Both the position numbers and the translations under genes were made by a program. A DNA stretch of 64,000 nucleotides from Octopus sinensis (taxonomy: Eukaryota): positions 372,001-436,000 of the forward strand of contig NW_021832829.1 in NCBI RefSeq assembly GCF_006345805.1. Direction: 5' to 3'. This document shows, piece after piece, positions 1 through 64,000 of the stretch. The first letter of the stretch is position 1. Each line of letters starts with the position of its first letter. A model generated the notes under the pieces. The model was not told where the DNA came from. It did not search any database and saw only the letters and a list, made by a program, of their open reading frames with translations.

Positions 1-800
1 AGACGCGTAAACCGAGGCGCAGACAAACTCCAATTCTTACGGTTTCATCATTAAGAAGGCAGCCAGTTGTATTACAAGGGTAACAGTTTAGCCACGCGCC
101 GCTTAGGGGCTGGCTGCCCGCTTGTAAACAAGCCAACCTTCTCTGGTCCATGGTTTCCTTTAGGCATGAAAACGTATTGGCGTGGACTTTCGACGTCCAC
201 TCCGATTGGCAGGTCACATCAGATGGCAATGGAAATCCCAGCTTTTCCCATACGGCGACGCAATCATCCACAGCAAATGATTTCCTCTGTTCGTTTATTT
301 GAAAAAGAACAGTGTCGATCATATCTCTGGACGAGAGTACTGAGGAAAAATATGCGCCGTGCGCTGAATCTGCCGGGGTGATCAAGCCGATCCCTCCCAG
401 GGAAATTGGAAGAGTCGCCTGTCTCCACGACTGCGTATCGAAGCTAACTTTGAGGATATCCTCAGTGCAAGCTCTCATATGCTCGGAATAGTCTTCAAGA
501 AGATCTGTTTCCTGATAGCATTGGGCCGTCCTCAAAAGGTATGTTAACTTCGGAATAGATAGACAGTTCCTCATTAAAAAGAGCCCAATGTGGCTATCCA
601 CACAACGTAATTTTTTAGAGAGAAGGGAAAATTCCGAAATTTTAGTCTTCATAACAGCTTTGATACCACTTTCAAAAATAGAAGATCCAAGAAAAATCAA
701 GTCCTCTTTGAGGGGGAAGGTGCATCCAGGTAGCAGTTTGTCGAATTCGGTCATCCACTTCCGAAAGGAAAGTTCGTTCGTGTTGACATTCACAATGTCA
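1..800 (-). mobile_element. CRE-clade non-LTR retrotransposon, 5'-truncated fragment running off the window
   Basis: Manual translation gives an uninterrupted frame ...VDSHIGLFLMRNCLSIPKLTYLLRT...QATLPISLGGIGL...SGAWLNCYP...LRLGLRV, matching the post-RT region of the 17078-19066 ORF. It has no stop inside the window, hence its absence from the ORF track. Confidence 0.9.
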
Positions 801-1553
801 AGTAACTTGGAAAATTACGCAACCAGATATTACTAAATATATAGAAAATACAAAAATCGGGATGTACAACAAAATTGAAAAGCAACTCCAAAAAATAGTA
901 AAGCAAAAAGATGAGACAAAAATGTTTATCGCTATGAGACTGCTAAACAAAAAAAGAAGCAAAACACAATCAAAGTCTGGAAGCAAAACACACGGGAACT
1001 GCCGTCATTGACAATAAAAGTAAAGCAGAGGCTATATCTGAGCTTTAATACAAAATAGTTAACTGGAAGGATGAATCAGGATACAAACTAGGAACACTAA
1101 GATCGCCAATAAACACTTATGAAGTATTGGATCCAACAAAGAACTCAAAACCGGGAGGTCTGGGGGAAAAGATAACACCCCACCTGACTAGTAAAATCTG
1201 TGCCAATGAAGCTTCCAGAAACTATTGCAGACATCCTGAACAAACATTTAAAAAGAACACCCCATTAGACCTCGGCAAAAGATGGCTAATTCAACTGCAG
1301 AAACCGGAAAACAGAAAGGGCCTTATCAAACTGGCAACACTAGAGAAGATAAAAACCAAGGTGGAAAATTTTCTGTCGCTAGGGCAAAGTGTGTTTAGAG
1401 CTGACAGATCTACTCCTGATGTCATCTGACACACAGATGGACCGCTGTCTTATGTTAAAAATACTAATTGAGTAACTAACCCAATCTATAAGCGTGAATG
1501 TTAAAGACAGATATTTATAGTGAAAAATAAAAAAACGAGATCAAAAATAAAAG

Positions 1554-1781
1554 TCATCGTGCATCAAAAACAGCGACTATTAAATAAGTGAGTAAATTAT
1601 ACGTCTAGGAGTTCGCTTTTTATACAATATTCGATGCCCACATTCTCTGCATCTGATTGGGGCCGATAGCCTTACTTCATTCTCACGATTGCAAGCTGAT
1701 ATAGTTAGTTATAGGCTAACCTCCGCAGACATATGTGCAACCTTTTTTAGCCACTTCTTCATTCCGTTCTGTGTCCATCAT
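1554..1781 (-). CDS. POLR2K: RNA polymerase I/II/III shared subunit RPABC4 (RPB12), 3 exons
   Basis: Removing introns 1696-1720 (25 nt) and 1577-1602 (26 nt) gives (M)[57 protein letters not shown], with the RPB12 zinc ribbon and VFDAR terminus. Not in the ORF track. Confidence 0.95.
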
Positions 1782-1869
1782 CACAACAACACAAAATAAT
1801 ATCAAATTTTTATTAATTTATATGTTCTATTAATAAAACATATATTATTTAAATAATGTTGTCTGCTAG

Positions 1870-2280
1870 ACCAATTAACTAATTACTTCGATGAAATCAG
1901 ATTGTATCTCTATAAACATGATTGTATCGTCAAGATATTTAGTTTGTTATTTTTTACATCGGATCTGATTGTCGTATCCATTCATATTTTGACACTCATT
2001 TGCCACAGTAGAATAGCGAAGTATGTTATAAGCCTTTGGTCTTCCTAATTATAAATTTGCTGCAAAAATGCAAGCATTTAACAATTCGATTGTATTTTCT
2101 GAAATAAGAACTATTGAGAATTCTCATACATTTGTAGCTGGTCACTGTCAATGTTTGATCTTTCGAGAGCCCAAATTCTCAATAGTGCCCGTACGTGTTG
2201 TTCTTTTTTGTATGAGTCCTATGATTTTTAATCTTCTCATACAGTGCTTGATTGTCTGTTCAAAGTCATAATAGGAAAAG
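1870..2280 (-). mobile_element. Degenerate R4-like REL retrotransposon remnant (endonuclease region)
   Basis: Broken frames ...KCMRILNSSYFRKYNRIVKCLH...MDTTIRSDVKNNKLNI...FIEV align to the CCHC/REL region of the 47098-48039 ORF. Confidence 0.55.
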
Positions 2281-2319
2281 AATTACAAGTACAAGAAGTA
2301 ATTAAAACATTTAGGTGTT

Positions 2320-2550
2320 GATAAGTCTCTACAGGCTTATTATATACAGTCAACTGTTCTTAATAGGACTCTGGCGAGTGTCTCGTTTGATGCTCGCCGA
2401 TCCAGCCCTTTCCTGACATTTAGTGAGCGAGAGGCGCTGGACTGCACCATGACGAAAGTCTACAGACCCAGAGAAAAAGAGGGGAAAGAAAGAAGAGCCA
2501 CCCCTTGTTCACTTCGAAAGTTCAGAACTTAGCTAGACTATTAATTAGTT
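2320..2550 (+). mobile_element. R4-like retrotransposon 3' end
   Basis: Nucleotide-level match to the reverse complement of about 46910-47107 (actgttcttaa..ggactctgg..agtgtctcgtttgatgctcgccgatccagccctttcctgac). Confidence 0.8.
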
Positions 2551-3801
2551 AAGTACTTTCTAGATATAAATCAAAAATGGATATTTACTGGAATTTATAA
2601 GAAACCGCAGGGCAATAATAGTCGAATTCTAGCCTAATTTTGTCCATATTTACTATTCTCAAAAATAAACTGATGGATCAACTATGAGGAGAAAATAAAA
2701 TCAAAAATGTTTATAGAAGACCAAACAATCTCCAGTCACAAGTTTATAAATTTGAAATAAATTAGGGTGTAATTAAAAGCTTTTATCCAACATTGACACT
2801 GGTTATGGCAAAACTGATGGATAAAGAAGGAAATAAAAATTGGAAACAATTTTTAGAGAAAGTAACTTTTTCCTATAATACGACACACCACTCGGCGATC
2901 AATGAGACCCCCTTCAAAAAGTTTAGGGGTATTTCTGGAATTAACACTGTGATTCATGAAATACCAGGTTATAATCTTATTTACAGTGCTCGTCAAAAAA
3001 AATTGCTCAGCCATTTTTTCATTCTTTTATTGACAAATTAATAAAAAATTTCATCTTACGCTTCATTTTCTATTCTAATTTTTAAGTATATTAATTTATT
3101 TATGCGATTTTATTTCAATATAAGGAAATTAAAGCATAAAAATTTAAATCTCGTGACAAAAAACATTGCTCACTTTTCTTGTTAGTGCATATGCCACGTT
3201 CTCCCAAGAAACAGTTAACTGAATTTAAAAAAGGGATGATTATTGCGTACTTTAAAGAGGGTAAATCAATCAGAGAAATCTCAAAAATACTTAATTTGCC
3301 GTATTCCACAATTTCATTTAATATTCGAAAATTTCGAGAATTTGGAACACTGCATCGGAAACCGGGCTCAGGATGTTTTCCGAAACTAAGTTCCCCCCAA
3401 ATACAATTTTTATGTAATGAAACCGAATCACATCCTACATTGTTGGCAGTGGATTTGTCCAACAAAACTAAAGAAACTTTCAATATTGATGTTTCCCCTA
3501 GGACAATTCTGAGAACTTTGAATAAAAATGGGGTATATTGTCGTGTAGCAAAAAGAAAGCCATTGCTTTCTCAAAAAATATTATTTCGAGATGGTCTGCG
3601 TCACTACGATTTTTATCGATATCTGATAGTACATGGAAATCGGTGATATTCTCAGATGAGTAAATGTTCGATGTTTTTAACAACAGAAAACATCAGCTTG
3701 TTTACAGAAAAAATAAAACGGAGTTAAAAAATGCACATTTGCTGCCGACTGTTAAGTTCGGAGTAGGGAGAGTTATGATTTGGGGCTGTATATCGTCTAG
3801 T

Positions 3802-3934
3802 GGCCGCAATGGCGCAGTGGTAACGGCCCTCTAGCAGTTCCTGCCGGCTCCGGGTTCGAATTCCGCTGTTACTGTTGCGGTCGAAACGAAGGCTTCCAAG
3901 CATTTTAGTAATGCGAAGAGGGTTGACGAGTGAC
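3802..3934 (+). mobile_element. tRNA-derived SINE-like insert (Pol III A/B boxes)
   Basis: A box TGGCGCAGTGG (about 3810) and B box GGTTCGAATTCC (about 3853). No clean cloverleaf. It interrupts the Tc1 transposase after CISSSG. Confidence 0.5.
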
Positions 3935-4179
3935 AAGACAAATATTATGAAAATTTGGCAGTCAATTCCTAAAAGTTTTTTACAAAACTTAGTAAATTCA
4001 ATGAGAAAAAGGAGTTATTCTTTATATTTAGCAAGGGGAGGACATATTAATTACTGATAATGAGATTTCCAAATTTGTGCTAATGTTTTTTGTCTTGCAA
4101 TTTTTTGTTTTTGTTTAAGTTTGTAAATAAAAAAGAAAAATTTTATTATAAAAATTAAGGTATAATAATAAAATACTAC

Positions 4180-4899
4180 TTTTTTTTTTGATGTCAGTGA
4201 CTATTTATTAAAAATATGGAAAGCTAAATTAATCAGAAATTAATCGGCCAGCAAGCCGAATGGAACAGCTGTTCCCACGCACAACGGCCAACAGGATCCT
4301 TTGGATTATGAATGTAAATTCCCTAGGATCCTTGGAGCGTAAAGAACAGAGGTGGCCAAGTTTCTTTAGATGATCAACTGTCATTGTGCCAAAGACGCAC
4401 GAAGTCTCAACAACAATTGGCCAAAACCAAAAGCCGTCTAACAAGCCCTGGTATTTTTCGGATTTTGTATGTTCAGCCCTATTAGCACGGGACCCGGGCA
4501 GAGAGGCGGATTCGTTGATGGCCGACTTAGAGAAGGAATCAACACACGTGGCATCCCAAACTAGTGGTTTACCAGCGTCGAAAGCGAACAACGTCGAGCC
4601 ATCAGGCCTTTTTCCATCACCACGGTCAAGACCGATTGACTCAAGGACAGAAGGATACCCTGCCTTTTCGAGGGCATGGAGAATGATCTTGTTAAGAGCC
4701 GAATGACGAGGTATGCGACCTGCGCTTTTCTTGCAGGAAAGGGCATGGAGCCCGTATGTGTCCATCGTTGATCCACACCGGCAGGGGTGGGGATTACAAA
4801 TCGGTAGTCCGAGACGAAGGCATATTCCAAAACGGAGGGCATCGGAGTCGAGGCAGGTATCCAAATGGGTCGTGGGAAGGCAGTTAAGCCAGGAGCTAC
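4180..4899 (-). mobile_element. CRE-clade retrotransposon 3' fragment (CCHC plus REL endonuclease) with A-tail
   Basis: ORF 4229-4864 contains CRCG...HALSC...RH, GKRPDG, WDATCVD and VRGN. A10 tail at 4180-4189. Confidence 0.92.
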
Positions 4900-7009
4900 T
4901 TAAATATGTTTACAAAAAAAATAAATTAGAATAATGCTATATAAAGACATAAACATTGGTGAGCAATTTTTTTGACGACCACTGTAATAATTTAGATAAA
5001 AATAATGAGGCATTGTTTGTCGAAGATGAACTTAATGGTAAATTTACGATGTATTTATTTTTAGAAACGAATAATAAAATTTTTAATTTCACTCCTCCAG
5101 ACATGAATTCATATTATTTTAAAAGAATGAATAAAAAGATGGGAGTACACAGGTCAAAATATGATTTTGAAATAGAGAATGAGGTATAATTAAATAATAA
5201 CAGTTTAGGTTCGAATCATAAAAGATTGTGGGACGAATCCGTCTTTGAATCTACACAGAATTAAATCCCCACATGAAGAAAAGAGAAAAGTAAGAAATAT
5301 AATGTCTAATAACAGATTAATGGTTAGTTGTCTTTCCTAACATTTAGATCGAATTACGAAATGAAACCAAGATAGTTACTATGAATAGAGTTAAAAAATG
5401 TTAAGTTTTTAGAATTTTTAGCAATTATCTTGAGTCAGTAATTAGTGCCAAACTATGTAGGTCACCCTGTCAACAATGAAGGTCGCTCTGGTCGCCAGCG
5501 TAGTTCGCGACATAATGACCTCATCATGTAAACATTGCGGTTTAGGCTTCGCTGTTCATTCATTTCTGGTCAACGACTTACAGAAAGTTTGGACTATCAA
5601 TAGGAAAAGAAAGAAATAAACTGTTATTAACAGATATTCACACATTTACACTGAAATTAGAATATACAAGTGCAATGACCGCCGATGAAAATGAAAGCAG
5701 CGACACAAGAGTGAAGACGGGGGCCCACCGACCACTCAGCTGCAGCACAACATATGGCAATACAACAACATGCACGAGGGTCAAACCAACAGACTACAAA
5801 AACATAAAAAACCAGAATAACCATCAAATGTATAAGGTTTGAACTATCCAGCTGATAAAATGACGAAATGTCCAGGCCAGCCAAAGCAGAAAGAAACGAG
5901 ATGGCACTGTGAATAAAATATACCAGCCTACATTGCAATGTGATATATATGGTGAAAAAAAGGAAACAGAAAAATAACAATTCCCGGAATTGCCAACTTC
6001 AGAATAACAGCCAGTGAAAAATTGTGGATCTGCAGAGGAACTGGAATCCAAAAACCACAAAAAACCCAAAGAAAAGACGAAAGAAGCCAAGACCGGAAGT
6101 AGTAGCACAACCAGTTGGGACCGATGATAGTGCAACACATAATTTAAGTAATACGGCATCCAATAGGTAAACAAAATCTTGTTTACGTTCACAGACACCA
6201 ACATGAACACAGTAATTAAAGCACGTGGATTGAATAGAGAAAATCGTTCCAGGATGACTTTATTTCCGCGCATGATGACATCATCCTCAACCCACAGCCA
6301 AGAAACGCCCCAAAGCAAGACTAACAGACCAAATAGCAGAACGACACTTTCTGGGGGAAGATAAGAGTAGGTCTACCAGTAAAAATGCACATTTTACAAT
6401 TATTGCGAGGGACTGAGCCAAGAAATCGGATAGTCTAATAAGCCATCGTTTTTTGCATAGTTCTATAACCAGAATGTTCACTTATTTTTAACCATTTTTG
6501 TCATACCTGCTCCGACCAGAAGCGAATAAGATAAACAGAGAACTCCCCGCAGTAGTAATGGGAGTTCTAACAGGACAAGGAGCACATTTATTAGTCCTAT
6601 ACAGACTATTGACAACTTCATTGTAAGGGATACCGAGAAGGACCAATTAATTGAAATGGAGCCTGTCTAATTAACATAATAGTTAAAAATATGCCTGAAT
6701 AACTAAATATCCAAAATATGAGCAAAAGTATAGTATCCCAGCTTGTGGAAGTTTGTTCAAGTCATGTCCGACGTAGTTGAATTCGTTTATTGTCAGGAAA
6801 TAAAAAGAATAACAGACTATTAGATTCGTCAAAAAGTAAGCGGAGACAGGGCTTTCATACGACATCAATATTATTTAAAATTTGTTTAATTAATTTTAAT
6901 AAGAATAAATTAAAAAATACTATAAATTTTGATAAATTTCAATCTAACAAAATAGGTATTCTGTCCCAATATTCTCAGCCGGTTTACTCTTGAATAATTC
7001 GTCAGTTTG

Positions 7010-7305
7010 ACTCGGTACTTGTCTACGACTCAGAATCCCTCTTTGCCACCTCATCCGTCCAAATGCGGACAGTTGATAGACTCCGATGGTCTCCACACTC
7101 TTTAGTGCCGGCTAAGCGCTGGACGTACCCCAATACAGTCCAGTTGGAACAGCGTCGTCAAATGAGATCTTAATTCCGGGGCTTTCGTTCGGTTTTAGAG
7201 CCCACTGGTCTTTATCGTGGAGACGGCAAGCGTCCCGATGAAATGACGGTCTTCCTATTCTGCGAAGAGAAGTGTCTCGTATGAGACGTAACCTGTTCTT
7301 ACAAT
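7010..7305 (+). mobile_element. Degenerate CRE REL fragment
   Basis: PHPSKCGQLIDSDGLHTL*CRLSAGR...LEPTGLYRGDGKRPDEMT...DVTCS, with stops and frameshifts. Confidence 0.8.
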
Positions 7306-7339
7306 ATTTATAGTATAGATATTATGAAAAGTGAGGAGG

Positions 7340-7717
7340 TTTCCGGCATTTACCGACTGAAATTGATTGATTTGCAAAATGATGTTAAACTGAAAAGTTT
7401 GTTAGCAACATTTCAATAATTGACTTTTATTCGAGAATTCCAGAGAACCGATCTAGTCAATAATGCAAAAAAAAATTTAGCGATATTTGGATCAACATAT
7501 GTCTGCGAATCGACATTTAGTAAACTTGTCCGAATTAAAACAAAGTTTCGCAGCAGATTGACTGATACTCATCTATGTGATTTTTTACGTACTTCAACTA
7601 GTAGAATTAAACCTAATTTTGATTATTTAGTTAATAAATAATTGTTAAAAATTATTTGCGGTCCCTGTAATTTTTTTTAATTTGCGGCCCCTGAGTAAAG
7701 AAGCTTGAGAATCACTG
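7340..7717 (+). mobile_element. hAT (Buster/SPIN-like) transposon 3' end
   Basis: FGSTYVCESTFSKL...KTKFRSRLTD dimerisation motif (ORF 7420-7641). Terminus ...gcttgagaatcactg resembles a CAGTG-type hAT TIR. Confidence 0.85.
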
Positions 7718-7999
7718 ATCTATACTATAGATATATTTTATAGCAACCCTGCGAGGTAACTCGTTTGCTATTCGCGGTGTAGCCACTGGCGAATCCTAAT
7801 TGTTTTTCCCTTCCATACTTTTGAATAATAAACTTAATAACTACAAAAATAAGTCATTTTCTAAACAGATTTCTCCGTTTTTATTGATTTTGCCAGGGGT
7901 CGCATTCAAAATGATTTTTAAATTATTATTTTATTGATCCGTTAATTTATATAAATTTTAAATTAATTGTTAAATTTGCGGTCCCATTACTCTTTAGTG

Positions 8000-9044
8000 A
8001 TGCCTAAACAAGATAAACGACTAACTTTCGTACAAAATTTCATCTGCGGGGGAAATGCAGGAGTTGTGTGCAGAACTGTCTGCTCGCCTCTGGACGTTGT
8101 GAAAACTCTGCAACAAGTAGGGACTGCCGATGCGGCCTCCGGAATGACTCGGACGTTTATAAACCAATACAAAAACGAAGGAATAAAAGCATTTTATAAA
8201 GGCAATTTAATCGCCTGTCTCAGAGGCTTTCCTTATTACGCAATCCAATTTGCAGTTTATGAAAGATCAAAGCAAATCCTGAGTCAAAATAACTCAAAGG
8301 TCGGCTCTTTGTTGGTCTCAGTCAGTGGAGCACTCTCCGGAGTTTCTGCCGTGATTTTAACATATCCTCTTGATATGGTCAAGACAAGACTCACAGCACA
8401 GCATGCTGACCTGAGCAGGGCAAAATATAAAGGAATTTTGGACGCTTTCAAAGTCATTTCCCGAGAAGAGGGAATATTTGCTATTTACAAGGGTTTGGGG
8501 ACATCAGTAATTGGTCCTCGTTGCCTATTTATTTCCAGGAGTCATTCCTTTCACTGCGGCCACCTTTTACGCCTATGAAAATGTCAAAATGCTGTATGGA
8601 AGCACGGAGAATCGCAGCCCTGTCTATAATTTTGTTGATGGTTGTTTGGCGGGAGCGTTTGCTCAGACTGTGAGTTTCCCGTTTGATACGATCCGGAAAA
8701 AACTTCAGGTTTTTGATGTTTTTTACAGAAGGCTCAAAGTTCCTTCATCACGGGAGGAGGGACTGATGTGGAATTCAACGGAATGGTTGATGGGTTCAGA
8801 CAGACTATTCGCAGATATGGAATTCTTGGGTTGTGGAAGGGCACATTGGCCAATCTTGTCAAGGTACTGTCGATTTTTGAGTTTTTAGGTCGTGCCTTAT
8901 GCAGGAGTAATGTTTTTGACTTTTGAGGCGACGAAGCGTCTGTTTTTGTATTCGAATGGATATACTCAGAGCCCTTTCAGAGAGGATCCAATTCCACATG
9001 TTGACCAATCTCTTTCCATTTATGATAAGAGGAGGGCTTCTTAG
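8000..9044 (+). CDS. SLC25A43: Mitochondrial carrier, SLC25A43-like, 4 exons
   Basis: Three PxDxxKxR carrier repeats. Introns 8514-8538 (25 nt), 8709-8731 (23 nt; 20 nt if the upstream AG is used) and 8864-8888 (25 nt) join the ORFs. N-terminal RLTF.QNF.CGG and C-terminal NGYT.SP...VDQSL are typical of SLC25A43. Confidence 0.85.
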
Positions 9045-9286
9045 TTTTTCTCATCTCTGGATTTGGCTGGTTTTATGTTTAAAGAGTTTTAAAGTTACGA
9101 TCTAAAAATAAAAGTTATAGAAGATTAGCCAATCTATAGGTAACGTGGGCAACATTAAACAAAAACTTTTTTATTTAGCTTTCATATTGAACCGCATTTA
9201 TTAACTTTTGAGTCATCAAAACACATTAACGAGATTAGGAATGCCTGTTTATAACGCTTGTATACCAAAGTAATAATCGTATAAAT

Positions 9287-10945
9287 TTTTTTTTTTTTTT
9301 TTTTTTATGTGGTAACTACAATGTAAATACAGTCAAATTAATTAATAGAGAATTAATGTCGTGAACTTGAGGGTTAGTCCGACGACGAAGCACTGCGGAT
9401 AGAGAGGCAGTTCCCGCGAAGAATTGCAACCGAGATGCGCTGGAAAAGCCAGCTCGTCTCCCTCGGTCATTTGTATTCTGTGAGATTCTTCCTCCCACAA
9501 CCCGTAACAGATTTTCTACCTTCTTTCCAACCACACCGGAGGTCTCAAAGGCTAGGGGGACAAACTCAACGACGTTCGGAAGCACAGCGTACTTCGTCAA
9601 CTTCCTTTCTTCTGCCAGCGCACATGCGTAGCCTGGTGTACTGGCTGTTCCTGTGAGCACAGTATCTGAAAAGGAGTCGACGCAAGTTACATCCCAAACA
9701 AGAGACCTTCCTCCTCTAAAGGGGAATATAGTCAGGACGCTTTCCGTCACTGCGGCAGAGCCCAATAGGTTCAAGGGTCGATGGGAATCCCGCAGAATCC
9801 AAAGCCCTTTTCACCACTTCATTGAGGAGGACGTGGCGGGGAAATCGGCCAGCACTCCTCCTACAGGACAATGCGTGTAAACCGTTCGAAGGAATCAAAA
9901 AACCACAGCGACAACGGTGAGGTTGGCAGATTTCAAGTCCAAGTCGAAGACACACTCCGATACGTATAGTTTCGTCTTCCATAAGCAGACCATTGGACGC
10001 CAACGGAAGTGCGTTTAGCCAGTCTCCTGAGTGAGGCTGACAGGCACAGTTCAAAGAAGCCAGTTCCAACTGTCGACTCGCGTGCGAAGACTCTCCAACA
10101 GGTGTGTGCACCAGATGACATCCCAACTCTTCTGTATTGAAGGAATCTCCGGAAGGCCGAACTGGAATGGCAAGAATTCCCGACACAATTGCGGAATAAC
10201 ACGACGTGACATTATTTTGGCAGCAAGGCGTCTGAAGACATTACCACTGCAATTGGCCGTAAACCGCCATCACTCTTACGGAGAGCTGTTAGATTGGCCG
10301 AAAATAGGAGATCCCTCGCAACAGCAGGGATGGCGCCCGTGACATTCGAGAGCAAAGCCGATTGATCGAATCCAGGAGAGCACGGCCCGAGTCGGCAGTC
10401 AAAGGAGATATAAGGTCCCTCAGATGTATGGGCTTTATTCTGTCAATGCCTCCACTGCTGCTGAGCGGGAAGGACGACAAAGCAGCTGAGACCTCGGAGT
10501 TAGTCGTATGGGGACATCGGCCGAGCACGGATTGGACGTTAATCGAAGATTTTCAGGGGCACTAGGATGCTTGTGGCACAATTCCAAGTACACGGCCTCT
10601 GAAGGAGGCGCCACGGGCGTGTTTGAAGAGATCACCCGGACTGCCCCACTGACGTCCCCTTGCATAAGTTTACTTTTAACTGCCCGTATCATGAAAGAAC
10701 AATCCGTGTCGTGCGTAGAGGCACAGGACTCCACGTTCTGGGGTTTGGAAATAAGAGGCCAACAGACAGCCAGTCCGGGTCAAAATCTGAATGAACAAAA
10801 CAGGAACAAGCGTCTTTAATCCGCTGGGCTGGTGATACCTGTCGGCCATCCCGCAATCGAACGGTACGAGACCCCAAGCATAAGGGAGCAAAGCAGAAGA
10901 GTTTAAACCAAGCTTCATGAGAATCGGACGACAGTGCATCGTATA
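9287..10945 (-). mobile_element. CRE retrotransposon with internal deletion of the RT core
   Basis: N-terminal region (AWFKLFCFAP, GDVSGAVR, NLTALRK) joins near 10150 directly to the post-RT QKSWD..W region. CCHC/REL follows, then a long poly-A at 9287-9306. Confidence 0.88.
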
Positions 10946-11038
10946 AATTAAATGTCGAAAATTCAACTAATAAAAAGTTGATAATGCGATTGATTTTTTA
11001 AAATGCTGGTTTGTATTTTTATCACTAAGATACTTGCA

Positions 11039-12832
11039 ATGAGTGAAGTCGGAAGCATAACCGAAAAGGCGCCTGTGAGTTCCTATGAAGTTTATCGGTC
11101 GGAAGCGGAGGATTTGTACAGAAAGGCAATGTATCAAAAGGCCATTGCTTCTTTTACAAATGTAACTAATTCAACATTGGCACTCAAATAGTCACTAGAA
11201 CTAAAACCTGATGATCCATACTGCCTTATTTCCCGCGCTCAATGCTACCTGAAAGATGGACAGAATGATTTGGCATTGAAGGACACGGATTTAGTCCTAC
11301 AGACAACTAGTGACTTTCATAAAGTTTTTCCCTGTCCTCCCAGCTTAGGCGCTCTATATGAAAGCAGAATGCTATTATCAAATTGGAAACTTTGAAATGG
11401 CATTGGTTTACTATCATAGAGGACATAATCTGCGACCAGAAGTTGAGGAATTCTCTTTGGGAATCAAGAAGGCGTCAGAGGCTATAGAAAACAGTGTCGG
11501 AGGTTACCACGTGCCTTCTAAGCACTATAGTCCCTGATGCAATATCATTAAAAACAGTGTCTGGAGGAGATTATTACTCTCAGGATAAGTTTAATGTAAG
11601 AAACTGATATAATTTTAAGAAACTTCCTGGTTTAAACAATCTGAAATCCGCAGATAAACGCAAAATCAGATACGAGAATCCCAGACTGTCTAAACAGTTA
11701 TTAGAAGAACTTTACGACGATAAAGAATATCTGGAAGGGTTGTTGCGGGACGGGGGTGGTCTATTTTGTATATAAAGCAGACATTTGTTCACGGAACACA
11801 GAAAGTGGAGTTGAAATTCTCAACACTGTCACCGCCTGCCTTCGATATCTCACCGAACGAGCAGATTTTTGGTTGCAACATAAACCGATTTATGCCCGCG
11901 AACGAGAAAGAAAAATGTTTATGCGTGGAAGAAATGATTCCTGCAAGGAAAAAGATCTCGATCTTATAATTAGCAACAAAATTTCAAAACTAACAAAACG
12001 TGACAATTTCAAAAAAAATAGTTTAGAGTTTGAAAAAAGCAAATACCAGCAAGTTCAGAAATCGGCAGAGGACTTGCTAAGTTTTGTCGATTCCTACCCT
12101 CGGGAGTCAATTAAAGACAAAACAAATACCTTTTCCGCTATTTACAACCTGATTGCAAGTTCTGCGTTTGAGCTAAGAAATTATGATTGTGCGGAGGAAA
12201 ATTACACTCAAATGTTAAAGTGGCTTGAAAATAGGTATTTATGGATTTTTGAACATATAAAAAGTGAGATGAAGGACTCACAGTCGCGTATACTTGAATG
12301 CCTTGTTATATGTCAAATGATGGCAGGTCAATTTGCTAATGCACTCAAAAAGTTATTTTATAGTTTGTAACTTTTCAGTCTAACAAAACTGCTAAAACTT
12401 GACAGGAAAAAGGAGTCTGAAACTGTCATACAAGAGATTTGGGCAATCCACGAAAGTTCACGCTGTCACTACGAGCTTGGAAATTTTCAAGAAGCCGAAA
12501 ATTTTGCAAAAAAATCATTTGAGCTCGCCAAATCAATATACAACGGCGAATGGATGCTCAACAGCGCAGTTATTCTAGGCAAAATTTCTGGTATTTTTAC
12601 GCTTTCAGTTAATCTAGAAAAAAATGATAATTATAGAGACGCTCTTGAATATTACGAATCGGCATTTAATCTGTCTAATGCTTTAAACGACAGTACGGGA
12701 GCAAAACTCATATCGGAAGCCATAAAGACATTACAAGACGCTCGTTTAGAGATCAAAATTGACCATACAGATCAACACAATCCGATAGATCCACAGAATA
12801 ACAAAGAGGAGGTAGAAAATGAAGATAACTAG
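11039..12832 (+). CDS. ODAD4: Outer dynein arm docking TPR protein (TTC25), at least 7 exons
   Basis: Introns 11162-11191 (30), 11324-11348 (25), 11503-11530 (28), 11596-11619 (24), 11756-11777/80 (22/25) and about 12351-12377 (27) give FEMALVYYHRGHNLRPE, ELYDDKEYLE and FWLQHKPIYAR, diagnostic of TTC25. Confidence 0.92.
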
Positions 12833-12869
12833 ATTACAATAACATAATTTACTAATTTAAGGGTAATTT

Positions 12870-13200
12870 TTTTAACTCATCGACACTCTTTCTTTGATTT
12901 CTCATTTTAGGAAATCTATGCTGCCTGATAAGCATGTTAAAGCTTCTGCCTTACTACGAAAGTTTCCACTACGCACTTCCTTATTTCGAGAACGATTAAA
13001 TACAGTGAACTATCTACAACACCAAGATACTTGATGTTTGAAATCCCTTTAAGAATTTGAGTATTTCAAACGGGAATGTTAGTAGCTAGTTTTTTAGTCA
13101 AATGGTCTGCATGAAGTAGCATAGTTTTTTTCCATTGAAACGAGGTTTTTAAAGACTAGCGAAAAGTCATCAATAAACATGAAATGGTTAATTATCAATC
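12870..13200 (-). mobile_element. Degenerate R4-like RT remnant
   Basis: INHFMFIDDF (cf. xNHLLFMDDL) and IKYLGV motifs in broken frames. Confidence 0.5.
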
Positions 13201-13255
13201 ACAATTCCTCCCGATTTAGTTGGGAAATTCTGAGAAACCAGACAAGCGTTTCAAA

Positions 13256-13355
13256 CTCTGGGTAGCACAGTGGTTAGGGGTCGGGCTAGAGTGATATATG
13301 TCGCGGGTTTGAAAATTCCTCGCATCTACAATGTTAAAATGGTTTGACGAGTGAC
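13256..13355 (+). mobile_element. tRNA-derived SINE-like head
   Basis: A box TAGCACAGTGG and degenerate B box GGGTTTGAAAATTCC. Shares the 12-mer TTGACGAGTGAC with the 3802 insert. Confidence 0.4.
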
Positions 13356-13979
13356 GCTGTCATCATCTGATACTCACTGCGCAATCTCATCACACGCAAG
13401 TATGCGAGGCTCTAAAGTACTATTGCTTTCGAGATAAGGCTATTATTAAGCCTCTTATTCTCTGCCAGGACAAAACAATGATAGGCAGATTACTTACTCT
13501 CCTTTTTATCGAACAATTTCGATAGTTTCAACTTTACTGTCTTTTAACTGCATATTTAATGTATTTGACAAATAGATAAAAGCATGAGTGAGCACGTTTA
13601 AAATCGGTATTAAACACTGTAAGAGATTTACTTTTTCCGCAAATCTGACGACTTTAAACAAATGTGATTAATTGTGTGTCAGCAACATTCAGGCAATTGG
13701 TTTTGATGTCATCCTCAATATTCGGTCTTGGACGATGAGTCTATTTTATGTCAAGAAGTTCTGAAAAACCATAAATTTCGAAATAAAATATTCAGAAACG
13801 ATTTGTTTATACTGTTGACTTTCAGCTTTAAGATAATTAAGGCTCCGAGCCAGTACTTAATAGCTAGATTTTTATTAAAAATTTCTTTTTATTAAAAAAA
13901 TTCAAATTAATAAAAAAATTATTAAGGCTTCTCAGTATTATTATTGATAGAATTTTCGAAAAACCAAAAAAGTAATCTA

Positions 13980-15560
13980 CAGTCCGACCTCGATTTGGAA
14001 CAGACCTCGGGGCTGGAACACCTCAGTTTTTGGAACACTTTGTAGGATCTCTGCCTAGAATAAATAATTCCTTTTAAATGAAAACCTCGATTTGGAACAA
14101 AATTTATTATTATTTATTTCTAGTCATTAAAAAAATTAATTAATTTGGATTAAAAAAAACTCCACGCCAAATCATTATGAGTCTCAGTTACGAGAAAAAG
14201 GTTGAAATTGCTCGACAACTAAAAAGTCATTCACACAGAGTACTTGCTCAAAAATATGAAACGAGCATTGGCACAATTGCTCGAATAAAAAAAAACGATT
14301 AGGCCGCAAATAACCTGTGGGAACATTATTCCAAATTTTCGGACTGAAACAAAAACTGACGATATTTTTAAAACATTGGATAGTAAAGTTCTCGACGTTT
14401 TTCAACAATTACGGCTCCAAAATGTTCCAGTTTCTGGTCCTCTTATCAAAAAAATTGGTAATTTTACTTTTTCTCACATTGTTTTAAGGTTTGAAAATTG
14501 CCGGTAAATTGAACATTACAAGCTTTAAAGCATCGAATGGTTGGTTAATGAATTTTAAAAAAAGACATGAACTCAAATTCAAAATCCTTAGCGGCGAAAA
14601 AAACTCTAATCGTGATGGAATTCAATCATTTTTAAAAGTTTTCCATGAAAAAATTGATCAATTTGGAAAAAATAATATCTTTAAAATTGATGAAACTTGT
14701 CTTTTTATAAAAAAGACCCCAAAAAAATCATTCGTACACAAAAATAAAAAAGCCTCAGGGTCTAAAATAAATAAGGAAAAAATTTCTTTGCTCTTTTGCT
14801 GCAGTTATTCAGGCCAAAAATTTGCTCCTTTAATAATCGGGAAATTTAAAAATCCCAGATGTTTCAGAAATTTTAACCCTGAGGATTATGGTGCTATGTA
14901 CTCATCTTCCAAAAATGCCTGAATGACAAGAGATATTTTTATTCAATGGTTATTCTTACTGAATGAACGAATGAAAATGGAAAAGAGAAAAATTTTAATA
15001 ATTCTTGATAACGCTTCGTGTCATGAAAATAAATTGCTCTCAAATATCGAATTGCTGTTTTTACCCAAAAATACAACTCCAATTCTTCAACCATTGGATA
15101 ATGGGATAATCAAAGCTTTTAAAGATAATTATTCGAAGGCGTTAATCGAATTTATTTGTTGTATAAATGAAGAAGATTTTTACTGCGACTTACTTAAAAA
15201 AAATTAATTTACGCCAATCATTGATAATAGTATCGAAATCGTGGCAAAATGTATCCTCCGAAATAATTACAAATTGTTGGGATAATACTTTCGGCAATGA
15301 AATATTTGTTGTTTCTGATAATCTGACGGATGATGTTATAGAACAAGTTGTAGACGAAGCAGCGATAATGAAGAAATTTTTTACAGTGGTATGCAAAATA
15401 AACAGACTATACGGTCAAAGAAGTAGTAACAAAAGTGAATGAATTGGAAGAATCAGTTCTAGACATAGCTCCAATTTTGTTAAATGATTTTTACTGTTTC
15501 AGACAAAATTTGTTCAGTAGTTTGAAGAAAAATTATGGTTATGGAAAAAGGATCTATGAC
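13980..15560 (+). mobile_element. pogo/Tigger (CENP-B HTH plus DDE_1) transposon, 3'-truncated, with a micro-intron
   Basis: TA|cagtccgacctcgatttggaaca left end; ATG at 14177. Motifs FKASNGW, IDETCLF, ILDNASCH and QPLDNGII. A 31-nt intron at 14458-14488 restores the frame (GPLIKKI|GLKIAGKL). Stops and frameshifts are present. Confidence 0.88.
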
Positions 15561-15564
15561 TATA

Positions 15565-15755
15565 CCATTTTCAGTTCAAGTTTGACATTTTTTATACCAA
15601 TTTTGAAAATGCGACATTCAATTTTGATATTTTTTGCATCAATTTTGACAATGCAATAAGCAATATTGACATTTTTTAAATCGGTTTTGACAATGCGATA
15701 TTCAAATTTGACAATGCGGCATTCAATTTTGACACTTTTTACATCAATTTTGACT
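15565..15755. repeat. 21-bp tandem repeat arm (left)
   Basis: Units of type ttttgacaatgcaacattcaa / ttttgacattttttacatcaa. Confidence 0.9.
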
Positions 15756-17004
15756 TTTGCCGATTTGTCATTTATTTTATATTTTCTGATTCGCCGTCCC
15801 TGTACGAATTTTATGTCAAGAACAAATTCAAGAGTGTCAGAAGCTACAAGAAGAGCACTTATAAATAAGGATGAAGAGGGCGGTGATTATATACAGCTTG
15901 CTCGCGATCTTGGTGTCAAGAGGACAACAGCTATAGCCATTGTAAAAGTGGAAATCCGTATCTTTGTAAATGTGGAGGTAGAAGGGATGCTACGATAAAA
16001 CTTACGGATGATGATATGAATTTGATAATTGAAACAATTGAGAATAATCCATCGATAACATTGAAGGAATTACGAAAATTGGTAAATAATAAAGTTTGTA
16101 TTGCGACAATATATAACCGACTTGATGGGCGATTGACTACCTACAAAATGCTGCGAAGAGAACCAATTTCTAGGAATAGTCCGGAAAATATAGAAAAAAG
16201 AAAAATATTTTCATTGGATTATCAACGTAATACAAATAGAAAAATACATTTGGACGAAACAAATTTTAATCTTTTTACGTTAAAAAAATTCGGCCGATCC
16301 TTTACAGGATCACGTGCAATAGTTCCAGTAAGAGCAAGCAAAGGAGTGAATCTTAACGTTATTTTGGCAATTGATGACAATAGAACAATTGTGAGATTTG
16401 AATCACACATTGGATCTATAAAATCGAAATTTTGCAATTTTATGACGGCATTATCGGACAGTTTAGCTGGAGAGGAAATTATTATTTATATGGATAATGC
16501 TCTAATCCATAAAAAACAAGGAAATTTTGAAGGCGTGAGAGTAGAACATACAATTCGAAGATTTGATGCACCATATTCTCCGCAGCTAAATCCATGCGAA
16601 GGCTGTTTTTCGATCATCAAGGCTGAGATTAAGACATATTCATCCAATCACAATAATCCTCATAACGATGTTCATGCAGCAGGAAATGGAACGCTGACGG
16701 AATTTCGAGCACTATTATTACAAAATTCCTTAGAATATTCTATGACAAATCTAACTCGCGAGAAAATACGGAATTTTTACAGAAATGCAGAAAAAATTAT
16801 TGCACGATTGGGATTCCATTAACCTGACCTGATTAATAAATTGTCTTTATTAACTCTCATCTTGATTTAGCCGCATAGAAAAGTCCTTATGTGTGTCCGT
16901 TATAAAAATATTTGTCAAAATTGATCTAAAAAATGTCAAAATTGAATATCGCATTGTCAAAACCGATGTAAAAAATGTCAATATTGCTTATTGCATTGTC
17001 AAAA

Positions 17005-19129
17005 TTTTTTTTTTGTGAAAACTATTAACTAAAAAGAGTTCTTGTCTAGTTATTCTCTAATGCAGTTATTTTGAACTTCATAAGATGGCCTGGCAGTTCC
17101 CTCGGACGATCGCCAACGAGACTCTTTGGAAAAGATGACGAGTCTCGTTGGGATCCTTGTTTCGTCTGGCAATCTTCGACCCCAGCCGACGAAGGAAAGA
17201 AAGCGATTCTGGGCCGATGACCCCGGATGTCTCCACGGCTACTGGCGCAAAAATGTGGTTTCTAGCCAGGTACGAGTATTTTCTTGTTTTTGTGACCTCC
17301 GCATGTCTTGCCGCTGAGCCGGGCTCAGCAACTGAAGAGATCAGGTTATGCGGGGAGAATGTGTCGGAGCATGTCGCGTCCCAGATGAGGCATTTCCCGT
17401 GATCGAAGGGAAATGTTGTCATGCCATCTGGGCGCTTTCCATCCCCGCGATCCAACCCGACTGGTTCCAGCACATTAGGGAATCCCGCAGATGCCAGCGC
17501 GCGGCTCACCACATCATTAAGCCCAGAGTGTCGAGGGAAACGTCCAGCGCTACGCCGGCAGGATAGCGGGTGCAGTCCTAGGGTGTCAATCATCTGGCCG
17601 CAGCGGCATTGATGTTCACGGCAGATGTTTAATCCCAAGCGCAGAGAGACTGCGATGCGGAGGCATTCGTTATTCAGTAATGTCCCGACTGACACCATTG
17701 GGATAGCTGTCAGCCAGGCTCCCGAATACTTTTGGGACCCAGCAAGCAGGCAGCTCAGGCGGGGTTGATCAAGTTTACACTTGAGGAGGAAAAACTTGTG
17801 GTCCGAATAAATTCCGTCCCACTGCCGCTGTTTGGTCGAATCATCAGGAGCTTTGAGACCATTAGCGGACCAGCATCTGACAGCCGAAGAGAACTCAGTG
17901 TCCACGGGGGATTCAATAGCGGATTGGAGAATCTCGTGGACCAGAGAGCTGGTGGCGTGAACAGAGGAAAGAAATGCTGGCAGGGAAAGATCGGCGGCAG
18001 AGCGCACACCGATGCCACCGTGGTTAACCGGGAGGATTGCCTGCTCCCAGCCGAGGTCATCAAACGGGGCATTACAAATTGCTTCGAGGCATGCCCTGAG
18101 GGCACGGTCGAAGCTGAAGAGGCCCACGTGATTTGTAAAACAGGGGGCACTTCGGAGGGTGAACATTAGCTTGGGGATCGCGAAGCAATTCTTCAATAGA
18201 AATAAAGCCGCATGGGAATCAATTGTCGTGAGCTTACTGGACATAGATATGAGATTCGAGGTTTTTTCGGACAGAGTTTGATCCACTCCAGTGTTGAATA
18301 TGGGGGAGCCCAAAATCTTGAGATTCGATGGCGTGGTGACTTGAATGTTCGATAAAAGCAAGTTGAAGGAACGAAGAATATCGGAAAAATGGTGCGGGTC
18401 GTAACTGATGTTTATGATTTCAGATTTATTAGAATTGACTTCGAGACCAATGGCGTGCAATGAAGGGATTATGATTCTCAGGTCATCAAGAACGGATTCA
18501 GATGTAACACCTATGGTGGCGTCGTCCAAGTACCAAACGTTGAATTTGGATGATACATTCCTGGCAACGTTATCCACAGCCAGAGCGAAAAGGAGAGGGC
18601 CCAAAGGGTCACCTTGCTGTACTCCATTACTAGACGGGATTGTCTGATTACCAGCGACAAGGAGGCTGGGCTGGCCGTAGGCCAACGCGACGAGACGGGA
18701 GATTGCTGGACAGCGACGGGTAGCGGATTCGAAAAAAGTGTCATGACGCACACAGTTGAAAGCATTAGCCAAGTCTATCTTGATAAGAAGACAAGGCTTG
18801 TCTTGCCGATCTTGAGAGGCAATCACAAACTTCCTCGTGGCGTGGACTGCTGCTTCGCAGCCACCCCGAACTCCTACGCCGAGTTGTATTGGGCGTAATT
18901 CGGACCCCAGCAATTTGATGGCTTGTCTGCAAGCTACCTTCGACGCCAGACGGCGGAAGAGGCAACCCACGGCGATGGAACGGACACCGCTTTCCTTTTT
19001 CCTCAGGGCAGTGAGATTAGCGGCAAAAAATAGGTCGCGGGCATACTCGGAGATTTCTCCGTTCAAAATTCGGTTCGTAAGAGCCGTTAGGGACGATAGG
19101 AGGTGCTGACCGGCTTCACAAGTTTGGGG
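17005..19129 (-). mobile_element. CRE retrotransposon, 5'-truncated, with intact RT-CCHC-REL ORF
   Basis: 662-aa ORF 17078-19066 with LRPIQLGVG, DLANAFN, GVQQGDPLGPLLF, WYLDD, CRCG..HPLSC..RH, GKRPDG and WDATC. A10 tail at 17005-17014. Confidence 0.95.
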
Positions 19130-19157
19130 AAATATTTAGCAGGTTTGCCGCTTTCAA

Positions 19158-19363
19158 AATTGAATGTTGCATTGTCAAAATTGATCTAAAAAATGTCAAA
19201 ATTGAATATCGCATTGTCAAAACCGATGTAAAAAATGTCAATATTGATTATTGCATTGTCAAAATTGAATGTTGCATTGTCAAAATTGAATGTTGCATTG
19301 TCAAAATTGAATGTCGCATTTTCAAAATTGGTATAAAAAGTGTCAAACTTGAACTGAAAATGG
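19158..19363. repeat. 21-bp tandem repeat arm (right, inverted)
   Basis: Units attgaatgttgcattgtcaaa. Ends ...cttgaactgaaaatgg, the reverse complement of 15565 onward. Confidence 0.9.
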
Positions 19364-19366
19364 AGA

Positions 19367-19960
19367 AAATATTTAGCAGGTTTGCCGCTTTCAACCGAAT
19401 TTTGTCGATTTTTGATTGATTGTTTGCGCTTAAGTTTGTTCCCCAGATTCCGCACGCATAGCCGATCGTAGGTTCCATGTATTGATTATATATGTTGTTT
19501 AGGCCATATAGGCATTTGCATTCTCCTGCGTTCTTCAGGAAGGCATTCAGGAAGTTAATCTTTCTTGAACCCGCCATAACTACATTTTCGACGTGGGTTG
19601 AAAAGGTTAGAAAGGTGTCGAATGTAACACCAAGAATCTTCTGGGTTTTGCTCTGCGGTATAATTTCCCCGTCTAACTTCGCTTCAATTGAGACTTTCCC
19701 AAGCCTTCTGTTTTTCGTAAACAGAGTCAAAATAGATTTTTCCGGACTTGCCTCCAGTTCGTTTTTATATAGCCATGATTGTTGAGGTTATCCTGTATTC
19801 TATCCGTTGCTTTTATTATGCTCACATCCCTTGATGCGACGATAATATCATCTGCATATAGTAATAACAGATCGTTGTCCCCTGCTGGCTGTGGTATGTC
19901 GTTCATCATGAGATTGAATAAAAGTGGAGATAGTGGAGAACCCTGATGTTGAATGTTGAA
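19367..19960 (-). mobile_element. Jockey/I-like LINE RT C-terminal fragment
   Basis: QGSPLSPLLFNLMMND..YADD, then KILGVTFD..LTFSTHV after a frameshift. Confidence 0.85.
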
Positions 19961-20443
19961 AACTACTGATTATATAGAACGAAAATATAATCATAAAATA
20001 ATGATAGTTCATCCGTAAGGATAAACAATTAATCAAATTTTATTTACATGAATGTACTCCTCAGTATTATTATTTATAGCATAAATGAAATTCCCAATTC
20101 GTAGTAAATAAAAAGATAACAAAATTTTTCTTGTGCCCAAATATTGATAAATTCCTAGTTTTTTAAGATAGAGAATTTCTATTCAACAAGACTTGTGATG
20201 ATAGATATTAAAAACTGTAACGCAGCTTGCAATTATGATCAAAATTGTATTTATTTCCAGTTAAAAAAAAAAAAAATTCGTCACTATGTTAAAACGGCCA
20301 ATATGAAAAAATATTCGTTTGTACCTATTGCCTGTTTTTGATAAAAAAGACATTGTGTACAGACTGAGTACCTTATTCAAAAAGTATTTAAAATAAATGA
20401 GGTCATTTTGATCTTACGATAAAAAAGCTAATTAGATACAAAG

Positions 20444-22336
20444 TCAAATTTTTAGTTTAAGATTATCAATAACGTTTTGTAAGTCTTGGGCAGGGAATGG
20501 GTACTAAATAATAACAACTTATAAGTAACCAAATGTTTGTTGGTTATGAAGAAGGCTACAAGCCTCGGGAGGGTTGCAGAATTAATAAATTGTCCGAATT
20601 TGTGAATGATTTGCACGGCAATCGAAAACATAGAAGGACTCAGCTGATCCCCAGTCATCTGCCAAAATATATACGACAAATACAGGCATCAGGATGTTAA
20701 ATACGCAACTCGAGAAATTGTCGCTGGCCACTCTGTTATGTAATATAAAGTTAGTGAATGAGGAATGGAGCATAAGTTGGAGCAAGGCCAAATCAAATAC
20801 CCCGAACGACAAAAAACGAGGGAGTGCATTGAAAAGGTCAATTATAACATGAGGAGATGTTTTGTTGCTCAGCTTATTTTCGATAAATCCATAAAGCAGT
20901 CGTCTCGTAGATATGTCGTTTTTGCATAGAGACAAAAGCTGCGCGGGAATCTCCACATTCTTTATCATTTTTTGACTCCCAGAGTTCTTTTCCGGGCATA
21001 AAATCAAAGTGGAATTCTTTTTCTGAAGTGAAATGCTTTTTAATTTTATTTTGATTTCATCGTTGAGAATGCAAATAAGCGGGAGAGTCTGAGTTATTAT
21101 CACCTTAGACTGAAAATGAAAACGAAACACCAACTTGTTCGAAAGGGTATTTCTTCTTTAAAATGAAGGTCTGTGAGTTGGAGGCGAATACAAAAATGGA
21201 GACAAGGTCACACAAATATTTACAATCCTAAAGATGAGGAGGCATTAAATACCCGAGGTAGTTTGCCTTTGAAGTTATCGAGGGACCGAATAATGGCACT
21301 GAGGAGTGCGTGGTAGTTGTAGACGTCAGACAATATGAAAGCTACCCTACGTAATAGAAAAATATTATATACTCGACAGAACTGTCCGAAACATGACTAA
21401 TGAGTGACAGTCTGTCGATGTCGACGTCCAACCTCAGCTTACGTACTAGGGAATGGCAGCAATCGGAACTCGTTATATCCTTAATCTAAAATAGAAATGC
21501 GAATAATAAACATTTCTTTTAGACAATTCAAGAAGTAACTGACAACGAAGAGTGGCGTATAAAGTATCGCCAGTTTTGACATATTCATCCATCATGCAAT
21601 CAATCGCAATCTGGTATAATTTGTAATTATTCCCGATCAAATCACAAAGCTGAATAACTTGTGGAAATGTGTTGGACACAACTTGTTTAATGAATGCCTG
21701 AGATTTAAATTAATTATGAAAACCAAATCATGTGGAATGGACAACATTCGAGTTCTTTGTTGGGCAACATAGTCCAACAGCAAGGGCTGAATCTCTTCTC
21801 GAAATATTGCATTCGAATCCTTCTGCCACACAAGTCTTTTCAACTCCAAAGGACAAATCTCTTTAAAACTGTCATAATCTTGGGCCAGAATTTCAATTTG
21901 TTGTTTAGAGGGATTTTCTTGCCTAGCAATCGCATTTATGAGTATTTTTTGTAGTTCTTTGATTTTCAGGCATCTAATATACTTCTTTGAAAACTTTTGA
22001 AGCTTCAAACTTCCGTTAATATCTTTCTCGTTCCCAATAGAGCATATTTTGTTCAATAAGCGGGTATGTAAAATGTCAAATATGATATAATTTATGTCAG
22101 ATCTTTGATATTTCGTCAATTCTATTATACCTTCTCATTTGTAGTTTATCGGTTAGACCGAGAAGGGCGGTCTGGCAAGAGATGGTGGTTGTCATAGAGT
22201 TTTGTAACTCTGTTATGGTTTCAAGAGGATTTTCTGTTATTGATAGTATATGATGGATGTAATTAGGTCCATCGTAAAGCGGATCTGGTTGGCATTTTCT
22301 TAAAAAATTACTCACAAGAAACACTAACTACCTCAT
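20444..22336 (-). CDS. NELFB: Negative elongation factor B (COBRA1), multi-exon; start uncertain
   Basis: Exons EICPLELKRLVWQ...FREEIQPLL, LIGNNYKLY...YATLRCQLL and CCHSL align to NELF-B. Several 24-28 nt GT-AG introns restore the frame. Confidence 0.85.
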
Positions 22337-22492
22337 CCACCACACACGATAAAAAGAAAATTTTCTTCAATTGAAATATAATTAATATTATTAAAATATC
22401 TAATGTTTCAATTAAGTTATTTAAACAAGAAACTTGATTTTTTAATCATACTTGCGAAAGTGGTGTCTTTCTAAGATGTCTAATTAATCGGA

Positions 22493-22675
22493 ATGGTGAC
22501 GGAGGCTTGGAAATCAAAAGGAGAATTTCCATGGACGGAGTGCTTTCCTGCAAATGAACAATATATTGAAAAGCACAGATATTTGCTTAAGGACCAAATG
22601 CAGTACCGGGAGAGGTGGAGAAAACTTGCTTATGAAATCTCCAAGGGTCGGACACGACTTAATTTGATAACCTAA
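22493..22675 (+). CDS. Possible small protein (60 aa), divergent from NELFB, unidentified
   Basis: ATG-initiated and GC-richer than its flanks, about 155 bp from the NELFB start. No homolog recognised. Confidence 0.3.
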   Translation: MVTEAWKSKGEFPWTECFPANEQYIEKHRYLLKDQMQYRERWRKLAYEISKGRTRLNLIT

Positions 22676-22854
22676 CTTAGCACGTAGTGAAGTGGGAAGT
22701 GTGGTGTCAAAATGTGTTTATTGTTCAATAAATTGTTAATTATAGTAATTTTAGTCAAAGCGATTATTTCAAATTAAATCAAAGATTGCGCCCATCATTA
22801 CTTTTATTTTGATAGATCATTGTGGAGGTTGGTTAGTGTAAGGCTAAACTTCTT

Positions 22855-23740
22855 TTTTCAGGATTGTATCTTCTTGTCCATAGGTTACTTTAAAAATCAC
22901 CCTAATCAACTTTGGACTTTGATATTGACTCCGCCTGGAAACAAAATCATACTGAACTCCCTTCCGATGTCACTTCTGGGCGGGATTGGAATAAAATTTT
23001 TTTCCGCCAATCTTCAGCTTACTTGGAACCGCTCCTCGATTAACACAGATTGGCCTGTATCTGTACCGCCTGTCAGCTATACTCAGGCTCCTGGCTTAAT
23101 GTACTCTGCATTCGGATACTCTCTTCGATAGGAATTAACTCCGTTTGAGTATCTGTAATCGCCTCGGACTTTCTGTTTGCAGACCTCACCCTTACCGTTG
23201 TGGTAGTAAGGTTGACGCTTTTGGGCTCCATCCTCTCTCTTGTAGAATAAATGCCAGCCGATCTCTTTAGCACACTGAAATCAATTAACTAATCCACAAA
23301 ACACATGAAAGACCAGATTTCCCTACAGTTCTGGAACCGACAGGCCTTGCCTTTGAAGAACCAAAACGTTCTGATGGCTGTACGCTATTCGCATTTGAAT
23401 TCGGAAAACAGCTTGTTTGGGATGTCACCTGTGCTGACCCTTTCGCCAAGGGAGCTTTGAATTCTACTGCTTGACGACCCGGTTCGTCGGCTGAAAAGGC
23501 CGAATCTATGAAACTGTCGAAGTATGGTCATTTTTGCAAACTCTTTTGCTTTTGGGCAATTGTCATAGAGATGTCCTGTGTTTTCGGTGCCAAGACTCTT
23601 GCTCGTCTTATGAAACTTGGTCGTTTGTGCACCCATTGTTCTAGAGATGCCAGAAAATTTACATTCCTTATTGAGAGGATTTTGCTGGCCGTTTTACGAG
23701 GGAATTGTCTCTTAATTTCGCAAGCCGGTTTTGGCTAATG
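22855..23740 (+). mobile_element. Degenerate CRE 3' fragment (same subfamily as 60765-62860)
   Basis: SGSWLN, LEPTG...VWDVTCAD and AVLRGN in broken frames. Nucleotide similarity to the reverse complement of 60800-61350. Confidence 0.85.
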
Positions 23741-23799
23741 TTTGTTTCTTTTTTTCTTTCTTGTTACGTTCAAAAAATATTCGGACTTAAAAAAAGAAC

Positions 23800-24800
23800 T
23801 AACTATTTCGCTATAATATTAAAAACCATAGAACAGATTAATCTCAATCTACCTACTGAAACTTTGTGGAATAAACTCGTAAACAAAATAAAATCAGTGA
23901 CTAATAATACGACTGCAACCATTCCCAAAACCTTCAAAGGAATCCACGACCCTCAATAGAATTGGTAATCTCTTCGGAAATAATAAAAACCCCACTACAT
24001 TGAATATTGGAGCTAGCCAAAATGGATTTGTCTCTAGAAAATTAACTTCCGATGCCTTTTGGAGTCACAAATGAATGTGTGCAGCATGTCAAAAATATAA
24101 AGAGGAGTATCATATAATGGGAATCGGTTTATCTAAAGTATTTGACTAAAATACTTGACTCAATAAGCAGAGTCAAGATAATACAATTATTAGCATTACT
24201 ATTCGAGAAAGATTGCATTCAAATAATTCGTTATCTACTTCCCTCCACTCAACTATTTATTCGGTTGGGAAAACAGAAATCAAACAGAAACGTCCTATCG
24301 CTTAACGGTAAAAAATATCTGCTTCTTTAAAAATCAAATTATACAACATGTTCGTTAAACCAGTCTTAATGTACAACTGCTTTACCTGGGCACTCACAAT
24401 ACATAAAATAGAAAGTCTGAACTTATTTCATAGAATTCAGCTCAGATACATTTTAAGAATTTTCTGGCTAAAGGCCTGGACGGATAAATAAGAAGTAACA
24501 GATATTGTTTATTCGCTCACATCTTAAAAATGGACAGGAACACTTTCGCTAATCTCAGGATGGAAAACCACTACGGACCTCATCCGGAATCGACTTTCTG
24601 GAAAAGACCACAAATTATTCTACCAACCATTCTACATCAAAACCTAAATTTAATCGGGAAAGGGTTTACATCGTCAGACTATCTTGAGCTCTTGAGAGAA
24701 ATTTCGCGGAACAAAGAGAACTGGAAACGATTAACAAAACGTATCCTGGAGCAGGTGGCACAGGCAGATTACTGTTCTAACGTTTTTTGAGGTGTGCTTA
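23800..24800 (+). mobile_element. RTE-like LINE remnant (C-terminal)
   Basis: KIKLYNMFVKPVLMYNCFTWALT...F..LR.IL.I.W, and C-terminal RP...L...L..NKENWK. Confidence 0.7.
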
Positions 24801-25088
24801 TTATTAATAATAACAAATAGAGAAAAGATGAATAACCGAGTAGTTCTGGTCAAATTTCACTAAAGTGACCGGTAGATTTGAACAAAACCAGCTGAGTTGT
24901 CACAAAAGCAACACTAACGGTGGAAGAAAGAAAATCCAAATGACTCTCAATAGAGGACTGGCAACCAATTATGAATATTCAAGTAAGTTTTGAGATTTAG
25001 GTTCTTTTAAAGGACCAGAATCAAGATAGCAAACAACATGAAACATTAAAAAATTTCTTATTATTAAAACATTGAAAATTTGTTAGAA

Positions 25089-25837
25089 CTACTCAACATA
25101 GTCAAAATCGTCAGGAACTCCAAATTGAGCAGCAAACGACTTGGTGTCGATATCATATTTTCTACGCATCCAACACTGCAAGGCAAACATATTGTCTAAG
25201 AAATATGCAGATCTATCAACCGGTCCATCGATCGACTGCCCGTTTTACTAAAATCACGTCGTCCTTCAATTTATCGAACATGACTGGGTCACAATCGCTG
25301 TACTTTTCAAGTTCATTCTCTAACATTCTTCTTCGCTGGGTCAATTCATCTAACACCCCTAATAAATGGTTCCTCTCATCCTTTTGTCACTTTATAGCAT
25401 TATTACTGAGTTTTGACGGACAGATGCCAGGTTCTCGCTTTTTTGGTTGAGGAAGGCTATTTTGTCTTGGTGTTTTTGAATATCCAATTTTAGTTTATCG
25501 CATTTACTGCTTAGCTTAAGATGAAATGACAATAGCTACCATCAAAGCATTGTGGCTTGGGAAAGACCAAAAATATACCCCTGTCCCTATTTTTTCTGTT
25601 TCCACAAGGGAATCACTGACGAGGCTCATCAAAATTTCTTTGGCAACCATTGATGAAATTCCTTTTTCTTTTTGACATAGTTTTTCTATTTCTTTTAATT
25701 GAAAGAATTCTTTCTGTTGAGATCAATTTGTTGAATTACTTTTTCGTGAAAAAATTCAAGCATTCGATTTCTTTTTTCATCAAAACTAAGTCCTTTTTTC
25801 TTTGACTGAAATTACACAAAACACAACAACAAACCAT
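25089..25837 (-). CDS. MND1: Meiotic nuclear division protein 1, 6 exons
   Basis: Five introns (29, 26, 25, 26, 25 nt) give [36 protein letters not shown]...[14 protein letters not shown]...YSDCDP...RWTDNMF...[11 protein letters not shown]. Absent from the ORF track. Confidence 0.95.
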
Positions 25838-25899
25838 TCCCGCCTAAATTAAATTAAAAAAATTTTAAATAAATATGACAAATAATTAATGATTTCTTT

Positions 25900-26530
25900 C
25901 GCATATCTTCTCGTCGGTGGGAAGCTCGGTTTGGTTTGAGGCTGCCCAATTCTCCATCTATTTAACGACAGTGGGACGAGATTTGTGTCAAGAAACTTTC
26001 GAAGACCTGGCCTCTGTTTTCAATCAACACCGAATCGCTTGCTTATCTGAGCTCGTTCCCAAAACAAGGGTGTTTGGTTAAAGGCTTTCGCTCTCTTTTC
26101 AATCGGGAATAGTGGACAACGATTGCTTAAGGATCGCATTCTCCCTCCTTGTCTGGGAAACCGTTGACGAGTACGGTTTGTACCCTCTCGCTTGCCGTCG
26201 GAGTGCTGGTCGTGTCCCTCGCCACAGTGAACAAACGCAATCATTCAGAAAGCCCTCGCTTCTGCGGGTGTCCCGTCAATCCTCAAACCGGTTGGGCTGG
26301 ATAGAGAAGACGATAAACGTCCAGAAAACATGACCACCTTCCCTTACGAGCAGGGAAATCTTTTATTTGGGGCTCCACCTGCTCAGACACGTACTCGTGC
26401 TGAAATCTTACCCTGTCTGCTGTCGATCCTGGGCACGCTTCGAGCCCGACCGAGGATCGCAAGATTCTCAAGTACGCAAGACTCGAATTCGCTTATTTTT
26501 ACTCCAATTGCTTTGAGATCTTCGGTGTTG
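25900..26530 (+). mobile_element. Degenerate CRE 3' fragment
   Basis: NDCLRIA, YPLACRRSAGRVPRH, KRPENMT, TCSDT and FTPIA motifs. Confidence 0.8.
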
Positions 26531-26760
26531 ACTATCGGCCCCATTTTTGACAGGGCAGAAACAATTTTAGATAAATCACCCAAGACCACATCAGCAGGCC
26601 CCTTAATAGTGGCATTGTCGAGGTACCAGAAGTTTAAAGGTGTCTTAACATTAAAAGCCACCTCGTCGATTGACAGAGCAAATAGTAAGGGTCCGAAAGG
26701 GTCACCTTGGGGGACTCCAGTCCGGGAGCGGACAGTGTATTTGTCAAAGACACGCGATCT
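26530..26760 (-). mobile_element. CRE RT-core fragment in opposite orientation
   Basis: GVPQGDPFGPLLFALSID...WYLDNATI. Confidence 0.8.
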
Positions 26761-27431
26761 TTCGGTGAGCCAGGCTTATGATCTTATGCGTACGCCGCAA
26801 GCACGATTTCAACATATAATCCTTCCTCAGAAATGCCGGAACGATTTGTATATTTCTTTAACCAGAACCTCAAATATTGCTGGGGCACAGGTATTGCAGT
26901 GAATCGATTGCAAATAGATACTAGTACAGTTGCCCTTCCTACACGCCTCTATGCAGTAGTAGAATTTCGTCTCACAATTGGAAGACTTAACGTTACTTGT
27001 TTAAACTAGCATTTAAGCTTAGTCTGAGTAATCATATCATTGACTGGGTGAATTATGAGATCCCTACACCAGATTAATAAATTCTATTTTCTCGATAGTT
27101 GCTAGGATGTATTTCAAAAGAGCTAATGTGCCATCAAAATTCGTTTTGAAATTGTTTCGTTTAATTAATTATCTTGACGTTTTTTCTGTTTTCTTGGAAT
27201 AAAATCAACCTATCTACCTTTGCTGCAACGCCTGTTTTAATCGTTTTTTGTTCCACGAATTTGATTACTGAAACAAGTGGATTTCACAGCCAGCTCGAGT
27301 TTGATCTGGAGAAAGAAGATAGATCGTTTAAAGTGTCATGGGCAATGCAATACCTATTTTCTTTCTAAAAATAATCCATTTAATTGACTGTGATCATATA
27401 ATTTAAAAAAACAATAAAAATATATAATATC

Positions 27432-29515
27432 ATGAACTTCGCTAAGGTGTGTCATTTGTGATTAATATCAAGGGCTGTTACTTCTACTCGAAGAATAGCA
27501 GATCAAATACTAAGGGTGATCATTACTTTTGAATATCTATCACCAGATAAAGACAGGAAAACAACACATTCAGGAGTATATTGGAAAGTAGTAAAGGAAA
27601 CACTTTTACAAGTAACTAACCAAGTTCAGGTATCAAAATTGTTGTATGTGAGGCTATTCGTTCGGAATGTGAGTCTGAACTAACAAGCAAACTTCTGTCT
27701 TTTTGGAATTCGGTCACATTTAACATGCAAAACCTTCCAATGCTGATCATAAACACAAGTAATATTGTTAAATTACTGTAGGCATGTCCGATCAGTCTTG
27801 TATCATTGATTCTGTCCAAGTTATGCCCTGTAAAATCGTGATCATAACACCTACTGAGTGTACGACTCTTAAAATGATTATGAGTTGTATATGGAGGCAG
27901 CTTACATCAACGGAATCTCCCCAAATCGACCAAAACGTGAAAAACCCGTGTTTCTTTCATATCAGACGGCTATGCCAATTAATTAAAACACCCATTGCTC
28001 TTGTTATAACTGAGTGTGAACGGTCGGGTGTGTTGGATGAGTTCTTATTTATTTGCAGGTAATGTATAGTACTGTATAACCACAGTACCGTTGAAATGCG
28101 GATGGTGGTCATAGTTGGGACTAGAACTCGTCCAAATCTGTCTCATAAGACACTGGCAAGATTAGTTATAGAACACTACTCTTTCTGCGATCTTTCTGTT
28201 GAAGAATTAATGTTCCAGGTTTTTCTTCTGTCATGAGTTGTAGATTTTGTCGAACTGTTCGTTCTGGTTGGGAAAGCGTATATTGATTGATATTCTTAAG
28301 GAGCATCGTTTTGAGTGTTCTTCACTTTCTTACATTTCTCGTCTTGTTAAGGTTATTCTCATGTAGATACGTATAGTATTTTCTTATTAGACATGTCATG
28401 TCACTCGATCATTCTTCACTGCTCATTCTCTCAGAGGACGGGCCACCAGAGACACTCAGGAGATTGCCCTCGTTCAGGCCATTCGTAGAAAAACACAACC
28501 TAGCTTGCAGGCGACTCTTGCTGACTGACGACGGCTATTTCCGAGTAGAGTAATGCAGATAATCATAGAATGTTGTTCGCCAGCATTTGGACGACTTCAA
28601 GTCCGTACATACTGCCAACATAGTCGCCATCAAAGCATTGGGAAGGGTTCTCCGTTACCTTCCACCCGATGTAATGTTATATATGACTCCATAGTTTAGT
28701 GACTGGATTTCCATGTACTACGCCAGGTCTGTACATGATTGTGAGTCGTACAAACTTATTATTCAACTTGCCAGGTATTTGGGTGGAGTATAATAAAGGT
28801 GTTTGAGCATTGATCAGATGCGAGAATGTCTATCCGGTATTATTAACGTTTGCTCGGAGATAATGGACCGGCCAGATTCATTCAAACATCCCTCTTTTGT
28901 TATTTTGTACAGTTCTTTGATGGAACTAAGTTCTGGAGCTGAGTCGAATTTTGTGGGAGCAGTCGTTGATAATCTGAATGAACTTTTCTGGTACAACTCA
29001 CATTTTGCATTATTTAGCACCTTTTTGGTAGATCCGACAACTTTTGTTTTCCATGAACTGTTTTATTTTGACGACGAATCAAGTTGGCGTCAGATTATCC
29101 GTCCGCAATTAAGGAACAAAGTAGCCAGCTCCTTGCCCAAGCCCCATTTTTACATTAACGTGTTTAGCTCTATGTATTATATTAGGATTGTAAAAGTATT
29201 AATACTCGAATGGTTGATTACCAACTTCCAGATATTTGCATACTTTACAATCTATACATGGAATGTGGCTCGTTAATCAATTTGTATGATTGGCGTGAGG
29301 TATATGGTTTATATCACCCTCAGGCATTTTTAGATATAATATCCACTACTTCTTCTCAACTCGCCGATTCAGACGATCAGTCTCCTCGGTTATATGGAAT
29401 ATATATTTGAAGAATTAGGTTTACGAAGGCTGTTGGAAATCTCATGTATTTGGGATTCGTCAAATTCTACAGTTGGAAGACTGATTGTGTTACAAAAATC
29501 AATTTTTTTAATTAA
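27432..29515 (+). CDS. ORC3: Origin recognition complex subunit 3, many micro-introns
   Basis: MNFAK|GCYFY start. CDLSVEE (cf. HDFSV), [30 protein letters not shown] and [16 protein letters not shown]...KTD match ORC3. Introns about 22-34 nt. Confidence 0.85.
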
Positions 29516-29699
29516 TTTTAGACTTTTTTATTTTAAAAATCTATATTTAGAAGCTACTGAACCTGCATTGTCGTTTGGTTTTTAGTAGCTCGAAGATTCC
29601 CCTGATATCTTCTATTCACTACTTTTTATGAGTTATAGTAGTAGGAATCTATTTTAACAAATAAATAAAACTCAGTCCTTTTCTCATGTTTTGAGCTAT

Positions 29700-30290
29700 C
29701 ATATTTATTCAGAGTTGCTCTCCAATTATGTCTTGATATCCGCACGCCGCACGGTACCAATGCGGTGGTATAGTGAATGTGAAAGGTCTGCACTCCCTCT
29801 CGTGCCGCCTAAGCTGAGACCGCTCGCTTCACCATGGAGCATTACGACATCACCTCGAGAACACCCAATTCTATAGGCCTCCCGAATGCACTAAAACAAG
29901 GGGGACAGCACACCCTGGAATGAGATGACAACCTTTTCATACAGCAATGGCAGATGCCTCATTTCGGACGCTACGTGTACAGACACTTGGTCCTCATCCG
30001 GGATACTCTCATCCGCATTTTCTCCTCGATCGGCCGCGGCATGGGTGGAACCCCACAAAATCGATAAAAAAAGAAAACTTACACCCAACATTCCTTTGTC
30101 CTTCATGCATTCGAAACCTCGAAAGCCTTCAGGCCGTGAACATCAAAATTTCTGAAAGATGTCGGCCTCCTTATTGCTTGGAAAAATGGATGCACACGAA
30201 TCCTTTTGGTTGAAACAGAGGATCTCGCTTACAATCGTGCGCGGCAAAACGCATGCTATCCGCTTGGCCGGGATCTAGCCGTTTTTTGAC
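29700..30290 (+). mobile_element. Degenerate CRE REL 3' fragment
   Basis: GLHSLSCRL, MTTFSYSNGRCLISDATCTD and WLKQRISLTIVRG. Confidence 0.8.
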
Positions 30291-30358
30291 AATGCTCGCA
30301 GATCATGCTTGTTTTTATTTCTAACTTTTTTCTTGATGAAAATTTTTTTTAATTAAGC

Positions 30359-31456
30359 TGTTTCGTTTAATTAATTATCTTGACGTTTTTTCTGTTTTCT
30401 TGGAATAAAATCAACCTATCTACCTTTGCTGCAACGCCTGTTTTAATCGTTTTTTGTTCCACGAATTTGATTACTGAAACAAGTGGATTTCACAGCCAGC
30501 TCGAGTTTGATCTGGAGAAAGAAGATAGATCGTTGAAAGTCTCATGGGGAATGCAATACCTATTTTCTTTCTAAAAATAATCCATTTAATTGACTGTGAT
30601 CATATAATTTAAAAAAGAATAAAAATATATAATATCATGAACTTCGGAAGGTGTGTCATTTGTGATTAATATCAAGGGCTGTTACTTCTACTCGAAGAAT
30701 AGCAGATCAAATACTAAGGGTGATTATTACTTTTGAATATCTATCACCAGATAAAGACAGGAAAACAACACATTCAGGAGTATATTGGAAAGTAGTAAAG
30801 GAAACACTTTTACAAGTAACTAACCAAGTTCAGGTATCAAAATTGTTGTATGTGAGGCTATTCGTTCGGAATGTGAGTCTGAACTAACAAGCAAACTTCT
30901 GTCTTTTTGGAATTCGGTCACATTTAACATGCAAAACCTTCCAATGCTGATCATAAACACAAGTAATATTGTTAAATTACTGTAGGCATGTCCGATCAGT
31001 CTTGTATCATTGATTCTGTCCAAGTTATGCCCTGTAAAATCGTGATCATAACACCTACTGAGTGTACGACTCTTAAAATGATTATGAGTTGTATATGGAG
31101 GCAGCTTACATCAACGGAATCTCCCCAAATCGACCAAAACGTGAAAAACCCGTGTTTCTTTCATATCAGACGGCTATGCCAATTAATTAAAACACCCATT
31201 GCTCTTGTTATAACTGAGTGTGAACGGTCGGGTGTGTTGGATGAGTTCTTATTTATTTGCAGGTAATGTATAGTACTGTATAACCACAGTACCGTTGAAA
31301 TGCGGATGGTGGTCATAGTTGGGACTAGAACTCGTCCAAATCTGTCTCATAAGACACTGGCAAGATTAGTTATAGAACACTACTCTTTCTGCGATCTTTC
31401 TGTTGAAGAATTAATGTTCCAGGTTTTTCTTCTGTCATGAGTTGTAGATTTTGTCG
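30359..31456 (+). pseudogene. ORC3: Partial duplicate of the ORC3 upstream region and 5' exons
   Basis: Near-identical to 27153-28252. A 1-bp loss in exon 1 (atgaacttcggaag vs atgaacttcgctaag) frameshifts it, and it is truncated after about 820 bp of gene. Confidence 0.9.
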
Positions 31457-31683
31457 GTAAATTTATTTTTATTATACAACTTTGAAAAGCGATATTATCT
31501 AAAATTTACAGGAAAAGGATCTAAAGATTCCGTTTATAATTTTTTTAAGAAAACATGATCCTTTTGACTTTAGCCGTAACTGATATTTCGCCATACACTA
31601 CTCACCTCCGAATAATTAATTTTAAAAAGAAAAAACTCAATCAATAACAAAAAATTCCCAAAAAACGAAAACATTCAAAGCTA

Positions 31684-33127
31684 TCACTTTTTCTTTTTAA
31701 TTTTAGTCTAAAAATATCTATAAAGGCTTGCCTCATAAGTGCTCTTTAACTCACGGAAATTATTCACCTCTTCGTCCAATTGGTTATACAATGTATCCAA
31801 TTGCTGCGTCTCAGTTTTGTGATTTGATTCCAGGTCCTGATATTTGTCGTACAACTAAATATTTGACACGAAAAAGACACCTCCTTCTCTTGTGATTTTA
31901 GCTCTCTCTCCTTATCCTTGATCTTATTCATAAACGCGTTCCTAAGATCAGATTCCTTTATTCGCATGTCATTGATTAAATCGGACTTCTTCTGGGCGTA
32001 CATTTGATGGACACTACACACTCACAACCACGGAAACCTCAGACCACTGTCACAACCAAACAGTTCCAGCTTCGAAGTTCTGTAGTACTCATATATTTCA
32101 TGTGTTGAGTCTATCAGGTTTTGCATATTCGTCCTGATCACACCCTCCCTCAGTCGCACAAAGTCATTATGCCCTTCGTTTTCCACTACGGAAATATACC
32201 GAGGTGTTACCCTGCACAACTCCCCAGGGATACTTCCTCCCCAACACACACCGGTGACCGACTTTGACCCCATTCAGACTCCCCACCACTGCAAATGGTA
32301 GAAATGTCTTTTTATCAGTTTATTATGCTACATTCAATGAACATTCCTTTCCGTCTGATTTGTTGATAAAATTGAAAATTGGAATTTTTGCTGATCTAAG
32401 ACTGAGGAGAACTGAGGATTTGAGGGACTGTAATTCTGCTCGGGTCAGTGAATCGGATTTGGCGATGATTGGGACAAGATTAACACGATTTGACAGCGCT
32501 TGCATAGCCTTCAGATCGAATTTACGGAGAGAACTAATATGATAAGCACACATACTTTCGCGTAGACGGAGGAATGAAGTAGAGACAGCAATGCAGTCGG
32601 GAATCGCGGAACTGTGTGGAAGAGCGTTGAATGCTCAATTCTTCCTGGAGAAACTTGCCGTGCTGGTTGTCGATATAATCACAGACCATCTCAATGCTGA
32701 AAATGTTTAAGATAATATACTCTTCAGTAGGACTCTGTCCATACCCCACTGTTTCACTTATGGTAAGATGGAGCAGTGTTCCCCCTTCGCGGAGATCTGT
32801 ATCATAATACTGACACAACCATATGAACATTCGGATATGCACGAATCAACAGATTTAATTCGTTCTTCCTTTAAGCCAAACAGCGACCTGACTAGTGTTG
32901 TCTTCCCTATTCCAACCGCCCCTATTTATTACATCATTAATATCAATACCCACACAGAGAATGTTAAATATAAACCCGGACTTAGTGGGGTTCACAATGA
33001 ACTGGTCGGGATACTGAGAAAATCCGACGTTGGCTCTGGGAAACAATTCTTTGACGGCCTGTTTAAATTATTTAATATCACATTCCTTTATTTCGTTGTA
33101 TTCGCCGTTTTCTAATGTGTCTGTCAT
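31684..33127 (-). CDS. Septin, SEPT6/8/11 group; exact 5' splicing unresolved
   Basis: [15 protein letters not shown]|..[39 protein letters not shown] and HNDFVRLRE, followed by a coiled coil. About 10 introns of 22-28 nt. Confidence 0.92.
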
Positions 33128-33829
33128 TAGTCTCACAACACAAAATAGTTTTAATCTAAAACAATAATATGTGATTTACCATTATTGATATTAATTAAAT
33201 TTATTTAATTATAATATGATTTAGGATTGGGTATAGAAAAATCTCTATAATTATTAATTACTTAAGTAATTATTTTTAGCACTGGCTTTTACTAACTTTT
33301 TTTACTTAAAATAAAGTGCGTTCCTGCCTATGCGGGGCTATAAAATACTATTGCTCCCGTGATAAGCCCAATAATAAGTCAATCGGCAGAAAATTGCAAT
33401 ATAAAAAGTAGCTCGCCGGTTATAAAGGTTAGTCACTCTTGTCATACTGCTTTAAAATATTATGTAACATCTTGCATCATTTTTACAATAAAATTTTTGT
33501 AATTTGAAATAAGTTTTAAATCATCGACTAAAGCAAATACTTTGTTGAAAATAATAACACCGTGCTATTTTTATTTATGATTACATTAAACTCACCTTCT
33601 TATGGCCCACATTCAGTGCACGGATGGGCAGATCCATGTTAACGCTCAGTCTAGATTCAGGGGCTACCTCCTTACCAGGCATCGAACTCGTGCCTTGTTT
33701 CGGTTTGCATGCTCAATAACGTCTTCCGCAACACCAATGTATGTCTTCACCCTGTTCTTCACTCTTGCATGAGCCACAGGCTTGCTTTAGTCTGGAGGGA
33801 TTGTTTCCGTGGATTAGCCAACCAAAAAA

Positions 33830-33950
33830 TCATTCACATCAACAATAGTATTCTTTAGACGTTGGAACAAAATAGAGTGCGAGGACTGTTCCTTCGCTTT
33901 CTGGAACATTCTTCGTGTTCCAAGTTGATTATTAGTAACCAGGCAAAATG
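33830..33950 (-). mobile_element. R4-like RT micro-fragment
   Basis: NQLGTRRMFQKAKEQ matches NQLGTRRDCQGAKEQ of the 48125-48733 ORF. Confidence 0.55.
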
Positions 33951-35318
33951 AACATAGATTGGTTGAACACTTCCAATCCGCAGTGGCCCGCCTCAGAGCA
34001 ACCCTGCCTGGCGCGAACGTTACCCCAATCGATGACGTCACCTTTCTCGGGGGATCCCTGTCCGACACGAAGCTCCGATGCGTGCTTTCTGCCAAAACCG
34101 AATACTTCCAAAGACTTTCAACAAACCTATCTATCTTGGACTCGCACACTGCCTTTTTCCTCCTGAAGAACAGCATTCATCTGCCGAAACTCATTTTCAC
34201 CCTCAGGAGCAATCCCTGCTTCCTGCATATGGACCTACTCGTTGCATACGACGCAATCCTGAAAAAGACTGCGGAATCCGTCCTCAATGTCCACCTCGAT
34301 GGCCCGGGATGGGCCCAATGCTCGCTCCCACTGAGATTCGGAGGTGCGGGAATCCGCACTGCATCCGATTTGGCACTTCTGGCATATCTATCCTCCCTTT
34401 CGATGTGCAACAACCTGGCCTCTGAGATCCTACTCAAATCTTTCGGATCTTGCCTGGACGGTACTTTTTCGGATGGGCTTACTACTGGGATCGCTCCTTT
34501 GAGAGGCCCGAAGATTTCTCCTCCCAACGTGCCTGGGACTCTATTGCATGCCGAGCGCGTGTGTCTGAGCTCTCTGCAACCCTTGATCAACACCGCCTGG
34601 CATGCCTTCGTGCGGCATCCGCCCCTCACTCTGGCAGCTGGCTGAATGCTCTTCCTCTCTACAGCATCGGGACGTTGCTAGACGATGCTGCCATACGCAT
34701 CGGAGTGGCTCACCGTCTCGGCCTGGATGTTTGTGCAAAACACCGCTGCAGATGCGGTGAGGACGTTGACGAAAAGGGACTGCACCCACTTTCCTTAGAG
34801 AAGCGCAGGCAGGGAACACAGACACAAGGCCCTCAATTAAATCGTGAAGGCCGGTCTCGAATTGGCGGGCCATTCGTGCCTCCTCGAACCGGTCGGACTC
34901 GATCGGGGAGATGGCAAAAGGCCTGACGGGATGACAATATTCCCGTACTCGTCGGGGAAGGCCCTCGTATGGGATGTTACCGTTGTGGATACCGTTGAGG
35001 ATCCATTCTTCCGCCGCAAACCCTTGTTCGGCTGCAAACCACGCCGAAAAGATCAAAATACAAAAATATTCTTCGCTCGCGGACCGCTACCGCGTTACGG
35101 CAATCGCCCTTGGGACCGCTGGAGCTGCGGGAAAGGAGACTGACTCGTTCCTCAACGAGGTCGGGCAGTCCATTGGGAGGAGGCTCAAGGACACGAGAGA
35201 GGGCCTCTGGTTCCGCCAGCGCATCGGCCTGGCCATTGTTCGGGGCACCACACTGCGTCCTCGCCGCTGGGACTTAACGATTTTTGTTGTCAATTAAAAT
35301 CTATCTTTATAAAAAAAA
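33950..35318 (+). mobile_element. CRE retrotransposon 3' half, frameshifted
   Basis: LDSHTAFFLLKNS, LPLRFGGAGIR, HSGSWLNALP, GKRPDG, WDVTVVD and WFRQRIGLAIVRG. A-run near 35310. Confidence 0.9.
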
Positions 35319-35489
35319 GATTGGTTGTTAGAAAGGTTTCTGTTCAGCTTGTCAAAAACAGGCATGGTCATAACAACAAGATAATTAAAACTGAATATAA
35401 AATTATTAATATTCATTTTTATTATTTTTAGGCGGTCTACCTACGAATTTCTTATTAATAAATTATTTTTGTTTCTATTTCCGTTGGAA

Positions 35490-36304
35490 ATGGGTGATTT
35501 TAGGTTGTTATTTATAATTATTTTTAAAGAAACCAATCTAAGGTATTTATTGGCGATCTTCCTCGTGATGCTTCTGAAAGCGAAATCCAGTCTGCATTCA
35601 ATAAATATGGAACAGTAAGAAATGTATGGGTGGCTCGAAACCCACCGGGATTTGCATTTGTTGAATTTGATGACCCTCGTGATGCCGATGACGCTATTCG
35701 CAAATTAGACGGATCGTGAGTGCCCTCTCTAATCTCTAGATCAATATGTGGAGTGCGTGTTCGTGTAGAGCATTCAACGGGTCGATCCAACAAGGGTGGT
35801 TCAAATGGTCGAATGGACAGAAAAGCATTCAATCCGAATGATCGTTGTTATAAATGCAATGAAAGAGGCCACTATGCGTACGACTGTGACAGATCAGGGT
35901 ACTAACCTTGCGCAGTGGTCACTAGTCACATTAGCTTATTTTCAGTAGCGTATTAGAACTAGTAGGCTGTTATTCTAGTATCGCCGATCATCGACGACTA
36001 CTCTTCTGATGAGTTTAATTCTTTGACAGGTCTCCGCGGCGTCGGTCTAATTCTCGTGGAAGAAGTCCAGACCGCAGGGGGCGACTAAGGCGATCGAGGT
36101 TGCCATCTTTATTTATTTGTAGATCTGACAGTAGAAGGAGAGGCCGTGGTCGATCTTACAGTGATACTTCTTCATCTGGTTCGTATCGTCGGCGCCATAG
36201 ATCTTCTCGTCGTCGTCGATCTCCTGAGAGCAGGTTTTGTGCCTTTTCATTCCAGTCGTTCGAGGCGGTCTTCTTCAAGCAGGTCTCCTCGTGGGCGTTA
36301 TTGA
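35490..36304 (+). CDS. SRSF7: SR splicing factor, SRSF7 (9G8)-like: RRM, zinc knuckle and RS domain
   Basis: [46 protein letters not shown] and an RS tail. Introns of 26, 24, 131, 24 and 22 nt give one continuous frame. Confidence 0.9.
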
Positions 36305-37399
36305 TTTGTTCTTTCTTTTGTCTGCTTTCTTTCTAATAATGCTTCTGTCCTCTTCGATTATTCACTTCTTACTTCCTCTATATTATTGTAACTTATTTTT
36401 TCGCGGTTTTAGTTACCCCAGCTTCGGTAACTTGTATGTACCCGGCGTTCATTAACCATCCACGCATAAATGCTGTAGAGTTTTGGCGATTTCTATTCAC
36501 TGTTCAATAACTGGATTATTTGAGCAATTTGCTGAGACTAAAGTCTGTACAATGAAGTGCATTTTTGTGGATGTGGGTTTTCTAGATTATCGAATTTAGT
36601 CGATTGCTCGTACTGTGATAAAGTTTTACTTTTTTTTAATTTTTTTGTTCTAGTTTTTGCGGATATTGGGGATCTTTTTAGGTTTTCTGGAAGTTGGCAG
36701 CGTTTTATGTTCATGTAAAGATTTTGTGAAAAGTGAAATTGTCCAGTATATATTTTCCCTCTTGTGTAACTTGAGATTGTTTGAGAGAACATTTGAAAGT
36801 GCTGAGGAATCAAAGTGTATATTATGCTGTGTTGGTAAATAGTTTAAAGATTTGTGTCTGTATAATTATGTCGGTGGAATGGGGGTTCTCATGATGTCGC
36901 GCTATTGTTTTCAAATTGAAAATTTCTTTGACACCCATTTATAAATGAAAAACGTCTTTGAATTTTGTGTTGCTCAGATTTAGCTTCGTTGTGATATTGA
37001 GAATCCTTGTCTTGTACAAGAAAAAAAGATTTTGAAAATTTTGCAAGTTTGATAAAGAATTTTATTATTCAGAATTTTATTCCAGCAAGACCTCGATACT
37101 TTGGGCTCAAATTAGAAGTACTAATTTATCCGATGAAAAAGTTTGATGAATAGAATCTCAAAGCGTGTGGCACAAACGGGACCTTAGTTAATTTACATCC
37201 TTTGGATATGTGAGCGTGTTTTTAATAACAATATATCATTGTCCAGCTGAGTTCTCGAGTATCTGCTAATAATTTCTTTGATCCTGGGTTTTTTATTTAA
37301 CCCAAGAATCACTAACAGTTAATTAGAGTAATTAATTAGGTAATTCCAATAATCTTCAAGATCTTTATCAGCTTTTCCCGATGTTAGACTCTGGACCTA

Positions 37400-38460
37400 A
37401 CGCAAGTGCGGAACAGACGGAGAACAGTTTTCGTAAGGAATTGAATCGGGGTGATGTGCTTCTGGTTGCTAATTGACATATGATGGTCTTTTGACAGTGA
37501 GTTCTGTTGAATAGCTAAGAAACCCTTCTATCTTTCTTAATTAGGTGGTCCAGCGGACTTGGAATAATGTTGTTCAAATTAGAAATTTGTATTATGCTAG
37601 CCGCGGCTCGGCATAGTGTAGTCTCAATTTTAAGGCGGTTGGACCATGAGAGATTAATTCCCTATGCGGCGCAGACATAGCCAATTGTCGTTTCGATGAA
37701 TTGTTTGTAGAGAGTGCCGAGAGCCGGGAACGTGCGGCGCAGACATAGCCAATTGTCGTTTCGTAAATAAGGTAGGGGACGATTTTTTGGGTGAGATGTT
37801 CATCCTGTTTTTATATAGCCAACTAGTTGCAAAAACCTTCCGTTATAAACTGGGTTAATGTGTTGAGATATGTCGAAATAAAGAAATTAATCCTGAAACC
37901 ATGTTGGATGTATGTAAGGAAGAGAATATAGATGATCAAATCGAGAGTTAGTTTTTCAAGAATCTTTGCAATTGAACATAAAAGTGAGATGAGTCTATAG
38001 GAGGAGGGGACGTTCTTCGGTCGGCCCGGCTTGAGAATTGGGCGTATAAGAGAATTTTTCCATATATTTGGTATTTGATTCTGGTTAACGGAATAGTTGA
38101 AAATGTTTGTTTCTGCATCAATTCCGATGGGACCAAGATGCTTTAGCAAGGTTGTTGGAGTCAAATCTGGTCTAGGGATGATTTTGTACTGGTAATCACC
38201 GCTGCAACTTTAGCAGGGGATATATAGGTAGGTGTGTTTGATTTCTTTGGTTTATTGTTTACATAATATGAGTTTATCTTTAGATGATTCTTGTGGCTGA
38301 TTCCGGCGTAGAATTTCATGAGTTTACTTAATTCAGGTTGACTTTTCTGCTCTGAACTTTTTGAGAGCATTTCATTTGCGTTGGGCAGATTTTTCTTTTC
38401 CAAGCGTTTTGTTTTGCTTTTCCTATTCTCTTCTTTGGGATGCTTTGAGTTTCTTAGTAA
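37400..38460 (-). mobile_element. Jockey/I-like LINE remnant with internal deletion
   Basis: IPNIWKNSLIRPILKPG...SYRLISLLCSIAKILEK...QHGFR. The C-terminal TIGYVCA matches the 19367 family. 31-bp direct repeat at 37665-37695 and 37733-37763. Confidence 0.8.
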
Positions 38461-38571
38461 TCGTATCCTTGAGTGAATAGTTTAAGCTACAAAAAATGCG
38501 AGAATGAAAGACCAAGTTTGTTTAAAATTTCAATAAGACCAAGTTGTTTAAAAATTGTTAAAAATAATAAA

Positions 38572-39489
38572 TCAAATCTGATTCTTTCTTGCTTTAAGTA
38601 TGTTCCAGTCATATCTTGCATCATTGTTGTAGCCTCTATTGACAAAAAGAACTCTAAAGAGTTGATGAATGTAGTAATAGTCCGGAGTTTCGTCAAATCG
38701 AAGAGAACGACAGTAGTTGAGAAACACTGCAAACTCACTCGGAAGACCCTGGCAAAGGGTTTCGACTGAAGTTGATATTTTCTTTTCAGAAATTCGTTGA
38801 TATTTCTGTTTTTTATTCTGTGCACTGAGTCCTTGCCAAGGCAGATGTCCCTTAGCCAAGTAAATGAGAATGTAGGCGAGTGACTCGAGGTCGTCCCTTC
38901 TACTTTGTTCTATCCCCATATGAGCATTGATGCTAGCATATCTAGCAGTCCCCGTTAAGTTCTTGTTGTCTCGATACGGGATATGTACGCCCACAGTATT
39001 CATGTACTTTTTGGACAGACCAAAGTCAATGATGTACACCTGACTGATGTTCCGTCCACTTCCCATCACAAAGTTGTCCGGTTTAATATCTCTGTGGATG
39101 ACTTTCTTTGAATGAATGAACTCAATTCGACTTATGAACTGTTCGCTCAGCATTAAGACTGACTTTAAACTCAGTCTCCGGGAACAGTAGTTTAGCAACT
39201 CCTCTATTGAAGGTCCAAGCAAATCCATCACCATTATGTTATACCCTTTTTGGATTAGAAATCCTCTCATTCCAGGGATTCCCAACTCTTCTCCCAAGAT
39301 CTTATACATTCGGTATTCCATGTCCAACTGTGGGTGGGCTGTGGAAATGCTCTCCAACTTGACTGCCACTTCATCCCCGCTTATTATGTTAATTGCCAAG
39401 TAGATTAGTCCAAATGACCCACTTCCTATTTTCCTTATGAGTTTGTAGCGATTTCCGACCAACATGTTCAAGTCCTCGCACAATTTCAT
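38572..39489 (-). CDS. Casein kinase I alpha-like, intronless, 305 aa
   Basis: Complete kinase domain: [45 protein letters not shown] and LPWQGL. ATG at 39489. Confidence 0.93.
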
Positions 39490-39939
39490 TTTGCTGGCTA
39501 CACAACACAACAAAAGATTCGTTATCGAACTATTATTATTTTATTGCACTTTATATTATAAAGATTAATTAACAAATACCAAAAAAGCTATGAAATAATA
39601 ATTTCTGTTATGTTTCAATAACCTTCAGGTAGCACTTATAAAAGTACAAATGTATAACATCCCCACCATCTTGTCTTACAAAACTCACGCGAAGAAAGAA
39701 TAAAATCACCTAACTAATGTTGGGTTATTTTTAGTGCTATTAATAATTTGGTTCAGGAGACTCGTACATTGTTACCATCTTCGCCATAGAACCATTAGAG
39801 GCCTCTTTCGCTGTCTTGATAAATCACATTAGAGTCCTCACTTGAATAGACGTGGGTATCCCTTCTAAGGGAATTACCTCGACAATTATCAAAAACTCAA
39901 TAACAAAAAATAATCATATACAGTAAACAATCAATGAGA

Positions 39940-41760
<1,821 letters not shown>

Positions 41761-41840
41761 GTTAATGTGTCCAACAATGTATTGAAATGATTAATTTAAA
41801 TAATAAATATAAGTCATATTAAATTAATATTAACTTTAAA
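41761..41840. promoter_or_regulatory. 80-bp AT-rich bidirectional intergenic spacer between the ECD and MOCS3 start codons
   Basis: ECD ATG at 41760 (-) and MOCS3 ATG at 41841 (+). Confidence 0.6.
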
Positions 41841-43138
41841 ATGGATCATGTTCGTTACGGTCGCCAGTTGATACTCCCAGATTTCGGGATTTCAAGTAAG
41901 ATTTGTTATTTTATTCAAATTAGAACAAAGGTCTTTGCGCAATGCGAAAATGTTAATTGTGGGAGTCGGAGGTCTCGGGTGCCCGGCCGCCCTTCACCTC
42001 GTTTCGTCTGGCGTGGGTAATTGCTTTGAATGATTCAGGAACCATTGGATTGATTGACTTTGACTGTGTGTCTCTCTCAAATCTCCCCCGACAGACTCTT
42101 TTCTCAGAAGACCAAGTCGGGAATGCCAAAGTAATTTGTGCCAGAGATCGGCTTGCTTTGTTTGAGTCTCGTCATTTAATTTTTTAGGATAAACTCGGAG
42201 GCAGAGATCGTCATATTCAAGGAGGCCTTCAGTACTGAGAACGCTTCTCGTCTTGTCCCGCAGTTCGATGTTGTTCTGGATTGTACTGACACTGTGGCCA
42301 CTCGATATTTGCTGAATGACGCCTGCGTGCTATTCGGTAGGCCTCTCGTTTCCGCTTCTGCTCTTGGATTTGAAGGACAACTTTCTGTCTATAACAACGG
42401 CGGTCCCTGCTATCGTTGTCTCCACCCAGTTCCCTCCTCTTTGTCTTCGGGTACGTGCGCTGAGAACGGAATATTTCCTACTATAACAGGTGTTATGGGA
42501 ACCTTACAGGCCACAGAAGCCATTAAAGTCGTTTCTCATTGCGGAGGTTTCTTGTTTACTCTACTATTAGAGTCCCTGACTGGATTCATGCTTACTTATG
42601 ACGGGCTCTCCTCTGAATTCAAAAAATATAAACTCCGAAGGCGTCAGAAGAACTGTCTTGTTTGCGGAGACATGCCATCGATCACCGAATTGCGAGAATG
42701 CGTTTTTGAGACTGTAGGATTATGTTTTTCATTCTCAGACTTGTGTGTATTCCCGAGGGATATCAGTTGAGGTATCCAGTTCTGCATCATTATCTCAAGG
42801 ACTATTTTAAATTACGGGACGCTGGGGTCAGACATGTCCTTTTAGACGTGAGGAATCCTGTAGAACTTGAGATATGTAGTTTACCATGTGGGAATTTGAT
42901 AAATATCTCCCATTCGACTATATATTTGCCTACTGTGCGTTCGGATTTATTGACTGAGCTGAACGATTTGGGAGATGTGCCTGTATATGTCATTTGTAAG
43001 AGAGGAGTTGACTCCGAAAGAGTTACCTCTTATTTGTCATCCCTTGAGGAGTTCAAAAGATTTGAATTTTCCAGTATCAGAGGTGGGTTGCTTTCCTGGT
43101 ATCGTTTGATTGATCCTGGTTTTACTATTTATTTCTAA
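41841..43138 (+). CDS. MOCS3: Adenylyltransferase/sulfurtransferase (UBA4): ThiF plus rhodanese domains
   Basis: [46 protein letters not shown] and rhodanese LLDVR...CKRGVDS...GGL..W. Introns 22-28 nt. Confidence 0.92.
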
Positions 43139-44280
43139 TTACTCTTATTCAATTTTTAGTCTTCTGTTCTTAAGACAAATACTGTTTATAAATATAGAAT
43201 AAACCAAGTCACTTTAATCAAATCTGTTCCTAAAATCTTGGTTCCGGATTCCATTCCCAGAAGTTGCCTGTACTTGATAAGTGACACCGTCATAGACATC
43301 CTATCACACGGATTTGAGGCACTGGATGGACTTGGATGGGACGTCTTTAGCTTTGTCTAGTCTAAGAAACTAGCCGTACGCCAATGAACAAAATAAAAGA
43401 CATTAGAGAGACATGAGAAACTTAATTTCTTCTGGATTATTAGAATAACTAACTTACTCGTTCTCTCTCTTGTTGTTTGCAAAACTGTGTGGTTACTATA
43501 AGCGAAACCTTTGGCACATAAGTGCCTCTGGCTACGCAGACGTCTTCTTGTTGTACTTTAATCAAATCAATCGTTGAGGTTCATTACCTATGTCTTACTA
43601 TCTGGGGAATTTATTCAGCTTTATCAAACAACTAAAATTGACTCAATCAAACCCTTGACAGTTAAACAAAAAAGCTAGGAAAACTCAGACTTTTAACAAC
43701 ATCGCCACTCAATTTAATGGCCGTAATAGAAACACCTATATTGCGTCCTCGTATTTCTTTTCTCCCTCAAACACCAGTTTCGTTGCTTTTCAAAATTATA
43801 GTCGGCAAAAAATGAGGGAGCCTGTTGTATTCAAAGTTAGTAATAAAAGATAAATGTACTTATGTACTATTTCACTGTGAAAGCTCAATATTCTTGTTTT
43901 ATTTAATACAAAAAAACTTGAATTTTTCTTGTTCAATACTCGTTATTTTAAAATAAAGTTTAAAAAGCCTATCTAGTAAGCTGGTCATTAATTCAATTAG
44001 CCAGTATTACCCATTATTATTGTTTGATTAATGATGTTAGGGCAATTCGTCTTGCTGAGATGTACCTCATTAATTACCTAATTTGCCGTCTTATTATTCA
44101 TCGGAAGAGGCGCGCTGACGTTTCACACTGTGCAACTAAACGTCCCAAATTAGAACAGACTAATCAATCACGTATTCCACTGAGTATAAGTCATCGAATA
44201 ATCGTTATCGGCGTTAATGAGTTGGATTTTGTTATTCTTGTACCTCCAAGAATATCATTCAAGTTCATTTTATTTTTCTA

Positions 44281-45836
44281 GTGGTAGAATGCCATGTCTG
44301 GGAGAATTGGTCACTCCCGAACAGTACTGTGGCTCATTCTGGCTCAGAAATATATGTTCCATTTATATATTCTGACAGTAAAGAAGTGTATTCTTGTGAC
44401 GTTTTTATTACTAATAGAAAATATACTTGGATAAAGGATATGATCAATGTTAAAAATCTTTCTCTGTACTCACATGATTTGAGCCAGGTAGAAGATGGTC
44501 GGTTGTTGTTCATGTCGAATTCTCCCTTTCTGGCGGGAATATACAGCTTTGTAAGAGAAGATAGTTGTGGTACCCTTTTGGTACCGGAAATCACCGTATT
44601 TAAACGTGTCCTAGTTTAATGTTGACTTTTTTAGACACCGAAAAAGATTTCGATTCTACAGTCTTATTGAAGGATATCGGAGACTCGGTGGTCTTTGAAT
44701 GTCCAATGCATAAAACTATGGGTACAACCTACGAACTTAAAATAAAACTTAAATATGACAAGCAAAGAATGTTCACGACTTCAGGTATCCTTTAGTAAAG
44801 TAAAAGCAAGATTCTTTCTTTATCACCAGAACTGATTCCGGCGACAGCGGCGTCATCGAATGTCGAGTCATGGCCAGTGGTGTTGTTTTGATGGAAAGAA
44901 TCGTTTATTTGATCATCACCGAAAGCCACAATTGTACTTTATTTGAGTTGACTACTCTTTTAAAGTCAAGCGAGAAATAAAACCACTTTTCCCGCAAAGT
45001 AATGAGCATGTTTTTTGGTTGATTCCTGGACTCGACATTAAAAATCAAGTTTTTTGTATTTTTTCAAACGTGGAATTGTATTTTAATTGACTGATAATAA
45101 ATAGTGCTAATGTATCTTACTACACGAGTAAAGGAATAGTCACGACTGATTCAAGCTTAATAAACTATGAGGGGAAGCACTGGTGTGCTCCTTCAGTCAA
45201 CAAAGGGCGTACTCTATTTTTTTATACAAAATATTTAGGTTTCCTTGGCTGATTGAGTAGTTTAGGATCATTTAACATTTGCTTGAGTGTGCATCGAATT
45301 ACCTCTGGATTTATTGTTGATTGTAAACATTCAAATTTTTCCTATCCAGTAAAAATAGCCTGGTTTATCAAAAAGGGTCAAAATTGTATTATTTTATAAT
45401 TACTAAGTATTCTCATCCGAACATTCGATCAGAGTGGCGACTGTCAAAAGGGAGTTGTTCATTCAAGATTCCTATTTCTCTGAAAATTCAAATTCGGCAA
45501 CTGTCACATGTTATGCGGAATGGAAATATGGGAGACAATCGGACTCAATATTTATACGTAATATTTTAGACATCTTACTTTTCAGAGAGTCCTGCAAAGG
45601 AAAACACTAGAAACAACAACAAAAATGGAATTCTTACCACAATTAATAAATTAACTTTCACCAAAGTTCTTATTATACTGGTGTCTTTGACATCGATTAT
45701 AATGTTCGTCGGAGTTTTAATTAGAAAGAGGTTTGTAGTTCAAAGAGGAAAGTTTAGATATATTTTCTTAACCAGAAATAAAAAAATAAACCTGCAGTCG
45801 AGTGGGCAAATATTAAAAAGACTCGTTTCTGATTAA
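44281..45836 (+). CDS. Divergent type-I membrane Ig-superfamily protein (about 4 Ig-like domains, TM, short tail); 5' end unresolved
   Basis: Micro-introns (e.g. 44606-44634, and 22-32 nt introns downstream) give VVFEC...DSGVIECRV and AWF...SATVTCYA, then TM VLIILVSLTSIIMFVGVLI followed by RKR. Stop at 45834-45836. Confidence 0.7.
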
Positions 45837-45975
45837 CGGATTTATCCACACGACTAACTAATACTTCAGATTTAAATAACAAATTAATTTAGATTATTAT
45901 TTGGTTCTAACATTTGGATCTGTTTAATGAATTTTTTTCTAATTACAATATTTTAAACATTCATAGTATACAAAC

Positions 45976-46840
45976 CAGGTTGTTAAAAATCATGATTTTT
46001 TTCAAAAAAATCTGATTTTTTTGATTTAATCACGATTTTTTTGATTTAAATCAGATTTTTTTGATTAAATGACTTTATTTCAAAAGACCCTTTCCACCTG
46101 GCTTATCAGAGAAACTTCTTTGTACTAAACACTGAAAAACGGCCACGCAGAACGATCTATCGTATTTCCTTATGTCCACCGGGATCACTTAACTTAGTTT
46201 GCATTACGCTTTCTTTCTTTTGAATAAATAAAAAATATTTCAAAGCGACTAAATAAAAAACAAAAACAATGGAAATCGTTTATTTAAAAGCTTGTAAATG
46301 GAAACAAGTTTGGCTGCTTTTCGATCCCCAGCCTATTGCGTACATTTGAATGTAAAATCGAATGTTGAAAAGATTCTTCTATTCCACCTGTCAAGCAACT
46401 GCTCCAAGAATTTGAGTGAAATTACTTGAAGTAACTGGTATGAATTCGACTCCCACCAAGCTATAGGTGATACTTTACTCAATAAATTCGGACAAACATG
46501 TATTGTTTAAATGGATCACTTTGCTCTGAAATTAATCAGAGTCGGACATATTCATAATTTGAGCACAATAACTCATGCAATGTCAATCTCAACATTTGAA
46601 AGAGATTTCCCACTTGTCGGGTCGATCAAATTCGCAAGTAAGTGAAAGGTGGTTAATGCGACATCTGGCACGGCTTCCGTCTTTCCAGAATAATACGATC
46701 AAAATAAGCCCACAAAGAATCCACGCTTTCTTCAGACATTTAAAAAATTTAAAGATTTTTATTTTTTTTATGATTTAAATCATGTTTTAATTGTTGATTA
46801 AAATCAAATGATTTAAATTACATGATACAAACAATTCTGA
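45976..46840 (-). mobile_element. Internally deleted hAT-like remnant with gattt(a/t)aatc subterminal repeats
   Basis: Broken C-terminal RIFSTF...KAAKLV.IYK.LN. Imperfect CAG(G/A).TTGTT ends; no TSD confirmed. Confidence 0.6.
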
Positions 46841-46899
46841 CTTCTCTTGAGAGCTGTAAAAGATTCTGCAGATGACCCCTTTATTAAAAAAAGAAACTA

Positions 46900-49190
46900 A
46901 CTAAGTAATTTTACTAACTAAGTCCAGAGCCTTCGAAGTGAGCAGAAGGTGGCACTCCACGCACCTCCTCCCCTTCTTCCTCCTCTTCTCTGGCACTGTA
47001 GACCTTCGAGAAGGTGCAGTCCAGCGCCTCTCGCTGACTAAACGTCAGGAAAGGGCTGGATCGGCGAGCATCAAACGAGACACTTTCCAGAGTCCTCTTA
47101 AGAACAGGTATCCCGTGTGTGATGACATGGGATGGACTGGTGCATCAGTCCTAGCTCGTTTGCAAGGAGGTCATACTTCCTCCTTTTCTCCACTTCCACT
47201 ATCTGCAAACGGTCTAGGCACGTGATGCCCACCTCCACGATAACAATCTCCCCGGTGACCTTATCGTGGACCACAATATCGGGTCTGTTGTGCTGGACAA
47301 CAATCGAGGTGCGTATGGGGGTATCCACCTTAATGCACACCCGCGAGTTCTCACACATCGATTGAACTCGATAGGTTCGCAACTTTCTGGACCGCCTCAA
47401 GCCATACTTATTGCAGAGCAAAAGATGGAGGGACCTCACCACCTCGTTATGCCTCCATGTGTAATCATGGTAAAGCATACTCCCGCACTTCGTGGCTAAA
47501 TGGTCAACGGTCATTGCCTTACTCTTACAGTGGTTACACTGTTTCCGTTGACCATTAAAAAAGTTTCTATCCTGCAAATATGAAAACAACCCTTCTGATC
47601 GGGGAGAGTTATTCCCATATTTCAGCCACGTTGATGACGACGATATGCCAATGTGCGGGTTGTCCAGGCTGCTAAAGAGAGTCTTGTGAAGGACTTTTAA
47701 GTTGATCTTTTTAATTAAAGACTCCTTTTGAAGTTTGATCAACTCCTTCACATTAACTTGGGTAGCACCTAGACCATACTTAGCCGACACATGGCCTTTT
47801 ATGGTCCCTAGGTGTGTACCACGCGCTTTTTCAGCAGCAAGGATGGCAGCCTTCCTTTGGGATACACTCGACCCACTCCACAAGGTGTCGTGCATCTTAG
47901 TAAGAATTCCCTCACTTAAGTGTACGATGTTACTTAGTCCACGTCCTAGCTGCCCGCGAGACAAGTACAATCTCTCCTTATTGCTTGCCAACACGTGGAC
48001 GTGATTCTCTCGGAGTACTCTTCGGACAATAAGGTTCATTTCATCGTACTCACTCGCCCTGTAATATGCCCCTCTCTAGCTTAACCTCGCCTATATCGCA
48101 TTTGTTGTAATGTAGATGCACGTTTCACCTGTCCATCACAGTTGCAACAAATTTGATAAACCACATTGGCAACTTAAGCCTTCGCAGACACTCAACGAGG
48201 TAGGCATGATCAACTGAGTCATATGCCTTCTTCACATCCACCCACATCGACACTAGTGAGTTTCCATGGGCTCTCGCGAGGCATTTGTTGATCAGTGCCT
48301 GCTCCTTAGCTCCCTGGCAATCCCGCCGAGTACCTAACTGGTTCTCGAAAAGAATTCCATTCACCTCCACGAAATCTCTGACCTCAGTAGCCACCACCTT
48401 AGTCATCAACTTGTACAGGTTGGGCATACAGGTTATCGGACGATAATCTGTCGGAACGGAAGGGTTATCTACTTTAGGGATCAAATAAGTGACCCCAGTA
48501 CATAACCACTCTGGAATCGAGCCAGGGTCTAGTGTAAACTGTTCGATTGCTCGACACATGCAATCATGGATAGGTTTGCAATTTTTTATAAAGAAATTAT
48601 ACACCTTATCGACCCCAGGTGTCTTCCAGTCAGAGAGACGGGTTACTGCTTCATCGAACTTCTTGCGGATATCAGAGACACCACAAGACTCGGTCATCAA
48701 GGGAGCATCGGGTCCAAAAAACGGAAACGACACACCCTTGCGAGGACGTGCTTTTCACATACTCCCCCATGTGTCAAGCATTTCGGCCTTTTGCTGGGTA
48801 CCCTCCTTCGTCTCTCCGTGTAACCGACGATAGAACACCCTGCGATTAAATTCAAACAGGTTGTTCTCCCGCCTGCGCTGACACCGAGACTCATGAGTTG
48901 AGAGCTTCTTCTGATAAACGAGAATCAGCTCCTCCCTCTCTGCCCGGACACGCCTCAACTCGTTGAGGTCCCATTTGGCAGCTCGTCCCCGACGAAGTAA
49001 AGTACGCACCAAGGGGGGAGTCTTGCCCTTGACCCCATTGCTCACATTCAGAATGTGCCCAGTCAGCGCTTCCAGCTCGGCTTTCCTTGCGGCAATGTTT
49101 TCTCTCCATCTACTCTTTGGGGCAGGCATCTGGGTGATTTCATCAAAAAGATTCTGCAGAGTAAACAAATCAATTTTATTAGTTGAGAAA
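46900..49190 (-). mobile_element. R4-like REL non-LTR retrotransposon with internal deletions
   Basis: KTPGVD, DYRPITC, NQLGTRR..GAKEQ, VDVKKAYDSV and RGILQG (deletion follows), then CxxC..TVDHL..RHNEVV, NRPDIV, VEVGIT and EKRRKYD. Confidence 0.9.
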
Positions 49191-49199
49191 AACAAAGAG

Positions 49200-49370
49200 T
49201 AATTTTATTAGTCGGCAAGCGTCAAACGAGACACTCTCCAGAGTCCTCTTAAGAACAGTTGACTGTACATAACTCTTTCGGGTCACTCTACGGTCCGCAA
49301 GGAGGACAACACGATTTGCAGAGAAATGCCTACTAAATATCTTCCTAACTTGCAAGGGTAGCAATAACTC
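49200..49370 (-). mobile_element. Second R4-like 3' fragment abutting the 5' end of the first
   Basis: YVQSTVLKRTLESVSFD. 37-bp near-identity of 49222-49258 with 47071-47107. Confidence 0.75.
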
Positions 49371-49382
49371 GCTACTCTGATG

Positions 49383-51951
49383 CTCGTGTTGTTCAGAACA
49401 CGGGGGGCATCCTGTCGGCGTAACCGCAGCGAACCAGGAGGAAAGGTCTTGGTTAGCTTCTTCAGTCCATTCAAATTGAGAATGCCTCTTATGGCAGAAG
49501 GGAACTGCGTCAGGCTGCAGTTTGCAAAATAGTGCCTATAGTTTTTAATAATCAACTTCTACCTGTAAATGTCCAAGATTTCCAAAATTTTCTGGAATTG
49601 AATCGCCACTGTTGTTGTTCCTCAAAAGCAAGTTTTCCAGCGGAGTAAAACTCAGCACCTATCGTGAACAGAAAATAATACATATTCTGGAAATAAGTTT
49701 AACTTATTGCTAGAAATATCTAACGATTTAATTTGACAGTTCTTTTATAGTGCAGAGAACTCGGTAATTTCGTTGTTTTTCAACAATTTCAATAATTTTG
49801 GAAAGCAACCCAAAAACAACTTGGGAATGTGTTTAGTTTGTTAGAATCAAGTATAATAGTCTCCACGTTTAGCATGATTTTTATTTCTCGTGGAGTTATC
49901 CAAATTTTGTTAAATTTTGAGTGAAACGTATTTCAGACAAGGCAATATTGTTATGATTAGGGCAATTTAAGTTAAAAAAGTTAAAATATATGAAAATGTG
50001 TATTTTGGCTTAAAAGTAAAAATAAAGTATTTTTTAAATGAAATAGTTACTTATTAAAGAAAAAAATAAAGTTAAAAAAGTTAAAAAAATTTTTTTATAA
50101 AGTTAAAAATTTTAACTTTATTTAAAATAGCGCGTGGGTGTTTAGTATGCCAAGAACTGCAAAAACAATGTATTTTAAGGCAAAAAAAATTGTTATTGAA
50201 TATCCGCTGGAGTTTTTATTACGAGAGAATGGCGAGTTGCAATGTCAACTTTGCTTATGCACAGTCAGGTGTGAGAAAAAGCATTTTGTGAATTCTCACC
50301 GAGAATCGAAGAAGCACTCAAATTTATTAAGTTTTTACAAATTAATATAATTTTTAGAGAATAATTTCTATCAGCCTTGTTTGGACGAGTTACCCAATGA
50401 TGACTGGTCAATGCAAGTCACTAAAGCATTTATTCAATGCGATATACCTTGCATAAATTGACTATGCCTCCTCTAAAGAATTTATTCAAGAATACTTCTT
50501 TGCCTCTTCTTCCCAATACAAAGCAAGAATGTGCGTTAAACAATTGAAAACTGAATATATTGTATTATTTCAAGAAAAGTTTAGGTTCATGAATATATAA
50601 TTTTTTAGAAATCAACTTGTATTCGCCATAAGTGACGAGGTCACTATTCGTAGTCAAAAATTTGTTGCAGTTTTAATGGGGATACTTAAAAATCCCGATA
50701 AAACTTATTTGATTTCTTTCGTAAAAATTGATAAAACTTCTACCAAAGAAACAATTATTCAAATTGTTGACGATACGATTAAATGCGTTTTAATTGAAAG
50801 ACAAAATTTCCTTCTCCTAATAACAGATTCCGCTAAATATATGCTAGCAGGTTTTAATTTAACATATAATTATAGCTGGAAAAGTTCTTAAGCTTTTATA
50901 TCCAAGGTTATTTCACGTAACTTGTTTGCTCATCTGATGCATAATTGTTCAATGAAAATCAGGACTATTTATCCTGAAATTGATTCTCTTATTGCATCAA
51001 TTCAAGCGGCAATACAAAAAATAACAAGAGAAAACGACTATTTAATGAAATTGGAATTCCACCTCATGTAGTTTTAACTAGATGGGGTACTTGGCTAACT
51101 GCTGCATTTTATTATGCAAAAAATTTAATACATGTGATAAACATTTTCAAAACAATTCCTGATGATGGAATCATTGTTCAGGCTGCAAAAAATAGCCTAA
51201 GAGATGAATCTCTAGTAAAAAGCTTAAGTTCTATTGTTAGAAATTATTCGACAATTCCAGGTAAAACTAGTTTAATAATAGCAGAATTATTGTGCAAATT
51301 TGAAAGTTCTCACTCCTCAATAGAGTTAGCTTACAATGAGCTAAAGAATTTAAAATTTGACGACGAATCAGATATAATTGAAAAATATTTGAATGAACGA
51401 TTACAAAAAAATGATTTATGTCAAATTATAAGAATGACAAATTCATCAATTTCTCCTGAAGAATATTGTATGCTTTTAAAGTGTCAGCCTTCATCCTCTT
51501 CCATAGAACGATGCTTCTCTCAAATTAAAAACTTTATGAGGGATAACAGAAATTTTAATATTGAAAATATAGAGAATTATGTTATATGTTTGTATAATAA
51601 ATGATTCTTAAGTTAAAATTTGTTAGGTTAAAATTTTGTTTTATAGGTTAAAATTTGGTTATTTTTAGGTTAAAAAGTTAAAATTTTTAGGTTAAAAAAT
51701 CGAAGTTTTTAGGTTAAAAAAAAAATTGCCCTAGTTATGATATATGGAAATTCTTCAAGATTACACTTATCCAGTGTTATCCAAGTAACATTAAAAGACA
51801 AAAGAAGAGCTTGAAATTTCGGATCATCAGGACTGATCCTGGATAAGTCAACTTGCCGTTTCTGAGATTTTCCCCTGTGACGAAGAAAGCATTTGAGCTT
51901 ATTTCCCTGCAGTTGCTGATCTTTGTTCGATTTATCGCTGTGATTTTCCAT
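49383..51951 (-). pseudogene. Leucine-rich-repeat gene disrupted by a hAT insertion, frameshifts and a stop
   Basis: Removing the hAT plus one TSD restores LDKCNLEEFPYIIT|ILPCLKYVSLK. Further LRRs: IILDSNKLNTFP, LDISSNKLNLFP and FANCSLTQFP. Introns of 24 and 27 nt. Confidence 0.8.
49958..51733 (+). mobile_element. Complete-ended hAT transposon (C2H2/BED-like finger, DUF659-like catalytic region) with four micro-introns
   Basis: 11-bp TIR TAGGGCAATTT, perfect 8-bp TSD GTTATGAT (49950-57 / 51734-41) and gttaaaa subterminal repeats. ATG at 50147, stop at 51604. Motifs TDSAKYM, HVTC.AH..HN, TRWG.WL and SIERCFS. Confidence 0.93.
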
Positions 51952-52084
51952 GTAAAAGTTCAATCAAATCCGAACGTGTAGAAAAATAATATTTTAGCCT
52001 TGGAAACTAAAACTAAGAATACAATGTTTATACTTTAAAGTTTTATTATTACAAAAAGTATATTTAATCTACCAACAAATACTA

Positions 52085-52215
52085 AACTCTCGCAGGCCAA
52101 CATCTTTTTGCCTCCGTCGCATTCGAAGCATCGGAGGTCGCCGGAATCACCACGACAGACTTCATCCACAATATCGAAGAAAGATCGCTCTCCGAAAAAG
52201 AAATAATACCCGAAT
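52085..52215 (+). mobile_element. CRE REL micro-fragment
   Basis: LAGQHLFASVAFEASEVAG..T.DFI matches the F.PVA.ETSGV.G motif. Confidence 0.55.
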
Positions 52216-52224
52216 ATTAAATAT

Positions 52225-53657
52225 TCAAAATAAATCAAATTTGGACACTCGTAACTTAGCGCAGGGTAGACCGGTCAACCTGCATCATCGAAGGGTGGAC
52301 AGGGCGAGGCTCATCAGTGAAGTAATCATGAGTAAGAGCATCCTGAGCGGAAATACGTTTTTCTGGAGAATAGCGAAAAAAAGAATTGAGCAAATTGAAT
52401 CCATTCACAGTAAGGTAGTTCCCAAACCTGTTCCGCAATGAGTTATAGCGATAGTCCGGAATTTTAATCATCTTCACTCCTTCCAACTCGGTGAACCCCG
52501 GCCAAATCTTCTCGTTCGGAGAGCCAAGGTCCTTCAACTACTTGATCAATACAACCTTAAAGATTGCGTGAAGTTGATCAATCTCCGACCTGGAGGTCCA
52601 GAGGGGTCTCATGAGCAGCAATTCAGCAAACACACAACCAACAGACCACACATCAACCTTTGTCGAATATTTCTTGAATAAAAAACACACACATACCTTG
52701 ATCCCCAACAACAACTCGGGAGACCGATACCACAGAGTCACAATGACTGGCGTGTAGTTCTTAAGGGGAGAACCATATTCTCGGGCGGAACCAAAGTCAC
52801 CCAACTTGAGGACCCCCCGGTCAGTGATGAGTATGTTTGAAGTCTTAATGTCCCGGTGGAGGATCCAGTTATCGTGCAGGTGGGCCACGGCGGTAAGCAG
52901 TTGCCTTAAAATGCACTTGACTTCTCCAATCCTAAAGGGTGACTTGCGAGCCTCGATTAGCGACTTTAGGTCACTTTGGACGAAATCCATAACCACGTAT
53001 ATTCGATCCATATGTGACCCCACCACAATTTCCCGCACTCCCACAATGTTCTCGTGGGGGGCTTTCAACAAAGTAGATACCTCACGAAGAGAGGTTATCG
53101 GAAATCCATCCTTTTCATTCTCCATCTTGAGTCGCTTCAAAGCCACCAACTCGCCCGTGGTTTTGTCACGTGCCTGGAAGACCACTCCGTAACTCCCCTC
53201 CTCCACCCGAGACAGGTTTTCATACTCTTCCACAAACCGACACCCCTGAATTGCCGGGAAATACGACGCGAGTTTTTTTTCTGGGAATTTTTTTTGAGGG
53301 ACAGCAATCTCTTCGGCAACAATCTCTTCAGCAACAATCTCTTCGGGACTGTCCTCGCTGTTGTCGCCCTCTTCCTTTTTTTCTAATCAGATCTAACGAT
53401 TTAAAAACTATACCAATTTCAGTCTCGCTCTCTGAGTTTTCAGACAAAGGAATGTCACGGAAAAATCCACGACGCTCAATCCTCATTTGCTTGGCACGGA
53501 TTACCTTCCTTGCTAACAATTCTGCAGAAAAGTCATTTTGTCCGCGTTTCTCTGATTCGGTTTTTAATGAGATTTTATAGTCTAGTTCGTTCTTATTGGA
53601 TTCAGAGTCTGCCTCGGATACTTCTCCATTTTCTAATAAAATCTTGAATTTCGACAT
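52225..53657 (-). CDS. CDK11: Cyclin-dependent kinase 11 (PITSLRE)
   Basis: IQGCR.VEEY, EEGSYGVV, GFPITSLRE, HRDIKTSN, DFGSAREYGSP and VTLWYRSPELL. Introns of about 24-31 nt. The last exon is uncertain (stop at 52256 or 52225). Confidence 0.92.
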
Positions 53658-53749
53658 TGATACACAATACTACAACAAGATAGAAATAATAGTTATTATT
53701 AATTATATGATTTCCATTCTATAATCAAGAAAATATTTTTTTACTTATA

Positions 53750-54400
53750 AGATAATTTTGAGTCCACTTCTTTTCAACCTCGTCTTGTCGGACATTCCCC
53801 TGCCGTCTGTATGTACTGGCAAGCTTGTCATCTACACTGATGATATCCTGGTTATGGATACCTCGAAAAGGATATCACAGTCTTGGAGACGATTGAAGTC
53901 GTACATTGCCGAGTTAAAGAAGTGGACTGCTGAGAAGGGCTTGACCATAGCCATCGAGAAGAGCACCATTTCATGGACGCGAAGAGGAACACGTTGTGCA
54001 GCTACGTATTCCTATGCTATGAGTGGTTATGATATGGATCTTTTCAAGAGTTTGAATCTAGACTATTTCGGAGTAATAGTCAACTTCTGTGGTTCGTGCG
54101 CCGACCACGTAGCTAAACAGAGGAAGAAGAGCGTTAGAATCCTCAGAAGCTTAACCAGTTCCATCTGGATCCGGAAACTTACATCTACGTCCACAAAACA
54201 TGTCTACAGCCAGTCCTCACATATGGCTAGAGTGACTACCTTGTCGAACAGTTGGAAAAAACAAAACGTTTCGGATTGAAACTAGCTTATGGAGTACAAC
54301 TTGACGGAAGGCTAGAAAACTCGCAAGAATCTTCTGTCCCCACGATCCGGATGGTCTTGGAGAAATGTTGTCAACACCGACATGAAAAAAAATCTCAAAC
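53750..54400 (+). mobile_element. Jockey/I-like LINE RT fragment
   Basis: LSPLLFNLVLSDIP...YTDDI...W...GL.I..EKS. Confidence 0.75.
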
Positions 54401-55240
54401 TAGGACGTTAATCATTTGACTTGGCCTTAAGACGTGAAAACTACTATAGACAAGAGAAAATAAATATGCAAGCTCTCCACGTGTGTAAAATTAATCGACC
54501 CGTTTTTTTCACGAAAACAGTCCCCTAGAAAATATTAACTTGTTCGGTGTCATTTACATCCTTCGTTTTATCTCAAACTAAGGATCCACTTGACGTGGTC
54601 TTAAGATGTAAGACCTGTAATAGAAATTAGAAAATAAATATGCGAGATCTCCACGTATGTGGAACCAATCAACATGATTTTTTTTAGGGAAACAGTCTCA
54701 CGTGCTTTTCGACAATATTAACTTATCGACCAATTCGACATTTATTCTACCATCAAAAACTAAAGATTCGTGGTACGTCGTCTCAAGATGTGAGACACTC
54801 TATAAAAATCAGAAAATAAATAGGTCGATTGTTGGCACACACGAGTTGAACTTGAGCATTGATTTTCTGATTTTCGGAGTAGGTCTTAAATCTTAAGACG
54901 AAGAATTGTGAAAGCTTAGTTTAAGATTGTAGAAAAGTCAAACAAGTTAATATAATTGACGATTTTCCTTTAAAAAATCAGGTGGATTGGTTCCAAGCAC
55001 GTGGAGAACTTCATAATGATATCTTAATTTTCATTATACAGTGAATCCTCGCAAATTGGCCACCTCGCAAATTGGCCAATTTTTAAATTGGCCAATTTTT
55101 TCACAATTTACTAAGAAAAAAATTAATTTTCTTAGTAAATTGGCCAATTCTCAAATTGGCCACAATTTTTGAATTATTATTTTTTTTAATTAGAAAATAA
55201 ACTATTTTTTTAATCACATCTTAATAATAAAATGGTATGG

Positions 55241-55304
55241 TGTGTGTCTGTCTGTCTGTCTGTCTGTGTGTCTGTCTGTGTGTCTGTCTGTCTGTCTGTG
55301 TGTG
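55241..55304. repeat. (TGTC/TG)n microsatellite in the Helitron 5' end
   Basis: Directly visible. Confidence 0.95.
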
Positions 55305-55326
55305 CACACCAACTTCAAATTGGCAA

Positions 55327-56408
55327 TACGATGTCCTCGACTTACATGATGAGGTCCTTAAAACCTTCCCCCCAAAAAAAATTAAAAAAAATTTTTCTGC
55401 GTTTTGGTCAAAATGAACAACTACGATGTCCTCGACTTACATGATGAGGTCCTTAAAACCTTCCCCCCCAAAAAAAATTAAAAAAAAATTTTCTGCATTT
55501 TGGTTAAAATGAACAACTACGATGTCCTCGACTTACATGATGAGGTCCTTAAAACCTTCCCCCCCAAAAAAATTAAAAAAAATTTTCTGCATTTTGGTTA
55601 AAATGAACAACTACAATGTCCTCGACTTACATGATGAAGTCCTTAAAACCTTCCCCCCAAAAAAATTAAAAAAAATTTTCTGCATTTTGGTTAAAATGAA
55701 CAACTACAATGTCCTCGACTTACATGATGAAGTCCTTAAAACCTTCCCCCCCAAAAAAATTAAAAAAAAATTTTCTGCATTTTGGTTAAAATGAACAACT
55801 ACAATGTCCTCGACTTACATGATGAAGTCCTTAAAACCTTCCCCCCCAAAAAAATTAAAAAAAATTTTCTGCATTTTGGTTAAAATGAACAACTACAATG
55901 TCCTCGACTTACATGATGAAGTCCTTAAAACCTTCCCCCCAAAAAAATTAAAAAAAAATTTTCTGCATTTTGGTTAAAATGAACAACTACAATGTCCTCG
56001 ACTTACATGATGAAGTCCTTAAAACCTTCCCCCCCAAAAAAATTAAAAAAAAATTTTCTGCATTTTGGTTAAAATGAACAACTACAATGTCCTCGACTTA
56101 CATGATGAAGTCCTTAAAACCTTCCCCCCAAAAAAATTAAAAAAAAATTTTCTGCATTTTGTTAAAATGAACAACTACAATGTCCTCAACTTACATGATG
56201 AAGTCCTTAAAACCTTCCCCCCCAAAAAAAATTAAAAAAAAATTTTCTGCATTTTGGTTAAAATGAACAACTACAATGTCCTCGACTTACATGATGAAGT
56301 CCTTAAAACCTTTCCCTTAAAAAATCAAAAAATTATTTTCTGCATTTTGATTAAAATGAACAACGCGAATGTCCTCGACATTCATGATGAGGTCCATTAA
56401 AACCTTCA
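55327..56408. repeat. Minisatellite with an about 94-bp unit, 11 full copies plus 1 partial
   Basis: Unit starts at 55327, 55422, 55518, 55612, 55705, 55800, 55894, 55988, 56083, 56176, 56272 and 56365. Confidence 0.97.
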
Positions 56409-59339
56409 AGGCAAAAATCTCACGTATTAAGAATATCCTTGATGAAAACGACAGCGAGAATATTAACAATGATGAACTCCCAATTATTCGCGATAAAGAA
56501 ATTCAATTCATCCTATGTTTTTCTCTTTAAAATTAAATGCATATATCATTATTGACCATGAATCAAAATTAAAGCTATTATCATATTTGACTTTGACAGA
56601 ATGTGCAATCACAGATTGCACGACTTTGAATAGAGTGTGCAATTAACAGATTTTGAAAAACCACTTTGATAGTTGAAACCACATTAGCACAATCATTAAC
56701 ACAATTTACCACCAATTGACGCACGACCTTGAATAGAGTGTGCAATTAACAGATTTTGAAAAACACTTTGATAGTTGAAACCACATTAGCACAACCATTA
56801 ACACAATTTACCACCAATTGACAGCGCAATCAGAAGAATTTGCGTAAAAATATTAACTATTTACTTGAGTTTTTCGTAAAGATAGAATTTATTTTCGGTA
56901 TGCCTCTTTTCCTAAACTTTTTTATTATTCAAAAATAATTTTTTAAATAGATAACCGAAGGAGGAAAAACGAAGCTGAAGAAAAAACGGTCAGCTTAATA
57001 AGGTAATTAATTAAATCTTTTTTGTGTGTCGCTTTTTTGTGTGTCGCTTTCTTGCCTGCCGCATTTCCGCCTGCCGCATCTCCCCCTGCCCCATTTCCGC
57101 CAGTAAAAAACAAAAAGAGAAAAAAAAGGAAATTACAAAGGAAAAATGAAAAAATCAAATATAAAAAAAAATAAACCACAAAAAATGAAAAAAAAAGTGT
57201 GCAATGACAATAAACAAGGCCCAGGGACAGTCATTAAAGGTAGTTGGGTTATTTTTAGAGAGTGAGTGCTTTTTACATGGACAGCTGTATGTGGGATGCT
57301 CGAGGGTAGGCAGAAGAGAAAATTTATTCATATATGCCAAGGAAGGACGGACGACAAACATCGTTTATCAACAGGCGATAGAATAGGGTTACATTTAACC
57401 AGGTAGTTTTATACATCTACATAAACTTATAGTTGTTTGATGAAACAGGCCCTCCGCAGGAGCTAGGTCGCGGTGAGCGAAGCGAGCTGCCGAGCTAGTG
57501 TCTTATAAAATTTCTCGTGGACGTTATACTCGGCTCACTTTTCTTGAAAAAACACAAATTATAAACTACAAGGAAGAAAATGACAGTGTTTCGTGTCAGC
57601 TTCTGGCTGACAGATTCTCACATTTATTCCACAAGACGATCTCGAGAAAGACGATCAATAATCTACTGCTTAATAAAGACTCTATTTTACGGGATTCGAA
57701 AATCTATCAAAATTCGTATAAAGCTGCTCACAAACCAAAATTTCCTACGCTTGAAGAAAAATTGATCGAATGGATGGATACAATAGAGTCTAAAGGTATT
57801 AATTGAAAACCATTTTTAGGTGGTTTTTTGAATGATTCCTTAATATCGTGTAAGGCTGCGCATTTTGCCGAAGAGCTACAACTTAGTAACTTTAAAAATT
57901 ATAATGGATTTCTGGCAAAATTCAAAAAGAGACACGGTTTTAGAATGCTAAAATTACATGGAGAGATGCGAACAGATAAAGTAGTTGACATTAATTCTTT
58001 TCGTGAAGAATTTAAAGAAATTTCTAAATCGTATAAGCCTGATCTAATTTATAATTTGGATGAAACTGCATTATACTACAAGCTTATTCCATCGAAAAGC
58101 GTATGCAGAAACCGATTCCAAGGATACAAAATTTTAAAGACCGTGTGTCTATTATGCTTTGTTCAAACATGACCGGAAGTCATAAATTGAAACCTGTGAT
58201 GATTGGAAAACCAAAAATGCCTAGATGTTTTAAAAATTTTGACTATGGATGTCTTGTCTCATATTATAGCTCACAGAAAGCTTGGATGACTGGATCTATT
58301 TTTATTGATTGGATTATTAGCTTTGATCTCCAGCTTAAAATTAAAAAGAAGAAAATTTTATTGCTAATAGACCACTGTCCTGCACATTCTATTCCTCAAA
58401 ACTTGGATTGTATTAAGATTTTATTTTTTCCTAAAAATTCTACTGGATTACTACAACCAATGGATATTGGAATTATAAAAACCTTCAAGACTCATTTCAT
58501 GAGAAGAAAGCTACAGTACTTAACTGATTTGCTGGAGACTGAAATATTTCTGTATACAATTCATACAAAAAATTGACATTAAAAGATGCAATTTTGTTTG
58601 TTAATATGGCTTGGGATGACGTATCTACTGAAACTATTCAAAATTGTTTTAAGATTTTAAATGAATCTAATCACGAAAATACATTAATTGAACATTATGA
58701 GACTGAAATTGAAAGAACTGACATTTTCGATCCTCTAATGAGCGAAGATTTTCTAAATATCGAAAACACAGAAGATCAAGATATAAACGAAAATTGTTTA
58801 CAAGAGGATCAAGAGTCTGAAATTAGCGACGAAGAGACAAAAATCATATATCCACTCGATAGAAAAGATATTGCAAAGACATTAACTAGAATAGAAAGGC
58901 AACTTTACTGTAATGCAGAAAATGAGAATGATGTTTCGCTGATTACTGCAATAAGAAAATACAAAGAAAATGTAAAAAGAGCAAATAAAAAGGAATTAGG
59001 GATTGAATTTTATTTTATAAAATTTAAACGTGTTTATTTTATTTTTTAAATATTGATTTTTTTCAAATTGGCCATTTTCTCAAATTGGCCATAAAATCTC
59101 TATGTACCAAAAATGGCCAATTTGCGAGGATTCACTGTATGTCTCACATTTTAAGAAGACGTATTGTGAAGCTTTAGTCTGAAATAATAGGAAGGATGCC
59201 GAGAAGAAAGAACAAATTAATATAGCGTTTAACTCATGACGTCGAAGAGAGTCAGTTGAATGTAGTACGAGTACAGTAGAGGCATCTAACGTGTAGATCT
59301 CCTCCCACGTAGGGACCGATCGCCATTGGTTATTATATT

Positions 59340-59660
59340 ACGCAATATATTATTATAGGCACTTTTGCGATGCCATGGATCATGACAAAGCTTGTGCAGC
59401 ACAGGAAACAATAAGAGTAATTAGTCTATTCCATTTCCCGCGATCTTGGGCAACGTCCCGTAGTGCATCGAGATCGTCCCCGGCTTTCAATTCTTTACGA
59501 GCCCTCTTTAGGTCTCTATCCAGCGTACCTGGGAGAGTATTTCTTGGTCGCCCACAGAAACGATGACCCCCAGCTTCGAAATAGTCTGTCGCGAGCGCTG
59601 AGAGCGATGACAGGTGATTTGACAGCTGCCAGCATCTGTCATGATAAATATATAACAAAC
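59340..59660 (-). mobile_element. RTE-like LINE 3' end
   Basis: GRPRNTL...LDRDL...L..VAQDRGKW, followed by a tat/taa-rich tail. Confidence 0.75.
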
Positions 59661-59689
59661 TTCAAAAAAGAAATTAAAGATAGCTAAGT

Positions 59690-59865
59690 AAATTAAAGGC
59701 CTCACGAGACACCCGGCCAGCCTCGCAAATGGCGAAGCCGTTCCCTCGGATCACAGCAATCGACAGACGTTCCAGGAGCCAAGAAAACTCTCTTGGATCG
59801 TGACTAGTCCTTGAAATCCGTCGACCGAGCGAGCGAAGGAAGCGGAGTGTCTTGGGGCCGAAAAA
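59690..59865 (-). mobile_element. Extremely 5'-truncated CRE 3' tip
   Basis: Encodes ...ERLSIAVIRGN.... Near-identical to 60495-60597. Confidence 0.75.
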
Positions 59866-59944
59866 TTATAAATATACATAATTATCATAAATTGATTCAC
59901 TTTATTAAAAAAATTATAAATTAAGTTTCGAAATAATTTGGGCA

Positions 59945-60345
59945 ATCAGGTGTTAAGGAAAATCCAAAACGTTTTGATATGGAAGAATTGGAAGTTGGAG
60001 AAAATCCAGACATTTATAATAAAGGTTTTTTATTGTTATTTATTAGTAAAAATGATGAGTACAATTTAATTTTGAGAGGATGAATTTGGAGTCTTCATAT
60101 TATAGAAGAATGAATAGGAAAATGGGAGTCCATCGATCAAAATATGAGTTAGATGTTGGACATATTGTATTCTATTTTTAATTACTTAAAGGTTCGTGTA
60201 TAAAAAGATTATGGGACGAATCCTTCTCTTCGATTAAAAAAATTTGAACATCCGTATGGGGATCCAGTAACTATTGTCGAGAAATTGTCTAACAATTTTG
60301 TCAAAGTGCTAGGTCTATTAAGAAAGTTGATTCAAGGCGACTAAA
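59945..60345 (+). mobile_element. Second, diverged Ginger-like integrase C-terminal fragment
   Basis: YYRRMNRKMGVHRSKYELDVGHI|VRV..DYGTNP. The 25-nt intron 60167-60191 is at the same position as 5184-5208. Confidence 0.65.
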
Positions 60346-60494
60346 AAAATTCAAGAGGACTTAAATAATTGTTAATTATTATTCTTTCTCGATCGCGTCT
60401 AATTCTTTCTCGATCGCGTCGGCTTCCCGTCCATGAAGCTTTCAACACTTGACCGAATTTTTTTTTTAAACAAGAAAGAAATTAATAAGTTAAT

Positions 60495-60597
60495 TAAAGG
60501 CATCACGAGACACCCGGCCAGCCTCGCGAATGGCGAAGCCGTTCCCTCGGATCACAGCAATCGACAGACGTTCCAGGAGCCAAGAAAACTCTCTTGG
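60495..60597 (-). mobile_element. Extremely 5'-truncated CRE 3' tip (twin of 59690)
   Basis: About 100 bp with 2 mismatches to the 59690 copy. Confidence 0.75.
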
Positions 60598-60764
60598 GGT
60601 TAAGGTTTAACTCTCTTGCCAAGAAAATTCTTTTTTTGTAACAAATAAATTCATATTTCTTCAAAAAAAATTATCATTTATTAATTGTCAATAATTGACC
60701 TTAGTTAACTTTGATGTAATAGATTTTTTTTGTTAAAATTTTTTTTATTTAATGGAAATTGTTA

Positions 60765-62860
60765 AAAAAATCTAGCTATTAAGTACTGGCTCGCAGAATT
60801 GAAAGACAATTCCCGCGTAAAACAGCCAGCGAGATCCTCTGAATAAGGAATATAAATTTCCTGGGATCTCGGGAGCGATAGTTGCACAGACGGCCAAGTT
60901 TCTTAAGGTGAGCAAACGTCTTGGCCCCCAAAACATAGGAAGTCTCGACGGCAATTGTTCAAAACCTAAATCGGTCGCGCAAATCCTTGTATTTCGTTAA
61001 TTTCGCGAATTCGGCCTTCTCGGCCGACGAACCGGGGCGACAAGCCGTGGAATTCAAGGCTTCCTTGGCGAAAGAGTCGGCACACATGACGTCCCAAACG
61101 GAGTGAATCCTTATCGAGAACAGTATCCAAAAGCGGAGAAAAAAGTACATTCAGCCAGGAGCCTGAGTATGGCTGACAGGCGGAACGGAAACAAGACAGT
61201 CTGTGTTGGTCGAGTTTTGTCCCAATCTCGCTGAGAAAAGATATCGGAAGGGACTTCAGAGAAATTTTGTTTCCAAAGTGCAAGGGTCGAATCGATATCA
61301 GAGTCCAACGATGATTCAGTAGTTTTTTCCAGAATCTTTTGGACAAGGAGATATGATCCAGACGCCGAAAAAAGAAAGGCAGGAAGAGCCAAATCAATAC
61401 TGGAACGGAGGCCCAGACCCCCGTGACTCAAGGAAGTTTAGCCTGACACCAGGCAATATCGTCGAAATGCACATTAAGAATTTTCTCCGCAGAACTCGAA
61501 CGAATTTATCATATGATTCCAGCACTTGCGTGACATAAAAACAAGGAGAGCTCCTCAGGATATAAATAATTTTTGGGATCAAAAGATAATTCTTGCGGAT
61601 GTAGAATGAAGGATGAGGATCAATGATAGAAAGTTTTTCACAAAGAGATGCGATAAGATTTTTTTGGCGAGGAGGATTCGTGTAGCTGAGTCGGCGAGAA
61701 TCGGTGACCCCAGAATTTCCAGATCAGACAGAAGTGTCTGTCTCAACTCAGGAAGGAGTCCACAGAAAAGAGAGAAGAAGTTCTTAAACAGGGATGGCTC
61801 AACAGAGAAATTGACAATCTCAGACTTGCTGGAATTAATGTCGGATAACGCCGAAATTAGAATGGCCAGGTCCTTCAACAAAACACCAGGTGGACCGCCC
61901 AGGGTGCAATCGTCGAGATACCAGAGATTAAGGAGTGATTCATTAACCCGGGCAATGGGATCCACGGCAAGAGCGAAAAGTAATGGTCCCAAAGGATCAC
62001 CCTGTTGGACGCCACAGGACGAAGAAATGAAAAAACCGCCGGCGATTAAAAGTGATGGAAGCGAGTACGAAAGTGAGATAAAAGGAAGCAAGTGTGGAAC
62101 ACGGTCTTGACAGACCTCCAACAAATAGCCACGGTCCAGAGAATTGAAAGCATTAGTTACATCCAGTTTCAATAAGGCAAGGGGAATATTGGAACGAATA
62201 GAAGCGTGAATAAAACAACGACAGGCATAGACAAAAGACTCGCAGCCGCCAGGAACACCCACACCCAAATGAATGGGCTGCAGTTGCTCGCCAATAGAAG
62301 GGATAACGGACTTGCAACAGATTTTCGCAAATAAACGACGAAAGACATTTCCAACAGGAATAGGCCTGATACCACCATCTTTCTTGCCCAAAGCTGTAAG
62401 ATTCGCGGAAAAGAACAGAATTCTAGCATGGTCAGAAATTTTGCCGCTTAGAAATAAATTGCACAAGTTAGTGCAAGCATTCAAGAGGTGATTCCCGGTA
62501 TCACCAGTTGCGGAAATTAAGTCTCTCAAATGAATAGGGCGGAGACCGTCGATACCTTTGCTACTGTTACCCCTAAAAAAGTTTAAGACGTCCAGAAGTT
62601 GTTTGGAAGAAACAGAAAAGGGAAAACAGGAGGAATGGGCCATATCAAAGGTTACTGGTTTTCTAATAGGGTGCTTTTCCTTGAGAATGCGAGCAACATC
62701 GGGGGTGATTGTACGGACAGAATCGGAAGATGACAAGAGACGAACAGCCGCGCTGACATCATGCGACATTAGACAGGAGTTAATCAGAGACCGTAAACGT
62801 TTAGAAGCGTCCTTCGACGAGAGCATAGCGGTAGATTTTAAATGGGAGAGAAACGGAAGA
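60765..62860 (-). mobile_element. CRE retrotransposon, RT present, CCHC/REL core deleted, frameshifted
   Basis: ORF 61579-62826 with NLTALGKK, LDVTNAFN, GVQQGDPLGP and WYLDD. DSLR joins directly to VWDVMCAD. Confidence 0.92.
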
Positions 62861-62889
62861 TAAAGAGTGAGAAATACGCTAAAATTGGA

Positions 62890-63065
62890 AATGACAGAGT
62901 GTTTGTCCCCTTGACTGTTGAGACGTCAGGAATACAAGGAACCTTCTACTCGGAGCCTACTCCTGCGGATTGGCTCACTAATGGAAAAGGTTACCGGCGA
63001 TCCGTCTAAGCACCGGTATTTAACCGAACGAATATCCATAGCCATAGTCAGAGGCAATGACCAGT
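62890..63065 (+). mobile_element. CRE 3' fragment
   Basis: FVPLTVETSG...HRYLTERISIAIVRGN. Confidence 0.8.
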
Positions 63066-63099
63066 TTTCTCTAGTCTTTTTATTAATAAATGTCACCGT

Positions 63100-63258
63100 C
63101 CAGACCGGCCGGGGTGCCAGATCGGTCACGTTCAAAATTAAAAAAAAATTATCTTTTTTTTGGGATGATTTTTTTGGGATGATTCCTCTGGATTGCATGA
63201 AATTGATAGCTTCTGACATATTTGTGGGTAGATTGAATAGATTGACCTCACTTCTCAT
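63100..63258 (-). mobile_element. Possible Merlin/ISXO2-like transposase N-terminal fragment
   Basis: LFNLPTNMSEAINFMQSRGIIP resembles the N-termini of Merlin-type transposases (from recall). Confidence 0.35.
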
Positions 63259-63399
63259 TTAAATTAAAGTAGCGTGGGATTTTATTATTTTTATATTGTA
63301 TTATTTTTAATTATATATTTTTTTTAACTAAAAAAAATATAGTTTTTTTAAAATTCGCTAAAAAGTGGCCGCCAACTACTACATATGTACCGTAAACCA

Positions 63400-63866
63400 T
63401 TCCAAAAAAATGATATGTTTATTTGAAAGTAATTTTGTTTGCGAACAGTTATTTTTAAAAATGAAAAACACGAAAAACAATCATAGAACAGAAATTACTG
63501 ATAATCATCTTAAATTACTGATAATCATGTTCCGCCTCTTAATTAGTGATTTCTTTACCTTATAAACTGTCTAAATTCAAAAAAAAAAAATCATCTTAAT
63601 GTTGTTTTAATTTTAGCGTCCACGACCTATGCACCCAATATCGATGAACTCCCGAACAATCCAAAGTAGTCGATTGAAAGAAGGACAAATGACAGTATAT
63701 GAAAAATTAAACAGCAAATTCATTTAAAATAAAATTTACACGTTGTTTGGATAAAGTTTTATTCAATTAATTAATATTAGCCCTAAATAAGTAAAAAAAT
63801 ATCCGGCCCGCAGACCAATAATTTTTTATAATCCGGCCCGTGAAGTCGAAATTCTGCCGACCCCTG
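63400..63866 (+). mobile_element. hAT (Buster-like) 3' end
   Basis: LFESNFVCEQLF.KMK.TK..HR..ITD.HL, repeated tccggcccg motifs, and terminus tgccgacccctg (reverse complement CAGGGGTCGGCA). Confidence 0.8.
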
Positions 63867-64000
63867 CTTTATAAGAATGGAATACTCAATTCGATTGAAA
63901 GTAGGGAGCATGTTAAAATCGAATGACTTGAAATTTTAATAATTAAATAAACATTCATTTTTATTTTTTGTTAAATTCACTCTTAGTAAAACAAGCCATC

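Follow-up and report, generated by a model that had tools for sequence, protein, structure and literature searches.

Putative micro-introns of the host's size class in DNA transposons of three superfamilies

Several DNA transposons in the 64,000-nucleotide stretch analysed here (the window) have coding sequences broken by very short GT-AG segments, which raises the question of whether these segments are introns and, if so, how transposons came by them. Nine segments of 21-31 nt are well supported and one is tentative: the hAT element has four, two pogo elements have one each, and the Ginger-like elements have two or three (A) and one (B). A sequence-only reading had proposed five elements with segments of 24-31 nt; all five exist and look intron-like, although the range begins at 21 nt and the hAT element has four introns rather than one. 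Excision of each segment restores the transposase or integrase frame, as had been claimed, and gives gapless colinearity with intronless homologs in the hAT, pogo-1, pogo-2 and Ginger-like cases. To judge from the DNA, DNA transposons of three superfamilies appear to carry real introns of 21-31 bases, in the size class of the host's, and we put at about 75% the probability that they are genuine spliceosomal GT-AG introns, old within their families and fixed, in transposase and integrase genes of a genome with 20-30 nt introns that is probably a dicyemid's.

Table 1. Coordinates of transposons, their putative introns and the host comparator in the window.
Feature	Position	Strand	Description and basis
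Ginger-like A, first piece	2658..2963	+	tblastn with stand-alone integrases P0142-P0157
Ginger-like A micro-intron	2742..2765	+	24 nt, GT-AG, GTTTATAAATTTGAAATAAATTAG, in frame, contains stop
Tc1-like copy 1	3140..3830	+	Pfam HTH_Tnp_Tc3_2 and HTH_SB; frame inspection
Tentative Ginger-like A segment	5038..5064	+	27 nt, GT-AG, in frame, without stop
Ginger-like A, second piece	5065..5328	+	tblastn with P0142, P0144, P0147, P0150, P0154
Ginger-like A micro-intron	5184..5208	+	25 nt, GT-AG, GTATAATTAAATAATAACAGTTTAG
Mitochondrial carrier gene, host comparator	8514..8888	+	introns 8514-8538 (25 nt), 8709-8728 (20 nt), 8864-8888 (25 nt)
pogo-1 element	13980..15439	+	Pfam DDE_1 and HTH_Tnp_Tc5; alignment
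pogo-1 micro-intron	14458..14488	+	31 nt, GT-AG, phase 1; frame restored
Tc1-like copy 2	15813..16819	+	Pfam DDE_3
hAT element	49958..51733	+	inverted repeat; ten full-length homologs, 36-40% identity
hAT intron 1	50331..50357	+	27 nt, GT-AG, in frame, contains TAA
hAT intron 2	50585..50608	+	24 nt, GT-AG, in frame with TAA; gapless against ten homologs
hAT intron 3	50851..50875	+	25 nt, GT-AG; homolog alignment
hAT intron 4	51261..51281	+	21 nt, GT-AG, in frame, without stop
pogo-2 element including flanking TA	55037..59139	+	L001/L002 alignments; Pfam DDE_1 4e-34
pogo-2 micro-intron	57796..57819	+	24 nt, GT-AG, phase 1, contains TGA
Ginger-like B	60083..60341	+	C-terminal integrase fragment; tblastn
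Ginger-like B micro-intron	60167..60191	+	25 nt, GT-AG; HSP offset +25 nt

The host's own introns provide the standard of comparison. The spliced product of the mitochondrial carrier gene is colinear with solved ADP/ATP carriers over all three junctions, and the septin and TPR genes of the window have candidate introns of 22 and 27 nt. The transposon introns share the host's size, GT-AG ends and AT-richness, which would follow from their having to be removed by the host spliceosome; the size class had been called host-type from the outset, and the 20-25 nt introns of the carrier gene bear this out. The genome is most likely that of a dicyemid, either Dicyema japonicum or a species close to it, on circumstantial grounds. 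In the Octopus sinensis assembly, unplaced contigs carry copies that are 99% identical, and the D. japonicum animals that were sequenced had been collected from this octopus, their host (PMC6736024). The D. japonicum genome has a GC content of 36.7%, 49% repeats and 6.2 introns per gene (PMC6736024), and among 51 metazoan genomes compared, introns below 30 nt were found in dicyemids and myxobolids only (PMC13644364).

All nine insertions defined by homologs are bounded exactly by GT...AG, with an expectation of about 0.003 for any given start-end pair, and the GC content of the introns, 11-23%, lies below the 30-38% of their flanks; for the hAT, pogo-1 and Ginger-like elements these calls compare decayed window copies with homologs just 31-64% identical. 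The window copies are pseudogenes with 1-nt indels and stop codons besides the introns, so that some frame breaks are non-intronic. Spliced transcripts of any family were absent from the protein matches, and a junction pattern search of metagenome contigs was likewise empty.

The hAT element has terminal inverted repeats TAGGGCAATTT / AAATTGCCCTA and an 8-bp target duplication, GTTATGAT, at 49950-49957 and 51734-51741. Its coding sequence (50147-51604) has about four frameshifts besides the introns, and its DUF659 match, at 34.6 bits, falls just short of the 34.7 cutoff. Excision of intron 2 joins ...FQEKFR to NQLVFAISDE, and that of intron 3 joins ...YMLA to AGKVLKLLYPRLFHVTC, a nearly invariant block of the homologs. 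Intron 4 is missing in 10/10 homologs, the alignment gap being limited to the window sequence, and its removal joins ...STIP to AELLCKFES, colinear with them. Homolog support is weaker for intron 1 than for introns 2-4 because its flanks are variable; it lies directly 3' of an N-terminal CxxC...HxxxxH zinc-finger-like motif.

The pogo-1 element begins with CAGTCCGACC..., preceded by TA, and this TIR-like end recurs in L002; no 3' end was found for pogo-1. Its coding sequence starts at 14177 and has decayed by a TGA replacing W at 14920 and two frameshifts. Removal of the intron joins ...VSGPLIKKI to GLKIAGKLNITSFKASNGWL, gapless against nine intronless pogo homologs.

The pogo-2 element is bounded by inverted repeats of 27 nt that match perfectly (55036-55062 and 59114-59140); in the window copy a 2.28-kb insertion (55220-57498) splits the element at its ATG, and two 1-nt deletions have occurred. 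Excision of its intron joins ...IESKG to GFLNDSLIS, colinear with uninterrupted homologs. The site is occupied in 4/4 copies (99.1-99.7% identity; three on octopus-assembly contigs), with 24 nt in the window copy and 25 nt in L001, L006 and L008. A sister family at about 29% nucleotide divergence has an intron at the same site, of diverged sequence and with a length of 25 nt (L002) or 26 nt (L007). The L001 copy, with perfect TIRs and TA duplications, is intact: it encodes a transposase of 509 aa only once its 25-nt intron is removed, and 101 aa unspliced. Spliced ORFs of 502 aa (L006) and 473 aa (L008) are found elsewhere. Because near-identical copies occupy different sites, recent mobility of an intron-bearing pogo-2 master would be implied.

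The Ginger-like elements are known here from integrase fragments alone, and their homologs, P0142-P0157, have H2C2 and rve domains without RT. The first piece of A, decayed and with one extra stop, covers the integrase core's C-terminal half, about residues 208-301 of the homologs, and the second is the C-terminal SH3/GPY-F-like region; between them lie a nested Tc1 element and, on the minus strand at 4259-4900, a LINE fragment. In the first piece the intron, in the region of the catalytic E, lies between ...PNNLQSQ and GVIKSF..., where homologs read HPQSQ directly followed by GQVERFNQT, and 9/9 homolog alignments spanning the site show the identical 8-codon gap; its GC is 0.12 against 0.32 in the flanks. 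The L002 copy has 24 nt at this site too, as well as two further 24-nt GT-AG introns. In the second piece, excision joins ...YDFEIENE to VRIIKDCGTNPS, colinear with P0142 ...YDFCIGKKVRVYKDFGTNPS, and successive HSPs are displaced by +25 nt over and above the gap in the homolog. The tentative segment of A lies in a variable, unalignable linker where homologs do not discriminate, although the P0154 HSP begins at its putative 3' splice site. Ginger-like B, in which one TAA replaces Y, is flanked by two LINE 3'-end fragments. Its intron occupies the codon position of the SH3-like-region intron of A; the two intron sequences have diverged, while the flanking exons are similar. Excision in B joins ...VGHI to VRV*KDYGTNPS, against P0142 ...IGKKVRVYKDFGTNPS.

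The remaining elements agree with the earlier statement that the two Tc1 elements and the retroelements have no micro-introns. In Tc1-like copy 1, truncated and nested in Ginger-like A, frame inspection shows no micro-intron: the frame is broken by a 1-nt shift within a run of A and by a TAA nonsense codon. Copy 2 has no convincing intron and one frame break near 15945-15960, which is also present in an 85%-identical copy on L001. At seven frame switches in LINE fragments of the window there is no extra 20-31 nt, only plain frameshifts or stop codons. Retroelements copy themselves via RNA, and introns inside the transcribed unit are not retainable.

Intron-bearing cut-and-paste elements include Drosophila pogo (one short intron), maize Ac, medaka Tol2 (hAT, several) and the P element. 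All of these, and the TLEWI elements mentioned below, resemble the present elements in that their transposase mRNA needs host splicing, and Drosophila pogo, Ac and Tol2 also in superfamily (pogo and hAT). Ginger1 transposases have 1-4 canonical GT-AG introns (PMC2836005; Bao, Kapitonov and Jurka 2010), Ginger1 has been termed a multi-exon transposon (PMC12863088), and TLEWI Tc1-like elements of bivalves carry introns (bioRxiv 10.1101/656579). The premise of the sequence-only reading that cut-and-paste transposases are intron-poor is thus weak for these superfamilies (PMC2836005, bioRxiv 10.1101/656579), and in Ginger-like elements a multi-exon condition is already the norm. Like Ginger1, the Ginger-like elements here have a stand-alone Gypsy-type integrase (H2C2 and rve, no RT) with an intron-interrupted coding sequence, but their introns are 24-25 nt long, at at least five sites over the copies in the window and L002. 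The introns of Drosophila pogo, Ac, Tol2, P and TLEWI are host-ordinary, tens to hundreds of nucleotides in length, in contrast to 21-31 nt here; TLEWI, moreover, is without TIRs and looks domesticated, whereas pogo-2 ends in perfect TIRs flanked by TA duplications and occurs in near-identical copies. In size the introns match the host introns of dicyemids and myxobolids, with medians of 22-27 nt (PMC6736024; PMC13644364) and a splice motif likewise reduced to GTa...AG with A residues upstream of AG, but those reports concern host genes, not transposons, and the dicyemid genome paper contains no discussion of DNA transposons (PMC6736024). Introners and introner-like elements also link transposons to introns (PMC9860276; PMC12130899), although there the transposon becomes the intron, while here mutually unrelated introns, unrepeated in the window, lie inside transposon genes.

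When and where the introns arose can be approached through their distribution. The closest non-host homologs found (hAT P0132, from a marine eukaryotic contig of 22 kb; pogo P0003; integrase P0142) are uninterrupted ORFs on genomic contigs, although retrieval favours such ORFs because metagenome gene calls cannot span introns. Within one genome, three arrangements occur among pogo-1, pogo-2 and pogo-3: an intron at site A, one at site B, which is 11 codons distant, or none at either site. Gain within transposon lineages is plausible because these homologs are intronless and the position of the intron varies among the three pogo lineages, and the pogo and hAT introns were probably acquired along the transposon lineage, after its split from intronless relatives. 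Since all pogo-2 and sister-family copies bear it, the pogo-2 intron would be older than about 29% nucleotide divergence; the Ginger introns are also common to diverged copies.

Among alternative histories, ordinary-size introns may have been inherited from transposon ancestors in other hosts and then, in the dicyemid lineage, have been reduced to about 25 nt by the deletion bias or selection that also shortened host introns, a possible course of events, if a tentative one. It fits with introns that predate within-genome family splits and whose sizes follow the host range, but the homologs recovered, in a search biased against intron-bearing ones, all lack introns at these sites, and the intron site differs among pogo lineages. 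This history would apply especially to Ginger.

The proposal that an active or past process of de novo gain put introns of about 25 nt into resident transposons, whose copies would record dated gains, is unlikely, although gains along lineages, one part of it, are plausible as described above. Beyond the uninterrupted homologs and the variable pogo sites, it can draw on the four hAT introns against none in ten relatives, and on an intron density in hAT and Ginger-like elements that nears the host's 6.2 per gene (PMC6736024). However, presence/absence polymorphism was not seen: wherever a site was covered, the intron was there, in six of six copies of the pogo-2 clade and in every Ginger copy. 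The age of the pogo-2 intron and the ancestrally multi-exon state of Ginger1 also argue against it, the outgroups include intron-poor microsporidia besides the biased metagenome ORFs, and earlier hosts are a possible setting of the gains. Moreover, the introns show no similarity to flanking exons that would mark tandem duplication, and none of the nine recurs in the window at <=5 mismatches, save for one 5-mismatch pogo-2 match.

In the Drosophila P element, a third intron left unspliced gives a short protein that competes with transposase. First introns here could by analogy serve as a dosage or tissue switch, their retention ending translation directly behind the N-terminal DNA-binding domain and so yielding a short competitor, a doubtful idea compatible with any origin. 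In the intact pogo-2 copy the unspliced frame closes shortly after the first helix-turn-helix region, the TAA of hAT intron 1 directly follows the zinc-finger-like motif, and very short introns of Microsporidia are spliced inefficiently, at a median of about 25% (cited in PMC13644364); against this, the case is a structural one, and the later introns (hAT 2-4, Ginger) have no such placement. Finally, it is highly improbable that the segments are fortuitous GT...AG stretches or plain insertions into pseudogenes undergoing decay, for although chance pairs often keep a frame open (with several alternatives per host junction) and plain indels are numerous in window copies, such an account must contend with the exact GT...AG boundaries, an intact pogo-2 copy that requires removal, sites kept while sequence and length drift, and LINE frame switches without comparable inserts.

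Nothing supports active or recent genome-wide intron gain, whereas genuine, family-old micro-introns agree with prior knowledge of these families. As the elements move as DNA, their introns would survive in every copy, and production of transposase would require prior intron removal by the host spliceosome.

The sequence-only reading had held that five DNA transposons carry GT-AG micro-segments, and this was both confirmed and extended by element ends, reading frames and colinearity with homologs. Nine segments are well supported (four in the hAT element, two in Ginger-like A, and one each in pogo-1, pogo-2 and Ginger-like B), and all nine begin with GT and end with AG, as does a tentative tenth in Ginger-like A (5038-5064). 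For a random start-end pair, the chance of finding GT...AG is approximately 0.003, as estimated from GT and AG frequencies, while the homolog-defined insertions show it in 9/9 cases. Intron GC is 0.11-0.23 versus 0.30-0.38 in the flanks, and removal of the segments restores both the frame and colinearity with uninterrupted homologs in the hAT, pogo and Ginger-like elements. Furthermore, in the pogo-2 clade (24, 25, 25 and 26 nt) and in the Ginger-like elements (A versus B, and a copy on contig L002), which are the families covered by the site-conservation comparison, hAT and pogo-1 being single copies, the site is kept and the introns diverge faster than the exons in both sequence and length. 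Protein searches returned no spliced product of these families, and a scan of metagenome contigs for the pogo-2 junction or its gapped pattern gave no match. Removal of the segments from RNA is putative.

Features of the window, with their positions, strand and diagnostic characters
Feature	Positions	Strand	Characters
Ginger-like A, intron 1	2742-2765		GTTTATAAATTTGAAATAAATTAG = VYKFEIN*; same 8-codon gap in 9/9 spanning homologs
Ginger-like introns of A and B	A 5184-5208; B 60167-60191		consecutive alignments offset exactly 25 nt beyond the homolog gap
Mitochondrial carrier	8000-9000		host gene
pogo-1	13980-15439		5' end found
pogo-1 micro-intron	14458-14488		GTAATTTTACTTTTTCTCACATTGTTTTAAG, 31 nt
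Casein-kinase-like ORF	38575-39540	minus	host gene
hAT	49958-51733		ends TAGGGCAATTT / AAATTGCCCTA; exact 8-bp duplication GTTATGAT on both sides
pogo-2	55037-59139		perfect 27-nt inverted repeats, TA on flanks
pogo-2 micro-intron	57796-57819		GTATTAATTGAAAACCATTTTTAG, 24 nt, TGA inside

The window (GC ~38%, standard genetic code) consists of transposon debris mixed with a few host genes, including MOCS3-like, CDK-like and septin-like genes. Three introns of the carrier gene, at 8514-8538 (25 nt), 8709-8728 (20 nt) and 8864-8888 (25 nt), yield upon splicing a protein that is colinear with solved ADP/ATP carriers, and the septin and TPR genes likely hold more host junctions of 22-27 nt; the host intron size is therefore 20-27 nt. 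The first of the carrier introns had been set by eye at 32 nt (8507-8538), which the carrier colinearity showed to be wrong. Because host junctions each allow several alternative GT-AG choices, and because one host intron had been mis-set, GT-AG termini and an open frame are by themselves insufficient evidence for an intron.

Among 51 metazoan genomes compared, introns this short are reported only from dicyemids and myxobolid myxozoans (PMC13644364). The genome of Dicyema japonicum, which was collected from Octopus sinensis, has a GC content of 36.7%, 49% repeats and 6.2 introns per gene (PMC6736024). The closest relatives of pogo-2, copies of 99.1-99.7% identity, belong to contigs left unplaced in the O. 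sinensis assembly GCA_006345805.1. On this circumstantial evidence, the window is probably of dicyemid origin. The two pogo-2 families include at least 13 RefSeq proteins annotated as 'tigger transposable element-derived protein 6-like [Octopus sinensis]', and the contigs that bear them range from 13 kb to 1.29 Mb and include L001, L002, L006, L007 and L008 (VCDQ01010770.1, VCDQ01010602.1, VCDQ01000373.1, VCDQ01011782.1 and VCDQ01001336.1). Both the shared micro-intron and the near-identity with the window suggest that the octopus assembly and its annotation include dicyemid parasite DNA in sizeable quantity.

Both pogo elements match Pfam PF03184 (DDE_1) and PF03221 (CENP-B/Tc5-type HTH). The terminal structure of pogo-2, 27-nt perfect TIRs with TA, also flanks its copies on L001, L006 and L008, in which the intron is 25 nt long owing to one extra A. 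In a sister family of ~71% nucleotide identity, the same site is occupied by a diverged GT-AG segment of 25 nt (L002) or 26 nt (L007), and the exon flanks are well conserved. The L001 copy is intact, with TIRs and TA duplications, and encodes a 509-aa ORF once the 25 nt are removed and stops after 101 aa otherwise; the ORFs of L006 and L008 measure 502 and 473 aa. Spliced pogo-2 protein aligns without gaps to intronless relatives, one of which is an uninterrupted 510-aa ORF of Dictyocoela muelleri. The window copy is dead, with a 2.28-kb insertion (55220-57498) at the ATG and two frame-shifting 1-nt deletions; the latter account for the frame breaks near 58125 and 58545, which are missing from L001 and L002 and were rejected as introns. 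The insertion harbours 11 tandem copies of a 94-bp unit (55327-56407) and, at 56618-56822, a doublet of 102 bp; L008 has both. The insertion ends in the C-terminal part of a Pif1/Helitron-like helicase (57189-57383, '...TINKAQGQSL...'), the family having been assigned by eye. Gnomon models on octopus contigs mis-splice the pogo-2-family transposase: the RefSeq model P0001 begins downstream of the true 25-nt intron and omits 33 conserved residues whose codons run uninterrupted in the DNA.

The terminus search for pogo-1 recovered a 5' end and no 3' end. Removal of its intron shifts the frame and links VSGPLIKKI to GLKIAGKLNITSFKASNGWL, without gaps against nine homologs. Relative to the pogo-2 site, this one lies 11 codons further downstream, and neither element is interrupted at the site of the other; a third, decayed pogo on L008 is uninterrupted at both. 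The remaining breaks in pogo-1, near 14297 and 15204, and the TGA at 14920 were rejected as introns and attributed to point mutations or indels; they include a conserved W changed to TGA and indels within A-runs.

The conceptual hAT protein reaches 34.6 bits against DUF659 (Pfam cutoff 34.7) and gives no Pfam match to the hAT C-terminal dimerisation domain PF05699, and its C-terminal S-x-ER-x-FS motif is kept in homologs. It aligns end to end with ten full-length relatives (453-482 aa, 36-40% identity) once four GT-AG segments (27, 24, 25 and 21 nt) are cut and four plain frameshifts are bridged; the breaks near 50445, 50530, 50915 and 51020 were considered as introns and found to be indels. 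Junctions 2 and 3 are gapless within strongly conserved blocks, and segment 4, which is 21 nt long, in frame and free of stops, is an insertion unique to the window sequence with respect to the homologs. The least certain case among the four is segment 1, around which the sequence is variable. The relative P0132 is an uninterrupted ORF on a 22-kb marine eukaryotic contig, on which the adjoining gene, for an aldehyde dehydrogenase, is broken into several parts.

No Pfam match was obtained with individual ORFs from the hAT and Ginger-like pieces, and a word-indexed protein search with the Ginger-like fragments was likewise negative; relatives of the latter were found by exhaustive HMMER search alone. 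These are stand-alone integrases of 401-600 aa, the best mostly ~400-460 aa, and all of those scanned contain rve, 3/8 also contain Integrase_H2C2, and none contains RT; it is through these homologs that the window fragments, which themselves lack a Pfam match, are classed with stand-alone integrases. When the integrases were compared with the window by tblastn, three pieces were obtained (2658-2963, 5064-5328 and 60083-60311), the first two of which form one element, A, parted by a nested Tc1 copy and a LINE fragment. Removal of the 25-nt GT-AG segment joins ENE to VRIIKD in A and GHI to VRV*KD in B, as compared with GKKVRVYKD in the homolog; the two introns share a codon position and differ in sequence. 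In the GPY/F region, the window reads ...KKFEHPYGDPVTIV versus ...KFESKYKDIAII in the integrase P0142; the spacing fits the motif, which is itself degenerate. Ginger1 ends consist of TIRs of 40-270 bp with TGTNR termini and a 4-bp CCGG/CCGT duplication; A and B are internal fragments without ends. A 22-nt GT-AG segment in B at ~60026-60047 was rejected as an intron, since a stop remains after its removal. B sits between two 92%-identical LINE 3'-end fragments, 59663-59796 and 60471-60597, which lie on the minus strand ('...ERLSIAVIRGNG...') as direct repeats ~0.8 kb apart. A further Ginger-like copy (L002, 6378-7230), which spans the N-terminal integrase half, is cut off by a pogo-1-type terminus (TACAGTCCGACC...). 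In this decayed copy, the intron 1 site is filled by 24 nt (7115-7138) with the 5' GT mutated to CT, and two more 24-nt GT-AG inserts occur further upstream (6752-6775 and 6950-6973).

That the Tc1 and retroelement copies of the window show no micro-introns, as had been noted, was borne out. An intact 685-aa LINE ORF was searched against the window by tblastn, and at none of the seven frame switches among LINE fragments did the subject gap exceed the query gap or an extra 20-31 nt appear; self-comparison of retroelement copies in the window for indels was uninformative, with too few paralogous pairs. The interruptions of Tc1-1 are a 1-nt shift within an A-run and a TAA. Tc1-2 breaks frame near 15945-15977, between the first HTH and the remaining transposase, and the break is common to an 85%-identical copy on L001 (~1660-1700, minus strand). 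Both copies hold a conserved 20-nt GT...AG, GTATCTTTGTAAATGTGGAG in the window and GTATGTTTGTAAACGTGGAG in L001; this sole candidate in Tc1-2 (15958-15977) was rejected, as it would delete a usually conserved basic motif. The shared break could have been passed on as a frameshift by a master copy that was dead, or it could mark a very small intron whose excision takes out that motif.

Further repeats surround these elements. Short tandem arrays of 21/42-bp 'TTGACA...' units flank Tc1-2 and a LINE block in opposite orientation (15575-15734 and 19154-19346), recur at 16912-17006, and may be the ends of another element. Two 1.1-kb direct repeats of 99.3% identity (27153-28252 and 30359-31456) are separated by 2.1 kb that includes a LINE-like RT fragment (29758-30260); they may have arisen by segmental duplication or represent long terminal repeats.

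As judged from these sequences, the mechanism is probably an ordinary one, in which the host spliceosome would remove introns from DNA-transposon genes, and the RNA step purges retroelements of theirs. Multi-exon Ginger1 elements (PMC2836005; PMC12863088) and Tc1-like elements with introns (bioRxiv 10.1101/656579) are already on record, and PMC2836005 gives three intron positions conserved among Ginger1, Gin-1 and Gin-2; DNA transposons are not a topic of the dicyemid genome paper (PMC6736024). The intron density of hAT, with four introns in 1.4 kb, approaches that of the host. The closest non-host homologs found have no introns at these sites, as shown by the continuous ORFs of P0003 (pogo), P0132 (hAT) and P0142, the nearest Ginger-like outgroup, and lineage-specific gains in pogo and hAT are plausible. 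A stronger proposal, in which pogo and hAT elements were intronless on entry into the dicyemid lineage and later gained introns born at micro size (21-31 nt), we regard as unlikely, with perhaps one chance in four. The active gain process that had been suggested for this genome is not supported, as every copy examined carries its introns, and neither of two candidate signals was found. Spread of an introner-like family would place near-identical introns in unrelated genes; within the 64-kb window, at <=5 mismatches, none of the nine introns recurs except for one 5-mismatch match (pogo-2), and pairwise similarity among the nine is at most about two-thirds ungapped identity, which on this 64-kb scale speaks against such spread. 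An origin in which an exon stretch containing AGGT was duplicated in tandem was rejected, since identity to the flanking exon is at shuffle level (p = 0.29-0.97) for all nine introns of the transposons and four of the host.

For two unrelated transposon families, the nearest relatives outside the dicyemids belong to amphipod microsporidia of the genus Dictyocoela: pogo-2 shares 47% identity with P0003 from D. muelleri (contig L004), and the Ginger-like integrase shares 41% overall, and up to 64% locally, with P0142 from D. roeselum (contig L005). These matches could reflect transposons that moved horizontally among marine parasites or hosts; alternatively, the Dictyocoela assemblies could contain host DNA.

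Selfish DNA, and not host genes alone, falls under the extreme intron regime of the genome. Because the pogo-2 family, apparently recently mobile, appears to depend on intron removal, 25-nt introns would have to splice well enough for transposition. Annotation software, whether for genes or for repeats, that disregards introns <30 nt will miscall these transposases, as RefSeq models on octopus contigs already do. The intron-bearing and intronless relatives, and the three pogo lineages in one genome, offer concrete sites for tests of gain versus inheritance. If gain at micro size were true, a lineage thought only to shrink and conserve ancestral introns would also make new ones, and transposon families with datable copy divergence would provide a clock for intron creation.

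Follow-up and report, generated by a model that had tools for sequence, protein, structure and literature searches.

A lone 131-nt intron at the SRSF7 poison-exon position among introns of about 25 nt: a possible retained switch for unproductive splicing

The stretch of DNA analysed here (the window, 64 kb) contains an SRSF7 orthologue whose third intron (35899–36029, forward strand, GT...AG) is 131 nt long and stands apart from every other intron curated in the same window. This intron follows the exon that encodes the zinc knuckle and is the orthologue of the SRSF7 intron that is subject to unproductive splicing in other animals. We tentatively propose that it functions in regulated unproductive splicing (AS-NMD) of SRSF7, a reading that we hold to be credible while stopping short of calling it probable, and that it resisted shrinkage to the local norm of about 25 nt because it would still serve as a switch for this kind of splicing. 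Regulation of this kind is already known, and the extreme miniaturisation of the introns around the locus plausibly adds to its interest.

The gene extends from the start codon to the stop codon over positions 35490–36304 of the forward strand and encodes a protein of 195 aa, its spliced translation joining six coding exons into a stop-free CDS of 588 nt. Exon 1 (35490–35503) and exon 6 (36256–36304) were placed by means of this spliced translation. Exon 2 (35530–35715, 186 nt) encodes the RRM and ends in phase 2 after ...KLDG, an end that is common to all the orthologues mapped, and exon 3 (35740–35898, 159 nt) encodes the linker and the CCHC zinc knuckle (C-X2-C-X4-H-X4-C, 35846–35887), ending likewise in phase 2 after ...DCDRSG. 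The RS domain begins in exon 4 (36030–36098, 69 nt) and continues in exon 5 (36123–36233, 111 nt), all six exons lying on the forward strand. At the protein level, the N-terminal RRM is recognised by Pfam RRM_1 at residues 10–72 (E 1.7e-18), the knuckle by zf-CCHC at residues 102–117 (E 2.2e-5, above the gathering score), placed between the RRM and the RS domain, and the C-terminal tail (residues 121–195) is dominated by R and S. In a search of a collection of 5.8 billion proteins the closest homologues were animal SRSF7 proteins, those of the best 120 matches that carried a name from their source being mostly called SRSF7 or SRSF7-like, and no protein in that search exceeded 70% identity. A degenerate pattern of the window-specific knuckle peptide gave no match in metagenome contigs. 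By its RRM, its CCHC knuckle, its RS domain, its closest relatives and its shared exon-intron structure, the gene is of the SRSF7/9G8 type.

The window has a GC content of about 38%, and introns of the GT..AG type, about 25 nt long, split its cellular genes. Fragments of retrotransposon and DNA-transposon ORFs fill it, and it is very repeat-rich. In its introns of about 25 nt, its splice motifs reduced to GT..AG only, its GC content (37–38%) and its repeats it is like the published dicyemid genomes. In the genome of Dicyema japonicum, GC amounts to 36.7%, repeats make up 49% and introns average 38 bp (PMC6736024); in Dicyema sp. the median intron is 27 bp and two thirds of the introns are shorter than 30 bp (PMC6543705); and 16 introns determined in another Dicyema species by genomic/cDNA sequencing measure 26.2 ± 1.9 nt (PMC2222250). 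The only other animals with introns of this ultra-short kind are the myxobolid myxozoans (PMC13644364). The papers on Dicyema japonicum, Dicyema sp. and these myxozoans report how intron lengths are distributed; the question of which genes retain long ones, and for what reason, lies outside their scope. From these genome traits, rather than from a sequence match, we infer that the window is dicyemid-type DNA; dicyemids are placed in Lophotrochozoa, the same clade as the molluscs.

The five introns of the SRSF7 gene measure, in order, 26, 24, 131, 24 and 22 nt. The 24 other introns curated in the window, taken from SRSF7 itself, from the mitochondrial carrier, MOCS3, CDK11, septin and TPR protein genes and, in one case, from an SGT1/ecdysoneless-like gene, have a length of 24.9 ± 2.5 nt (range 20–31), in a sample whose curation by ORF junctions favours short introns over long ones; intron 3 lies 42 SD above them. 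At least two junctions were left out of this sample (MOCS3 at about 42700–42770 and NELF-B at about 21223–21157); the exons of NELF-B were attempted via Pfam coordinates, and this gene is too divergent for its junctions to be placed. Measured against both this mean and that of the Dicyema cDNA set, intron 3 is an extreme local outlier, and the first-pass annotation, which had described it as the only long intron of the host genes, is borne out by the curated set.

These comparisons bear directly on the main rival reading, a serious one, which we consider quite possible if somewhat doubtful, namely that intron 3 is a neutral member of the long tail of the length distribution, constitutively spliced and devoid of any regulatory role, in which a long ancestral intron is still shrinking. 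The genome-wide figures (introns average 38 bp, the median is about 27 bp, and roughly one third of those predicted measure 30 bp or more; PMC6736024, PMC6543705) imply such a tail, in which dicyemid introns of greater length are no rarity, and the convergent myxozoans also have introns above 100 bp without special signals. Moreover, the ancestral post-knuckle intron was probably kilobases long and, on the neutral reading, had therefore the furthest to shrink. Yet the 24 other introns of the window and the 16 Dicyema introns all fall within 20–31 nt, and other introns that were ancestrally long evidently did shrink. Were intron 3 constitutively spliced, it would be merely an ordinary intron from the tail of the distribution.

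The identity of the intron was established by mapping SRSF7 proteins onto the genomic loci of other animals. In every species mapped, the intron that follows the zinc-knuckle exon is in phase 2. In the shrew (Sorex) phase-2 introns follow exons 2, 3, 4 and 5, the same phases being found in the window, and CDS exons 2–5 measure 181, 177, 75 and 111 nt, against 186, 159, 69 and 111 nt in the window; these shared phases and near-matching exon sizes identify window intron 3 as the orthologue of SRSF7 intron 3. The earlier proposal that the intron occupies the position expected for the SRSF7 poison-exon intron is thus well supported by its phase, by flanking exons of near-mammalian size and by the location of the human cassette in intron 3.

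The post-knuckle intron, 131 nt long in the window (others 26, 24, 24 and 22), measures 892 nt in the shrew (others 347, 134, 80, 1154, 466 and 885), 20951 and 10789 nt in two octopus assemblies (others 1910 and 6985 in the former, 1257 and 2119 in the latter), 344 nt in the tapeworm Hymenolepis (other 38), 2687 nt in a priapulid (others 220 and 176), 2481 nt in the beetle Onthophagus (other 186), 1757 nt in the barnacle Amphibalanus (others 295 and 265) and 1323 nt in the snail Bulinus (others 6145 and 1422). It is the longest intron of the gene in six of the eight lineages, that is, in the window and in the tapeworm, priapulid, beetle, barnacle and octopus, and is typically 5 to 13 times as long as its neighbours (5.5 times in the window). 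The exceptions are Bulinus, where it is not the longest, and Sorex, where it is only the second longest. The neutral reading has to accommodate that the outlier of the window falls on precisely the intron whose regulation is known from vertebrates and molluscs. The prior chance of such a coincidence would be some 1 in 5 for the position within the gene, times the frequency of long introns in the genome as a whole.

SR genes have an ancient history of unproductive splicing, the single events of which turn over fast; to our knowledge, the age of the SRSF7 intron-3 event and its presence outside vertebrates are poorly documented. Exon 3 of human SRSF7 encodes the zinc knuckle, and intron 3 carries a poison cassette exon and gives a stop when it is retained (PMC10533491), in line with the unproductive splicing that SR genes employ as a class (PMC4379411). 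The vertebrate SRSF7 (9G8) intron 3 and that of the window belong to the same family of genes, with the same domain order and the same intron position and phase after the knuckle exon; in both, the intron is conspicuously long within the 5' half of the gene, and its unclean removal leads, by prediction in the window, directly to a stop and hence to a product that lacks the RS domain. The two differ in size (about 0.9 kb or more in vertebrates, 131 nt in the window) and in the poison cassette of vertebrates, since the window intron does not have the space for a cassette and two normal flanking introns. The vertebrate element has no sequence similarity to window intron 3.

A further related arrangement is found in the molluscs, which belong to Lophotrochozoa as the window does by its traits, and whose truncating SRSF7-like isoforms branch at the same exon junction. 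Three mollusc proteins (the annotated isoforms X2 of Biomphalaria glabrata and Ostrea edulis, and an ENA protein) depart from the SRSF7 sequence exactly at the post-knuckle junction, each going on with a short non-RS tail closed by a stop. The Biomphalaria tail reads R|IKLRSAFHPD-stop, and at the Bulinus truncatus locus (L009) it is encoded in a cassette lying some 310 nt into the corresponding intron, with a good acceptor (TTTGCAG|A) and with nine of the ten residues and the stop kept with respect to Biomphalaria. Vertebrates are therefore not alone in having a poison cassette here, and it becomes more likely a priori that the ancestor of dicyemids possessed one too. In contrast to the window, the mollusc intron is 1.3–21 kb long and contains a discrete cassette, to whose peptide or sequence the window intron has no match. 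Taken together, the window locus and the mollusc cassette suggest that the SRSF7 intron-3 event may predate the protostome-deuterostome split and, further, that it may be able to survive a hundred-fold compaction of the introns.

The consequences of splicing at this junction were followed by enumerating all GT/AG pairs around it for in-frame, stop-free solutions. In this exhaustive search, no single intron shorter than 131 nt keeps both the CCHC knuckle and the frame, and no productive solution with two introns, both of at most 45 nt, was found. Thus, 35899–36029 is the smallest excision giving a productive mRNA, which requires the removal of at least this segment. The same search bears on the case that the first-pass annotation had itself set against its reading, a coding micro-exon lying between two short introns. 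Internal GT and AG dinucleotides do exist and five in-frame, stop-free combinations can be written, but every one of them needs at least one intron of 58–80 nt, and none of the orthologues contains anything equivalent to the peptides that would be inserted (e.g. HISLFSVA), so that we regard a micro-exon as hardly credible.

An in-frame TAA (35903–35905) lies two codons into intron 3, and retention would yield a protein of 121 aa without the RS domain. Use of the AG at 35925 or at 35978 does give the premature stop that had been pointed out for both, and the same is predicted from the sequence for all ten internal AGs, which place the stop 2 to 21 codons past the zinc knuckle, such stops being expected in every frame of any 131 nt of non-coding DNA of 40% GC. 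Two exon junctions lie downstream of the predicted stops, a pattern that nearly every intron this long would give; the nearer of these junctions follows the stops at a distance of at least 85 nt (about 190 nt if the intron is retained), and the unproductive mRNA would therefore be a typical NMD substrate. The many alternative AGs to which attention had been drawn are indeed present, although their number (11 observed, where the AG frequency of the whole window predicts 7.3) is not above chance.

The arrangement of the signals along the intron is uneven. AGs are found at +17, +27 and +36 in its 5' part, where the local spliceosome normally meets the acceptor. The second of these (35924–35925) would close an intron of canonical size (35899–35925, 27 nt), after which translation would run through ten residues into a stop; this segment has 52% GC and 26% T, unlike the typical mini-introns of the window (32% GC, 44% T). 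The distal 3' splice region (36006–36029) has a conventional appearance, with CTGAT followed by the T-rich TTTAATTCTTT and then GACAG, and the branch A may putatively be placed at 36009 within CTGAT, 20 nt upstream of the acceptor G. If the 27-nt option is taken as the upstream intron, the downstream intron flanking a cassette would measure 17 nt or at least 52 nt, which makes a true cassette exon unlikely here; an alternative 3' splice site or retention is a possible mode for this intron. A precedent exists in Drosophila, whose Rbp1 proteins belong to the SRSF3/SRSF7-related subfamily of SR proteins and lack the zinc knuckle. Kumar and Lopez reportedly described in 2005 a negative feedback of Rbp1 and Rbp1-like that acts through alternative 3' splice sites and leads to unproductive mRNA. 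Among the known systems, this mode is the most compatible with an AG-filled intron of 131 nt.

In the switch that we tentatively propose, the productive path would run from the donor at 35899 to the distal acceptor at 36029, probably by way of the branch site and T-rich tract at 36006–36029. The unproductive paths would consist in retention or in the use of any of the ten internal AGs, leading to the stops described above and to an mRNA encoding an RS-less fragment of 121–140 aa made up of the RRM and the knuckle. SRSF7 itself, possibly bound to the AG- and GT-free, GAY-rich tract at 35979–36012, would shift the balance between both outcomes and so limit its own level. The sequences show the gene model, the size of the intron and its uniqueness in the window, its positional orthology, the stops, the comparative intron lengths and the mollusc cassette; that the alternative products are made and degraded, and that SRSF7 controls the choice, we infer.

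The same truncated products could instead be the purpose of the intron, which would then act as a protein-isoform switch giving a stable mRNA for an RS-less RRM and knuckle protein (121–140 aa), either dominant-negative or dedicated to RNA binding only. It speaks for such a switch that every non-productive outcome leaves the knuckle intact, that truncated proteins are listed in the mollusc annotations, and that in mammals poison-exon transcripts give rise to a truncated SRSF7 that remains competent for RNA binding (bioRxiv 10.64898/2026.05.22.727176). Against it, the intron does not hold a second, 'split' ORF, its sole ATG (36009–36011) meeting a stop after five codons; sequence alone cannot separate this switch from AS-NMD, and we consider it improbable.

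If the preferred reading, a retained switch for unproductive splicing, is confirmed, it would provide a simple rule by which regulated introns in ultra-compact animal genomes can be recognised, namely as length outliers, and the 131 nt would constitute a natural minimal SR-protein feedback element in which the requirements for this regulation can be dissected. A more general proposal, which we regard as unlikely, is that, in a lineage whose spliceosome is tuned to introns of about 25 nt, regulatory content sets a floor on miniaturisation, length and proximal decoy AGs making productive splicing inefficient and SR-dependent, and that the long-intron tail of dicyemids (and perhaps of myxozoans) is enriched for autoregulated RNA-binding-protein genes. 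Should such an enrichment be true, long introns would point to AS-NMD circuits passed down from the bilaterian ancestor, and genome sequence alone would suffice to find these circuits.

The extra length of the intron might also be accounted for by cargo or by an artefact, that is, by a small RNA hosted in the intron, the remnant of a transposon or an error in the assembly. Intron-hosted snoRNAs are a frequent cause of introns staying long, and the abundance of repeats in the 64-kb window points in the same direction. However, no Rfam family was matched between 35300 and 36700 at E values up to 10, and intron 3 folds no better than its shuffles (MFE z = +0.85), which led us to reject an intronic ncRNA. 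A transposon remnant was rejected as well, as blastn of the intron against the 64-kb window returned chance matches only (at most 12 nt) and no second copy. The splice signals and the reading frame, moreover, suit a real intron exactly, and cargo or artefact is for us a very improbable explanation. A comparison of intron 3 with its orthologues in six other animals, among them shrew, octopus, priapulid and tapeworm, at distances too great for a decisive result, gave no similarity above that of shuffles. The lack of similarity to these introns, together with that of RNA structure and of significant motif enrichment, agrees with the neutral reading.

Regarding individual motifs, the intron begins with GTACTAAC (35899–35906), in which the TACTAAC noted by the first-pass annotation as branch-point-like is present at 35900–35906, overlapping the donor. 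Its branch A would be +7, and the motif, at +2 to +8, is too near the 5' splice site to serve as a branch point with the donor that it overlaps. This role was rejected, and the motif, whose frequency in dinucleotide shuffles corresponds to P = 0.018 after post hoc selection, is for this reason treated as probably a coincidence. A U12-type intron was rejected likewise, GTACTAAC fitting the RTATCCTT 5' splice site only at its first three positions. The count of TAG (7 observed, 5.2 in dinucleotide shuffles, P = 0.17) is unremarkable. As for the cluster resembling SRSF7 GAY motifs, GATCATCGACGACTAC is present at 35986–36001, but it contributes a single GAYGAY (1 observed, 0.09 in dinucleotide shuffles, P = 0.08), so that the sequence is confirmed and its enrichment is not significant. 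By the same count GAYGAY is not enriched in mammalian SRSF7 intron 3 either, which served as positive control, and counting this hexamer is consequently a poor test. The hexamer in question (GACGAC, 35993–35998) lies together with GATCATCGACGACTAC in a tract of 34 nt that contains neither AG nor GT (35979–36012, forward strand), which is the best candidate site for SR-protein binding in the intron.

In the SRSF7-like locus of the snail Bulinus truncatus (L009), a stop-bearing cassette lies at 7175-7208, inside the intron (6865-8187) orthologous to intron 3 of the window SRSF7 gene. It is directly preceded by the acceptor TTTGCAG and reads A|ATA AAA CTA AGA TCT GCA TTA CAT CCC GAT TAG, encoding IKLRSALHPD followed by the stop. 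In Biomphalaria glabrata, the annotated isoform X2 of the SRSF7-like gene ends in a matching C-terminal tail. The cassette is an apparent poison exon kept across the two snail genera. Its start (AGATCTGCAT) resembles that of the productive next exon (ATCTGCAT). In the SRSF7 locus of Hymenolepis (L004), a short-intron tapeworm, the intron after the RRM exon spans only 38 nt (501-538) whereas that following the zinc-knuckle exon reaches 344 nt (749-1092), the same contrast as in the window gene; this 344-nt intron contains no hidden RS exon.

At the 5' end of the window SRSF7, intron 1 (35504-35529, 26 nt) is in phase 2 and, taking the conserved KV(Y/F)(V/I)G motif as reference, is offset by 5 nt from mammalian intron 1, which is in phase 1. 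This offset reflects either intron sliding or an imperfect model of the first exon; an intron-less start is excluded by an in-frame TAA at 35524-35526. The start codon is placed about 195 nt downstream of the end of an ORF fragment from a non-LTR retrotransposon (33929-35294, +) that is rich in GC (49%). Similar reverse-transcriptase and C-terminal fragments were located at 26231-26899 on the plus strand and at 2-814, 4232-4909, 9319-10240, 17081-19135 and 61582-62925 on the minus strand.

The cellular genes recognised in the neighbourhood of SRSF7 comprise, on the plus strand, a mitochondrial carrier (7967-9041), a TPR protein (11349-12829) and MOCS3/UBA4 (41823-43135) and, on the minus strand, NELF-B/COBRA1 (22134-20585), a septin (33067-31711), casein kinase I (39540-38575, a single uninterrupted ORF of 313 aa), an SGT1/ecdysoneless-like gene (40672-40058) and CDK11 (PITSLRE; 53669-52259). 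The last contains a 24-nt GT..AG segment (GTATGTGTGTGTTTTTTATTCAAG; 52696-52673, -), in frame and without a stop, which is almost certainly an intron because its removal restores ...PELLLGIK|KYSTKVDVW...; its retention would add 8 residues and nothing else, exemplifying how mini-introns go unnoticed within ORFs. An intron of typical size could not be settled at the junction between the ThiF and rhodanese parts of MOCS3 (42700-42780, +; candidates of 20-56 nt) or in the NELF-B-like gene (21223-21157, -), which may contain an intron of about 70-140 nt, and both junctions may represent additional longer introns of the window.

Arrays of a 21/42-nt unit (TCAAAATTGA...GCATTG) occupy 15575-15734, 16912-17006 and 19154-19353. 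They flank a Tc1/mariner-like transposase ORF (15887-16819) in opposite orientations, looking like terminal inverted repeats made of tandem subrepeats, and the unit is found again adjoining a long reverse-transcriptase ORF. Farther along, a (TGTC)n run (55241-55303) lies closely upstream of a 94-nt satellite (55327-56407; 11.4 copies, 95% identical, TRF score 1904).
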